The notes beneath the pieces were generated by a model. That model made no database searches and had not been told where the DNA came from. It was given only the letters and a program-made list of their open reading frames with translations. The position numbers and the translations under genes were made by a program. A stretch of DNA of 64,000 bases from Chiloscyllium plagiosum (taxonomy: Eukaryota). Below, piece after piece: positions 1-64,000 of this stretch (the stretch's first letter is position 1; every line of letters begins with the position of its first letter). The stretch is from contig NC_057755.1 in NCBI RefSeq assembly GCF_004010195.1, positions 8,745,685 through 8,809,684 on the forward strand. Reading direction: 5' to 3'.

Positions 1-1911
1 CACTGGTGGAATATTGGATGAGTAGGACAAGTCATAAACAAGGAATCAAGCGGGTGAAAAGTGGTCATGACATAGCTTTAGCAAGCAGAATTAAGGAAAA
101 TCCCAAGGCATTTTATTCTTATATAAGAAGCAAGTGGCTAACTAGAGAAAATATTGGTCCACTAATAGATAATGAAGAAAGGCTGAGAGAATGAGTGAGA
201 TTCTGAATGATTACTTTGCATCAGAGTTCACTGAGGAGAGGAACATGATGAATCTTGAGATTAGAGATAGAGGTTTGATTAGTCTGGATCACTTTGGCAT
301 AAGTAGGAAGATGTGTTGGGTATGCTAGAGGTTATTAAGTTGGACAAATCTCAAGGACCGGATTATATCTATCCCAGGTTCTGAGGGAGGCGAGACAGGA
401 AATAGCTAGGGCCCTGACAGATATCTTTATGGCATCCTTAAATACAGGTGAGGTGCTGGAGGACTGGAGGGTAGCTTATGTTGTCCCCCTGTAAGAAGGA
501 TAGTAGGGATATTCCGGGTAACTACAGACCAGTGAGTCTGACGTCGGTAGTGGGGAAGTTGCTGGAGATGATACTAAGAGATAGGATCTTCTTATATTTA
601 GAAAAGAATGAGCTTATCCGTGATAGGCAACATGGTTTTGGGCAGGGGAGGTCGTGCCTTACCAACTTAATAGAGTTCTTCGAAGAAGTGACCAAGTTGT
701 TCGATGAAGGAAGGGCTGTTGATGTCATATACGTGGACTTTAGTAAGGCGTTTGATAATGTTCCACATTGTAGACTAATGGAAAAAGTGAAGTCACATGG
801 TGAGCAGGGTGTTCTCGCTAGGTGGATAAAGAACTGGTTGAGCAACAGGAGACAGAGAGTAGTAGTTGAAGGGAGTTTCTTGAAATGGAGAAAGGTGACC
901 AGTGGTGTTCCACAGGGGTCAGCATTGGGTCCATTGTTGTTTGTAATATACATAAATGATCTAGAAAAGGGCACTGTTGGTACAATCTGGAAGTTTGCAG
1001 CATGATTGGTGGAGTAGCAGAAAGAAAAAGGGACTGTCAGAGAATACAGGAGGATATAGATAGACTGGAGAGTTGGGCAGAAAAGTGGCAGATGGCTTTT
1101 AATCCAGACAAATGAGTGGTGATGCATTTATGCATCGAGAGCGAATTATACAATGAATGGAAGAGCCTTGGGAAATTTGATGGACAGAGAGATCTGGGAG
1201 TGCAAGTCCATTGTACCCTAAAGGTTGCTGCACAGGTGGATAGAGTGGTCAAGAAGGCATATAGTATGCTTGCCTTAATTGGACGTGGTATTGAGTATAA
1301 GAGCTGGCAATTCATGTTAAAATTTTACAAGACATTGGTTCAGCATTTAGAATATTGTGTACAGTTCAAGTCGCCACATAACCAAAAGGATGTGGACACT
1401 TTGGAGAGGGTGCAGAGAATGTTTACGAGGATGTTGCCTGGTAGGAATGTGCTAGCTATGAAGAGAGGTTGAGTAGGTTAGCTTTATTTTCACTATAAAT
1501 GAAGGAGATTGGGGGGTGGGGGGGAGGGGGGGGTACCTGATTGAGGTTTACAAATTTATGAAGGGTATAGACAGGGTGGATTGAGACAATTTTTTTCCCA
1601 GGGTGAAGGATCAACAACCAGAGGTCATTCTTTCAAGGTGAGGGGTGGAATGTTTAAGGGGGATACACACGGCAAGTATTTCACACAGAGGATGGTGGGC
1701 ATTTGGAGCGCATTGCCAGCAGAGGTGGTAGAGGCAGGCACAGTAGATTAATATAAGATGCGTCTGGACATATGCATGAGTAGGTGGGCAGCAGAGGGAT
1801 ACATATGCTGAGGAATTGACCAAAAGGTTTGGAAGTACATTTGGATCTGCTCAGATTTGAAGGGCCGAAGGGCCTGTTCCTAGACTGTAAATTTTCTTTG
1901 TTCTTTGTTCT
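1..1911 (+). mobile_element. CR1-clade LINE (HER1-like), decayed ORF2 3' half and tail; runs off the window start
   Basis: ORFs 478-1005 and 1116-1472 give [47 protein letters not shown](DD), LEYCVQF with frameshifts; ends gggccgaagggcctgtt...(ttctttg)n tail at 1911. Confidence 0.95.
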
Positions 1912-2410
1912 AACAGAAACCAGACGACCATGATGCTGTGAAACCAGGAGTAATGTAGTCCAACAGATAAGGACGAGAATTCTGTACTTGTCCAGCTGCC
2001 CCACTGCACATAATTATCTGTTCATTCAGCTTCAAAGACAAATGCAATAGAGAAATCCTTGACGATGATAAAATTAGAGAAACTTATTATGACTATCATA
2101 GCAATACTCTCTGTAATAATTTAATTTAACCTCTTGGTAGAATAGAGCTACAAATCTGTCGAATGTGAAGGTGACCGTGAATAAAACAGATAAGTCAGGG
2201 GCAACAGCGGTCAGGGACAGAATAATCCTGCACACAGGATTGAGCGACAAGAATGAAAGTGGAAAGTGATAATGACTGTGTAATACAATATTGCATTGAT
2301 GATCATGACCTGTAGATCGGCTGTTCCCATTGCCATCTTGTAGACAGAGATGCAGTTCGACAAGCCCCAGTTTCCCTCGAAGAGAATCATGATTGTCAAT
2401 GAGCCAGAAG
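1912..2410 (-). pseudogene. GPR139/GPR142-like GPCR pseudogene, exon 2 remnant (TM1 to start of TM5), cut by the CR1 insertion
   Basis: Frames give ILFEGNWGLSNCISVYKMAMGTADLQVMIINAIL, LSVLFTVTFTFDRFVA, then FEAE*TDNYVQWGS...YSWFHSIMVVWFL; frameshifts, stops and no clear acceptor; homologous to the 32886-33814 exon. Confidence 0.88.
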
Positions 2411-2816
2411 CAATAATTGACCTTATATTGCTGATTGCATTGCATTTGCACCTGCCTCTAATAGAGCATTTAATCAATATACAGGTTACCTTTTTTGTTG
2501 GAATGCAGAATTTTGAGAACAGCATTGTAAAGGAAACTGTTGTACAGGAATGCTTACCATAGTATAATCAGCTTCGTCAACATTCACACTGTACATGGCG
2601 ATAAGGCAATCGGGAGTTATGCAAAAGAACTTTCAAAACAAACATTTGCAACTCAGTAAAATAAACACATGAAGTTGCTTAAGACATTTGAGTCATTCAA
2701 GAGATTCTCCTTAGGATGAATGAATGTAACAATAGTAAAGAGGTTATTTACAAAACATGCAGTATGACAATGGATAGAGTTAACATCACACTAAAAGACA
2801 AAGTACAGTGATTCAT

Positions 2817-2886
2817 CAGGAACACCAGTAATGGCAAGAGTCGGGTAGTAAATCTGCTTTATCTGCAAAATAATATGTTGCTCCAT
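2817..2886 (-). pseudogene. Exon 1 of the GPCR pseudogene (MEQHIILQIKQIYYPTLAITGVP+G)
   Basis: 70-nt ATG-initiated segment with the same length, phase and IYYP.LA..G motif as exon 1 at 37376-37445; donor reads G|atgaat rather than G|gt. Confidence 0.85.
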
Positions 2887-3256
2887 TTTGCAAATAAAAT
2901 TACGAATTTATTATCAGTTGAAAGACTTCACAGAGTACACCGCAGAAGGAATGATGGAAAGCCAGTACTTATACACAAGTCAAATCTGCAGAGATTCATT
3001 TGAAATGCAGCCATTTATCAAACAATCTCAGCGACAATCCTTTCACCGGATAGTTCACATATAGAACATGCAGAAAAAATGTTTATTTAATAGCGATTTT
3101 TTTAAAAAACTGAAGGCAATCTCACTTAAACACTGTCAAAGTAATTGAAAGAGAATGTGCTCAATGTTTGGGCTGAACATCTCTCTGCAAAGCAGGCAAA
3201 GGAAGATACCTTGCACAATACACCATGACTCTGCCTTGGACTCAGTTTCCTATTAC

Positions 3257-3960
3257 TGTTATGAAGATGTGAGTGTAATATACGTTAAGAGAGTAAAAGC
3301 TAGCAGCGACAGTACCACATGTTTTTAGTAAGGCACACTGTAACATGTGCTCCAGCTCCTGGAGCAGCTGGTTTCCTAGAAATGACAAAACAGATTCGAA
3401 TTAGGCCAATCAGTTTAAGTTATACCCCATTTTCCTATCAAGTTTAAATTGAGAAAATTAAAACTCTTAAAAGCAAATGTCACAATCCGATATTTTGGGA
3501 GACAAGACCAGGGAAAATTGAAAGGTTAAGAGGAGAACTGCCACCATACTAACAAAAGTAGACTGCTCGTCAGAAACTACCGAGAGGTACTTGTTTAGAG
3601 AGGGAGTTTGCACAGAGAAACACCTCAACACTGAACTGGGGAGCAAATCTACCGACAAAGATAAAGAGAAGATTTGAGCGCTGTCTGGTTTTAAAATTTG
3701 AAATTTTCCTATAAAAAAACTTAATTCTGTGTTATATCGGACTGGTTTTAGAGAACAGAATCTCAAAGATAGGTTAGAAGAACACATTGTAAACAATTGT
3801 TAATTAATTATTCTCTGTTATACTTTAAAAAATAAAGTTTTTAATTTGTACTTTAATTAGTTCTTGGCCACTCGAATTTTTAAAGATTACTGCATGGGAT
3901 AAATGTTCCCTTTGTTGCTGGTTTTAAATTAAACAGGAGGGTTTACCCCGTTTCGTAACA
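3257..3960 (+). repeat. 5' LTR of the Gmr1-like element
   Basis: Starts tgttatgaag, ends cgtaaca; both ends match 9041-9316. Confidence 0.9.
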
Positions 3961-3963
3961 ATT

Positions 3964-3981
3964 TCGGGCCTCGTCTGGGAT
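3964..3981 (+). promoter_or_regulatory. Primer-binding site, tRNA-Pro type
   Basis: tcgggcctcgtctgggat vs TGGGGGCTCGTCCGGGAT (15/18), just after the 5' LTR. Confidence 0.8.
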
Positions 3982-6900
3982 ATGAACTGGTTGAGACAGA
4001 TTTGAATGGATGTGGGGTGCGAAAAATCGCAGAAGATCTTAACACTTGCAGGTTAGTGTCCTCGATCTTTAATTAAAATGTAGGTGAGGCATTTTTTTTT
4101 ACTTTCAGTGTCTTGTGGTTGATTACATTAAAATTGAGAGAAATAGCTCATAAAATTGCGAAATAGGTTCTGCGGTTTGATGATGATTCTCACATTTGCC
4201 AAGGAAGTTTAAAGGAAACAAAAAGGCCATATTTTTAGAATTAGCAAAGAAGTTCGACTTGGGTTTAATCAAGGACAAAAGTAAAGCTGAAATTGACACT
4301 TAGGTGTGTCAGAGAAACAGACAAATGCAGTAGAGGTTAAAAAAAAACTTAAATTGCAATTGAGGAAACTGGAGTTAGAAGATAAACAAAGCAAGACAGA
4401 GGAAAGAGAGAGGGAGAGATAAAATGAAAACGAGAGTGAAGAAAGAGAAAGAGAGAAGAGAAGGAGAGAGAAAGCGAGAAAGAGGAGAGAGAGAAACAAA
4501 GCAAAAGTACAGAGAGAAAAGGTTCTTAGCTGAGCAGACAGAGAGAAGAAGGAGAGAGAAAAAGAGACAGAAAAGAAAGGGAGAGAGGAAGAGAGAGAGA
4601 GAAGCAAGGGCTAGGCAAAAACTGAGAGAATTTTAAACTTGTGAAGTTGCATCTTAGTCTGCAAAATCACATTAACAGGATGAAAACTGAAAAAAGGTAG
4701 TGAAAAGTATAAGTACGTCAAAACTCTGCCAAATTTAAGGAGGAAGATGCTGAAGCCTTATTTATGTGTTTTGAAAAATTAGCGAGACAAATGGTCTGAG
4801 GATTTATGGGAAATACAAGTTCAGACTGAACTTGTAGGCAAAGCTAATGAGGTATTTGCCACACTGTCAGGTGAGGTGTCAAGAGATTCTGAAGAGGGTA
4901 AACAGGCTATTGTAAATAATTATGAATTTGTACAAGAAGCATAAAACAGCAGTTCAGAAACACAAAGAAGGAACAAGTTTCGACTTATGTTGAATTCAGA
5001 AAATTAAACATTGTCATTTTGATCGATGGGTGCGTAGAAAACCGATAGTACCTTTCAGGTTCGAAGAGAGATTATTCTGCTGGAGGAGATTTAAAAACTC
5101 ACTTCCAGAGATAGTAAGAATTCACATGGAGGAACAGAAAGTTCAGGAAGTTTGAAGAGCAGCAGAACTAGCAGATAAGTACATGTTGAATAAGACAAGG
5201 TTCTGGCCGGAATTTCACCCTGTGAGGGATAGAAGTTGGAAGAAATGGAGATCCTACTCTCCGAAGCCAGGAGTAGGGAGCACTGGAAAGATTTTACCCC
5301 AGGTTAAGAAGCCCAAGAGGGTGGGCAGGAGATGAATGACCTCAGGTGTTTTCACTGTAACAGAGTGGGACACAGATAATTGCAGTGACAGTGTTATCGG
5401 AAGGGCACTGGTAAAAGGTACTTTCAATTCAAGAATGTGGGACGCATAACATGACAGTACTGGTCACTAAAGACAGGCGCCGTGGGAAAAGGTGTGGTAA
5501 AAGAAGCTAAGCCAGTGGCATTAGTAAAAGTGGTAAAGGAGACCAAAGAAGAGTCGAGGAGCTGCATGAGAGAGCACAGCCGAGGTAGGTGCTGGGTTTG
5601 GAGTTAGTGTCTGATCTCGACAACGAATTCGCCTCTTTGGGTAAGGTTTACTCTGAAAGAACGGGGTCGGGGGGGGCGGGGGGGGGGCGGGGAGGACAAG
5701 AAGCTGCAATTTTGAGAGATAGAGAATCTAACCAGTCGCTGATAGTAAGAGAAGAGCGAATATGCACTCTTTCTGATCTGTTACAGAGAGTGTGATCATT
5801 TGTGTGATAGACGGACAGAAATTTAGAGGTCCCCTATGTATGTTCAGGATGGAGTGTCAACTTAAGACTGGGGAAGATGCAGTAGGAGTGATTGACAGAG
5901 CGTCACTTCCAGGAATTCAGTTTGTTCTTAGGAGTCATTTGGCATGATCAAGTTTGGAAGTGACACCCCATGTTGTGGATAAGCCCAAGGAAGACCAAGA
6001 AAGTGAAGGGTAAAAATAATTATCTTGGGTATTTTCCCAGATTGTGTGGTAACCACATCCTACTAGCAGAAATCACAGCACCAAGTGAAAAGTGAAGTCA
6101 ACGATGAAGGAGTTATGGTTCAGTTAGCACATAACCTGTTTGATGTAATGGTGCAGGAAACACCTGAACAGACAGAGCGTCAGAGAGATGTGTTTATTCC
6201 TGAAAGGCTAAGAGACTTGCAATAGCAAGCCAAGACGACAAACGATATACGTGGATTATACTCTGAAATGGAGGAGAGAATATTCTGCAGGGTTACTATC
6301 TGGAAGATAGAATCCCAAGGCGGAAATGGAGACCAGGCAGGTTACTGCAGAGGAGACATGGGCCGAATTGCGCCAGGTTGTGTTGCCGGAGGTGTTACTG
6401 TTAGCACTTGAACTGCCTGTCGGATGTCACCTAGTGGTATGAAAGACTCAGGCTAAGGTACAAAAACAAATACATGGCGAGGGATGCATAAGGATGTGGT
6501 AAACTTTTGTTGTATGTATCAAACGTGCCAAATGATAGAAGAGCCACAGGTGGGAATAAAGCCAACACTTTTGTTGTCAATTCCCACATTTCAAGAACTT
6601 TCCACGCTTTTGAGAATTGATTGTGTAGGTCCACTACCAAGAACTAAAAGGATGAACCAATACTTGTTAATCATGATGGATGTGCCTACCAGATTTCGGG
6701 AGGCAATTCCATGATGGAGTATCAAAGCAAAAAAGCATAATAGAGGAGTTAGTAACTTTCTTCACACAGTTTGGGCTATCCAGAGAGATTCAATCGGGCC
6801 AAGGTTCAAATTTTACTGAAGGCTGTATAAGGAGCTTATGGTTAGCTTAGGTATGCAGCACTTTAAATCAAATGTTTATCATCCTGAATCCCAGGGAGCT

Positions 6901-9040
6901 TTACAAAGGTGGCATCAGACCGGGAAGTCCATGTTGGGAGCGTACTGTCAGGATTACCTGAATGATTGCCATAAAGGTATCCCAATTGTATTGTTAGCCA
7001 TTTAAGGTGCCCGAAAGTAATTTTCTCAGTTTACTCCCTTTCAGTTAATATTGCCTCATGATGTGAGAAACCCTTTGAAATTAAATAACTAAAAATTAAC
7101 AGGACCAAAGTCATATTTAGATTATGTTTTGAATTTCAGAGAAAGACTAAATTGAATAGGTGAGTTAGTTGAACAGCACCTAAAGTGGGCACAGTCTGGA
7201 ATGAAGCAAGTGCTAGCTAAAAGCTTTGAGACTCGGACGTTTTCCCGAGGAGTTAACGTGTTAGTACAGTTACCAGTAATAGAAAATCTCTTCAAAACCG
7301 GGTTTTTTGGTCCCCATCAAACTGAGAAAAAGTTGAGACTGGTGAACCATGCATTAAAGATGTCAGATTTTTTAAAAAACGGGTGTGTCACGTGAAGCTA
7401 TTGCAATCGTGTTATACTAGAGAGAAAGAACGAGAGAAACAGGTTTTCGTTACTGCCCCACAGGGTAAGGAATTAAATCCAGATTTTAATTTGTGCATTT
7501 TAATGTGTCTCAGAATAGATTTAAAAATGAAGAAGTCCTTGAAGCGTGAGATAGATTAGTACGTTATCTGTCTCAGGAATATTGAACGCAGTTGAAAGCA
7601 CATGAAGTAGACGTAGGTAATACTGCTCCGATAAAATAACACCCCTATTGGTTTAATCGTTTAAAAGCCACAGAGGTCCAGATGTAAATGGAGGTCATGC
7701 TCGACGAGGACGAACCAAGTCAGAGTGAGTGGAGTTCACCGATCATCTTAGTTCCCAGTCCAAATGGGACTCAATGATTCTGCGTGGTTTATTGGAAGAT
7801 GAACGCCGTTAAAAAAAAAACTTGGACTCATTTCCAATTCCTAGATTGGAGGACTGTATCGAGAAAGTGGTAAAATTCAGTTATATCACCGCGGTAGACT
7901 TAATGCTTGGTAACTGGCAGGTACATTTATCAGAGTCAGCGAACAAAATTTCCGCGTTTGTCATCCCAAATGGGCTATATCAGTTTAAAGTGATGTCTTT
8001 GGAATGATGAACGCACACATCACATTCCAAAGACTGTGGACAGGATTGTGGATGGGATAACAATCTATGCAGTTTATTTGGATAATGTAGAGATCTTTAG
8101 TAAGTCCTGGAAAGATCACATGGTACCGTTGGCAGAGCGTTGTGAACGACTACGAGAAGCAAATTTGTTAATAAACTTAAATAAAACCAGAGTTGCAAAA
8201 GCAGAGGTGACATTCTTGGGATACAACATTGGTTATGGAAGGTTGACCCCACGGAACTCAAAGATGAAGGCCATGAATTTTCATGAGCAATCTCGAAGAA
8301 AAATGTCCTTCGATTCTGTGGACTCAGTGGATTCCATCGGAGTATTGTTCCAAACTTCAGCAGTGTATGCTACGTTAGCTGATTTGCTAAAGAAAAACAC
8401 AACGTTTTGGTGGACAGAACAATGCCAGGATGCATTCGACCATTTAAAAGCCTTATTAAACATCAAACCATTTCTAACTACACCAGACCTTATAAAATAT
8501 TTTAAAGTTGTCGTCGATGCTTCTGAAATTAGACTAGGGGCTGCACTCCTACAGAAAGATGAGGATGGGATTGACCTGCCGGTTGGGTACTTTTTGAAGA
8601 AGATCAGCATCCACCAGATGACATACTCCACATTCGAAAATGAACTATTGAGTTTGGTACTGGACTTACAACATTTTAATGTGTATGTCATGAACAATGT
8701 GCTACAGACAATTGTGTACATGGATCACAATCCGCTTACATACTTACAATGATTTAAAGACAAGAATATGAGACTATTTCGTTGGAGGCTTACGTTACAG
8801 ACTTTTACTTTAAAAGTCATACGTGTTGTGGGTTAGATGTATGTATTCTCAGCTGCGTAATCTGATAAAGTTTAGATAAGATTTGTCTTTATCTAATGTT
8901 ATATATATAGGTATATGGGAAGAAGTTAAGGTGAACTTATATTAAAGTTACCTGTAAATTAGGGTAACGTGCTTAAAAAGTAGAAAATAAATGAAGCCAT
9001 CTTTTCATGATGATGGTCCGTCTTTTTCTTAAGACGGAGG

Positions 9041-9316
9041 TGTTATGAACTTGTGCACGTACTGTTCGTTTAAGAGAGTTAAACGCTAGCAGTGACAGCG
9101 CCAATTTATGGAAGGTGAAGATAAAAGATACGAGAGGAAGGTGTTATAAATAGTTGTTAGTTATTTATTCTCTGTTACAAGTTAAGAAATAAAGTTGTGA
9201 TTTTTTACTTTAACTAGTTCTTGACGTGTCGAATTTTCGCAGAATACTGCATGGGATAAATTTTTATTGTATTGTTGTTTTAAATTTAGCAGGATTGTTT
9301 ACCTCGTATCATAACA
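9041..9316 (+). repeat. 3' LTR of the Gmr1-like element, internally deleted (276 vs 704 bp)
   Basis: Preceded by purine tract aagacggagg; tgttatgaac...cataaca; matches both ends of the 5' LTR but lacks the middle. Confidence 0.88.
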
Positions 9317-9675
9317 ACAGTAAATCAACTCAAGTCAAATCAAATCAAGCATTGTCTATAGTCTTCTGGCATTAGCTCATTTGCAATTCAGATATCTATT
9401 TTCACCTGATCATACTCCCCACATAGCTGCTCTGACAGTGATCCGAATACCTCTTTAGCTCGATCTACCGACTTTGTTCAGATTAACAATACCCACATGG
9501 TTTAGCCACTTTCTCAAAGGATATGGAAAAGGTTTCGACATGATTCTCGTCCAACTAGGCAATGCTTGGACATATTGAAACAAATCCTTGTCAAAGGCAA
9601 AATCAATAAAATAGATTGTCTCGCAAACAATTCTAGCAGCAGAAAGACAGACCAAGCTTTTAGCTGTTGCAAAGA

Positions 9676-9766
9676 CAGAGAGAGATAGAATGTGTGTGTG
9701 TGTGTGTGTGTATGCGTATGTGTGTGTGTGAGAGAGAGAGAGGGGGGGGGAGGGAGAAAAGAGAGA
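9676..9766. repeat. Compound (GA)/(TG)/poly-G microsatellite
   Basis: Directly visible. Confidence 0.9.
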
Positions 9767-10416
9767 TGTAGCAACCATCATAGCCTCAATAGTGACTGAA
9801 AAGGAAAGCAAAACTCCAGGTTCTGTGGGAGCTGCATCCCACCCATTCAGGATGTTTCTATTGTTCCAACTTAAAAACAGACCCAAGTCCTCACAAACTG
9901 TTTACTTTGTTGGCCTTGAGCACACAACCCAACATCTTCCTCAACGGGAATTGGACCCTCTATTGCACTTCACTCAATGAAATGCTAAGCCGATTTCTCC
10001 CTCCAGATTGGCAATTCCCAGGATCAGATACTCCCCAGGACTGGAACCTGGTTTGGCCCCAAGTCTTCCAATTTTTCAGATCCTCTCCTTCTATTTTTTG
10101 ATTGGGGTCGCTCTTGATCTGTTCGACTCACTTAAGAAAAGAGGACTCCTTCTCAGATAGAAATAATCTCCACGGGAGCTGAAGATATTTAATGCACAGT
10201 AACCAAGAGTGGGCAGTAACCAAGGGATGCACAGAGAGAAGCTGGATGATCTGCCACGCAGGAAAAGTGACAGGAAATTGGGTGTGACAAACCTGTCATC
10301 TTGGACACCCACCCTCCACGTAAGGGACCCCCTCACCTGCTTTCTGATTCCACACCATCCAGTACCCAAAACGTTGCCCAATGAAATGGGGATAGTAGTG
10401 ACAATCTGATTTCTAG

Positions 10417-11169
10417 TATTATGATGTTTGAAGGCATGTTCTGTACATTTAAGAGTGAGTGAATGCTATTCTGAACTAAGAGCATGCAAAAGCAGTCTCA
10501 GAGTGTACTAGAAATTTGAAAATACGCAACACTTGGCTGTGAAATAGATATCTGAGCAGGCTGCTATTTTGACAACAATTCAAATTCAACGGATCAGTAT
10601 AAATTATGGTCCAGGATACCTAAACCCAATTGAGTTTGAATTTATCGTTTTGCCAATATCGAACCAAACAGATGATCAAATATTGGGCAGATTAAAAAAG
10701 GCAGGCATTTTGCAAATCAGGCAGAGAAATTGCCATCGAGAGAGGAAGGCAGACTCAAGATATTGAAACATTCTCTATCAAGGGTTCATTTTCATATGAA
10801 ACATCTTCGCAGTAAAAAGAAAGATGAGTGAGGGAGATATTCACCGGAAGAAGAAAAACTCTGAAGCTGACAGTCACTGTGTGGTTTTGAAACTAAGATG
10901 ATGCAATTTTAATAAGTGTTTTATTGGAACAATATGTTGTTATACAGTTGAAGGCAGGTAATAAGCAGTTCAGAAAGGGGAGCTTAGAATTGTGAACAGT
11001 TGATGTTTAATATTCACTTTTAGAGTTAAGGAATAAATTGATATTATTTTATTTGTGTGGTGAAATTTGGGAGTTTTCTTTCCCTCATATTTTAACAAAT
11101 TACAAGGCAACGTGAACTTTTCTGGGCGTTTGCTTAATTCATAGAGGCGTTTACCGCTGTGTTCTAACA
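10417..11169 (+). mobile_element. Probable solo LTR of a related Gypsy family
   Basis: tattatgatg...gttctaaca termini resembling the 3257-3960 LTR; flanks ctag/ctat resemble a 4-bp TSD. Confidence 0.65.
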
Positions 11170-11604
11170 CTATCAAGATCTCATTGTGATTCTGACAGTC
11201 ACGAAAATGCTGAATGGGAAACCTCAGGGCTTTATTCAGGATGAGAAAACCGTGTAGCGTGGAGCAGAGCGAGGGCAGAGAGCTCAGAGTCAGATTTGAA
11301 TTCAAGCGTTTCGAAGCTGAGGATCACACGTACAGACTGTACAGAGCAGCCAAGCAAAGCAGTCACTCGATACACATTGTCTCAACATTCAATGTTAAGG
11401 AGAGACCTCACAGGAACCCAAAGAGTCAGTTAGTATCAGAAATTCGAGCTAATTGTCGTTTCACCTGAACAGCTTGCTTGGCGTAAAAGTAGGAGTTAAA
11501 GGCAGTTTGACAAACAGAGGCTGATGGAGATGTTTCTGGCTACAATTGAGAAGTTGATGAGGGTGTCAGAATTGGTTGGAGAACAGGAGAGGAGGGGGAT
11601 TTAT

Positions 11605-11900
11605 TTGAATTCATTCCTGCGTTGCAGACTTTGTTGGCTAGGCCAACATTTGTTACGCATCCCTAGTATCCCAGTAGGCAGGTTATGGGTCAACAGCTTT
11701 GCTGTGGAGTCACCACTAGGCCAGAATAGATAATGGAGTCAATTTCGTTTACCGAGGACTAACATTGGTTTCATGGTCACTTCTGGACTAGCATTTTAAA
11801 GAAGTTCCAGATACTTACAGAATTCATTTTTGACCACCTGTATGCCCAGGACATTATTCTAGGGTTCTGGGTTTCTCGTGCAGTCACATTACCGCAATAC
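11605..11900 (-). mobile_element. SINE of a second family (Meta-SINE-like by recall), decayed
   Basis: Homologous to 12265-12560 and 56553-56880 (caacattgctgtgg.tctggagtcacatgtaggccag core). Confidence 0.6.
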
Positions 11901-12264
11901 GGTCACACTTATCAGGAGCTGTAGTTAATGGAGCTAGATGTGTCTGAGATGTTCCAAGGTGATAGGCTGAATGTCGAAGCTGGGGAGGGAGCAGGGGCCC
12001 TTCTTGTGTTTCCAGCAGGAATTGAAAGGAAGAATACTGTAACATGGGTGCCGTTGAAGAGCCTGTTAAACCATAAGCCCTTGTTCTACAGAAGGATGGA
12101 GACATTTCTGAAAAACGGTTATGGGAGCAAGCAAAATGGAACTGTTCATATCCAGGCGGAGATAAGGTGAGAATGAAAGTGTCATTCCAAGATGTGGGGT
12201 AGAGAGAAACATCAACAGAGCTCAGTGAGCTTTTAGTAAACATGGCAGGATAACGACTTAAAAG

Positions 12265-12560
12265 GAATGAGGGTGTCACTGGCAAGACCAGTAATCATTG
12301 CTCATCTCTAATTGCCAAGGTAGCTGTCAAGTGCCAACAACATTGCTGTGGTTCTGGAGTCACATGTAGACCAGAACAAGGAAGGATGACAGAATCCGTC
12401 TCTCAAGGATATTACTAAACCAGATGGGTTTGTCCAACAAGCACCAAAAGTTTCATAGAAATCAGAGATTCTTAATTTCAGATTGTAAGTTTCATAATCT
12501 CCCATGGCAGAGTTTGAATTCAAGTCCCTAGAGCATTACATGTGTCTCTAGATTATCAGT
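12265..12560 (-). mobile_element. SINE of a second family (Meta-SINE-like by recall)
   Basis: Same core as 11605-11900 and 56553-56880; B-box-like head remnant at the right end. Confidence 0.65.
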
Positions 12561-13149
12561 CTCAGCTTTGGATTACATGTTATTTCAGTCCAGAACGAGC
12601 GACTGCTAAGTCATTACATTGCAGATATTCCGGACTCTCTCACAGCGCTGTTCCTATAAGGTCTTTGATTCCCTTACACCGTAAGACCGAAAGAAATAAG
12701 AACAGGAAAAGGCACTTCAGTTCCCTCCAGTCTGTCCCTTCGTTCATTGGGATTGTGACTCATCATATATTTCTCACAAAACTTGCTTTCCCCGAGCCCT
12801 TGATTCCCTTATTGATCAAGAATCTGTCTACCTGAGCTTTGAACATACAGAAGCACACTGCCCCCACAGCACTCTGAGACAGAACGTTCCAAAGACTCAG
12901 AACTTGTCTCATTAATAGTAGAGTTTAACTCCGTAAAAAAACTTATTTATTCTGACTATGCGGTGCATGTGAAAATGAATTTGGACTCTGAAAACAGTTC
13001 CACAATTCCGAGGAACTCAAGGATAAAATATATCATGGCTTCTCCAACTGATACAGAAACATTCACATGAAACACCTCCTGGTGTTTAGTTCCTTTGCCT
13101 CAGTGCCCTTGAGAATGTAGCATTAAGCAGTCTTCTAGAATCTCTACAG

Positions 13150-13420
13150 TCCATAATACAGTAAGACTATAAAATATGGAAATAGTTTCGGCTATTCGGC
13201 CCATCACGCCTGCTCCTCCATTTAATTATCTTTGATACGTTTCAAAACCCAATTCTCCTGCCTTCCCCCGTTACCTTTGCTCCCCTAACTGACCAAGAAC
13301 CTATCTACCTCTACCTTAAATACTGTTAATGTCTTGGCCTCCACAGCCTTCTGTGGTAATCAGTCCTACAGTTTCCTCACCCGCTCGATGAAGAAAATCC
13401 TTCTCATCTCAGTTCTGAAG
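13150..13420 (-). mobile_element. CR1 3'-end fragment
   Basis: ggctattcggcccatc...tccttctcatctcagttct, reverse of the CR1 3' UTR; similar remnant at ~12690-12910. Confidence 0.7.
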
Positions 13421-15210
13421 AGAATGGTCAGGGAGAAGGTAGGGCTGATCAGGGATAGCGGAGGGAAAGTTTGCGAGGAGACTGAGCAGATAGGGGAAGC
13501 CCTAAGTGTGGTGTTTGCTTCAGTTTTCACCAAGGAAAGGGATCTTGTTGTAAATGAAAATTTAGAGGAGCTGGGATGCAGTCTACTCCAGATTAAGATT
13601 AATGAAGATTATGTGCTAGTAGTGTTGGAAAACATTAAAATTGATAAGTCCCCAGGCCTAGACAGATTTATCCTAGGTTGCTCTGGGAAGCGAGAAAGGA
13701 GATTGATAAACCTCTCACGAGGGTATTTACCTCCTCCCGCATCCACCAATCTCCAAACGTGTCGTACCGGAGGATTGGAAGGAGGCGAACATTGTTACAC
13801 TTTTCAAGAAGAGTAATCGGGAAATCCCTGGCAATTACAGACCAGTCAGTGTCACATGTGGTCAGGAAAATTTTGGAAAGAATTCTGATGGATAGGATTT
13901 ATGAGTATTTGGCAAAGCATAATGTGATTAAAGGCAGTCAGCATGGCTTTGTGAGAGGCAGGCCAAGCCTTACAGAACTTATTTATTTCTTTGAGGAGGT
14001 GTCAGGGCAGTTCGACGATGGTCGAGCAGTGGATGTGGTGTATATGGATTTCACAAGGCATTTGATAACATTCCCCATGGTAGGCTCATGCATAAAGTCA
14101 GGAAGGATGGGATGCTGGGAGATTTGGCTATCTGGATTCAGAATTGGCTGGCTGACAGAAGGCAGAGAGTTTTTGTAGATGGAAAGTATTCTGCCTGGAA
14201 GACAGTGTTGAGTGTGGTCTCGCAGGGCTTTGTTATTGAACCTCTGCTCTTTGTAGTTTTCATAGATGACTTGGACGAGGTGGTTGAGGGGTTGTTTAGT
14301 AATTTGCAGGTGGCACAAATGTTGGAGGTGTCGTCGATTGTATAGAGGTTTATTGCAGGCTTCAGCACGACATAGACAAAATGCAAATCTGGGCTGAGAA
14401 ATGGCAGATGGAGTTCAGCCTGGATAAATGCGAAGTGATGCATTTTAGAAGGTCGAACTCGAATGCTGAATATAGGATTCAAGACAGGATTCTTCGCAGT
14501 GTACAGGAACAGGGGGATCTGGGTGTGCAAGTAGATAGATATCTCAATGTTGCTACCCAAGTGGATAGGGTAGATAAGAAAGCAAATGGTGTTTTGGCTT
14601 TCATTAACAAGGGTATCAAGTTTAAGAGCTGCGAGGTTTTGCTGCAGCTCTACAAGTCCCTGGTGAGATCACATTTGGAATATTGTGTCCAGTTCTGGTC
14701 GCCCTACTATAGGAAAGATACAGAGGCTTTGGAGAAGGTGCAAAGAAGGTTTACCAGGATGCTGCCTGGACTGGAGAGCTTGCTTTATGAAGAAAGTTTG
14801 AATAAACTCAGACTTTTCTCTCTGGACAGAAGGAGGAAGAGAGGAGACCTGACCGAGGTGTACAAAATAATGAGAGGAATAGACTGAGTCAGTAGCCATA
14901 GACTTTTCCCCAGGACAAGATTAACCGGTATGAGAAGTTATAGTTTGAAGATATTAAGAGGAAGATGTAAAGGAGACAACAGAGGTAGGCTTTTTACGCA
15001 AGAGAATTGTGAATGCATGGAATGCATTGCCAGCACTGGTGGTAGAAGCAAAGTCATTGGGGGCATGTAAGCGACTGTTGGATATGCACATGGAAAGCAG
15101 TCAGTTGAGGCGTGCGTAGTTTAAGTTACTGTATTGTACATTAGGATTAAGTCTCGCCACAACATCTTGGGCCTAAGGGCTTGATCTGTGCTGTACTCTT
15201 CTATTGTCTA
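13421..15210 (+). mobile_element. CR1-clade LINE, 5'-truncated ORF2 and tail
   Basis: FASVFTKE, DKSPG, SQHGFVRGR, AVDVVYMDF, LEYCVQFWSP, RGDLTEVYKIM; ttcta-type tail. Confidence 0.93.
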
Positions 15211-15214
15211 TATC

Positions 15215-15790
15215 CTAAAAAGTTGTCCCTTCACTATTAGTGGAAACATATTCTCCACATTCCCTCTATCCAGAATGAGTTTCATTCAGATTCTGCTCAT
15301 TCTTCCACACGCCATTGAGTACAGACCCAGAGACCTTATTATCTCCTCATATATCAAATCCCTCATTCCCGGGATCATTCTTGTCAACCTCCTCTGGACC
15401 TCATCTAACGCCAGCACATTCCTCCTAAAATAGAGGGCATAAAACTGCTGACAAAATCCAAATACGGAATGACCAGAGTCTTTTAAACCATCAGAAATAC
15501 TTTTGTATTGTAGCTGTCTAGAATTTAAATCAAACGCAAACATTGCAGTTGCCTTCATAACCAACTGACTTTGAGGCCCTTTGTATGTCAGAATTCTGAA
15601 GCCCTTCCCCATTTAGTATTAATCTGCACCACCACCTTTCCTATCACAGTGCATAACCTCTCACTTTCCCACATTGTATTCCATCTGCCACTTCTTTTCT
15701 AATTCAGCCATCCAGTCCAGGCCTTTCTGCGGCGTCCCTGCTCCCTCAACACTATCTGCCCTTTAACTTATGTCTGAATAATTTACAACC
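15215..15790 (-). mobile_element. CR1 ORF2 3' fragment
   Basis: ORF 15286-15612 NVLALDEVQRRLTRMIPGM. Confidence 0.8.
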
Positions 15791-16049
15791 TGAGCAATAC
15801 TCAGTGGAGTCGACAAACATACCAGCCATGATCAAAAGTTATAGCAGACTTGATCGTCCGAATGATCTTTTGGAAGTGTACTGTAGACGGGGACAGAGAA
15901 AAAGCCCATTGAGTCACCCTATCATTACTGACTCACCAGGAAACAGGAAACCAAGGAAAAGGGTTGGATAGTGCTCAGTGCAAGTTTTCAATTGGAGATG
16001 ATTTCTTTCAACACAGCGTCGAATGTGTCGGATTGGGAATTATAACAGC

Positions 16050-16680
16050 AATCTTTCTGCAACACATTATTCAGGGAAGTCTTGTCGAACAAATTTGAAT
16101 AATGTTGTCATGGAGGTCACTAGGTTTGTAAATGAGGGCCGAGCAGTTCATGTAGTTTGTACGGATTTCTGCAAGGATTTTGAAAAGGCCCCACACGGGA
16201 ACTGATACAGAAGTTAAAAGCTCATGGCATCCAGGGTAACTGGGCAACATGGATCCAGTATTGACTTCATGACAGGAGACAGGACTTGGGGGAACGTTAA
16301 AGGTGGGAGAAAACGCATTGATCCGTCAGAGACCAACAACAGCACGATGGTCTGAAAAGCCATCTTTTACATATCATCATTCTATGTTTCACAACTTTAG
16401 TTGTTAAAAGCATTTCTTGTGAATAATGATCATTTCCTGTAATCAATGGATCTAGCACTTTGATAGTGAACTCTCCAGAACTGGTAGAGGAAGTTGTAGC
16501 TGTTGGTATAATTACATCGTTTAAAATGCATCTGGATGGGTAAATGAATAGGAAGGGTTTAGACTGATATGGGACATATGTGGCAAATTGTACTAGATTA
16601 GGTCAGGATATTTCGTTGGCATGGACAAGTTGAACTGAAGGGTTTGTTTCCATGCTGTACATCTCCATAACTCTATAAAA
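16050..16680 (+). mobile_element. Old CR1 fragments (RT piece and 3' end)
   Basis: GKSCRTNL...EGRAVHVVCTDFCKDFEKAPHG; CR1 tail at 16480-16680. Confidence 0.7.
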
Positions 16681-16877
16681 TCCATTCCAGCTTAAAGCAG
16701 AACTCATCAGTTTTGAGGCTCTAAAATTTGTGTTCATAATAATAATAAATGAGAGAGAATCTTTAAAAGACGTCACTTCTATCTTCTCAAGACAGCATTC
16801 CACAGGCAAAGCTTCTGTCTCTCTCTTTCCCTGTCTCTTGGATTGAATGACATGATCAGAAAAAACGTGATTATTCC

Positions 16878-18270
16878 CTCAGTAATCCGAAAGTGCGGCA
16901 CTCCCTGAACAGTAACACTCTGAAAATGAGACATTCTATCAGTACTGACCGTCTGACCATGCGACACTCCATCAACATTAAGGCTTCAACAGTCCGCCAC
17001 TCCTACAGTATTAACCAACCAACAGTGGAACATTCGCTCAATACTGACCGTGTGACATTGCTGCACTTCCTCAGGTCTCATCCTCTGACAGTACAGCTCT
17101 CTGTCAGGATTGACAATCCGGCGTCTCAGCACTCCCTCAGTAGGACCTTCATTTGGTGCGGCGCTCCCTCAATACTAACATTCCGGTACTGCAATACTCC
17201 CTCAGTACTGACCCTCAGACAGTTTGGCTCTCCCTCAGTACTACACTCCGATAATGCAGCATTTCCTCAGTACTAACCGTCTGACAGAGGGGCACTCCCT
17301 CCGTACTGAACATCCTACAGTGCAGTACTCCCTCATAATTGACAATTTCCAGTGCATAACCCCCTCAGCACTGACCCAAAGACAGAACAAAACTCCCTCA
17401 GCACTGACCCTCCGACAGTGCAGCACTCCCTCAGTACTGACCTCCCGAAACTGCAGCAGTCCCTCAACACTGCTTGTCCCACAGTGTGACACTCCTTCAA
17501 TAATGACACTCTGTCAGTGTGGCAATCCCTCAGTACTGACTCTCTGGCATTTACGCATTCGCTAGTTTCTGACCTTCCGACAGTGCAGCACTCCCTCATA
17601 ACTGACGATCTGGCATTGCAAAGCTTCTTCATTATTGACCCTAAGACGGTGCGGTGTTCCTTCAGCACTGACCCTCCGACACTGCAGCACTCTTGCAGTA
17701 TTGACCCTCAGATAGTGCAGCACTCTCTCAGTACTGACCCTCCGACAGTGCAGCATTCCCTCAGTACTAACTCTCCGACAGTGCATCACTCCCTGAGTAC
17801 TGACGCTCTCTGACAGTGCAGAAATCCCTCAGCACTGACCCTATGACAGTGCGGCACATCCTCAGTACTGACCATCTGACAGTGCAGAACTCCCTCAGCA
17901 CTGACCTTCTGAAACTGCAGCGCTCCCTCATTACTGACTCTCCCACAGCGGCAGTCCCTCAGTATTGACTCTCTGGCAGTGCGGCATTCGCTCAGTACTG
18001 ACCATCCGAAAGGGCAACACTGCCTCAGTATTGATGCTGTGGCAGTGCGTTACTCCATCAGTAACAACTCTCCAACACTAGAACAGCTCCTCAATACTGA
18101 TATTTCGTCAGTGTAGCACTGCCCCAGAACTGACACTCTGACAGTGCAGCGCTCCCTCATTCCTGGCCCTCTGACAGTACGGTACTCCCTCAGTCGTGAC
18201 CCTCCGACCCTGCTACACTCCCTCAGTACTGACTCTATGACAGTGTAGCATTCATTCAAGATTGGCCCTT
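16878..18270. repeat. 33-bp tandem satellite/minisatellite, array 1
   Basis: Consensus CAGTACTGACCCTCCGACAGTGCAGCACTCCCT repeated with divergence. Confidence 0.95.
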
Positions 18271-18529
18271 CAAACCCCCAGCGATATAGACTTCACTGGA
18301 TCAATCTCCCTTGGTGCACAGCCACAGAGACTGAATGAAACCGTTGTTTTTTTTTTGTTGGGATTGATAGAGACTGAAGGAAGGGAGAGAACATCGTGAT
18401 TACCATTTCATTGATTCAGCTCGCTAATTAGTTAGTGTGGGTCATTGGGATTGGATGTGGATTTGTTTGAGATTGATCTGCAATTTGTTCTGACGTTGGG
18501 ATAGGAGTGGGAGCATGTAATGTGAGCAT

Positions 18530-19125
18530 TTATTTTGAGAGGGCAAGATTATAAGAGCAATAATGCACTGCTGAGTCTGTAGAAGATCCTCGTAAGACCA
18601 CGTTTGGAATATTGTGAGCAGTTTTGGGCCCCGTATCTAAGGAAGAATGTGCTGGTCCTGGAGGAGGAGTCCAGAGGAGGTTCACACAGAAAATCCCGAG
18701 GATGAAGATGTTATCATGTGAGGAGAGTTTGAGGACTCTGTTTCTGTACTCAATGGAATTTGGAAGGATAAGGACGGGAATCTGATCGAAACGAGTAGAA
18801 TACTGCGATTCCTGGGTAACGTGGTCGTGGAGAAGAGTGGAGATACGCGGACTCAAGGGTAAAGGGACGGCCCTGCAAAACGCAGATGTGGAGAAATGTC
18901 TTCAACCAGAGAGTTGGGAAAACTGTGGGACTCATTGCTGCAGAAAGTTATGGCCACCAAGTCATTAAGTGTCTTTAAGACAAATAGCTAGGTTCCTGAT
19001 TAATTAGGAAATGCAAGTCGACAGGGAGAAGGCAGGAGAACAGGGTTGAAGAACATATCAGCGTGGATAATTGGCAGCGGAGTCTTGATGGGGCCTAATG
19101 GCCTAATTCTGCTCCTATATGTTGT
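18530..19125 (+). mobile_element. CR1 3' fragment
   Basis: gaccacgtttggaatattgtgagcagttttgggcccc...ggcctaattctgctcctatat. Confidence 0.8.
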
Positions 19126-19269
19126 CCTGACGAAAAGTACTGTAGATCAGGAGAGAAAGAAACAAAGGGAGAATACTGCTCACTCCACGTTTCCAATTGA
19201 TGATTATTTCTCTCAACAAGGCCTCGAATGTATGGGATCAGGGAATTATATCAGCATCATTCGAGATAT

Positions 19270-20830
19270 ACTTAATGGAGGGAGATCATAAATTTGATAA
19301 ATTTGAATGAGTTTTTGAAGGATATGAGTCGGTGCGCAGATTATGGACGAACAGTCGATGTAGTTTCTACGGATTTCAGTCAGGCCTTTGAAAAGGTCCC
19401 ACATGGGAGACTCATATAGAAAGTAAAAGCTCATGGCATCCAGGATGACATGGCAAAATGGATACAGCATTGACTTAGTGTAAGATGGAGATTTGACTGA
19501 TACGTTGGCTCAGTGATTAGCACTGCTGCCTTACAGTGCCAGAAGCACGGGATAGAATCCCGTCTTTGGAGGCTTTTGCGTTCTATATAGGTGTCCACTG
19601 CATGCTCCGGTTTCTTCCCACAGTCCAAAATGTGCAGGTTAGGGAGGATTGTCCATGCTAAATTGTTCCATGGTGTCCAGGACTTTATAGCTTAGGGAGA
19701 CCAGACATGGGAAAAGTGAGGATAAGATTGGAACGGTGTGTCTGGGTAGGATACTGTTTTTCGGAGGTGTATAGTTGTGGGCCCAACGGTTCAACTGCCG
19801 TCTTCGACCAATGCAAGGATTGTAGAGGGCTGTGTATATGACTGGAGCCTGGTGTGAGGTGGTACAACACAGGGATCAGTATATGCACATATATATATAT
19901 ATATATATATATTTAAAAAAGACGAAGATGGGATGATGGAGGGGAATGAGAAGTAAGTTTGCTGATGACACTAACTGACTGACTGAAGAAGGTGTAAGGT
20001 TACAGGAGGGTTTAAATGGATTGGTCGGATGTACAGGTCATTGGTAGATGAAGGCTAAACCTGATCAGTGTGAGGTGACGCGCTGTGAGAAAAGTCATAA
20101 GCAACGGGAATACTCAATGAATGGAAAGACACTAGAAAGTTCAGCGGAACAGAGTGATCTTGAGTTGCTTATCCACAGATCCCTGAGGGTGGCACGTCAG
20201 GTCAATAGGGCAATGAAGAAGGGAAACAGGGATACTTGTGCTTATGAATCGAGGTACAGATTATAAAAGCAGGGAAGTGCTGTTGAATCTGGACGCAATT
20301 TTGGTGAGGGCACAGCTGGATTATAGTGTGCAGTTCTGATCCCCACTCTATAGGAAGGTTGCGATTGTACAGGAAGGGCTACAGAGGAGAATCACCAAGA
20401 TTTTGCATGGGATGAAGCGATGCATCGATGGAGAGAGGCCGGATAAGCTCGGGTTGATTTCTTTGGACAGAGAAGGGGGTCAGATAGAGCTGAATAAGAT
20501 TAAAATGGGGGTGGCGAAGGTGAATAGAGAATAGCTGTTACTGTTTATTAAAGGCTCAAAAACAAGGCAGGATCATTGTAACTTGAAAGGCGGGAGTGTT
20601 GTTTTTTGAGGTAAAACTGTTTTGACCCAGAAGGTGGTGGGCGTCTGGAATGGGTTGCATGAGAGGGTAGGTGAGGTGGAACATCTCACAATATTAAAAA
20701 TGTACTTGGATGAACACATGAAGTCTCAAAACATGCAAGGCTATTGGCCTTGGTCGGGAAAGTAGGATGGGTGTATATCGGTCAGGACAGATTGGATGGG
20801 CTGAAGAGCCTGTTCTATGCTTTATATCTT
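19270..20830 (+). mobile_element. Decayed CR1 ORF2/3' end interrupted by a SINE and a (TA)n tract
   Basis: DFS..F.KVPHG remnant (~19375), KFADDT (~19955), 3' tail ~20800. Confidence 0.75.
19497..19830 (+). mobile_element. HE1/V-SINE-type tRNA-derived SINE
   Basis: tggctcagtgattagcactgctgcc head; ctccggttt.ctcccacagtccaaa V-domain. Confidence 0.8.
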
Positions 20831-21070
20831 TACGACAATGAGAGAGAGAGGGATAAACTGAACGCTTCTGAATTAGCAAGTCTCTGGGGAACCACAGAGC
20901 TCACTGCTCCTGCTGCATATAAATATAGAGTGAGAGGGAGAGAACAGGAAATTATGACAAAATGGATCGCTCCTTCAGAGGCCAACACTTATGCAATGGG
21001 CTGAATGGCTGTGTTTTCCATTCCATCATTCAATGTTTCACAACTTCAGGTGTTGGAAGCGTTTCCTGTC

Positions 21071-24000
21071 TGTCACAAAGCGAGACCTTTTTTTTCTAAA
21101 AGCTGTTCCTTGACTCAAGGAACTGTGTGTTTCATTTTGTAATTTTGTGAATAAAGTTTTGTATGTTTTAAAAGCTAGTCTGCCCTTGATTTATTTTTAA
21201 ATGGGTAATAGACCAGGCAGGACTATGATCAGTCTGGTTTGGGAGAGAGATGAAAAAGGATTTTGAGAGGCTTTTTGTCTATATGTAAACGGATGAGACT
21301 TCAGGCCAAAGTGGTCATGTTTTAGAAGTGACCTGAGGAATGAAACGGGAGTAGTCAGCTCTCTCGCTGGGCAGTGTCGTTCAGTCCAGCAAAGTGGTTG
21401 GGAGTTTAACAGTGAGCTGTGTGGAAACTCACTATCCCCTTCTGACTTCAATCCGTAAGCATGTGCTCCATTTGTACTTTTTTAAAGGGGGTTTGCTTAT
21501 TGGGACTATTTTATATACTCAGATAAGCTTAAATAAATCTAGTCTGGATAGCTTGAGTTCTGTAGGGTTTCTGTCTTCTGGTCCTTATGTTTCATTTTGT
21601 AATTTTGTGAATAAATTTTTGCCTGTTTTAAAATCTAGTAGTCAACTTCGCAACCTTACTCTGGAGAATGTTCACTGTACACTTACCAAAACAAATTGCA
21701 TAGTTATGATCTAGCCTGCCTTATTAAGTCTAGACCATAACAGATGTGGGCTCTTTGCGGGATTTCAAATAGTGAGTGGTAGGTGCTAGTATCTTTGTTT
21801 CGGTTGTTGGTTTCGTTGAATAGACAAAGCTCTTTGAGTCGCCAAACGTTTTCTCGAAATAGATACGGTGACTTTGGAAGGTTTACAAAAGGTGAATATG
21901 GCCGAGCTGCAGAAATTAGCAGAGAAGCTGGACTTGGGACTGCCTGCTTCTGTGACGAAAAGATACATAATTACAGCAGTAGCTCAGCATTTAAACTTGC
22001 TGGAGAATCCTCACAATCTATAGCGATGGCAAGAATTCAGTTGCAAATGAAACAGCTCGAGTTAGAGGCGAGAGATAAGGAAATTGCAGCATAAATGAAA
22101 CAGTTTGAGTTACAATTAGAAGCAGAAGACAGGGGGAAAGAGAGAGCAGCAGAACAGAGACAACAAGAGAGAGCAGCAGAACAGATACAAAAAAAGAGAG
22201 GGCAATTGAAATTGAAGAATTGACTCTTGAAAAGGAAAATCAGCGTAAAAAGGCTGGAGATAAAGGCTGAAGTTAGACTTTGTGAGGAAGCCATGGAAGT
22301 CAGAAAACTATTGAGAAATCATTTAAGTATGTTCAAGCATTGCCTGCATTTGATTAGAAGTTTGTGGAAACCTTCTTCATCTCATTTGAAAATGTGGCTA
22401 AACAAATCCCGTTGCCAGTGGCAACGTGGGTTTTGTTGATCCAAACAAAACCTGTCAATCGAGCTCGTGAGTTATTCGCATCACTATCAGGCAGCATGCA
22501 GAGGTTTGACAACGCCATTTTAAGTGCACATGAGCTTGTACGAGAAGCCTGTAGACAACGTTTCGGGAATCTAAGGAGGAACCCGGGTCAAATCTATATT
22601 GAGTTTGAAGGGTACAAACAGAGTAATTTCTATAAATGGATAACACCATTAACAATTGAAAAAAGCTGTGATGTTTTTCGAGAGGATTTCAAAAAATCAC
22701 TGCCTGAAGTAGTACAGACTCATGTGGAAGAGCAGAGAGCTAAAACAGCAAGGTTGGAGGCTGAAGTGGCTGATGATTATGAGCTGGTCCATAAAACTCG
22801 GTTTGGCTTCCCGAATCAATTTCAGTTCATGAGGGATCGAAATTATGGCAAACAGAAATCCGTACTTGGAAAGGGAAAGATAAATCTCAGTGAAGATTGT
22901 AAGGATACATCACCACAGGAGAAAGAAAGAAACCCTTGAAGGGGGCAAAAAAGTTAAAATTTCCATTGTAATACTGTAGGCCACAAAATCACGGAGTTCG
23001 TGAGCAATGAGAAAGCCAGATGTCGGAAAATCAGACAACTTCTGGAAGTCTTGTTGGTCTAGTATCAAAAAAACACAGGGGAAGTTAGACAACTGCCTCA
23101 GAATGTACAAGATGATCAGAGGTTGATTAAGGAGGAAGTGCCAGATGTGCTTAAAAATGTACATGCCAGGGTTAAGCTTATTCACATTGGCCAGTAGAAG
23201 AAGGTGAAGAGGTTACAATATTAAGGGACACAGGATCCTCTCAGTCGGTAATGCTGAATAATGCGGATATGTGTACTGCTGAGGGACTATTGCCAAAAAA
23301 GGTTCTGGTAACAGAATTCATGGTGAGACAATACGTATTCAGTTATATAAAGTGAGGTTGGAGAGTCCAGTAAAATTTGTGGCAGGAGTACTAGACAAAA
23401 TTTCAGCTCTAGGAATACAAATTATTCTAAATGCTGTAACGGATTCACTGATAAGCGTGCTGCCTACTCTCGTCGAGACGCCTGTGGAGATGCAGACAAT
23501 GGAAGACATGAAGATTTTTTTTTCCAAGAATTTCCCTGATTGTGTGATCACACGGTCACAGGTGCACAAGTTGAAGCAGGAGAGATCAAAAGGCACAGAT
23601 AAGGATGCTGACAAATCATTATCCGTTGCCTTTTTTTGAGCAGATAAGTGGAACAGAACAGGACCAAATAGGTAAGCATGCAAGTATCTTTAGCTCTGCT
23701 AATCTTTTCAGGAAGATTAGAATTTAAAACGGTTATACCAAAAGGCATTTACAGAGAAGGAAAGTGAATGCATTCCTGTGTGTTATTACTTAACAAGTGA
23801 TGACTTAATGAGGAAATGGGGATCATCACACATTCAAGCAGATGAGAAATGGGCTGAGATTCATCAATTTGTTTTGTCGGTAGTGTAGACAAAGGAGATG
23901 CTGCAAGTGGCGCGAGAGTTACCACTTGGAGGCCATTTAGGGGTGAGGAAACTACAGGCTAAAATCCTAACGCATTTTTAGTTTGGTATACACAAGGTTG

Positions 24001-24097
24001 TTGTTGAATTTTGCCCGACTTGTCGTTCATGTCAGCAAATTGGAAAATCACAGGCAGTAATAAAACCTGCACCTTTAATATCTATTCCAGCATTTGA
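21071..24097 (+). mobile_element. Second Gmr1-like Gypsy element, 3'-truncated inside integrase
   Basis: LTR 21071-21742 (tgtcac...cataaca), Pro-type PBS remnant; SCAN-like gag (ETFFISFE..., AILSAHELVREACRQRF); protease ILRDTGSS (~23225); integrase GHLGVRK...CPTCRSCQ directly after PR; ends at the satellite. Confidence 0.9.
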
Positions 24098-26595
24098 GAC
24101 ACACGCACAACATACCACTTCTTCAGTACTGATGGTCTCACGGTGCATCACTTCCTCAGTACTAACCATTCGACAGTGCAGCACTCCCTCAGGACAGACC
24201 TTCCGATGGTGTGGCACTCCATCAGTACTGAGCCTCCTACAGTGTGGCACGCTCTCAGTACTGACCAAACAACATTGCAGTACTCTCTCACTACTGACCC
24301 TCTGACAGTGCAGCACTCCCTCATAATTGAACCTCTGACAGTGCGAAACTCCCTCAGTACAGACTCTCTGACATTGTAGCATTCCCCTTATACTGACCCA
24401 CCGATAGTATGGCACTTCCTCAGTACGGATCGTTGGACAGAGCAGCGATCCCTCAGTAGTGACCCTCTGATAATGCAGCACTCCCTCAGTACTGAGCTCC
24501 GACAGGTCTGCACACCCTGACAAGTGACCCATCTACAGTACTGCACTCCTTTAGTACTGATCCTCTGACAGTGCGGCACTCCCTCACTACAGACTCTCTG
24601 ATTGTGCAGCATTCTCACAGTGCTGACACTCTTACAGTGTTGTACTCTCTCAGTAGTGACCCGCCAACAGTTAGGCACTCTCTCCATACACACCCTCCAA
24701 CAGTGCGGGCTACCTTTAATACTGACTTTGCAACATGCGGCACTACCTCAGAACTAACCCCCTGACAGTGTGGTGCTTCCTTAAAAGTAATCCTCCAACA
24801 TTGCATCCAATCCAGAGTGCCGATGTGCTGACAGTGCGACATTCCCTCAGTACTGATTCTCCAAGAGCGTGGCACTCACTCAATAGTGAACATTTAACAG
24901 TACAGAACTACCTCAGTACTGACCCTCTAACATTGCAGCACTCCATCACTGTTGATCCTCCGACGGTGTGGCACTTCCTCAGCACTGACCTTGATATTAC
25001 AGCACTCACTCAGTATTTACTCTCTGACAGTGCAGCATTCCCTCACTACTGACCCTCCCACAGTGCAGCGTTACCTCAGTACAGTCCCTCCAAAAATGGT
25101 GCACTCCCTCAGTACTCACTATTCGACAGTATGGCACCCCGTCTCTACTGACCTTCTGTCAGTGCAGCACTCTGTCAATACTGACCCTCCGACAATGCAG
25201 TGCAGTAGAGATCCTTTGACAGTGTACTGCTTTCTTAGTTCTGACCCTCCGATAGTGCTGCATTCCCTCAGTACTGATGCTTCGATCGTGTGGCACTCTT
25301 TCTGCACTGACCCTCTGACAGTTCAGCACTTCCTCAGTACTGACAATATGACTGTGTTGTACACCCTCAGTAAGGATTATTAAACAGTGCGGCACTCCCT
25401 CAATGCTGACCCTCCAACAGTGCAGCACACTTTCATTACTGACCCTCTAACACTGCCGTGCTCCCTCAGTACTGGGGCACAGCTTCAATACTTACCGTCT
25501 CACAGCGTGCCATTTCCTCAACACGGAGTGCGGCGCACTGTCAGCACTGACCATTCGGCAGTGCACCTCAGCTCAGTACTGACCCTGTGACATGCTGCAC
25601 TACCTCAGAACTGACGCTCAGACAGTGTATGACTCCTTCTTGAGTAACCCTACAACAGGGCGTCATTCTCTCAGTACTGAATCTTCGGCAGTGCAGCTCA
25701 CACTCGGTATGGACCATCCAACAATTTGTAACTCCCTCTGTACTGACTTTCCGAGAGTGCGGCATTCCTTCAGTCTAACCTCGCTGCCATAGTCCCAATC
25801 TCTCAGTACTGACCCTCTGACTGAGTGGCACAATTTCAGTGCTAACCCACTCATAGCGTGCTACTCCCTCAGAACCGATGCTCTGACATTGCAGCGCTCC
25901 CTCAGTATGCATCATCCAACAGTATAGCACTCCCTCAGTACTGCCCATTGAGAGTGGGGCACTCCCTCAGCACTGAATCTCAGACAGTGTGGGACTGCCA
26001 CTGTGGTGGCCCTCAAACAGTGCACAACTCTCTCAGTACTGAGCATCAGACAGTGCGGCACTCGCTCAGTACTGACGCTCCGACAGTGCGGCACTCCCTC
26101 AATACTGATGCTCTGACAGTCCGGTACTCCCTCAGTACTGACACTTTGACAGTGGGGCACTCCGTCAGTACTGATCTTCCAAGAGTGAGGAACTCCCTCT
26201 GTACAGCCCTCTGACTGTGTGGCATTTCTCTCTCGAGTCCCTCTGGTCGTGCAGCATTCCCTCTGTATTGATCCTCCGACTGTACAGCCCTCCCTCAGTA
26301 AATACTGGCCCTCACTAAATACTGACCCTCCAACAGAAACAGCAGTTGGACAGTACCGACCCTCCAAAAGAGCAGCCACCCCCAACACTGACCCTCTGAC
26401 GTGTGACACTACCTCAAGTCTCAGCCTCCAACATTACAGCACTCACTCGATGCTGATATTGATCCTTCAACAGTGCAGCACTCCCTCAGTATTGATGCTT
26501 TGACACTGTAGCATTCCCTCAGTACTGAACATCTGATAGTGCGGTGCTCCCTTAGAAATGACCGTCAGAGAGTGTGGCACTCCCCCTCTACTGAG

Positions 26596-26772
26596 ATCGT
26601 GTAAATTAAACTGATTGGCCTAATCCGATTCTGTTTTTTGTCCTGTCCAGGCAAGCAGCTACTCCAGTAGCTGGACCAAATGTTACATTGTGTCTTACTG
26701 AGAACACTTAGTGCTGTCACTGCTCACGTTTAACTCTGTTAAATGGTATCGTTGAGGCACGTCTTCATAACA
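26596..26772 (-). mobile_element. 5' ~175 bp of a Gmr1-like LTR embedded in the satellite
   Basis: Reverse complement tgttatgaagacgtg...ttaggccaatcagtttaa matches 3257-3425. Confidence 0.88.
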
Positions 26773-28513
26773 CCCCCTCAGTTCTGACCCTCCGACAGTG
26801 CAGCATTCCCAGAGTACTGACCCTCCGACAGTGCAACACCTCCTTAGTGCTGACCCTCTGACAGTGCAGCAAACCCCCAGCCGTGACCCACTGAATTTGC
26901 AGGGCGCTCACTCAGTACTTGTCCCCCGACATTGCAGCACTACCTCATTAACGACTCTCCCTCAGTACTGTCCCTTCTTAGGTGCGGCCCTCCTTCATGA
27001 CTGTCCCTCTAACATTGCAGTACTCTCTCAGTAATGACCGCCGACAGTCCGGCCCTCCCCTATTACTGTCATTCCGAAATTGTACAACTCACTCAGTACT
27101 GACCCTCTGACAGTGTGGCACTCCCTCAGTACTTATCTTCTGATGGTGCGGAGCTCCTCCGTACTGATTCTCAAACAGTGCCGAGCTCCCTCAGTATTTC
27201 CCTCTGACAGTGTGGGATTTCCTATCGAGAGTCCCTCTGATAATGCAGCACACCCGCAAAACAGACCATCCGACAGTGTGGCATTCATTTATTTCTGACC
27301 CACCAAGGTTACAGCAGTCCCCAAACACTTACCATCCAGCAGTGCAGCTTTCCCTCAGAACTGACCCTCTGAGAATGCGGCACTCCCTCAATACTGAGCC
27401 TCCAACATTGCAGCAATGACTCAGTACTGATTAGCCGACAGTGCGAATCTCCCTCGGTACAGCCATCTGACTGTGTGTGAATTCGTCTCCCGAGTGCCTC
27501 TGATAGTGCAGCACTCCCTCAATACAGACCATCCGACAGTATGGCCCTCACTTAATACTGACCCTCCAACGTTACAGCAGTCCCTACGTACTTACTATCC
27601 AGCCATGCAGCAATCCCTCAGCACTGACCCTCTGAAAATGCGGTACTCCCTCAATACTCAGCCTCTAACATTGCAGCACTCAGTCAGTACTGATCTGCCA
27701 ACAGTGCAGCACTCCATTCGTATTGACCCTTTGACAGTGCGGCACTCCCTCAGTACTGACACTTTGACAGTGTGGCATTCCCTCAGTACCGACCCTCCCA
27801 TAATGCAGTGCTCCTTAGAACTGACCCTCGAACAATGCAGCGCTCCCTCGTACTGACCCTTTAACAATGCGGGACTCCCTCTGCATGGCCTATCCGATAG
27901 TGTGGCACTCACTCAGTACTGATCCTCTGACAGTGCGGCACTCCCTCAGTACATCGTCCAACAGTGCGGCATTCCCTCAGTACAGATCCTCCAACAGTGC
28001 AGCCCTTCCTTAGTACTGAGCCACTGACATTGTGGCATCGCTCAGTACTGATCTTCCAAAAGTATGGAGCTTCCTCAGTGCAGCCCTCTGACTGTACAGC
28101 AATTCATCTCTAGTGTTCCTCTGATAGAGCAGCACTCCCTCTGTACTGCCGCTACGACTGTGCATCACTCCCTCAGCACTGACTAACCGACAGTGCAGCT
28201 ATCACTTAATACTGAGCCTCCAACGATACTGTAGTCCCCCAGTATTGATCCTCCAACATTGCACCCATCCCTCAACACTGACACTCTGACAGTGCGGCAC
28301 TCCATCAATACTGAGCCTCCAACATTGCAGCACTCACTCAGTACTGACGTTTTGGCAGTGTAGCATTACGTCAGTACTGACCCTCCAAAAGTGTGGCTCT
28401 CCATCAGAATTGACCTTCCAACAGTGCTGCACTCCCTCAGTGCCAACCCTCTTATAGTTTGGGACTCCTGCAGTATGGACCGTGAAACAGTGTGGCAGTC
28501 CCTCTCTACTGAA

Positions 28514-28688
28514 AGGGTATAATTTACACTAATTGGCCTCATTCGAAATTTTTTTGTCGTTTCCAGGAAAGCAGCTGCTACAGTACTGGTACAAATGTTA
28601 TATTGTGTCTTACTGAGAACACTTGGTGTTATCACTGATCATATTTTAACTCTCTTAAAATGTATAGTTCACCCACAGAGTCATAACA
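28514..28688 (-). mobile_element. Second copy of the same LTR fragment in the satellite
   Basis: Same extent and same left satellite junction as 26596-26772. Confidence 0.88.
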
Positions 28689-31419
28689 AAATGCAGGAGT
28701 CCCTCAGCACTGACCTCCGACCATGCGGTGCTCACTCAGCACAGACCCTATCACATTGCAGTACTCACTCCGTTCTGACCCCCCCCCCCCCCCCGACAGT
28801 GCAGAACTCCCTGAGCACGAACCGTCTGATAGTCGGGTGCTCCCTCAGTACTGACGCTATCACTGTGCTCTACTCTGTCAGTACTGACCCTCCAACATTG
28901 CAGCACTCCTTCAGTAATGCCACTCTGTGCTAAACTTCCGAAGGGCAGCCCTCCCTTATTACTGTCCCTCGGACATTCCAGCCCTCCCTCAGTACTGACC
29001 CACCAATACCTTATGACTGGTCTTCTGACAGTGTGCACTCCCTCAGTACTGACGCTCTTCCAGTGCAGCACTTCCTCAGTACGGACCCTCAGACAGTGTG
29101 GCATTCCATCAGAACTGACCCTCCAACAATATGGAGCTCTCTCAGGACTGACCCTCCGATAGTGTGACGATCCCTCAATACTGATTGTCTAACAGTCCGA
29201 GACTCTCTCCGTACTGACAAGGAGGTCCTCCCTCTCTTTCCTGACCCTGCAACAATGCCACCCTCCCTCAGTACTAACCCTCCAACGTTGCAGCACTTCC
29301 TCAGTACTGACCCTCAGACAGTGCAGCATACATTCAGTACTGACCCTCCGACAGTGCAGCAATTCCTCAGCAGTGACCCATTGACATTGCATGGTGCTCA
29401 TTCAGTTCTCAACATCCGACATTGCAACACTACCTCACTAATGAGCCTCCTGAGGCGGGGCACTTCCTCAGTACTGATCCTTCGCAGGTGCGGCCCTCCA
29501 TCATTATTGTCCTCCAACATTGCAGCACTTCCACATAATGATCGACGACAGTCCAGCCCTCCCTCATTACCGTCATTCCAACATTGCACAACTCTCTCAG
29601 TCCTGACCACTGACAGTGCGGCCCTCCCGCATTACTGTCGTTCCGACATTGCACAAGTCCCTCGGTACTGACCCTCCGAAAGTGCTGCACTCCATCAGCA
29701 TTGACCCTTTGACACTGCGAAGCTAGCTCAATGCTGACCCTGAAACAGTGCACCACTCCTTCAGTACTGACCATCTGACACTGTGGTGGACCCTCGGACA
29801 GTGTATTGCTTCTTCAATACTTACCACTGGACAGTGCGTCACTCCATCACTACTGACCGTCCAATAGTGTGGCACTCCCTCAGTACTGATCTTCCAACAG
29901 TGTGGAGCTACCTCAGTATGTCCATTTGGCAGGGTGGCAATTTCTCTCTGCAGTCCCTCTGAAAGTGCACCACTCCCTCCATCCTGACACTCCAACTGCG
30001 CAGAATTCTCTCAGCAATGATCATCCGATTGTGTGGCCCTCACTGAATAATGACACTTCAACGTTACAGCAGTCCCTCAGTAGTGACCATTCAACAGTGC
30101 AGCCATCCCTCAGCACTGACCCTCTGGCAGTGCGGCACTCCCTCAGTACTGATCTTCCGACAATCCAGCACTCACTCAGGACTGATCCATCAACAGTGCG
30201 GCACTCCCTCAGTACTGACCCTCCGACAGTAAGGTTCTCCCACTGTATTAAACATTTGACAGTGCAGCACTCCCCCAGTAATGACTCTCCGACAGTGCGG
30301 TATTCCATCAGTACTGACCCTCTGACATTGCAGAACTCCTTCAGTACGGATCATCCGACAGTGTGGCACTCCCTCTCAACTGAACCAATAACAATGTGGC
30401 ACTCCCCCAGTACTGACACTCCGAAATTGCAGCACTCATTCAGTACTTATACTCCAATAGTGCAGCACTCAATCAATGCTGACCAACCGATAGTGTGGCA
30501 CTGCCACTGAATTGACCCTCTGACAGTCTAGCACTCCATGTGTAATGACTGTCCAACAGTATAGCACTCCCTCAGTACTGCCCCTCCGATAGTGTTGTGT
30601 TCCCTCAGTAAGGACCATCCAACAGAGCTTCACTTCATCAGTAATGAACCTCTGACAGTGCGACACTTCTTCAGTACTGATCCCCCAACAGTGCAGCAAT
30701 CTCTCAGCACTCACCCTCTAACAGTCTGGTGCTCACTCAGTACTGACCCTTGACAGTGGGGCGCTCGCTCCATAATGACCCTCCGACAGCGTGGCACACC
30801 CTCAGTATTGACCTCCCGACATTGCAGCACTCCTTCAGTAATAACACTATCACCGCGCATTACTTCTTCAGTACTGACCCTCCGAGAGTGCAGCTTCCCT
30901 CAGTACTGCAATTCCAACTGTGCGGCGCTCCCTCACCACTGACTCACCTACAATGCAACACTCTATCAGTACTGACCGTCTTACATTGCAGTATTTTTTC
31001 TATATTCTCCCTCTGACAGTGTGTCATTCCTTCATGTTGACTGTTTGTGACATTTCAAAGATCTGTGCAAACGAACCCCTGCGATGCTTTTGGCAGCCAG
31101 TGCATTTAACTTCATGACATTTCGAATGTGCAGTGAGATTTTGGTTCAAATTGACTAACCTTTGGGGGAGTGATGGGGAAGGTGAAATGGCTTCCGACAG
31201 CAATCTCTCAGCACTCATTCTCTGACAGTCTGGTCCACCCACAATACTGACAGTCTGACCGCGGGGTGCTCTCTCCACAATGACCCTCCGTATGGCACTC
31301 CCTCAGTATTGACCTTCCAACATTGCAGCACTGCGTCAGTAATGACTCTACCCCACTTCCAAGGTGCGGTTGATTGGAATGTGTGGATCACATATTTTCC
31401 CTGAAGTGTGCCGTGAGTT

Positions 31420-32420
31420 TGTGCTCGGCCGCCCAAAGTAAAGATGAGGAGAAACAGATGCACTAAGTCTGGTTTGAGGATATGTATGGGAATCTCTGCT
31501 GGGCTTGAAATTATTCACTGGGCCTTGGACGGAAGTCATTTGGTCATGCATTGAGGATAGGAGTTGAGAGATCACATTGTGGCTGTACAGGGAATGAGTT
31601 GGGCCACTACTTGAATTCAGTGCGCATTCCTGGTTTCCCAGGTGTATGAAAGATGTTGTGAAACTTGAAAATGTTCAGAAAAGATTTACAAGGATGTTGC
31701 CAGAGTGGGAGGTTTTGAGCTGTTGGAAGAGGCTGCATAGGCAGGGTCTGTTTTCCCTCGAGAATTGGAGGCTGTAGGGTGAACTGATCGAGGTATATAA
31801 AATCATGAAGAACATGAATCGGGCAAATGTACACGGTTGAGTCCAGAAATGGAGGGCACAGTTTAGGGTGAGAATGGAAAGATTTAATAGGGAACTAAGT
31901 GTACATATTCCTATGAGGCTGCCACTGCCCTTTCATAATAAGAAGATAAACCTCTAAATGAGACAAAGCAAAGCAATAAATGTATTAGGAATTGGGTAAG
32001 GTATTCACAAGGAACATAAAAACAAAGACACAACCTTTTGTAGAGCATTATGCGGTACAGACACAAACTCAGTGAAATACTATTCTTAATTCAATTCGTT
32101 TATTTATTGCACCATTGATTATTTCCAATTTCCCATGCAGTATCGGGTAAGAGGGGAAAGATTTAATAGGGAACTAAGTGGCAACTCATTCACACAGAGT
32201 GTGGCATGCTTATGGAATGAGCTGCCAGATGAAGTGGTGGAGGCTGGTACAATTACACCATTTAAAAGATATCAGGCTGAGTATATGAATCGGAAGGGAT
32301 TATAGGGATGTGAGAGAAATACTGGCAAATGGGACTAAATTAATTTCAGATTTCAGGTGGCACAGACGGGAAGGGTGAAAGAGTCTTTTACCACACTGTA
32401 CATCTCTGAGACTCTATTCA
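31420..32420 (+). mobile_element. CR1 3' fragment interrupted by a 243-bp insert
   Basis: LENVQKRFTRMLP, GELIEVYKIMK remnants; 3' UTR continues after 32145. Confidence 0.8.
31902..32144. repeat. Copy of GPCR 3'-flank sequence inserted in CR1 between 36-bp direct repeats
   Basis: Matches ~32554-32795; flanked by 31866-31901 and 32145-32180. Confidence 0.88.
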
Positions 32421-32885
32421 CAACAATAGCAGCAGACGGACAAGTAGGGTTCAGGAAGCAATATCAGAGACTGAATCAGATTCGAGAATGATAACAGTTT
32501 GGAAGATTTTGTGTTGTGTTATTTTATTTGCTTGTCGTTTTAGTCAGTCACTGCGCATATTCCAATGAGGCTGCCACTGCCCTTTCAAAATAAGAAGATA
32601 AACCTCTAAATGAGACAAAGCAAAGCAATAAATGTATTAGTTATTGGGAAAGGTATTGACAAGGAACACAAAAACAAAGACACAAACGTTTGTAAAGCAT
32701 TATGTGGTACAGACACAATCTCAGCAAAATACTATTCTTAATTCAATTCGTTTATTTATTGCACCATTGATTACTTCCAATTTCCCTGGCGGTATGTCAA
32801 CATTCCAGTTCTCAGGACATACAGCCATGGAAATTCCGTATTGCTTTTAACCTGAAGATCCTGTTCTCTAAATGGAAATACATTT

Positions 32886-33814
32886 TCAAATTGAGGTCAA
32901 CCTGTATGCTGATTTGCACAGTTTAATAATTCGACCAAATGGATATCTTACGACATTGATTAACTCCTCCCTGAATTTAGTTTGTGTTAGAGCGTATATG
33001 CAGGTGTTGGTGCAGGAACACAGGAGCCGTAACATGAATCCAATTTCTTGAAAGACAAATGATGGATCATTCAATGTCTTGTCCTTATAATTATGGTTTA
33101 CTTCTCGCCGGATTAAAGCACGTACAATAAATGGTATCCACAACAGTATAAAGTTAGCAGACAATGCAAAGAGCAAGATGATAGATTTTCTCCGGTTTAC
33201 CATCTCTGGATCAGTATCGTTTTGTCCATTTCCGTGGATCTTGAGGCGACAGCGAATCTGGTTGGCTCTTATAATATCCCTGACAGTCAGAATATTGAAT
33301 ACCAAAATCAATACAATTGGAAGTAATGGTATCATTATAACATTAATCCAGACATAAACTTCCCAAAATACTGATGTATGATAGTCTGATTTTGTGATGC
33401 AAAACCATGGTACATTGTCGATAACAATTACAGGAGTAATAACAAAATACCAAATAATTGACCGCAAACAGCTGACCACACTCACAGTTACTATCACCAC
33501 TAATGCAGTTCTTGTATTACAATATCTTGCTCTTAGTTGCTGGCAACAAACTGCTACAAATCGATCAAATGTGAAAGCAACTGTGAACCAAACTGAGCAA
33601 CTCAGCGCTGCAGTATAGAAAACAGCTCTTAAGGCACACACAGGAGTAATGGATAAGAATGTAATTGGGAAATAAAGATTGTTAAATCTGTCCAGTAAGA
33701 CATTAAGGATGACGAGAAAGAGATCTGCTGTCGACATTGCCAACAAATAGCGAGTGATGCATTTTGAGAGTCCACAATTGCCTCGATGCAAGATCACAAT
33801 TCCCAATAAATTGA
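32886..33814 (-). CDS. Exon 2 of an apparently intact GPR139/GPR142-like class-A GPCR (TM1 to C-terminus)
   Basis: Open frame with seven-TM pattern: YLLAMSTADL, CALR, SVWFTVAFTFDRFVAVC, WFC, FILLWIP, CTNTCIY, FREEL; acceptor ctctttctttattttgcttacag|TC (phase 1); 929 nt. Confidence 0.92.
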
Positions 33815-34969
33815 CTGTAAGCAAAATAAAGAAAGAGGCATCTCATCATGACTGGAGTCACAGTAAAACATCAGCTTAATATATCTGCTAAATCACAGTA
33901 AATGCTGCAGTTTAATATATTAACTCAGTTGCATGATAAGAGATGAAAAGTTACAATGGAATCATTGACTCAAGTAAACCATCATGAAGTAAAAACATGT
34001 TGTGAACCAATAGACAAACATAATAAATGAATAAATAAGAGAAGAATAAACACTGCTATGAATAAAATAGTTTAAGACAAGTGTATTATGTTGACAGATT
34101 CACTGGAATGATCTATAGCTTTCTCCCACTGATTAAACGAGTAATGTACATACAAAATTAAAGTGGTAATAAGCAGAAGGTATTTTACTGCAATGGACAC
34201 AATCAGGAAGATTTCACATGAGCCACGACAATTTTTCTTTTCTGAAATGTATCGGGGATGGTTTACTGTGAGGTTGAGGTTGTTGGACTGGCCTGTCATT
34301 CAAATGGGGACGCAAACATTCTAATTTATGCTCAACTGCAAGGACTGTCAATCAGAGAAGGGAGAGGCAGGCGATGAGGAAGCATAGGAGAATGTGAGAA
34401 TCATTCTGGAACTTGGCAAATGTATACTTTGGCAGAACAGTGTTCCAGACAAGACCAAACCATCCTGAAAATATGTGAAGACGATAGCCTAGACCTTAGC
34501 TTTATAGTATTTTCAAGGGAGATTGCAGATATTGCATTTCAGATTCAATTTGATTGGCCAAGGTACCAGATTTGAAGCAGAATATTTTATTCATGTTCCA
34601 TAGTTAAATCACAGTAGAAGAATTGAGAATTTAAATAGACTTAACCCTGCTGGAAAACGTAACAGAACAATACATTATTTTATCAGTAAACAGTAACGGT
34701 TCTGATATGGTAACATTTCATAAACACACCCTTGGTTAAAAGTAAATCCATTAAACATACTGTCTCAATGCAACTCTGGAAGCAGGATGAAAACCCATTG
34801 CTTTTATCTGTAATCAAGAAAAGATGAAAAGCATGCTCCACAACTTCAAGACCCAGTAACTAATCCTACTGAAAATCTAAAAACCCTGGCTTTAGTGAAG
34901 TGAAACAGCAGCTATTGTCATCTCGGTGCTGGAACGCTCCAAATAGAAGTGAGAAATGGTGCTGATATG

Positions 34970-35296
34970 CAACACCTCCCTGGACGGTGTCCGGGTAGTT
35001 TTGATGTTGGCTCAGCAGTGGACAAGCAGGGAATGCCTGGTAACGTATTCTTCCTGGACAATGGCTGAATCAAAAAGCAATTACATTGAGGTAGAGAAGA
35101 AGGTTTTGGCGGTCTTCTTTGGCTGAGAAACTTTCAATAAATCATTTACAGACAAAAAATATTGAAAGGTAAAAGATCACAAACCCCTCGTCTGATTTCT
35201 AAAAGAAGATAAGACAGCGCCTCCCACATCTCCACGCAATCAACCAACCCCCTCCCCTTAATCCGGCTTCTAATCAAATTCAGCGGTGAGCCCTTA
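34970..35296 (+). mobile_element. Gypsy RNase H remnant in the GPCR intron
   Basis: SRTMAESKSNYIEVEKKVLAVFFG...DHKPL...QIQR remnants. Confidence 0.65.
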
Positions 35297-35297
35297 C

Positions 35298-35843
35298 TGT
35301 TGTTGTGGTTCTGTTCACCGAGCTGGGAATTTGTGTTGCAGACGTTTCTTTCCCGGTCGAGGAGACATCCTCAGTGTTTCAGAGCCTCCTGTGAAGCGCT
35401 TCTGTGATCTTTCCTCCGGCATTTGAATCTGCTTCTTTCGGTTATCAGTTCCAGCTGTCAGTTGCAGTGGTCGGTATATTGGGTCCAGATCTATGTGCTT
35501 ATTGATTGAATCTGTGGATGAGTGCCATGCCTCTAGTAATTACCTGGCTGTTCTCTGTTTGGCTTGTCCTATAATAGTAGTGTTGTCCCTGTCGAATTCA
35601 TGTTGCTTGTCATCTGTGTGTGTGGCTACTAAGGATAGCTGGTCGTGTCGTTTCATGGCGAGTTGATGTTCATGGATGCAGATCGTTAGCTGTCTTCCTG
35701 TTTGTCCTATGTAGTGTTTTGTACAGTCCTTGCATGGGATTTTGTACACTACATTGGTTTTGCTCCTTCGTTCTGGTGAGTTGTTGTCTGAGAGTGGCTG
35801 TTGGTTTATGTGCTGTTATGAGTCCTAGTGGTCGCAGTAGTCT
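35298..35843 (-). mobile_element. Penelope-like element 3' fragment (GIY-YIG endonuclease and 3' UTR)
   Basis: YKIPCKDCTKHYIGQTGRQL...HEHQLA...LEAWHS. Confidence 0.9.
35337..35377 (-). ncRNA. Degenerate minimal hammerhead-ribozyme-like motif of the Penelope element
   Basis: Minus strand aca-CTGAGGA-tgtctcctcgaccgggaaa-GAAAC-GTC-tgca. Confidence 0.55.
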
Positions 35844-35959
35844 ACAACTGCTGCCGGGATTGGGAAATGTTTGGATAATTAATACCCCCACCCCATTATT
35901 GTCACATTTCTGTGTTTACACATGTGCAAACACCGCACAAAATAAGAGGTAGAGATCGA

Positions 35960-36290
35960 GTTAATGGTAGCTCTATTTTCCTGAGGATAGGGAATTCAAG
36001 ACCAGTGTTTAACTTTTTAAGGTGAGAGGAGAGAGATTTGAAATAACATGAGGGGCAAGTTTATTACACACATTGTGGTTTGCATTTGGAATGGTCCTCT
36101 TGAGGAAGTGGTCGATGCAGGTACAATTACAATGTTTAAAAGACAATTAAATTGTTATATGGATAGGAGCGTTTTGAAGGAATATGGGCCAGGAGCAGGT
36201 TAGTGGGGCTAGTTTAGTTTGGGATTATGTTCGGAATGAACTGGTTGTAACGAAGCATCTGTTTCCGTGCTGTATGATTCTATCACTGTA
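35960..36290 (+). mobile_element. CR1 3'-end fragment
   Basis: aaggtgagaggagagagattt...ctgtttccgtgctgtatgattcta. Confidence 0.75.
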
Positions 36291-37375
36291 TTTAATTTCA
36301 CGCCACGCAAAACAAAGTTGGAATGAAAATACAAACAAGTGCTGCAAAACTAATCAGATTGAATCCCCTTCATAGGCAGTGCCAGATAATTAAAAGCATC
36401 GACATGATTTCTGAATCAACCTCTTCAGAGATGTCAGGCCACACCTTTAGAGCTGGTAGGACATGAATCTGGGACTCCTTTGTACACAGATAGAAATTTA
36501 TAGCATCAATACACTATCATTAATTTCCATTCATACAGACAAAGAAGGTCACCAATTTGAGTGAGACACTAGAGTCACACCAGGCTTCTTTCTTCCTCTC
36601 CACAAAAACTGCCAAATATTTCGAGTTTATCCATCATTTTCTTGCGAATATTCTAAGATGTATTCACCCACTTGATTACCGCCAAATCCACAAACTTTCA
36701 GTCTGTCCCCCGGGCACTATCGCTCAGTAACAGCAGGATGTACCATCTACAAGACACATTGCAGCAGCTCCCGAGTTTCCTCAGACATCCCCCTCTGACT
36801 TCGCAGCCGCTACTGTCCAAAAGCAGAAGAGAGATGGGAATGACACCACTTGCAAGTTTCCTTCAAGCCTTCCTGGCTTGGAAACGCATCACGTTCCTTC
36901 ATCGTTGCTGTATCGGCTGAAAGACATTTGGACAGCTCCATGGAGAGGATGGGTGGAAGGGGATATGGGTCCAACACAGGGAAACCTGACTAGTTCAGTT
37001 TTTGAAACCTGATCAGAATGGATGAGGTCGACCGCAGGGTCTGTTTCCGTGCTCTATGACTCTCTTTGGGTCGTCAAACACCAAATGGTCTGCAGTGGTT
37101 TGTGAAGGCAGTTCACCTCGACCTTCGGAAGTGTAACTCGGGATGGGGAAGAAATTCTGACTCAGCCTGCTCTGTATTGCAACTAAATTCTAAATAAGAC
37201 ATTCATAAATAAAGCAGCTTCAGCAGACAGAAGGAAACAACAATAAAACTGTACTACTACTCAAATCACGAGGAACACGTAGACTGGAAGTAAACAAAGC
37301 CAAGGAATCTAGTTCAAATTTGAATAACGAATGAGGGAGTGAAGTTAAATACGATTCATACAAACAAGGACTTAC

Positions 37376-37445
37376 CAATAATGCCAACCGCTGCAAGTAT
37401 CGGGTAGTAAATGCATGCTGTAATTAAGATTGCTGAGAATTCCAT
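37376..37445 (-). CDS. Exon 1 of the same GPCR (MEFSAILITACIYYPILAAVGII+G); spliced protein 332 aa, intron 33815-37375
   Basis: gggacATGG start; G|gtaagt donor; 70+929=999 nt in frame, giving YYPILAAVGIIVNLLGIVIL, similar to TM1 of GPR139 ([20 protein letters not shown], from recall). Confidence 0.88.
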
Positions 37446-38344
37446 GTCCCAGCCAATCTTTTTGATCCTGTGGAGTCAATGATTCTGTCCGCCGAAATGC
37501 AATAATATTGTGATCAGAGCCTGATTTTATTTGAAAGCTAAATGTCCATCGAGACAATAAATCTGGTTGAATCACTAATTACATTAGTTGCAGTAATCCG
37601 AACTAGCAGCAAATGAACCACTTTCCTCTGAGGGTTATCACGCAGTGGAATCTGTTTTTAGGAATTATTTGTCGCTAATTTTCTGAGAATTAGCATTAGG
37701 TGTTATTGGCATGTGTACTCAAGCGCAGAAGTACATGAGTCCAGTGAAAAGTGTACCATGTTGGGATTCCCAGCATCATCATAGGCCCAAAGTCACCACG
37801 ATGCAGAATCTGAGGTAGAAAGTAGAAAACATAAGCAACAAAGTTAAAAGTTAAACTTTACAATCCGTCTTACCATGACGTAGAAACATTCTGAAATAAA
37901 GTTTTAAGTTAAAAGAGAAGTTTTTAAATTATTTTCGAAAAACAACCATGTGTGACAATTTGCAATAAAGCTATTCTGTACCAATCTGTCTTGTAGCTTT
38001 TCCTTCATTATCGCCTTTTAAATCAACAAAAAACTGGGAAAGGTTTTTTAGTGAGTGGGAATCTCACACGGATTGCGACTCGGGCCCTTTTCTTTCTGAT
38101 GAAAGAACTGTGCTCTGCATTTCTGAGATTCCATTCAGGGTTACCCCAGAAATGTGGAACCGTGCTTCCATCATGACAGATCCTTCCTGTCTGGAACTTT
38201 CTTACATTGCAAAAAGTTTGTGTGATTTGACGGTGCTGTAAGAGTAAGGTGGCAGGTGGGTCGTGATATAGGATACCCGGTTAATAAGTTGGTAAGAGTG
38301 CCAAGGAGCCAGGCATGTATGCCGACTGGTGAGGGGTTAGAATA

Positions 38345-41300
38345 CGAACTGGAATGTGGGTAGTGTCATGACTAACTTCCTTGATTGGAGCTGTTAACCT
38401 TGTCCAATCAGGTATCTCTGGATGTCTGATATTATCAATAGTTTTGGGGGATCTGTTCACTCTCGGAGCTGGTTCTGAGCTAGTTGGATCCATGTCATGA
38501 ACTATGCCCGTCTAAATAAAGGGGATTTGGTAACGGGAAGTCAGCCTTTGTGTACTTATTTCATTGGCGGCGAGAGTAAAATTAATGATGTCAGCATACA
38601 AAAGCGCCGATGAACCGAAGCTCAACTTGATGTGAATAAAGCATTTCAATTGGCATTGTCACCAGGAAATGCAGCAGCTGGACTTCATGAGTTACAGTGT
38701 AGGGCGATGGAAGTTGGCACTTTCACCAGGCTGACTGAGCTTCAATGATACCATGTGAGTGAAGTCAATTACACTGCCTCACTCTGGACCCTGAACATAG
38801 AACTGCCCAGCAAAAGAACGGCCCATTCGTCCCACAAAGTTTTTCTGAACTTGACACTGGACTTAACTGATCTTTTTTGCCTGCCATTGGTCCATATCCC
38901 TGCACACACTACGTATCCAAAACTAACCAGAGTTTTTCTAACTTCTCCTTATAGCTCATGCAATCTAATGCAGGCAGCATCCTAGTAAAACTCTTTTGCA
39001 CCCCTTCCAAAGCTTCCACACATTTTCTGTAAAGTGGCAATCTGAACTGAACACAGTACTCTCAGTGTGGCCTCACGAAAGGTTTATAAAGTTGTAACAA
39101 TTTATTGAAAGTGTATGAGATCATGATCGGCATTGACAGGGTGAATGCACCCAGTCTTTTTCCCAGTTTTATATGAAATTAGCTGCCAGTCAAAGTGGTT
39201 GCGGTGGGTACATTAATGACATTTATAAGGTATTTGAGCAAATACATGTGTCGGAAAGGATTCGAAGGACGTGGACCAAGAGCAGGGAAATGGGATTAGT
39301 GTGAATGGACATTTTCGTGGGCATGGATCAGTTTGGACTGGAGGGTCTATCTCCATGCTCCGTGATTCAATGACCCCAACAATCTATACCATAATATTCT
39401 GACCCTTGTACTCAATTCCCTGACCATTTAAGGCAAGCACGCCATACACCTTCTTCACCACCATATCTACTTGCATGACCACTTTCAGTGAGACATGGAT
39501 TTGAAACTCAAGATGCCTTTGTACATCAATGCTCTGCAGGCTCCAGCCATTACCTGATACGTTTCATTAATGTGTATTCTTCTAAAGTGCAATACCTCAC
39601 ACTTACCCGTATTAAGCTCCATCTGCCATTTCGATGTCCATATCTGCAACTGATCTATATCCCGCTCTATCGTTCTACACTAACTACAACTCCACTGATC
39701 GTTGTATGATCTGCAAACTTACTAAACCGCCCCATCCACATTTTTCAACCAAGTCATTTATATCTAGTACAAACAGCAGAACTCCCAGTTTAAATCTCTG
39801 CGGAACACCACAAGTAACGGACCTCCAACTTGCAAAGCACCCTTTCTCCACTCACCTCTGCCTTTTATGGGAAAGGGTTTAAATAACCCCAATCCAAGAC
39901 TGGCATCTCCACTTCTAAGGGAAAGCCAATCCTGAATCCACACGGCCAAATCACTGTGTATCCTACGCATGTTAATCTTCAGGATGAACTTTCCATGAGG
40001 GACAGCCCCCAAAGCCTGACTAAATTCCAATTCTCTCCCCTCATCGCTCAGCATATACTGAGCAGATGGCCTCCGCATCAGCTGACACCAAAACCCCAAA
40101 ACAAAGACAAGCATCATTCAAGCTGTTATCATTTTCTTCAGGACCGGGATGCCAACTTGTGACAGTGACAGATTCCCACTAGGCCTGACGTCAGTAAGAG
40201 AACTGATAGGCCGCTTTCCAGGAGAGTGCACACCCTGGAAAGCCCACCTCCAGCTTGCTCGGAACAGTTTCATTTCTGAGCAACATTTAAATCAGAACTG
40301 ATCAAAACAAACGTCTATTTAAATGATTACCTGGTTCTAATGGCAGTAGATACCATTACAGATGTATCAATGATTGGAAAACCAATATTTAACAAAATTC
40401 ACTCGGTATTTCAACTCTTAAGTAAGGCATCGGCCTACGCTGGGAACCTATCGTGGGGAACCTTGACCGATTAAGTCGAAAACTTCAGTTTCGATCTCGT
40501 ATGAGAAGTATCTGGTTCAGTTTCCACTGATCGAGCTAAAAGGCTTGGGTCCAACGCTGATGGGGAATATGGGCTGAGAAAGATTCACTTTGATTGGTTC
40601 CGCATTTTTCAGTGAGAAAATAGCTGCTTGAGTGAAGTCCGAATGAAATACCAAGAGGTTTTTCAGGAAAGTCTCCGGGTGCCCAAAGGAGCCAAAGCCG
40701 CCTTGCATGTTTACTGGGAAGTAATTCCTCGATTCTGCAAGGCCTGCCCAGGGCCATTTGCCTTATACAGAAAGGTAGAGGCAGAAATCAGGAGGCTGGA
40801 AAGGGAACAAGTCATCAAATCAGTACAGTTTGCAGATTAGGCAGTATTTGCTATACTGATTATTCGACCCCAATGGATCGATTTGACATTTTGGGATTTT
40901 AATCTGGTAGTACACAGATTCTCACAGTTAGAAAAATACCGAACCCCTCAATGTAGAGGGCAGAAGTTTATTAAGGGGCACATGAGTGATTGTCCCAATC
41001 AAAGGTAAACCCTGTAAACGGTTAATCGTGGAATACAAAGGTCATTTCATGGGTCAATGTTTTTTGTTATTGTGGATGGTCATTCAAAGCGGTTGGACAT
41101 GGAATTTGTCAAACTCAGGGATGATGATTATGAAGGTGTGAGCATTATTCACAACACACGGACTCTGGACTTATTGGTTGTGGACAATGGGATGTCATTT
41201 TCGAGCAGGGTTTTCCAGTATTTCCTGACGTCGAATGGCATTTATCACATTCAGACAGCTCCATAACATCCATCATCCCATGATCTGGCGCAAAGAACTG

Positions 41301-42120
41301 TTCAAATTTTGAAGGCAGGCTTAAAGAAGCAGCCAATAGATTCACTCGATACCAAACTCTCCCGGGTCATGTTTGATTATAAGACCACTCCTCTCATAAC
41401 AACAGGGATAACTGCAACAGAGTTGCTGATGGGAAGAAGACTCCACACCAGGTTAAACCTGATATTCCCAGACCTGGAGGGATGGTGCAATATCATCAGG
41501 AATACCAATAACAGCCACGTGACTTCTCTCAGGGGGAGAGACAGTTTACTTCAGAGGATGAAGTTAGGTGTCGAAACCACAGAAATAGCCGTGCACAGGC
41601 ACGCGATGAGGTCAGTGTGAGATCAGGTCCTTTGACTTACAGAGTTTGGTTAAGTGAGTCGGTCCTGAACAAACATGTCGATTACATGAAAACTGCTCCC
41701 TTGCAAACGGGGCAAGAGCAAATCATAAGTGTCCCCTCAGAACAGCCAGAAAGGCTATCAGAAACAGTGGGTTCTCCATCTCTGTCTCGCGTTGAATTAA
41801 ACTCCGAATGGGAGATGTCTGCAGCCTCGATATCGTTACCACCTGAAGAAGAGGAGGAAACTCTCCCGAGGTGCTGCGGGTGCAAATAACTATTTACAGT
41901 CCAGAAAACATCGCCCGTGTACAAGGCAGAGTAGGAAGAACCAGATCTGTGGTGAAAACATCCCAGGAGAAGCTACAACAGAAAGAGCAGGCTTACATTC
42001 CCAGAACTGGCGTGCGAGTTGTTTCGTCAATGGAACGAGGGTCAGGCAGATCACATTGACTATGAGCGCCCCGATTCTTCTTAACCTGAGCCAATCAGGG
42101 AGCACTGGCTGACAGAGATA
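38345..42120 (+). mobile_element. Decayed, internally deleted Mag-type Gypsy element A with nested CR1 pieces
   Basis: LTR ending ttatttca then PBS-like tggcggcgag (~38565); protease MAVDT (~40345), RT N-terminus PRFCKACPGPFAL, integrase VDGHSK..DNG..TAP.HPSS..RTVQ (41030-41480); partial 3' LTR to ~42120. Confidence 0.8.
38790..40025. mobile_element. Nested CR1 fragments in both orientations
   Basis: CR1 3' UTR and RT remnants (ALGAVPHGK, LAVWIQDWL). Confidence 0.7.
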
Positions 42121-42854
42121 ATCCGACTCTTGATGCCCCTTGAAGGTGGGGACTGATGTTTCTTGTCCATATCTGGTAAACTGAGCCACAATGCCCTTGA
42201 GGGAGTGAATTCCAGGATTTTGGTGCAACGACAGTGAAGGAAAGACGTTATATTTCCAAGGCTAGATGTTGAATGATTGGTAGTGGAACGTGCAGGGTGT
42301 GGTGCTCCCCTGTATCTGCTGCTCTTTGTTTGGCTGCAAGATGTCACGTATTTGAAAGATACGATATGAGGATCTTCAGTGAGTATCTGCAGTGTACCTT
42401 GTAGCTGTTACACAATGCTGTTACTGAGTATTTGTGAAGCAGATTAGTTGATCAACGGGTGTCAATATAAGATGAGGAGGTATTTCTTCCCTCAGAGCGT
42501 TTGCAGACTTTGGAACCCCTTGTCACAGACAGCTGTGGGGCAATAATCCTCGTCAATATTAAGACAGAGAGAGACAGAGAGAGACAGATTCCTGATCAGT
42601 TGGGGACTGATCCGTTTTGGGAAAGCGCAGGAAAGTGAACATGAGTACTGTTGGACCAGCCATGACCCTACTGAATGGTGGAGCAGTTTCGAAGTGCTGA
42701 TCAGTCTCCTCCTGTTCTTATTTAATGTCGCATTATGGTCTTTTCAATCATCTACTTAATGTCCTACTGAGCCAACAAACGTCATACATCATTTGTTAGG
42801 GAAGAATAACTGAAGAAAATCACTTGACATTCAGTTGCATTCCAATCATGAAAT

Positions 42855-42997
42855 AAGTTAAAAATCACACAACACCAGGTCATAGTCCAACAGGTTTAAT
42901 TGGAAGCACTAGCTTTCAGAGCACTGCTCCTTCATCAGGTGGTTGCTTCCAATTAACCCTGTTGCACTATAACCTGGTGCTGTGTGATTTTTAACTT
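42855..42997. repeat. 143-bp palindromic element (54-bp arms, 35-nt loop), probably Penelope-terminus derived
   Basis: Arms 42855-42908 and 42944-42997 are near-perfect reverse complements. Confidence 0.85.
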
Positions 42998-43064
42998 TGT
43001 CCACCCCTATCCAACACCGGCATCTTCAAGTCAATATGGAAATAGTTTATTACATAGCCAGCGG

Positions 43065-43295
43065 AGCGTAAGTCTCCGGGTTCACAATGGGTTTCCTTCC
43101 ACAGCCCAGAAATGCGCAGGTTAGGTGGATTGGCTATGGTGAGCTGTCCTATTGTATCTCGGGATGTGCAGGCGAGGTGGGTAAGCCTTGGGAAATGCAA
43201 AATAGGGTAAGGGAAACGGCTGTCTGAGTTAGATACACAGAGAAGGATTGATGTGGACTCGATGGGCCGAATGCACATTGTAGCGATTCTATGAT
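43065..43295 (+). mobile_element. HE1/V-SINE fragment, internally deleted
   Basis: ccgggttca...tttccttccacagcccagaaatgcgcaggttaggtggattggc...gggccgaatg. Confidence 0.7.
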
Positions 43296-43879
43296 CTGCT
43301 CCATGGAAGGAAATTCAGGAAATGTGAAAGTGCTCAAATGATAGAACTGATGAAAAATAAAGATCATTCTCACAGACTCTGTTATCCTGATTGTCCACCT
43401 TGACAAGATAATTTGTATTTGATAAAATGATGATGGTAAACTACAGAAATGGAGTTTATCTCTATCCCAGGAGAAAAAGAAAAATACATTTAAGTCAATC
43501 CTGTACAAAACAATGTTGGAATAAAAATCAAAACAAGCACTGCAAAACTAGATCTGAATGACTTCCCTTCAAACACAGTGCCAGATATTTAAAAGCATCG
43601 ATATCTTTTCAAATGCAACCTGTTCAGAGATGTCATGACACAATTCTGGAGCAGGTGGAGCTTGGACTTGGGCCTCTCTGGTCCACAGGTCGGGATGAGT
43701 GCCATCAATACAACAGATTTAAATGTCGCTTGGAATATACTGGAGAGCCAGTGTAACTCACTTGGTTGAAATGGCAACAGTCAGATTGTAGACTTACATA
43801 TTAATTAGTCGCAGACATCATGCTGTGATGTCTCACGCACTCATCAGCTTAATGCAATCATTGGTAGATTTTGTACTCC

Positions 43880-44390
43880 TTACCTAATATATCATGAGCA
43901 GTTTTGGGCCCTGTGTCGAAGGAAGGATATTTAGAACCTGAAGGAGGTTCAGAAGATATTCATAAGAATGATCCTGGGGATGGAGGGTCTGTCATATGAG
44001 AATCGGTTGAGGACACCGTGAGTTTTTAAATATGAACGTGAATCTGATTGAAACTTTCTGAATATTGAGAGATTTGGATCGAGTGGATATGAAGAAGATG
44101 CTTCTTCTCATAGGACACATTCAAGTCTAATGGCACAACCTCAGGGTGAAGGGATGTCCCTTTAGAACTCAGACGAGACGAATTTCTTCAGCCAGAGGAT
44201 GGTGGAATTAATGGAAGTCATTGCCACACAAAGGCTATGGAGACCAAATCACTGAGTATTTGAAGAAAAAGTTAGTTTTCTTTATAAATTAGGGAATCAA
44301 GGGTTACAGGGAGAAGGCTGGAAAATGGGATTAAGGAACATGTCGGCCGAATCGCCTAATTCTCCTCCTATGTCTTATCTTTTTCTGATC
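43880..44390 (+). mobile_element. CR1 3' fragment
   Basis: gagcagttttgggccc...cctaattctcctcctatgtctta; similar to 18530-19125. Confidence 0.75.
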
Positions 44391-45251
44391 TTATGGACAA
44401 GTAGTGAATAGCATTTGATCCACACAAGTTTCAGGCAACTACTATCTTTAACAAAAGAGATTCTAATCATCGCCCTTTGATTTTCAATGACATTGTCATC
44501 ACAGCATCCACTGCTATTCATACCCTGGGGATTACCATTGAACTAAAACAGCCCTGCCTTAGCCATATAAGTATTGTAACGACAAGAGCAGAGCTGAGGC
44601 TTGGAATCCTGCTGCGAAAATATCACCCACTGACTACCCAAAGCTTATCTCATCATCTACAAAGCACACGTCAGGAGTAAGAGGGAATACACCTACTTGT
44701 CTGGATCGGTGCAGCTCCAAAAACACTCAAGAAGCTCAACACTATTCAGGACCATGGAAAATTCTGAAGAAGACTCAAACCAGATTCGAAAACTTAACTT
44801 AAGTTTTTCTCTACAAAGAAACTGCCAGATCTGCCGAGCCTATCTCATTTTACTTTGCTTAAAGCAGATATCAGCATCTGCAGTAGTTTGCATTTAGTCC
44901 AGCATATATCAGCCTATTTGTTTTCCATCACATCCATAAACTTTCAGTCTGTGTCCTCCCACTGCCGCTCAGTGAAAGCAGGTTGTACCATCTAAAAGAC
45001 ATATTGCAACAGCTCACCAAGTTTACTCAGACAGCTCCCTCTCAGTCACACAGCCACAACTGTCTAGAATCAGCAGATGGATGGGAGTGCCATCACTTGC
45101 AAGTTTCGTTCAATCCACTCACGTTCCTGGAATGGAAAAAAAACATCACCATTCCTTCAGTGTTGCTGGATAAGTTGAAAGACATTTGGACAGCTCCATG
45201 CATCGGAAAGTTTCAGTGGGATATGGATTCAATGCAAGGAAATGTAACTCG

Positions 45252-47460
45252 AACATAGAACATTACAGCACAGTACAGGCCCTTCGGTCCTCGATGTTGC
45301 GCCGATCAGTCATAACAATCTGAAGCCCATCTAATCTACACTATTCCATGTGCGTTCATATATTTGTCCAATTACGACGTAAATGCACTTAGAGTTGGCG
45401 AATATACGACCGTTGCAGTCAAAGCATCCTATACCCTGACTCCTCTCTGAGTAAAGAAATCATCTCTGACATCTGTCCTATATCTATCATTCCTCAATTT
45501 AAAGCTATGCTCGGAGTCAACATACTTGGAAAATGTCTCTCCCTGTCCACCCTATATAACCCTCTGATTATCTTATATGTCTCTATCAAGTCACCTCTCA
45601 ACCTTCTTCTCTCCAACGAAAACAGCCTCAAGTCCCTCAGCCTTTCCTCGTAAGACCTCTGCTCCATACCAGGCAACATCCGAGTAAATCTCCTCTGCAC
45701 CCTTTTCAAAGCGTCCACATCCTTCTTATAATATGGTGACCAGAACTGGACATAATACTCCAAGAGCGGCCGCACCCGAGTTTTATACAGCTGTAGCATA
45801 GAACATAGAAGATAGAAGAATCCAGCGCAGTACAGGCCCTTTGGACCTCGATGTTGCGCCAATCCAAGCTCACCTAACCTACACTAGCCCACTATCCTCC
45901 ATATGCCTATCCAATGCCCGTTTAAATAGGACATAAAGAGGGAGAGTCCACCACTGCTACTGGCAGGGCATTCCATGAACTCACGACTCGCTGAGTAAGG
46001 AATCTACCCCTAACATCTATCCTTTACCTACCACCCCTTAATTTAAAGCTGACTCCATATGTGGAAAAAGGTTCTCATGGTCAACCCTATCGAAACCCCT
46101 AATCATCTTGTACACCTCTATCAAGTCACCCCTAAACCTTCTTTTCTCCAATGAAAACAGCCCCAAGTGCCTCAGCCTTTCCTCATACGATCTTCCTACC
46201 ATACCAGGCAACATCCTGGTAAACCTCCTCTGCACCCGTTACAGTGCCTCCACATCCTTCCTATAGCATGGCGACTCCCAAAGTGAATCACCTCACATTT
46301 AGCTACATTGAATTCCATTTGCCACCTTTCTGCAGCTTCTCTATATCCTGCTGTAACCTGCTACATGCTTCCTCACTGTCAACAACTCCTCCGCCTTTCG
46401 TATCATCCGCAAACTTGCTCACCCAACCTTCTAACCCCTCTTCCAGGTCATTTATAAAAATGACAAACAGCAATGGTCCCAAAACAGATCCTTGCGGAAC
46501 ACCGCTAGTAACTGCACTCCAAGATGAACCTTTACCATCAACTACTACCCCCTGTCTTCTTCCAGCCAGCCAATTCCTAATCCAAACCTCCAACTCACAC
46601 TCAATGCCATACCTCCGTATTTTTTGCAGTAGCCTACCATGGGGAACCTTATCAAACGCCTTACTAAAATCCATATACACCATATCTACCGCTTTACCCT
46701 CGTCTACCTCCTTAGTCACCTCCTCAAAGAATTCAATAAGGTTTGTGAGACACGATCTGTTCTTCACAAAACCATGCTGACTATCCTTAATCACATTATC
46801 CTTATCCAGATGTTCATAAATCCTCATGGTTCCGGAACTCAATCCCTCTATTAATAAAAGCTAAAACACTGAATGCCTTCTTAACAAGACTATCAACCTG
46901 GGAGGCAACTTTCAAGGATCTGTGTACCGACATCGAGATCTCTCTGCTCATTGACACTGCCAAGAATCTTTGCATTTGCCCGGTACTATGCATTCCGGTT
47001 CGTCCGACCAAAGTGAATCACCTCACACTTTTCCGCATTAAACTCCATTTGCCACCCCTCAGCCCATATATACAGTTTATCTATTTCTCTCTGTAACCTA
47101 CAACATCCTTCGTCACTGTCCACGACGCCAGCGACCGTAGTGTCGTCTGCAAATTTACTAACCCACCCTTCTACGCCCTCATCCAGGTAATTTTAAAAGA
47201 ATGACCAACAGCAGTGACCCAACACCGACCCTTGCAATACACCACTAGTAACTGGACTCCAGGATGAACATTTCCCATCAACCAACACCCTCTGTCTTCT
47301 TTCAGCAAGCCAATTACTGATCCAAAGTGCTATATCTCCCACAATCCCATTCCTCTGCATTTTGTACAATAGCCTATTGTGGGGAATCTTATCGAATGCT
47401 TAGATGAAATCCATATACACACATCAACCGGTTTACTCTCATCTACCTGTTTGGTCACCA
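45252..47460 (-). mobile_element. Stack of nested CR1 ORF2/3'-end fragments
   Basis: Tails at ~45255 and ~45800; ORFs 45494-45862, 46038-46235, 46303-46842 (FADDTK), 46814-47011. Confidence 0.92.
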
Positions 47461-47894
47461 GCGTCTACTGAATTGTAACTCTGGATGCGGAATAAATGCT
47501 GACTCAGCCTGTTCTCTATTGGAACTAAATTATCTGTAAAACATTTATAAATAAACCTGCTTCAGCAGACGGGTGGAAACAACAATGAAATGAATCATTC
47601 AACAAACCACGAGGAACACGAAGTTTTGAAGCAACCAAAGCCAGGGAACTATGTCAAATTTCAATAGGTAATGATGGAGTTAAGTTAAATCGGTTGTACA
47701 TAAACATAAAAATCAAAAGAAATTTGGATGTGGTAAATCAGAACCAAAAACACAAGTCGCTGGAAAAATTCTGAGGCAGAGTAACCAGATCCGAGACGTT
47801 AACTCTGATTTCTCTTCCCAAAAGCTGACGGACCTGATGCTCTTTCCCAGAACATTCTGTTTTTGTGTACACAAACATATCTGGATTTAAGGGC

Positions 47895-47964
47895 CAATAC
47901 TACCAACAGCTGTAAGTGTCGAGTAGAAAGTATGTACTAACTGTAAGATGGCTGAGTATTTCAT
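47895..47964 (-). pseudogene. Orphan paralogous GPCR exon 1 (MKYSAILQLVHTFYSTLTAVGSI+G) with non-consensus donor
   Basis: 70 nt, homologous to 37376-37445 within homologous flanks; donor G|gccctt; no exon 2 seen between 42100 and 47800. Confidence 0.8.
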
Positions 47965-48737
47965 TATGTCCCAATTAGATCTGTCAGTTCCTATGGAGTC
48001 AATGATTCTGTCCGTGGAAAACAATAATGTTGCCAAAACAGCCTAAATTTATTTAGAAGTTAAATTACCAGTGAGACAGTAAATCTGGTTGAATCGCTAG
48101 TTATATTAGCTGCAGTAATCTGAACAAACAGCAAAGTACTTACTTTCCTCTGAAAGTTATTCCGTAGTGGAATGTATTTTGAAGAAGAAAATGCCACTAA
48201 TTTCTTGAGAATTCGATTTCGGTTTCACTGTCATGTGTACGGAAGTGCAGAGGTACATGAGTACAGTGAAAAGTGAACACTGTCAACGTTCCTAGATCCA
48301 TCTCACAGACAATGGCATCTTGGTTCAAAACCTTAGGTAAAAAGGGGAAACATGAAATTAAAAGTTAAAACTGAAAAACGTGTTTTGAAATATTTTCGAA
48401 AGACAGAGCAAGGCACTCCAGTTTGCAATAAAGCTATTCTGTATTAGACTCAGATGCACATTTCCTTCATTATTGCCTTTTACATTAACCAAACACTCAG
48501 TTTTCAACTGAGTGGAAGTATCACGCCCATGGCTAATCAGTCCCTTTCCTTTTGGATACTAAAAAGGGGTTCTGCATTTCTGAGAGGAGGTTCAATTCAG
48601 CGTTACCTTCAGGAATGTGGAACTCGTAAGGGATTAGAATACTGGGATGTGGGTAGTGTAGTGATTGAGTTCCCTGACTGGGGCTGTTAACTTGGCCCAA
48701 TCAGGCAGCCCTTGCTGACAGATACAAACAGGAGATT

Positions 48738-50095
48738 ACGTTAGAGCCCGGGTGTCCTTGGAGAAGGAGCACGCGGTGTCGACCAACACCCTGGAGTTGT
48801 TCAGGGAGAGGTGGGCGCCGCAGGGAGTGGAGTGCATCATTTCTCCCTCCAACTCTATTTTGATTTAGTCCCTACCCTCCCCCTCACTGTTTTGATCACA
48901 CCGCACTGCCCTAGAAAAGAAAAAAAAAGAAACAAAAAAAAAAGAAAATAGAAACAATTTATAGTGCAAATGATGGCCATTTAGCCCAAATGTGCTGGCC
49001 AAGAAAATCAGTTCTCCTGCCTCTACTGCCCTATAAGATAGTCAACCTAGACTTCCACACCTTCTGAGTGAAAAGCTGTCTCCTAAAGGCCTTTCCCATC
49101 ATTCTAGCAAATTAATCCCACTAGTTATTAATCTTTCTGCTAAGGTAAACCAATCCTACCTATCAACCTGATCTAGGTACCTCCTCCATACTGACCAAAA
49201 CTGCAGACTTCCAACCACGAATATAATGGTTCACATCTTTGTTTGAACCAAATATTTGTGACAAAGCCGTGTCACTGCGGAATCTTTGGAGTGGCACGGT
49301 GGCTCAGTGGACAGTGTCAGGGCCCTGTGTTCGATTCCAGCCTTGGGCGACTATCTGCATACAGTTTGCACATTCTCCCTGTATCTGTGTGGGTTTCTTC
49401 CAGGTGCTCCCGTTTTCTCCCACAGTCCAAAGATGTGCAGGCTAGGTGGACTGGAGCCATGCTAAAATTGTCCATGGTGTGCAGGCTCAGTGAATTAGCC
49501 CTGGGAAATGCAGGGTTACAGGGATGGAGTAGGTCTGGTGAGATGCTCTTTGGAGGGTCAGTGTGGGCTTGATGTGCCAATGGCTTTCTTCTACATTGTA
49601 GGGATTCTGTAATTTCATACATTTCAATTTAATCTGCCTGCAGCCCCTGTCTTCCAAAGAAATAGAATCCAGCCTGTCCAATCTTTACTCATTTCTCATT
49701 CCTGCCCTCACAAAAGAATCTTGGGCACTTTTATCTTGAAGAAGGAGTTTTTTCTAATTTACTGACATCCTAGTAAGTTGAACTTGATCTTTGGAAGAGC
49801 ATGAGTGAGAGGTGACTGGGTTGAAATATATGCGATCCTAAATAGTCTTGACAGGGTGGATATGGAAAGACTGTTTTGATCACACAGCACTGCCCCTTGA
49901 TGTGAAGGGCAGTGTTTGTCACTGGCCATCCGGGTGTTTTCCTATCTTCCTGGTGGTGGAATTTGAATAAAGATTCGTGCACTTTGTGTCTTTCACTGTG
50001 TCTCACACCTGCACACACACACCATGGGTGCTGAGAAAAAATAAGCACTACCGCACTTAGGTGGTAGTGTGGGGGTTTAAAAAAAAAGAAAAAAA
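48738..50095 (+). mobile_element. 5'-truncated Tx1/L1-clade LINE (ORF2 C-terminus, 3' UTR, poly-A) with 14-bp TSD; contains a secondary insert 48912-49869
   Basis: VRARVSLEKEHAVSTNTLELFRERWAPQGVECIISPSNSILI* (stop 48866-48868; Tx1 assignment from recall); aataaa, 3' hairpin, A-tail; TSD acaaacaggagatt / acaaacagaagatt. Confidence 0.8.
49270..49610 (+). mobile_element. HE1/V-SINE
   Basis: gtggcacggtggctcagtgg head, V-domain, CR1-like tail. Confidence 0.85.
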
Positions 50096-52022
50096 ACAAA
50101 CAGAAGATTCACAGTCTTCTCAGTTTAGGGGACTGACTCTATGCTGGCTGGTGCTATAGTCAGTATGTTACTGTTAGTTTCTGTTTCCTTTTTCTGGAGG
50201 AGAAAACCTGATACCTGAACGGGCTGAACTATTTAGCCAGTTTGTTAACTGGCATTCCTTTTCGTGAGGACTGATTGTTAAACTCCTGATACACTTAATG
50301 AGTTTCAGGTTTAACTCAGTTCTCTTTAGGGGACTGTTGTTTCACTGGCTGGTTACAGCCTGTGTGTTACTCTTCTCTCCTTTTACTCTTTATATTAAAA
50401 GGATAATGTTAATTTAATGGTAGGGCTTAGCCCTTGGACTCTAGTTTTCTATGTTTTTTGTATGTGTCTTCACTTTTTATTGGTGTTTCGACTGAGCCCT
50501 TGTGGAAGACATACATTTTACCAGAGGAGCTGTTCCTGTGGGGAGGCCTAGCCATGGAACTGGGCCTCCGAAGATTGAACACCTGTGTGTGTGCTGGGAG
50601 GTGAGCAGTTGCTGTATCCTCGAGTTTGGGAGAAGACCTTTCCTTCAGGAGTGGACCAAACCCCTGTGATTTAACTGCACCTGTACTATGTACTGTGTTC
50701 CTATGACTGGGACTGGCTCTCCAAGCCTGGACCAGGTTTCCATTGAGACTGAACAATTGTGTGCTGTGGGGTGTGCATTTGCTGCCTCCAGGAGAGGACT
50801 CTGCCCTTGGTTGTGGACTGTTTTTAACAATGGACTCTGCAGTTTGGAGCGGATCTAATTCAGACATTGCACATTGTATACTGGAGTGGACTCTTCCTGG
50901 AAATGGATTTCATATCTTGAAGACGGTATTGATTTGGACTGTGTACCAGAAAGGAGTTTAGTTTGGGGTAACTAACTGTATTGTGGTGTTTCCTGGGTCT
51001 ATCACCCGCACTGTCTTGCGTGTCCCTGTGTCTGGCAGGCCTTAACTGTGAGCTGGGAGGCTCATGGGTCGTCCTGACAGCTGTCACACCGAGAGCCGGA
51101 GGGTGGGTAGGCCATCCTTTGATTCTAAAGGTTAGAAGGCTGTCCCAAAAGCCGGAGGGTGGGTAGGCCACCCTGATGGCAGTCGCCCCGAGAGCCAGAT
51201 GGTGGGTAGGCTGTTCTGAGCACTGTCGTCCCGATAAGGGTTAATTGGGACGGGCTGTCCTAGAGGTGGTCGAAAGGTGTCAGAGCAGCCGAGTACCAGA
51301 AAGCGCGTAGGGGTGGGCTGAGATCCGGAAGGCTTGTGGGCTACCTACACGGTGTCGTCCCAGAGAAGGGGACGGGCTGTCTTAGAGGTGGTCGAAAGGT
51401 GTGCCAGGATAGCCCACTGGTCGGTGGGCTGGGTGAGAGCCCAATGGTACGTAGGGGCAGACCGAGAGCCAGAAGGCGGGTAGCCGTTCTCGGCGCTGTC
51501 ACCCCGGGCAGGTAGCGGGGCGGGCTGCCCCAGAGATGGTCGAAAGGTCCTGAGGGTGGTTAGTGAAGCCTGAAGGTGGGTAGGCCGTCCTGACCGCTGT
51601 CACCCCGGGCGGGTATCGGGTCGGGCTGTCCTAGAGGTGGTCGAAAGGTGTGTCAGGGCGGACCGAGAACTGGAAGGGGCATGGGGTGGACCGAGAACTG
51701 GAAAGTGGGTATGGGCGGGCTGCCTTAGAGTGGTCGGAAGGTGGGAGGGGCGGGGGCTTGCTGGGTCTGTATTGTCTGCACTTTTGTATGTAACAGTACT
51801 GTCTAATGTACAACTGTCATTGCTGTTGTCTCTTTATATCTTTCTGTGAAACTGGGATTCTGAGGTTTGTCCTCATGTCCCTGTAAACTGTTTGAATGGT
51901 AGGGTTTGGGGCCTGGCTTTGCTGCTCCTCTCCCTCGTAAAATTGCTGTCTCTTGTATGCAGCTGTAAATGTAACTGTTTGTTGTAAACTGTTTTTGTAA
52001 TTTGTTTAATAAAATAAAAAAA
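50096..52022 (+). mobile_element. Non-coding poly(A)-tailed retroposon-like unit 1 (~1.93 kb)
   Basis: Begins acaaacagaagattc; internal GC-rich subrepeats; ends tttaataaaataaaaaaa. Confidence 0.75.
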
Positions 52023-53953
52023 AAACAGGAGATTCAGAGTTTTCTCAGTTTAGGGGACTGACTCTATGCTGGCTGGTGCTATAGTCAGTATGTTACTGTT
52101 AGTTTCTGTTTCCTTTTTCTGGAGGGGGAAACCTGACTACTGAACTGGCTGAATTATTTCGCCAGTTTGTTAACTGGTACTCCTTTTAGTGAGGACTTAT
52201 TGTTAAACTCCTGATGTACACAATGTAGGGGATTGTTGTTTCACTGGCTCGTTACAGCCTTTGTATTACTCTTTTCTCATTTTACTCTTTTTGAGAAACG
52301 GATAATGTTAATTTTGTGGTAGGGCTTAGCCCTTGGACTCTAGTTTTCTTTGTGTTTTTTTTGTATGTGTCTTCACTTTTTGTTGGTGTTTGGACTGAGC
52401 CCTTGTGGAAGACATACATTTTACAAGAGGAGTTGTTCCTGTGGGGAGGCCTTGCCCTAGGATTGGGCCTCTGAAGATTGAACACCTGCGTGTGTGCTGC
52501 GAGGAGAGCACTTGCTGTATCCTGTAGTTTGGGAGAAGACCTTTCCTTTGGGAGTGGACCAAACCCCTGTGAGTTAACTACACCTGTACAATGTACTGTT
52601 CCTGTTTTTCCAAGCCTGGTTTTCCCAGCCTGGTTTTCCAAGGCTGGGCCAGGACTCCATGGAGACTGAACATTTGTGTGCTGTGGGGTGTGCATTTGCT
52701 GCCTTCAGGAGTGGACTCTGCCCTTAGGAGTTGACTCTGCCCTTGGTTGCAGACTCTGTTTTTAGCAATGGATACTGCAGTTTGGAGTGGACTCTATTTG
52801 CGACAATGCACATTGTATATTGGAGTGGACTCTTCCTGGAAATCGATTCTATATTTCGAAGACTGTATAGATTTGGACTGTGTACTAGAAAGCACTCTGT
52901 TTTTTGGTACTTAATTGTGTTGTGGTGTTTCCTGTACTGTCTTGCGTGTCCCTGGGTCTGGCAGGCCTTACTGTGAGCTGGGAGGCTCATGGGTCGTCCT
53001 GAAAGCTGTCACCCTGACAGCCGGAGGGTGTGTAGGCCATCCTGTGAACCTGAAGGTTGGTAGGTTATCCTGAAAGCCGGAGGGTGGGTAGGCCACCCTG
53101 GTGCCAGTTGTCCTGAGAGCCAGATGGTGGGTAGGCCACTCTGAGCACTATCTTCCTGAGACTGGGTAATCGAGATGGGCTGTCCTAGAGGTGGTCGGAA
53201 GGTGTGTCAGAGCAGCCGAGAGCCAGAAGGTGCGTCGGGGCGGGCTGAGATCCGGAATGCTTGAGGGCTACCCTGCACGCTGTCGTCCCAGAGAAGGGGA
53301 CGGGCTGTCCTCGAGGTGTCCGGAAGGTGTGCCAGGATAGTCCATTGTTCGGTGGCGCATCAGGGTGGGTGAGAGCCCAATGGTACGTAGGGGCAGACCG
53401 AGAGCCAGAAGGTGGGTAACCGTCCTCAGCACTGTCACCCCGGCAGGTACCGGGGCGGGCTGCCCCAGAGATGGTCGAAAGGTGCTGAGGGTGGTTAGTG
53501 AAACCGGAAGGTGGGTAGGCCATCCTGACCGCTGTCACCTCGGGCGGGTATCGGGGCGGGCTGTCCTAGAGATGGTCGAAAGATGTCAGGGTGGACCGAG
53601 AACTGGAAGGGGCATGGGGTGGACCGAGAGCCGGAAGGTGGGTAGGGGCGGGCTACCTTAGGGTGTTCGGAAGGTGGGAGGGATGGGGGCTTGCTGGGTC
53701 TGTATTGTCTGCACTTTTGTATGTAACAGTATTGTCTAATGTACACATGTCATTGTCGCTGTCTTGTCATATGTGGAACTGGGATTTGAGGTTTGTCCTC
53801 CTCTCCATGTAAAATGGTTAAACGGTAGGGTTTGGGGCCTAGCTTTGCTGCTCCTCTCCCTTGTAAAATTGCTGCCTCTTGTGTACAGCTGTAAATGTTG
53901 TTTGTAAACTGTTTTGTGATTTATTTAATAAAATAAAAAAAACGGGAAAAAAA
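52023..53953 (+). mobile_element. Non-coding poly(A)-tailed unit 2 (~1.93 kb)
   Basis: Colinear with unit 1; same start and same A-tail end. Confidence 0.75.
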
Positions 53954-55280
53954 ACAAACAGGAGATTCAGAATCTCTCAGTTTAGGGTACTGACTCTCTG
54001 CTCACTGGTGCTATAGTCAGCACTGGTGCTATAGTCAGTATGTTACTGTTAGTTTCTGTTTCCTTGTTTTTGGAGGGGGAAACCTGATTACTGAACTGGC
54101 GGAATTATTTAGCCAGTTTGTTAACTGGCATTCCTCTTTGTGAGGACTGATTGTTAAACACCTGATGCACATAATGATTTTCAGGTTAAACTCAGTTCTC
54201 ATTAGGGGATTGTTCTTTCACTGGTTGGTTACAGAGTGTGTGTTACTCTTTTCTCTCCTTTTTGCTTTTGAGAAAAGGACAATGTGGACTTTATGGTAGG
54301 GCTTAGCCCTTGAATTCTAGTTTTCTTTGTTTTTTTTTGTATGTATACTCACTGTTTTAGGTGTTTGGACTGAGCCTTTGTGGAAGACATACATTTTACC
54401 AGAGGACCTGTTCCTGTGGGGAGGCCTTGCCCTGGGATTGGGCCTCTGAAGATTGAACACCTGTGTGTGTGTGCTGGGAGGAGAGCACTTGATGTATCCT
54501 GGAGTTTTGGAGAAGATCTTGCCTTCAGGAATGGACCAAACCGCTGTGAGTTAACTGCACCTGTACTATGTTCCTGTGAGTGGGCCTGGTTTTGCAAGAC
54601 TGGGCCAGGACTCTATGGAGACTGAACATCTGTGGGGTGTGCATTTGCTGCTTTCAGGAGTGGACACTGCCCTTGGTTGCGCACTCTGTTTTTAGAAACG
54701 GAATCTGCAGTTTGGAGTGGACACTATTTCTGACATTGCACGTTGTATACTGGAGTGGACTCTTCCTGGAAATGGATTCTATATCTTGAAGACTGCATAG
54801 ATTTGGACTGTGTACCAGAAAGGACTCTATTTTTGGTAACTAACTGTATTGTGGTGTTTCCTGGGTCAATCACCTGCACTGTCTTGCGTGTCCCTGGGTC
54901 TGGCAGGCCTTGCTGTGAGCTGGAAGGCTCATGGGTTGTCCTGAAAGCTGTCACCCCGAGACCCAGAGGGTGGGTAGGGGCGGGCTGCCTTAGAGTGGTC
55001 GGAAGGTGGGAGGGATGGGGATCTGTATTGTCTGCACTTTTTTATGTAACTGGATTTTCTTATGTACAAATGTCATTATTGATGTCTCTTTATATTTTTA
55101 TGTTTGAAACTGGGATGTGTGGTTTGTCCTCAATTCCCTGTAAACTGGTTGAACGGTAGGGTTTGGGGTCTGGCTTTGCTGCTCCTCTCCCTTGTAAAAT
55201 TGCTATCTCTAGTTATCAGCTGAAAATGTAACAGTTTTGTGTAAACTGTTTTGTAATTTGTTTAATAAAATTTTAAAAAA
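53954..55280 (+). mobile_element. Non-coding poly(A)-tailed unit 3 (GC-rich middle deleted)
   Basis: Same ends as units 1-2; jumps from ...ctgtcaccccgag to gggtgggtaggggcgggc. Confidence 0.75.
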
Positions 55281-55678
55281 AAACAGGAAGGTAAGGTGTG
55301 TCAAGGCGGACCAAGAACTGCAAGGGACATAGGGTGGAATGAAAGATGGAACGTGCATAGGGGCGGGCTGCTTGAGAGTGGCCGGAAGCTGGGCGGGACG
55401 TGGGGTCGCGGAGTGTCTTGCTGAGTTTCTGGGGGTCTGTATTGTATGCAATTTTTTAATGTAATCGGACTGTCTTGTATGTAGCAATGTCTTTGTTACT
55501 GTTTTGTGGCAACTGAAACTGGGATTTGAGGCTTGTCTTCATTTCCCTGAAAACTCGTTGAACAGTAGGCTTTGAGGCATGGCTTTGCTGCCCCTCTCCC
55601 TTGTAAAATTTCTGTTTCTCTGAATACAGCTGTACATTTTAATTGTTTTTTAAACTGTGAATTGTTTAATAAAACATT
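55281..55678 (+). mobile_element. 5'-truncated, more diverged unit 4
   Basis: After aaacaggaagg it starts at sequence matching ~51646 of unit 1; ends tttaataaaa followed by acaaataggag. Confidence 0.7.
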
Positions 55679-56552
55679 ACAAATAGGAGGGCCAGGGGTT
55701 CTGTTCACTCCGAGAACTGGCTCTAAGGATACCAGACCAGTGGCAGGTACTTTACACATGTAAGTAAAGGGTGATAATGTAGCGACCTCTGTGAAGGTAC
55801 ATCATGGGAGACGAGCCTGAGATAAATGATGTATCCAGGCAAACGCACCTACTAGATAAAATGTCGTTGTAGTTCGAAATGCATCAAGTGGAACATGTCA
55901 TCTATATGGAATGCCGATGGAAGCACACACTCTCATCAGACCAACTGGGCTTCGGGGATAGCACTTGAGTGAAAGCAATTGCATCACCTCAGGACATACC
56001 CTGAACAGATGGACTCCCGGTCAGCTCACAACAAAAAACCGCAAAGCAAAGTCCAATCTCGGCCAAACTGTTAACATTTTCTTCAGGATCAGAACCAGAA
56101 AGCCATTGTCCTTGCTGCCAGGATGCGAATTTGTGACAGTGACAAACTCCCACTAGATCTGAAGTGAATAAAAGAATTGCTAGACCGGAATCCAGGAGTG
56201 TGCACATCGTGGAAAGCACACCTACAGCTGGCATGGAACAATTACATTGCTCAGCAACATCCAAATCAGAACTAATCAAAATAAACGTCGAGTTAAATGT
56301 TCACCTGGTTGCAATGGAAGTAGATACCAGCACAGCTGTATCAGTGGTTGCAGATCTAATCTTGAACAAAGTTCGCTCAGGACTCCAACTCTTAAGATTG
56401 TATAAGAGCTCAGCTAAACTAGATTAAGGGGACAACTTCGATTCTGGTCTCATATGAGAAGCAGCTGGTTCATTTTCCAATTGATTCACTTTCCAATTGA
56501 TTCACTTTGATTGGCTCAACATTTTTACAATAAGAAAATCGTTCCTTTTGCT

Positions 56553-56880
56553 TTACTCATTCACAGGATGAGGGTGTCGCTGGTTAACCAGCATTCATTG
56601 CCTATCCCAGAGGCAGTTAAGAGTCAACCACATTGCTATTGATCTGGAGTCACATGTTGGCCAGACTAGCTTAGGACAGCCGTTTCCTTCCCTGAAGGAC
56701 ATGAGCGAGCCAGATGGGTTTTTTCCAAGTTTTGACAATGGGTTTCTGGTCATCCCAGCCATTTTATTCCATATTTTTATTAAATTAAAATTAAAATTCC
56801 AAGGCAGTTTGCGAACTTGTGTCCCAGAATTATCAATCCCCATGATGATACCACCAGGCCATTTGCCTCCCCGATAGAGT
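56553..56880 (-). mobile_element. SINE of the second family nested in Gypsy B pol
   Basis: Homologous to 12265-12560. Confidence 0.65.
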
Positions 56881-58888
56881 GACATCCGGGCTTGAGTGAA
56901 GTCTGAACGAAATACCCAGAGCCTTTTCAGGAATGTCTAGGGATTCCAAAAGGAACGAAGGACACCTTGCAGATTGACCAAGAAGCAATTCCACGATTCT
57001 GCAATGTGCACCTAGTGCCGTCACCCTACACGGAAAAGCATACTCAGAAATCAGGAGGCTGCAAAGGGAAGGAATCATCAATCCAGTACAGTTGGCAGAA
57101 TGGACAGCACTGCGTGTACAATGAAACCTGATGGGTCGGTTTTGCCGTTGTGAGGATTTTAGACAACTGCAAACCAATCCTCACAGTTGCATCAATACTA
57201 ATCCCTCATTATAGCGAACCGAATTTTATGATGGGGCGCAAGAGGGATTGCCTTGAGTAAAGGTCTCCACCAGTCACTGGCGGTACACCAGTGGGGTCAT
57301 CCAATGGTTTCCAAAATGAACATGTTGGTGAGACATTCTGCCTGGTGGCCAAGATTGGATGACAGCACAATCACGTTGGTAAGGCAGTGCCCATTGTATC
57401 AACAAAGACAAAATATACCACCAACAGGTGCCTCCCATACACATGGAATTGGCTGGGTAAACATTGGTTTTGATTACATGTAGACTATACTGTTCCATTC
57501 ATGGGCTCAATGTTCTTGGTTATTGTGGATGCCCATTAAAAGTGGTTGGACCTGCATAGAATTCATTTGGCAAACTCTGTCATGATGATTGCAAAGCTCT
57601 GTGCATTATCTGTGATAAACAGAATTCTGGAAATATTGGTCAACAACAATTGGATGTTATATTTCAGCAGAGAATTCTGGTATTTCCAGAATGGCATTCA
57701 GCTTGTTCAGATAGCTCCATAACATCGACGTCCAATGGTGTGGTGCAAATGTTTAAATGAAGGCAGGTTTAAAGAAACAACCAACAGCTTCAATCGATTA
57801 CAAACTGTACTGAGTCTTGTTCGATTAGAGTACCTCCCCTCACACAACAACAGGGATAGCTCCAGCATATTTTCTGATAGGGAGAAGACTGCACCAGGTT
57901 AAACCTGATATTCCTGGACGGGGACGGGGGGGGGGGGGGGGGAGGGTGAAAAAGCATCATAAACACCAATACCACCACATGCCTCCTATGAGCGAGAGAG
58001 AACATTTAATTCAGGGGCGAAATTTGGTGTCGAAACCATACAAACGGCCGTGGATGGGTATGAGATTAGGTCAATGCGGTATCAGAGTCCGTAACTGACG
58101 GGGTTTGGGAAAGTGAACCGGTCCTGACAAACATGTGGATCATATGAAATCTGTTACATTCCAAAGGAGGTAGGAGCAATACATACCTGTCCCCTCAAAA
58201 CAGTCAGAAAGGCTATCAGAAATCCGGCGTTCACCCCCTTTGTCTAATGTCGAAGGAACCTCCGGGTCCGAGGTAGATGCAGCCTCGATACATGCACACA
58301 CAGCCACGGGGGCACAAGTAATATAGGGGAATATCAGCAGAACTGACGTAGAGTGACCATGTCGGAGATAGACGAGAGAAAAGCGAAAGGAAACACGGAA
58401 AAGAAATAGAACGGTCTCCTCATTCTCGGTACTGGCTTGGAGCTGCCTGATTTGGAGCTCATTTACTATGCACTTGTAAATAAAGTTTGACTTGGTGAAG
58501 CGATACTGGACTCTGCACAGTTATTTCAGTGTTAAATGAATGCACTCCATTATTATGAATGAGAGTTTATTGGAAATCTAAATTGTAATAACAGATAATA
58601 GTCTCTTGTTTGTTGGCAGATTGAGTCTGTCAGGTGTGATAAGGGAGGAAGCTAAACCCCCAATTTCTTTCAATCGGTTACATGAGAACAAATTACCACG
58701 TCAGATTATTTGTTTTGTGCAATGATGCAATCATTGGGGCTGTGCCAACTTTGATAGCCCGTTCCTAGTTGCACTTTGAAGTTAGCGCTTTGCTACTTCT
58801 TTTCCACGTGCCAGTAGACTGACCCATAGTGCCCTTAGGCAGGGAATTCCAGTATTTTGACTGAGTGAAAATGAAGGAACAGCAGTAT

Positions 58889-59205
58889 TAGATTACATTA
58901 GATTACATTACAGTGTGGAAACAGGCCCTTCGGCCCAACAAGTCCACACCGACCCGCCGAAGCGCAACCCACCCATACCCCTACATTTACCCCTTACCTA
59001 ACACTACAGGCAATTTAGCATGGCCAATTCACCTGACCTGCACATCTTTGGACTGTGGGAGGAAACCGGAGCACCCGGAGGAAACCCACGCAGACACGGG
59101 GAGAACGTGCAAACTCCACACAGTCAGTCGCCTGAGGTGGGAATTGAACCCGGGTCTCAGGCGCTGCGAGGCAGCAGTGCTAACCACCATGCCACCGTGC
59201 CGCCC
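58889..59205 (-). mobile_element. Young full-length HE1/V-SINE
   Basis: Minus strand gggcggcacggtggcatggtggttagc (A box) ... gggttcaattccc (B box), V-domain, gggccgaagggcctgtttcc tail shared with CR1, (taatgtaatc)n end. Confidence 0.92.
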
Positions 59206-59424
59206 ACCGTGCCAGTATATTTCCCACTCGAAATGGTGAGTGACTTGGAGGGGAACGTGCAGGGTGTGGTGTCGCCATATATCTGCTGACCTTGTCCAGA
59301 TGGAAGTGGTCACGTGTTGGAAGGTGCTGTCTCAGGATTTTGGGTGAATTTCTGGAGCGTATCTTTGAGCTGGTACATGCTGCTGTCATTGAGTGTCGGT
59401 GGTGGAGGGGCTAGATATTTGAAT

Positions 59425-59748
59425 CATAGGATCCTTAAAGTGTGGAAAAAAGCCCTTCGGCTCAACAAGTGCACACCAACCCTTCGGAGACCAACCCACC
59501 CATACACATTGCCCCAACCCAATATTCACCCCCGACTAGTGCACCGAACCTACACATTCCTGAGCACTATGAGATAATATAACATGGCAAATTCACCTAA
59601 CCAGCTCATGTTTGGATTTTGGGAGGAAACCCACGCAGACACTGGGAGAATGTGTAAAATCTACACAGAATATCGCCCGAGGCTGGACTCAAACCCGTGT
59701 CCTTGGTGCTGTGAGGTAGCAGTGCGAACCACTGAGCCACTGTGCCCC
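59425..59748 (-). mobile_element. Older HE1/V-SINE
   Basis: Homologous to 58889-59205. Confidence 0.85.
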
Positions 59749-59959
59749 CAAATAGAATGGTGAGCAATACTATGTATTGAATAAACAGTCATCACGTTCA
59801 TAAACTGTGATCAGTTACATTTAGCAACAACACATCAGTCTTCAAGTCTGAGAATACTGTGAGTGCCTTAGTGATAGTTGGATCCCAAGCCTCAGTTTCT
59901 ATTGCAATAACAGAAAAAAATGCTTACCTTTGAAAGCAGGTTGGTGGTATGCCGATCAC

Positions 59960-61481
59960 TTGGCTGTTCTAAATGCAATACCAGATACCAGACTTTCGGG
60001 TGACCTACTCCCTAATCACTACATTCCTGTCTAGCACAGTCATACACAGGGCTGACATAAAATAGTATATGGGCTCACAGCTTTCTATCCTTCCTGTAGC
60101 ATTTGTATCCTAGAACATTAAGCTGCCCATCCCTGAGCCATGTTTCTGTAATTGTTACGATATCCCAGTCCCATGTTCCTAAACATGCCCTGAGTTCATC
60201 TGCCTTTCCTGTTCGGCCTCTTGCATTGAAATAAATGCAGTTTAATTTATAAGTCCTACCTTGTCCCTGCCTGCCTGAATGTTTGACTCACTTCTGTTCT
60301 CAGCTGTACCCACCTCAGATCGATCTCTTTCCTCACTATCTGCCTGATTCCCTCCCTCCCCCCCCCCCCCAACCTTCCTAGTTTAAATCCTCCCAAGCAG
60401 TTCCAGCAAATTTCCTTGCCAGTATATTATTCCACTTCCAATTTAGGTGCAATCCGTCCTTCTTGGAGAGGTCACTTCTACCCCAAAATAGATCCCACTG
60501 ATCCAAAAAGGTGAATCCTTCTACCATATACCAGCCCCTCAGCCATGCACTCATCTACTCTATCTTTATGTTCCTGCCCTCACTAGCTCTTTTCACTGGG
60601 AGTAATCTACATATTACTACCCTTGAGGACCTCCTTTTTAAATTTCTGCCTAACTCTCTGTAATCTCCCTTCAGAATCTCAAACTTTTCCCTTCCTATGT
60701 CGTTGGTTCCAATGTGAACAATGGCCTTCTGCTGGCCCCTCTCCTCGGTGAGAACATTCTGCACCCTCTCTGAGACATCCTTGATTCAGGCACCAGGGAA
60801 ACAGCACACCATTCTGCTTTTTCTCGGCTGGCCACAGAAAGGTCTGTCTGTACCTCGGACTACAGAATCCCCTAACACAATTGATCTCTTGGAAACTGAC
60901 GTAACCCTCGTTGCATTAGAGCCAGTATCAATAGCTGAAACTTGGCTGTCCGTGCTAGTGAGGGCAGGAACATAAAGATAGAGCAGATGAGTGCATAGCT
61001 GTTTGAAATGGGTATAACCACAAGAGTCTCCTGCACTAGCTGCCTACCTCTCTTACCATTCGTGGAGTTAACCCATCTATGTGACTGCATCTGAGACTCC
61101 CCCCCCCCCCCCCCCTCTTTCTATAACTGCCATCCATCACATACTGTAGCTGTTGCAAATTCGTCATCGCTTCTATCTGTCTCTCCAACCGATCCACTCG
61201 ATCGGATAAGCTATGGCTGATATTTTAAGTTTAATCAGGAGATTTATCTCCAAAAACATTTAATCACGAAAGAATCCACTGTACCCAATCCTGCACCCCT
61301 GGACAGACTTAAATCAACAATTAACTTATCTCATTCTGTGCTGTGAACTTCGCCCAACAGTTCCTCCAAGATTAGTTGTGAATTTCACTGTTTGTTAATT
61401 TTCCCAGATGGACTCCGAGGTCCAGCGATACACGAATTCAAACAGCAAAGGTGTAACTGTGCAGGTTCATTCGTTCGTTCG

Positions 61482-61521
<40 letters not shown>

Positions 61522-61745
61522 CACTGTCCTCACCATGTGCTCCCTTTGTCTGCTCTTCTCCCTTTTAAAACTGCTGCTGTTTCGACTTCTTTTTATCAAA
61601 GTTCCAAACATTGCAACAGCATATAAAACAGTAATTGCTGCTCCTGGAATTCGAGGAAGTCATCTCCAACACCTAAAATACCTCAAAAAAAGGAGCAGCT
61701 CTTATAGCCAAACATTTTTCCCATCCTCCGTCTTGGATTACCCAG
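59960..61745 (-). mobile_element. CR1 5' portion: 5' UTR, ORF1 with SGNH esterase domain, start of ORF2 endonuclease; 3'-truncated
   Basis: IVHIGTNDIG (GxND) at 60555-60764; LHLFQCKR-like/GKADELRA...TETWL APE start remnant at ~60100-60240. Confidence 0.85.
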
Positions 61746-62565
61746 ATCCCATCCTGTTGTAACAATCAAGCGAGTTGCTTTATCCTGGATGGTGTCAAGA
61801 ATGTTATTTATAATTAATGCGAGTGCTAAATATTTATTTCACAGTTAATCTTGGTGCTGAGTCTCAATATTCAGTGAACTGCTTAGATATGTTGACGTGC
61901 GTGATCATCCACTGGGCATTGTAACTAATGTGACCAGAAATAAACAGGGGAAAGTAACAAGAGTCACAGCTGTGGACAGGAACTAAAGCTTAAGCTGGCA
62001 TTTCATAACAGCTTATACAAAACAAAATGCAAGGCACACCCAAAGAATGAGGTTCAGGAATGTTGAAATTGCAGCAGTTTCGATGATGGAAAAGACCTTT
62101 GAATATTACATATTCTCATCCAAATTGCAATAAATCCCAGCAAAATCAAATTTCCGAATGATAGCAGTTTGGAAGATAATAAGTTTAATCTTTGCATTCC
62201 GTGGTAGCCAGACATTGAACATATTCACATGAGGTGGCCACTGACCTTTTAGCACTAGAACGTAAACTTATTGACGACAAAAAACAACAAAGATTTAAAT
62301 GCAATAGAATCTGAAAAAAATCTTTATATGGAACAGAAAAGCAGCCTCAATATTTTGAACAGCAATACCCTTGAAAAATACCCAATCTCAGTGAAATATT
62401 ATTCGAAATACATTTTTTTAACAGAAGTGGTTATTTCAAATTTTCATGTTCTAGAGGCTTCTTTCCAATTCTGAGGACATTGACTTCTTTTCGGTTGATG
62501 CAGACAGGGAAATGCCACAAGTTCTTTAAAAATGGAGATCATGTTCTAATGCTGGAACTATATCT

Positions 62566-63473
62566 GCAAATTGAGGTCAGATGTGTATCTTTGTTTGCAC
62601 AGTTTAATAATTCTAGAAAATGGAAATTTTACTCCATTGATTAACTCGTCTGAATTTAATTTGTGTTAGAGTGTATATGCAAGTGCCGGTGCACAAATTC
62701 GCATGAATCCAATTTCTTGAAGAACAAATATTGGATTATTGAACGTATTGTCTTGAAAATTATAGATTATCACTTGCCAGTTGGAAGAGTGTACGATATA
62801 TGTCACCCACAACAGTTTAAAGTTAGCAGACAATGCAAAGACCAAGATGGTTTATTATCTCCGGATTACCACCTCTGGACAAGTATTATTCTGTCCATTT
62901 CCGTGAATCTAGAGGCGACAGTGGATGCGGATAGCTGTTCGAAAATTCCTGACAGTCAGGGCATTGAATACCAAATCAATATAGCTGGAATCAATTGTGC
63001 AATTACGCTGTCAAGCCATTCATGCACATTCCAGAATAATGATGTTTCATAGTCTGATATTATGATGCAAAACCACAGTACACTGTCAAAACAGTTGAAT
63101 ACAAAATGCCAAGTAATTGACCGCAAACACCAGGCCACACACACAGTTACCATCACCACAAATTCAATAGTCATGTTGCGATATCTTGCTCTTCGCTTTT
63201 GGCAAAAAATTGCTGCAAATCAAGCAAACCTGAAAGCAACTGTGGACCAAACTGAACACTCCATGACGGCAAGGAATATGACAACTTTCAAGGCACACAC
63301 AGGAGCGATGAGTAAGAAATTAATAGGGAAATAAAGATTGCTAATTCGGTGCAGTAAGACATTAATGATGGCAAGAAATAGATCTGCTGCAGACATTACC
63401 AACGAATAGCGAGTGGCGTATTTGGACAGCCCGCAATTGCCTCGATACAGGATCACAATTCCTATGACATTAA
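62566..63473 (-). pseudogene. GPR139/GPR142-like GPCR pseudogene, exon 2; exon 1 presumably beyond the window
   Basis: Close paralog of 32886-33814 with homologous flanks; intact acceptor tttacag|TT; TGA within the DRF codons (63220-63222), frameshift in TM5, original stop changed to TGC. Confidence 0.92.
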
Positions 63474-64000
63474 CTGTAAAAAAAATGAAGAAATGGACAC
63501 GTCTTCACGATTAAAGTCACAGTAAAAACATCATATGTTTGCTACAACATTTGTCTGCTAAATCAGACCAAGTGCCTCAGATTAATATATTAACTCAATT
63601 ACACGATGCATAGTGAAAATTTACAATGGAATTATGGACTCAAGCATACTAGAATGAAATAAAAGCATGTTGGGAAGCAATAGACAAGAAAAAAACAATA
63701 AATAAATCAGATTATAACCGTAAATAATGAAATGTTTTCATGCAAGCTTGTCATGCTGAGAGATTCATTGAAATGCTTAAAAGATCTCTCATACTTACAA
63801 AACTGGTAATGGAAGAAAACAACCAAACCAAAATCGTAATAAGGTCAAGGCGTTTCACATCAATGGACATGATCAAGAACTGAGTAAATGAACAATCACA
63901 ACAATAAATATTTTATGGAGTGCTATGATTGGAATTGAGGGCGAAGTTGTTGGACTGGCCTGTCATTGAACTGGATCCTATGCTTCCTCATGCATGTTAG

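Follow-up and report, generated by a model that had tools for sequence, protein, structure and literature searches.

GPR139, the nearest solved human relative of the receptors considered here, has two coding exons, and its true orthologues share 70 to 96% identity, with at least 70% kept from human to zebrafish (PMC7318219, in part). Like GPR142, it is a class A orphan receptor that responds to L-Trp and L-Phe. The pocket residues reported for Trp/Phe binding in GPR139 are F3.33, H5.42, W6.48, R6.51, and N7.39 (parts of PMC5430874 and PMC7318219). GPR139 has been tied to the MIP, proctolin, and FMRFamide receptors in sections of PMC12208981. A survey of the receptor GPR210, for which three subtypes were named, does not mention sharks (Rinne et al. 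2019, PMC6504862). In the mollusc Lymnaea stagnalis, about 450 FMRFamide-receptor-like/Srw genes from the same wider receptor group lie in tandem clusters amid repeats (PMC11589774). Srw clusters are also among the Atlas neighbours of the family described below, although the Lymnaea expansion is an invertebrate one and that of the family is independent, in a vertebrate lineage.

Cartilaginous fishes are described as relatively poor in GPCRs (sections of PMC8455134), and their olfactory repertoires as very small apart from about 32 V2Rs; the catshark has 2+6 OR-type, 3 ORA, 3 TAAR, 2 TARL, and 32 V2R genes (PMC11979771, in part). Chemoreceptor repertoires (OR, TAAR, ORA/V1R, V2R, and T2R) are what the present family calls to mind, through its tandem clustering, its pseudogenes, its compact gene, and a variable pocket set on a conserved core.

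Tandem copies of a two-exon receptor gene

The stretch of DNA analysed, 64 kb in length and referred to here as the window, carries four co-oriented copies on the minus strand, one of them intact and three broken (Table 1). A profile made from chondrichthyan relatives and run over the whole window scored 502 bits at 33833-32892 (the intact exon 2), 177 and 102 bits in two frames at 63498-62558 (a pseudogene), and, split over three segments, 33, 50, and 11 bits at 2414-1929 (a decayed copy). No fifth copy exceeded 3 bits in the window, and the reversed window, used as a control, gave a top match of 2.1 bits. With a first-exon profile, the exons beginning at 37445, 2886, and 47964 stood out (scores in Table 1) from the rest of the window and from the reversed control, where no match exceeded 1.2 bits. 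The four members that the initial annotation had placed on one strand were thus recovered where it had put them. The common structure it ascribed to the first exons holds for their length, 70 nt from the ATG in all three, but a GT donor follows only the intact one.

Table 1. Coordinates of receptor gene copies and related features in the window
Feature	Position	Strand	Description
Intact gene, coding exon 1	37376..37445	-	70 nt, 23 codons + 1 nt, GT donor; 24.0 bits
Intact gene, single phase-1 intron	33815..37375	-	3561 nt, GT..AG
Intact gene, coding exon 2	32886..33814	-	End of TM1 to C-terminus; DRF, NTCIY
Pseudogene exon 2	62558..63473	-	78% DNA identity to intact exon 2
Orphan first exon, fourth copy	47895..47964	-	4.3 bits and DNA identity; GC at donor, then insertion
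Orphan unit remains	43506..48623	-	Upstream region and intron pieces, LINE fragments in between
Flank, 3' side of orphan unit	40058..41832	-	71-73% identity to 58290-56001 downstream of pseudogene
Decayed copy, first exon	2817..2886	-	70 nt, open, AT where GT expected; 20.7 bits
Decayed copy, exon 2 remnant	1929..2414	-	TM1 to about TM5, frameshifted; LINE fragment from there on

When spliced, the intact gene gives 999 nt encoding 332 aa. Exon 1 supplies a short N-terminus and the first half of TM1, resembling the N-termini of annotated relatives (e.g., P0002), and a high-copy repeat sits inside the intron near 35244-35979. The N-terminus has no sequon, the only one in the receptor lying in its third inner loop (residue 222), so the short, sequon-free N-terminus, the DRF, and the NTCIY described earlier are all borne out in the spliced translation. 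The substitution of NTCIY for NPxxY is real, but its loss of proline is unremarkable, as the human GPR139 aligned with it lacks the proline too.

The remaining copies have been damaged in different ways. Exon 2 of the pseudogene is interrupted by four in-frame stops (at intact residues 108, 215, 233, and 234) and by deletions of 1 nt near 62975, 10 nt near 62701, and 2 nt near 62650. The end of its intron (63974-63474) is 70% like that of the intact gene, and its exon 1 would fall past the end of the window. Between the intact and pseudogene exons dN/dS is 0.76 over 293 codons, one of the two branches being dead, and strong constraint is not apparent from this comparison. The orphan first exon with its upstream region is 76% identical to the intact counterpart over 388 nt. 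More widely, the upstream region at 48623-47894 is 68% like 38160-37375 of the intact unit, and intron pieces at 47690-47470, 45242-44918, and 43712-43506 are 75 to 80% like the intact intron. No exon 2 lies between the orphan exon and the intact gene, and the one belonging to this unit appears to have been deleted. Alternative first exons joined to one shared exon 2 were considered and ruled out, as the orphan lacks a GT donor and has intron and flank remains of its own. The decayed copy breaks off around TM5 at the start of a LINE fragment, and a reverse transcriptase match lies at 475-1002. It is 44% identical to the intact gene over 54 aa, versus 54 to 56% to some other family members; it is thus distant from the intact gene, but decay has gone too far for it to be assigned to a subfamily, such as the different one proposed for it.

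DNA comparison revealed flanks common to three of the window units, which shows tandem duplication, and LINE, LTR, and satellite sequences abound around them. With its shared flanks and its copies broken by stops, deletions, and LINEs, the cluster is a tandem birth-and-death array, as had been suggested. The window thus shows both sides of the process: a two-exon unit multiplies by tandem duplication, and copies are lost when point mutations, deletions, or inserted retroelements break them.

It is also conceivable that such an array reflects mostly neutral drift in copy number, with a repeat-rich region spawning decaying copies whose open frames linger because elasmobranch genomes change slowly. 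Three of the four window copies are dead, their surroundings are full of LINE, LTR, and satellite DNA, dN/dS stands at 0.76, and the intact gene itself may have a frameshift allele: in one contig of a DNA run, exon 1 lacks 1 nt at 37402 (depth 12.6), and this contig could represent either a null allele or a second gene copy of almost the same sequence. We nevertheless consider drift very unlikely as the main explanation, for paralogues at only 37 to 60% identity retain full frames and a near-invariant core, subclades are common to chimaera, sharks, and rays, and decay under neutrality would have struck the inner half of the receptor as well.

Sequencing reads were also placed on the intact gene. 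In two DNA-like runs the TM3-TM4 bin exceeded the single-copy level roughly 100-fold (1023 vs about 10, and 2740 vs about 20 to 28), an excess that is a summed depth and not a copy number and serves only as a hint. Single-cell run X5 (same species label, tissue unspecified, about 2/100 of the run) put 301 reads on 32300-37800, nearly all on the intronic repeat; exon 1 had zero depth, one exon 2 bin reached 0.18, and no exon 1-exon 2 joint was among those displayed. A second single-cell run, X6 (tissue unspecified), put 0 reads on this interval.

Relationship to GPR139 and to the amphibian/sturgeon gene

The only Pfam match of the intact receptor at E<0.01 is 7tm_1 (E 3.7e-17). The predicted structure of exon 2 has a mean pLDDT of 92, and Foldseek matched this model to class A receptors at a TM of about 0.7. 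The window receptor has D2.50, D/R3.49-3.50, P5.50, W6.48, N7.49, Y7.53, and the C3.25-ECL2 cysteine pair, and these class A signalling residues and the pair each occur in 127 to 133 of 133 chondrichthyan rows. Judged by sequence and predicted fold, it is a class A (rhodopsin-like) GPCR.

Within this class, a profile of the family ranked GPR139 first among solved receptors (E 7e-33), ahead of the next at about 2e-24 (1.8e-24). A single-sequence search put GPR119 and GPR139 level near 2-3e-6, and Foldseek placed GPR139 ninth among near-equal scores; comparison of folds does not set it apart from other peptide receptors. GPR139 and the family have in common their two coding exons (for GPR139, PMC7318219, in part), a TM7 motif without proline, N at 5.58, and W6.48. 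They differ in that GPR139 is one gene with D at 3.25, whereas the family has many tandem copies and pairs C3.25 with an ECL2 cysteine. The Trp/Phe pocket residues were mapped onto the family through the GPR139 profile alignment, and at 3.33, 5.42, 6.48, 6.51, and 7.39 the window receptor has T, N, W, F, and F, so that only W6.48 of the five is kept. With four pocket residues changed and an identity to GPR139 of 20 to 22%, the window receptor was rejected as a GPR139 orthologue. The label "GPR139/142-like" therefore survives in the sense that GPR139 is the nearest solved human receptor, but this low identity and a separate amphibian/sturgeon sister set the receptor apart from GPR139 and GPR142 themselves. 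Binding of aromatic amino acids, which the label had brought with it, is unsupported by these residues.

No OR, TAAR, V1R, V2R, T1R, T2R, or MRGPR is among the best 60 of the 367 solved matches of the family profile. Membership in the known vertebrate chemoreceptor families was discarded on this result and on the Pfam search, which gave 7tm_1 alone; membership in MRGPR/MAS1 by sequence was discarded as well.

The size of the family became clear from a protein search, which returned 1643 matches at E<=1e-5. Among the best 120 of these, 118 are named, and they belong to 21 species, all chondrichthyan. Heterodontus francisci and Heptranchias perlo each account for at least 28 clusters within these 120 matches (90% clustering, counted by hand), to be compared with the catshark chemoreceptor sets given above. 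These counts support the lineage-expanded family postulated by the initial annotation. Clustering at 50% identity left 111 representatives with E<=1e-30, and nine of ten divergent ones looked up are chondrichthyan, the tenth having no name. Family members carry the automatic label "probable GPR139". No published description of the chondrichthyan expansion was found in the literature covered, mostly titles and abstracts from outside subscription papers. GPR139 and GPR142 are absent from the searched supplementary files of PMC11406177, PMC8455134 (half of its files), PMC10529500, and PMC7677710, and the passages searched of PMC11886862 contain nothing bearing on the family.

A salamander query returned 25 proteins: 20 are amphibian clusters, no two of them named for the same species, 4 come from chondrichthyans, and 1 is from a sturgeon. 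In trees of fetched relatives, with GPR139 and GPR142 left out, the chondrichthyan expansion and the amphibian/sturgeon gene are grouped (99/100). Two Callorhinchus members do not group with each other, each joining shark or ray proteins in a subclade of its own (97/77 and 96/94), and the expansion is thus older than the shark-chimaera split. On this sequence evidence the family is sister to an apparently single-copy amphibian/sturgeon gene, within the wider GPR139/GPR142 group. The two share a short N-terminus and the motif before TM6, but in the amphibian/sturgeon paralogue (P0231 group) the pocket hardly varies, and each amphibian species found contributes a single cluster. This paralogue is probably one of the three "GPR210" subtypes of PMC6504862; the trees recover three bony-vertebrate paralogue groups, which match those subtypes in number only.

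A conserved core and a variable outer half

Among 60 shark paralogues, pocket entropy is 1.71 bits versus 0.67 for the inner half (p 3e-7), the 23 pocket positions being those of a generic class A list and not of the structure model. Amphibian orthologues, used as a control, gave 0.05 bits for the pocket and 0.38 for the inner half. A second single-copy-like control (118 rows), similar to the sharks in divergence (TM identity 0.70 against 0.64), gave 0.74 and 0.73 bits. The shark pocket is not in excess of other outer-half positions (1.56 bits, p 0.62), and relaxed constraint over the whole outer half accordingly accounts for part of the signal. The core is kept almost without exception in the 133 chondrichthyan rows, with D2.50 in 133, R3.50 in 132, C3.25 in 131, and Y7.53 in 132. 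The resemblance to chemoreceptors noted earlier is thereby upheld, as a variable pocket on a conserved core with no such contrast in either control group, although variability in the pocket is no higher than in the rest of the outer half. At the level of sequence, the receptors that survive preserve the core that faces the G protein and diversify in the outer pocket.

The residues themselves bear on the ligand. In the amphibian sister gene F3.33, W6.48, and N7.39 are kept, with K at 6.51, in 20/20 rows. In the 133 rows of shark paralogues 3.33 is mostly I, Y, V, or L, 6.51 mostly Y or F, and 7.39 is F in 70 and N in 17. The GPR139 Trp/Phe residues are thus largely kept in the amphibian gene and scrambled in sharks, which leaves an amino-acid ligand unsupported. 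Positions 3.37, 5.39, and 5.42 are often acidic in the shark family, which has also lost the basic residue at 6.51; for this reason amines or basic peptides may be a better first guess than Trp/Phe. At 5.42, D is found in 88 of 133 chondrichthyan rows, recalling the amine-binding Asp5.42 of teleost TAARs (PMC4695389, in part).

Alternatively, the copies could be internal sensors of nutrients, metabolites, or peptides in gut, endocrine tissue, brain, or gonad that extend the role of GPR139 and GPR142, as when an ancestral Trp/Phe-type sensor acquires tissue-specialised copies. The first rank of GPR139 in the profile search and the residues kept by the amphibian gene would fit this reading, and GPR142 senses aromatic amino acids in islets and enteroendocrine cells (PMC6323244, in part). 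The scrambling of 3.33, 6.51, and 7.39 across shark paralogues argues the other way, however, and dozens of differing pockets would not readily be needed for an internal ligand; we regard an internal role as improbable.

A probable chondrichthyan receptor repertoire and its possible site

The window likely samples, at one locus, a large class A GPCR family of chondrichthyans that would work as a repertoire. Most likely, different members respond to different ligands and feed one shared signalling pathway. Counting against this explanation are the single intact copy among four, the dN/dS of 0.76, and the possible frameshift at 37402. As to where the repertoire acts, our tentative first choice among sites is chemosensory cells, be they those of the nose, of taste, or solitary or skin cells of this kind.

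A repertoire of the same logic could instead serve immune or irritant detection, differing only in its site. Leukocytes, mast-like cells, or skin sensory neurons would then detect microbial or damage-derived peptides and metabolites, in the manner of mammalian MRGPRs or formyl peptide receptors. The genes for MRGPRs, too, lie in clusters, and the receptors combine a short N-terminus with basic ligands. Clustering and pocket variability fit such a repertoire equally well; MAS1 and its relatives are reported absent in cartilaginous fishes, leaving the role vacant (PMC8455134, in part), and some catshark OR genes are specific to the spleen and not the nose (sections of PMC11979771). Any likeness to MRGPRs would have to be convergent, however, as none is among the best 60 solved matches, and one supplementary file of a nurse shark spleen paper, a weak test, contains no family member. 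An immune or irritant role is in our view rather unlikely.

Returning to the chemosensory reading, it is possible, if somewhat doubtful, that cartilaginous fishes have an additional chemoreceptor family, perhaps their largest, with tens to more than 100 GPR139-related receptors per genome. These would derive from an aromatic-amino-acid or peptide sensor still single in amphibians, be sparse in olfactory or other chemosensory cells, and be tuned to amines or basic peptides. If true, such a family would have arisen independently among vertebrate chemoreceptors and been missed by surveys restricted to OR, TAAR, V1R, V2R, and taste receptors. Irrespective of function, the GPCR count of these animals changes, given that two shark species have no fewer than 28 distinct members apiece within the best 120 matches. 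The conserved amphibian sister offers a single-copy reference for the turn from internal sensor to repertoire, and how sharks sense chemicals with few receptors becomes a question testable with existing tissue RNA data.

A tandem receptor cluster with one intact copy

The window is animal DNA rich in repeats, with a single long frame outside them, a class A GPCR exon (33842-32886, minus strand). Spliced to its first exon, it gives a product of 332 aa with DRF and NTCIY; these motifs and the absence of an N-terminal sequon were correctly described in the initial annotation. The predicted N-terminus agrees with annotated relatives, as the 24-residue lead up to the TM1 asparagine is identical in length in 64 of the best 120 of 1643 matches, and none of those 64 has an N-terminal sequon. 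Structure prediction for exon 2 yields a helical bundle with high confidence (pLDDT 92). At 37402, in coding exon 1, one base is absent in one contig of DNA run X3 (depth 12.6), either because a null allele segregates or because the contig stems from a near-identical copy.

Features of the window and the repeats around the receptor copies
Feature	Position	Strand	Remarks
Intact gene, exon 1	37445-37376	minus	70 nt, GT donor
Intact gene, exon 2 as spliced	33814-32886	minus	joined to exon 1 in phase 1
Pseudogene (63473 copy), exon 2	63498-62558	minus	profile match; 78% identity to intact exon 2
Orphan first exon, fourth member	47964-47895	minus	
2886 copy, exon 2 remnant	2414-1929	minus	frameshifted; stops near TM5 next to LINE
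TATA-like boxes	about 37520-37535, 48040-48055, 2960-2975	minus	
Duplicated 196-nt piece	32143-31948 vs 32795-32600		92% identity; just 3' of the intact gene's stop
33-bp satellite, large degenerate arrays	17022-18250, 24149-30977		arrays of about 34, 63, 45, 23 and 35 copies, 263-bp higher-order traces; between intact gene and decayed copy
GC-richer block	50078-55683		~1.93-kb unit x about 2.5-3, 82-85% identity, 101-bp repeats inside; three short frames without Pfam match
Retroelement remains	475-1002, 7994-8749, 22358-22936, 46306-46860		LINE-type reverse transcriptase, LTR-type RT/RNase H, weak SCAN-domain match

A family profile recovers three coding regions in the window, those of the intact gene, the 63473 copy and the 2886 copy, and besides first exons no further coding copy scores above 3 bits (best score in the reversed window, 2.1 bits). 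The 63473 copy has four stops, one of which abolishes the DRF arginine, and frameshifting deletions. The orphan unit preserves its upstream region (68% identity over 803 nt) and three pieces of its intron (75-80% identity), interrupted by LINE fragments, and is followed at 41832-40058 by sequence sharing 71-73% identity with the pseudogene's downstream flank. Because this flank is shared, the whole unit must have been duplicated, and it appears to have lost its second exon afterwards. The proposed common structure of the three first exons holds, but only the intact one has a GT donor, the donor of the 2886 copy being AT. Duplicated units and decayed copies therefore make the claimed tandem birth-and-death directly visible, with one of four copies intact.

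All three first exons, that of the distant 2886 copy included, have an AT-rich TATA-like box ~75-85 nt 5' of the ATG, with similar flanks across these three sequences. A search for a 26-bp array ahead of these exons (37400-41000, 47900-50100 and 2880-8000, score 30) found none.

The chondrichthyan family and its relatives

Searching proteins with exon 2 returns 1643 entries at E<=1e-5. Among the best 120, all 118 named entries are chondrichthyan (two are unnamed) and come from 21 species of sharks, rays and one chimaera; the closest of the matches listed, from Chiloscyllium punctatum, is 83% identical. Automatic annotation calls almost every named row "probable G-protein coupled receptor 139". 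Counted by hand, 28 of these 90%-identity clusters belong to Heterodontus francisci and another 28 to Heptranchias perlo, lower bounds because the count covers the best 120 of 1643 and leaves aside the other 1523; a lineage-expanded family is borne out. When representatives of 50%-identity clusters were searched exhaustively, 111 passed E<=1e-30, a set that includes some fragments or fusions from misprediction, and of ten divergent representatives looked up, nine are chondrichthyan and one is unnamed. Protein counts are rough because of fused entries such as P0009, P0013, P0019 and P0121, database proteins longer than one receptor that match the query twice and are probably gene models fusing adjacent tandem copies.

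The description as GPR139/142-like stands in part. Human GPR139 is the top solved match of the family profile (E 7e-33; second, neurotensin receptor, 1.8e-24), but identity is 20-22%, far below the 70% or more reported for true orthologues (PMC7318219). Three related groups are recovered in bony vertebrates, and they may plausibly match the three "GPR210" subtypes that Rinne et al. name beside GPR139/142 in an account of bony fishes that leaves sharks out (PMC6504862). One of the three, the P0231 group, comprises 20 amphibian clusters, each under another species' name, and one sturgeon protein, a count from a word-based search in which distant copies can be missed. It is sister to the expansion with support of 96 in a quick tree (65 rows) and 99/100 in a careful tree (33 rows picked from the fetched set), both built with GPR139 and GPR142 left out; the chondrichthyan rows as one clade by themselves are weaker (78/64). 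Two chimaera proteins fall in separate subclades of the 33-row tree, each with elasmobranch partners, so several copies predate the chimaera-shark split. The cluster is real and part of a large, ancient chondrichthyan receptor family. A second bony-vertebrate group has conserved shark members of its own (P0306, P0348, P0359), few among the 120 matches listed. The amphibian sister gene is an unnamed conserved orphan receptor with a nearly invariant pocket, and its residue at 2.50 is N rather than D in 20/20 rows.

Conserved core and variable pocket

Residues were surveyed in 133 chondrichthyan rows, the best 120 of 1643 plus 13 more distant ones, a sample biased toward the query's kin because 120 are the best matches. 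D2.50, R3.50, C3.25, the ECL2 cysteine, N5.58, N7.49 and Y7.53 are 98-100% conserved, a core suggestive of G-protein coupling, and entropy exceeds 3 bits at 3.28, 3.32 and 3.33. Entropy was also compared using a generic list of 23 pocket positions. Values for pocket, other outer positions and inner half are 1.71, 1.56 and 0.67 bits in 60 shark paralogues, 0.05, 0.44 and 0.38 in 20 amphibian orthologues, and 0.74, 1.02 and 0.73 in the 118 rows of the second group, which is similarly diverged. The pocket is therefore 2.5 times as variable as the core in the expansion, with no excess over the core in both controls; the expansion's pocket is not distinct in variability from its remaining outer half. 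In its sequences, the family carries the signature of a ligand-diverse repertoire. Counted against this reading are a dN/dS of 0.76 between intact exon and pseudogene and the 1-nt deletion in exon 1 in one DNA contig; drift is an improbable explanation.

The Trp/Phe site of GPR139, as given in two studies, consists of F3.33, H5.42, W6.48, R6.51 and N7.39 (PMC5430874, PMC7318219), transferred here via family-profile alignment to GPR139. The amphibian gene has F, Q, W, K and N at these positions in 20/20 rows. The window's receptor has T, N, W, F and F, keeping W6.48 only, so the aromatic amino acid ligand that the comparison with GPR139/142 had brought to mind is not supported. Frequent in the family are D3.37 (106/133), E5.39 (74/133), D5.42 (88/133) and Y6.51 (93/133); teleost TAARs are reported to bind amines via Asp5.42 (PMC4695389), a positional lead only. 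An ancestral GPR139-like sensor, still a single gene in amphibians, would have become in chondrichthyans a repertoire whose members differ in ligand, many of these ligands perhaps being cationic.

Site of action and meaning

A chemosensory site for such a repertoire, as first proposed, is the leading though tentative possibility. Immune or irritant sensing is rather unlikely and internal sensing more doubtful still; catshark OR-type genes illustrate that tissue is not fixed by receptor family (PMC11979771). A whale shark paper describes cartilaginous fishes as having comparatively few GPCRs (PMC8455134). Tandem expansion is likewise seen within the same wider receptor group in Lymnaea, with ~450 FMRFamide-receptor-like genes (PMC11589774), a group linked to GPR139 (PMC12208981). 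No account of the chondrichthyan expansion was found in the papers or supplementary files searched, a scope outside which most subscription literature lies, and within it the family is apparently undescribed as clade and expansion. The genes were already annotated; what is apparently new is the clade and its expansion, and the amphibian sister receptor is a worthwhile target for deorphanisation.

Follow-up and report, generated by a model that had tools for sequence, protein, structure and literature searches.

Retroposons stacked at one motif of a Gypsy-like LTR in a shark genome: a probable Tx1-clade LINE copy and four non-coding units

The 5' LTR of a decayed retrotransposon, here called element B, is interrupted by a series of inserts, and the question raised by this locus is why they all lie at the same point. 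A sequence-only reading had proposed that a Tx1-type LINE and a non-autonomous partner target the LTR promoter, with every insertion regenerating its own target. We followed up this proposal in the window, i.e. the whole stretch of 64,000 nucleotides of Chiloscyllium plagiosum DNA that was analysed, where the locus is made up of the following features:

48657..48723, + strand: left part of the 5' LTR of decayed element B (start approximate), with a CCAAT box at 48697
48724..48735, + strand: motif copy 1, serving as left target site duplication (TSD) for the Tx1 copy (12 bp and a further 2 bp of microhomology, to 48737)
48736..48913, + strand: 5'-truncated, probable Tx1-clade LINE, with the final 43 ORF2 codons and the beginning of the 3' UTR
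48914..49869, strand undefined (.): 956-bp low-copy genomic segment inside the Tx1 3' UTR
49870..50095, + strand: remaining Tx1 3' UTR with a terminal 10-bp hairpin and an A tail
50096..50106, + strand: motif copy 2
50107..52020, + strand: unit 1, full-length non-coding retroposon, AATAAA and A tail
52021..52031, + strand: motif copy 3, core from 52023
52032..53953, + strand: unit 2, full length, 88.8% identical to unit 1, with an 84-bp exact head match
53954..53964, + strand: motif copy 4
53965..55278, + strand: unit 3, complete head with an 18-bp duplication, G-rich repeat region mostly deleted
55279..55289, + strand: motif copy 5, core from 55281
55290..55678, + strand: unit 4, 5'-truncated, most diverged
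55679..55804, + strand: motif copy 6 and right LTR part, 45/76 identical, ungapped (55690-55765), to a paralogous LTR
55805..58530, + strand: decayed internal region and diverged 3' LTR of element B

Inserts are truly piled at one LTR site. The motif occurs six times within the stack, at 48724 (ACAAACAGGAG), 50096 (ACAAACAGAAG), 52021 (AAAAACAGGAG), 53954 (ACAAACAGGAG), 55279 (AAAAACAGGAA) and 55679 (ACAAATAGGAG), and an A-rich tail or AATAAA end lies immediately 5' of each of copies 2-6, the tail of unit 4 being minimal (AATAAAACATT). The claim that A-rich tails end directly at the motif was thus borne out for five inserts, some of the ends being AATAAA. A relaxed 9-mer, derived from the motif copies themselves and hence a fitted pattern, matches seven times in 48400-56000, whereas 200 dinucleotide shuffles averaged 0.2 matches and never gave more than 2; the seventh match, at 48946, falls within an A-rich tract, and four further matches occur in the rest of the window. 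Once 48735-55689 (the inserts and one motif copy) is excised, the LTR lines up in register, gap-free, with an empty paralogous copy at 38.4 kb. The left half aligns without gaps to this paralog near 38.36-38.43 kb (51/69 identical, 48655-48723), and the alignment offsets of the two halves (38.33-38.57 kb) differ by 6,955 bp, the exact length of 48735-55689. The motif was therefore single before insertion. At the candidate TATA position, 24 bp 3' of the CCAAT box, the window reads GATACAAA; the site lies between this box and a polyadenylation-like signal approximately 80 bp further on, and it is by position that it may be called a putative TATA site. Motif copy 2 carries a G-to-A change at a base that pairs with the head hairpin of the unit. 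Covariation was rejected because the left TSD of the LINE still has G, and the change therefore post-dates insertion.

As for the host, element B is consistent with a Gypsy (Ty3) LTR retrotransposon, judging from its sequence. An Integrase_H2C2 domain (Pfam; integrase zinc finger) was detected at 57232-57480 (E 2.2e-7, one of the 12 ORFs scanned), and the part from 55805 to 58530 is 71-73% identical, in blocks, to a second element in the window, element A (40.0-41.8 kb). Upstream of the integrase, protease- and RT-like stretches are discernible by eye only, without Pfam match, and right after the LTR, at 55805, there is a TGG that we take to be PBS-like. Among the four LTR copies seen in the window, only the one carrying the motif has an insert.

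The top insert appears to be the 3' end of a Tx1L-related LINE of the Tx1 clade, an assignment supported by protein comparison. Searches with its C-terminal 44-aa fragment matched one of five candidates and later gave six matches; those to P0006 and P0007, which are unrelated repeats, were dropped. The fragment aligns with residues 1256-1291 of Xenopus Tx1L ORF2 (16/36 identical, pairwise E 7e-8), and a profile built from six sequences retrieves Tx1L as the nearest named protein relative at E 1.8e-33. The sequence P0009 bridges the two, matching the fragment at 63% and, over 617 aa, Tx1L at 41%, and the Tx1-type identity originally proposed thus stands. The copy has a 5' truncation, an A tail and a TSD, its 3' UTR ends in the hairpin (z -3.4 relative to shuffles), and, retaining the last 43 ORF2 codons, it contains no endonuclease domain. 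The searches recovered no full-length member of its family.

Two details of the LINE needed revision. It had been read as a single truncated copy, and the truncation is indeed there, but the LINE content is only about 400 bp, in two pieces (48736-48913 and 49870-50095) that overlap by 26 bp (25/26 identical) and flank 956 bp of foreign DNA. This segment, which contains an A-rich tract, SINE remnants and other repeat remnants, has a depth of 4 in X1 as against 3-5e5 in the Tx1 bins. Contigs from all three organisms surveyed cease matching at 49876, loose contig ends at 49870/49875 rejoin upstream Tx1 sequence, and the segment probably came from another locus. Similarly, the reported 14-bp TSD is present, albeit with one mismatch. 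Tx1 family sequence extends upstream of 48736 in four of four runs (loose ends), and because the last two TSD bases are also Tx1 family sequence, the duplication amounts to 12 bp plus 2 bp of microhomology.

Downstream of the LINE lie the four units, which are related and non-coding as had been claimed, unit 4 being both 5'-truncated and most diverged; the length of about 1.9 kb, however, applies to units 1 and 2 only, with unit 3 at 1,314 bp (internal deletion) and unit 4 at 389 bp. Unit 1 consists of an LTR-like hairpin head (~60 nt), a T-rich 5' half and G-rich degenerate repeats, whose periods across units 1-2 are 28, 43 and 101 bp. Pairwise identity is 87.6-88.8% among units 1-3 and 75-77% between these and unit 4. 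The corresponding K2P distances are 0.122, 0.129 and 0.136 among units 1-3 and 0.27-0.31 from these to unit 4. With 61, 67 and 74 private sites in 211 variable columns, units 1-3 are about equally distant, and they carry different tails.

From their sequence, the units appear to be devoid of coding capacity. No Pfam family scored above cut-off in five unit ORFs and 32 further ORFs (one HGWP match among the latter was sub-threshold, E 0.014), stops common to at least two copies occur in all six frames, the longest open run is 182 codons, and tblastn of 14 Tx1-related proteins (Tx1 ORF1 left out) against the units returned nothing below E 0.1. An Rfam scan gave two matches, both far under the gathering score, and no ribozyme or RNA family in the head, while ARAGORN found 0 genes. 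We rejected a SINE identity, as there is no tRNA, 5S, 7SL or snRNA head and no LINE-derived tail (none of the four unit tails aligns to the Tx1 3' UTR above shuffles, p 0.63-0.85), and we likewise rejected a processed copy of an LTR element (R-U5...U3-R), as the unit 3' end has no LTR match. What the units do display are the traits of non-autonomous retroposons moved by LINEs, namely multiple copies, a poly(A) end, a TSD and 5'-truncated copies.

The unit is a dispersed mobile family, as supported by the contigs of all three organisms, in which it is abundant and 3'-biased. The concern that it might exist only here, as a local tandem duplication, can accordingly be set aside. Its depth is ~600-15,500x that of the low-copy bin in three of three contig runs and 2.1-5.2x higher at the 3' than at the 5' end, a pattern expected of 5'-truncated retrocopies. 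In collections not expected to include the host, so that blanks carry no weight, the unit 3' motif gave 0 matches in metagenome contigs and 0 in viral contigs, and with the Tx1 profile 0 of 44 candidates were confirmed in metagenome contigs and 0 of 41 in prokaryote genomes. In a single-cell poly(A) run of organism A (~2% read, 3,205 reads aligned), we observed reads at the unit 3' ends as well as 78 reads that have an A run behind 53958; reads of the opposite strand cover T-rich parts too, which is compatible with internal priming.

We favour, with a probability of roughly 0.7 for the full scheme including endonuclease preference, order and mobilisation in trans, repeated target-primed insertion at a regenerated site. 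In LTRs of this clan, a Tx1-clade endonuclease/reverse transcriptase would preferentially cut the bottom strand immediately to the left of the AAACAGGAG motif, and reverse transcription on a poly(A) RNA would be primed at the nick. Every insertion would duplicate the motif (about 9-12 bp) and rebuild the site beside the LTR left half, and the next copy would enter upstream of the previous one. The order would have been unit 4 (an older subfamily, 5'-truncated), then units 3, 2 and 1, and lastly the Tx1 copy. Since the first base of unit 1 forms part of the Tx1 TSD, Tx1 was inserted after this unit. The 5' junctions take three separate shapes, in the LINE, in unit 4 and in the full-length units, which agrees with the earlier suggestion of repeated insertion at one regenerated site. 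The two headless inserts, Tx1 and unit 4, belong to different families and yet stop at one and the same motif; a homologous head is thus dispensable for site choice. Two junction contigs of organism B, described below, also fit this scheme. The 1.9-kb unit would be a non-autonomous retroposon family of the size of SVA elements, which have GC-rich internal repeats, and since it has no LINE-derived tail we propose that it may be moved in trans through its own poly(A).

Of the proposed targeting of LTRs by Tx1 and its partner, repeated insertion and the mobile unit family remain, while the depths speak against strict targeting. Summed contig depth, a rough guide and not a copy number, is ~12-40x that of the LTR left half for the Tx1 3' end and ~1.3-6.5x for the unit 3' end. 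With the Tx1 family apparently outnumbering the LTR 12-40x, a preference is more plausible than strict targeting, and it is probably not exclusive. These ratios, which ignore stacking, argue that most Tx1 copies are not within LTRs; LTR copies less than 80% alike went uncounted and one LTR may hold many inserts, so that the ratio overstates off-target copies. The same depths would be expected if there were no dedicated system at all and an abundant Tx1 family loosely favoured A-rich/AAAC junctions, the LTR being relevant only as a carrier of the motif and most LINE and unit copies lying outside LTRs. The primed strand is T-rich at its end, which resembles the L1-type preference (L1 consensus TTTT/AA, PMC1950540). 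We consider such a hot spot unlikely, given that no A tail precedes the newest nick, GAT/ACAAAC, even though several were available a few kb downstream, and given the inflation of the depth ratio. An assembly artefact might be suspected since none of the organism A contigs listed spans the stretch or bridges its junctions, but the copies differ by 11-25% with many indels and the flanks rebuild an empty LTR to the base, and we give this explanation hardly any weight.

Two further accounts turn on the heads of the units. The motif may belong to the unit RNA, if a master unit originated within LTRs of a related family and is transcribed from the motif or from a point 5' of it; the TSD of units 1-3 would then be 5' homology closing the junction, and the mover would be a LINE other than this Tx1. 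In an anchored comparison, the initial 60 nt of units 1-3 are weakly like the LTR past the motif (p 0.002-0.0035 summed over three LTR copies; Tx1 control p 0.72), but the anchors were chosen by hand, the unit 4 control reached p 0.043, and none of nine unanchored local alignments was significant (p 0.07-0.84). Folding of the heads relative to shuffles gave z -2.5, -2.2 and -5.6 (the last inflated by the duplication), with +0.6 for the LTR control. The same account is favoured by the lack of a common tail between unit and Tx1 LINE, and by one contig of organism B in which a different LTR left half runs into motif and unit head, although its short side is 29 letters and it could be an intact LTR variant without unit. 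It leaves the two headless inserts unexplained, and we regard it as possible but doubtful; it is compatible with repeated insertion as proposed above. All three full-headed units begin at the identical base. With a TATA box located 11 bp 5' of the unit, textbook spacing puts the transcription start roughly 15 nt inside it, and simple TATA borrowing therefore fits poorly; these intact 5' ends speak against the suggested use of the LTR promoter in its simple form. The shared first base also fits a history of fewer events, three insertions and not five, in which units 1-3 arrived as a block, either from a read-through transcript of an array elsewhere or after a single full-length insertion had undergone local duplication or unequal exchange long ago. 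In line with this, units 1-3 diverge from each other by 11-12%, less than the run means of 15-16% (range 9-19%) to 17 contig pieces, which are the longest and so probably skewed to diverged copies. One contig of organism B crosses a unit-tail/motif/unit-head junction, differences among units 1-3 are clustered (116 runs vs 135 expected, p 0.003) and the 84-bp head is identical (p 0.008, post hoc), the last two suggesting either conservation of the head or a degree of exchange at the DNA level. On the other hand, no pair among these units is closer than the others, their tails differ, the family is abundant elsewhere, and the junctions of Tx1 and unit 4 still demand separate insertions at the motif, which makes arrival as a block distinctly improbable.

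Under repeated insertion, the locus would be a clean, ordered record of one site struck repeatedly over a long time, unit 4 being about twice as diverged as units 1-3, and the stack suggests that the target of a Tx1 endonuclease is short and can be defined. Should the family prefer LTR promoters, LINEs would be natural silencers of LTR elements in this genome, and the passenger would show such an enzyme delivering 2-kb non-LINE RNAs to a fixed site. More speculatively, and with the odds against it, the unit might have been born in an LTR, its head a folded copy of LTR downstream sequence, and be delivered by Tx1 mainly back to the promoters of the clan, as an undescribed SVA-sized shark family. 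If true, parasitism would have three tiers here, with the passenger riding on the LINE and the LINE on the LTR element; the passenger's head would at once need its landing site and restore it, and LTR promoters throughout the genome would be disabled by the stacks.

The sequence-only reading did not recognise the system as described, which is too strong, because Tx1 families that prefer LTR retrotransposons, and tandem non-autonomous partners, have been published (PMC4494074). Much as proposed here, Tx1L of Xenopus laevis, found in Tx1D, has a sequence-specific endonuclease aimed at another transposon, and it nicks its own target almost exclusively (PMC1950540); that target, however, is a DNA transposon, and Tx1L is described as stringent, whereas the family here seems very abundant. 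Among crocodilian Tx1 families, of which those with >20% of flanks in one repeat type are ruled target-specific, Tx1-8_Crp and Tx1-4_AMi prefer LTR retrotransposons (Kojima, 2015; PMC4494074). The available text gives neither the position within the element nor the LTR family, whereas the inserts here share a single motif just past a CCAAT box in a cartilaginous-fish-like genome. Tandem insertion is also known from Utopia-1_NVit, which is occasionally in tandem in U2 genes (PMC4640811).

The closest parallel to the partnership is Tx1-Mar with SINEU-1/2/3 in Mariner-N4_AMi, where, as here, a Tx1 element and a non-autonomous partner have a common target in a transposon; SINEU partners are often found in tandem, and transcription from the flank of the target has been proposed for them (PMC4494074). 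SINEU-1, like our unit, has no LINE 3' end in common, and one SINEU subfamily has a 5' extension from the target (PMC4494074). SINEUs are, however, mostly <500 bp, with U1/U2 snRNA heads and a DNA-transposon target (PMC4494074), whereas the unit is 1.9 kb long, with no Rfam match at gathering level, a G-rich repeat body and an LTR-like head. In being a long non-coding retroposon mobilised by LINEs, neither SINE nor deleted LINE, it resembles SVA (~2 kb) and Sadhu (0.9 kb), a likeness without expected sequence relation, and for these the available text gives no fixed target site (PMC4494074). In the literature searched, beyond which lie Repbase reports, most subscription papers and the supplements of Kojima (2015), we found no account of a shark Tx1/LTR system or of the 1.9-kb unit. 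Frogs and crocodiles already provide examples of such aiming, and it is the passenger alone that seems undescribed. In summary, the principle is in print for crocodilian and frog Tx1, and what this locus would add is another target, another lineage and a passenger of a new kind.

Element B, the decayed LTR retrotransposon whose 5' LTR is split by inserts, has a paralog, element A, near 38-42 kb, and both lie, with their flanks, in an older duplication of the whole block inside the window (36300-42430 vs 43500-59400; 68-80% identity in pieces). Owing to this duplication, element A supplies an LTR for comparison that is empty of inserts (38.33-38.57 kb). The alignment offsets of the two LTR halves against this paralog differ by 6,955 bp, the exact length of 48735-55689, and the motif was therefore single in the ancestral LTR. 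Judged from this alignment, all sequence between the halves is made up of inserts and duplicated motifs, arranged as follows.

48736-50095, Tx1-clade LINE
48914-49869, foreign low-copy segment of 956 bp inside the Tx1 3' UTR, bordered on each side by a copy of a 26-bp Tx1 sequence
50107-55678, units 1-4, related non-coding retroposon copies, of which units 1 and 2 are full length (~1.9 kb)

Inspection of the sequence located six motif copies to within two bases of where the sequence-only reading had placed them. A relaxed 9-mer gave 7 matches over 7.6 kb, where shuffled sequence gave 0.2 on average, with a pattern fitted to the motif copies themselves and with one of the seven matches inside an A-rich tract. 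Just 6 of 11 motif positions match in the empty paralogous LTR, the motif is absent from both 3' LTRs in the window, and insertions are found only in the motif-bearing one of the four LTR copies, which is weak evidence at n = 4. More reverse-transcriptase remnants lie at 475-1005, 7994-8752 (with RNase H domains, of LTR-element type) and 46303-46860.

On the sequence evidence, the LTR does hold a real stack of retroposons at a single, regenerated site: the inserts share one orientation with the motif duplicated, their 5' truncations stop at the motif, and two unrelated families have inserted at the one site. A Tx1 enzyme would nick to the left of the motif and start target-primed reverse transcription; since each event would rebuild the site beside the left half of the LTR, the stack would extend upstream, with the oldest insert farthest downstream. 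Unit 4, described earlier as 5'-truncated and the most diverged, is indeed both, at 23-25% from units 1-3 and with its truncation point exactly at the motif. The LINE target-site duplication takes in the first base of unit 1, so the LINE was inserted after unit 1, and the presence of two headless inserts indicates that head homology does not decide site choice. The Tx1L endonuclease is sequence-specific in vitro, according to PMC1950540. Strict targeting of the LTR by the Tx1 family is nevertheless doubtful, because summed contig depth, which is no copy number, is 12-40 times greater at the Tx1 3' bin than at the left half of the LTR; stacking and diverged LTRs shrink this gap.

It had also been proposed that inserts borrow the LTR promoter. 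With a TATA box at 48721-48728, textbook spacing would place the transcription start about 15 nt into the unit, whereas all three full heads are intact, their first base directly following the motif, which is at odds with the simple version of the proposal. Either the true start would be at the motif or upstream of it, or read-through would yield the full-length RNA.

The assignment of the LINE to Tx1 holds by its C-terminus: the reading frame at 48734-48865 is identical in 16 of 36 residues to the end of Xenopus Tx1L ORF2, and a six-sequence profile search returned Tx1L at E 1.8e-33 among 17 matches, several of them from sharks and rays, in keeping with a cartilaginous-fish host. Tx1 family sequence continues upstream of 48736 in reads and contigs (4/4 runs), so that, of the supposed 14-bp duplication, 12 bp are genuine and 2 bp are microhomology. 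The copy is truncated, as had been read, but its Tx1 sequence amounts to only 178 + 226 bp, the 956 bp between these two pieces being foreign. In all three organisms (A, B and C), contigs cease to match this segment at 49876, where the window resumes Tx1; it was therefore probably captured from another locus, via template jumping in reverse transcription or break repair. Its right end carries 7 bp of microhomology, and a 1,307-bp contig of organism C has 910 letters upstream without a match to the window, among the matches listed. The segment differs by 0.4% from contigs of A and by 4.3-4.6% from those of B and C, and such a capture, if it took place, was recent.

Units 1-3 are mutually 11-12% apart with no pair closer (K2P 0.122-0.136; 61, 67 and 74 private sites). 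Their differences are clustered and the heads of units 1 and 2 share 84 identical bp, which hints at limited exchange or at conservation of the head. The unit body consists of a T-rich 5' half and G-rich degenerate repeats, then AATAAA and an A tail. Stops common to the copies occur in all six frames, a Pfam scan of the unit ORFs (5 + 32) gave no family above cut-off, an Rfam search gave no match near gathering score, and a tail comparison revealed no 3' tail common to the units and the Tx1 copy. Across contig runs from three organisms, a single run for each (overall, 4 of the 24 listed runs were covered), summed unit depth is hundreds to thousands of times that of the low-copy bin, an order of magnitude only because summed depth is no copy number, and the unit 3' end is 2.1-5.2 times deeper than the 5' end. 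This depth rules out a unit present only at the window locus. Units 1-3 may still be of old block origin: the local units differ by 9-19% from 17 contig pieces counted among the matches listed (24 listed, beside a further 187,567 outside the listing; six on the captured segment and one that is the window locus itself are not counted), slightly above the unit-unit distance, so that units 1-3 are a little closer to one another than to these pieces.

In an in-register comparison, the initial 60 nt of units 1-3 show resemblance to the LTR sequence immediately beyond the motif (summed p 0.002-0.0035, three LTR copies; controls: Tx1 p 0.72, unit 4 p 0.043), and 0 of 9 unanchored head-LTR alignments were significant. 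In organism B, one contig with about tenfold the depth of the run's low-copy contigs links the left half of a different LTR with the motif and unit head (short side 29 letters). This contig represents either a further LTR in which a unit occupies this site or the family of LTRs from which the head derives. An LTR origin of the head is thus possible on these comparisons. The heads also contain a long hairpin fold (50096-50200, 52021-52125, 53954-54075) and, ~80 nt from their start, a sequence close to the reverse complement of the target motif (matches on the minus strand at 50186, 52111, 54061), which could have arisen by chance given the pyrimidine-rich context.

Elsewhere in the window, 32474-34307 and 62144-63974 are 71% identical; the former carries on the minus strand a rhodopsin-family GPCR frame of 318 codons (7tm_1, E 4.7e-17), and the latter has no frame as long. 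A degenerate 33-bp satellite forms several long arrays at 16900-30800, a SCAN-domain-like frame lies at 22358-22936 (E 3.4e-5, below cut-off), and an inverted-repeat element of ~140 bp at 42855-42997 has 83% self-complementarity.

In the literature searched, with most subscription papers and Repbase reports outside it, we found neither the 1.9-kb unit nor any Tx1/LTR system of sharks described. The view that the system is undescribed may hold for the unit but not for the Tx1 side, where crocodilian parallels are known; the part not found described is the long non-coding passenger, its head possibly target-derived. According to PMC4494074, crocodilian Tx1-8_Crp and Tx1-4_AMi favour LTR retrotransposons, Tx1-Mar and its SINEU partners sit in Mariner-N4_AMi, frequently in tandem, and transcription from the target flank has been proposed for the Tx1-Mar/SINEU system. 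It is to Tx1-Mar/SINEU and Tx1-8_Crp, as presented there, that we liken the working of the window stack.
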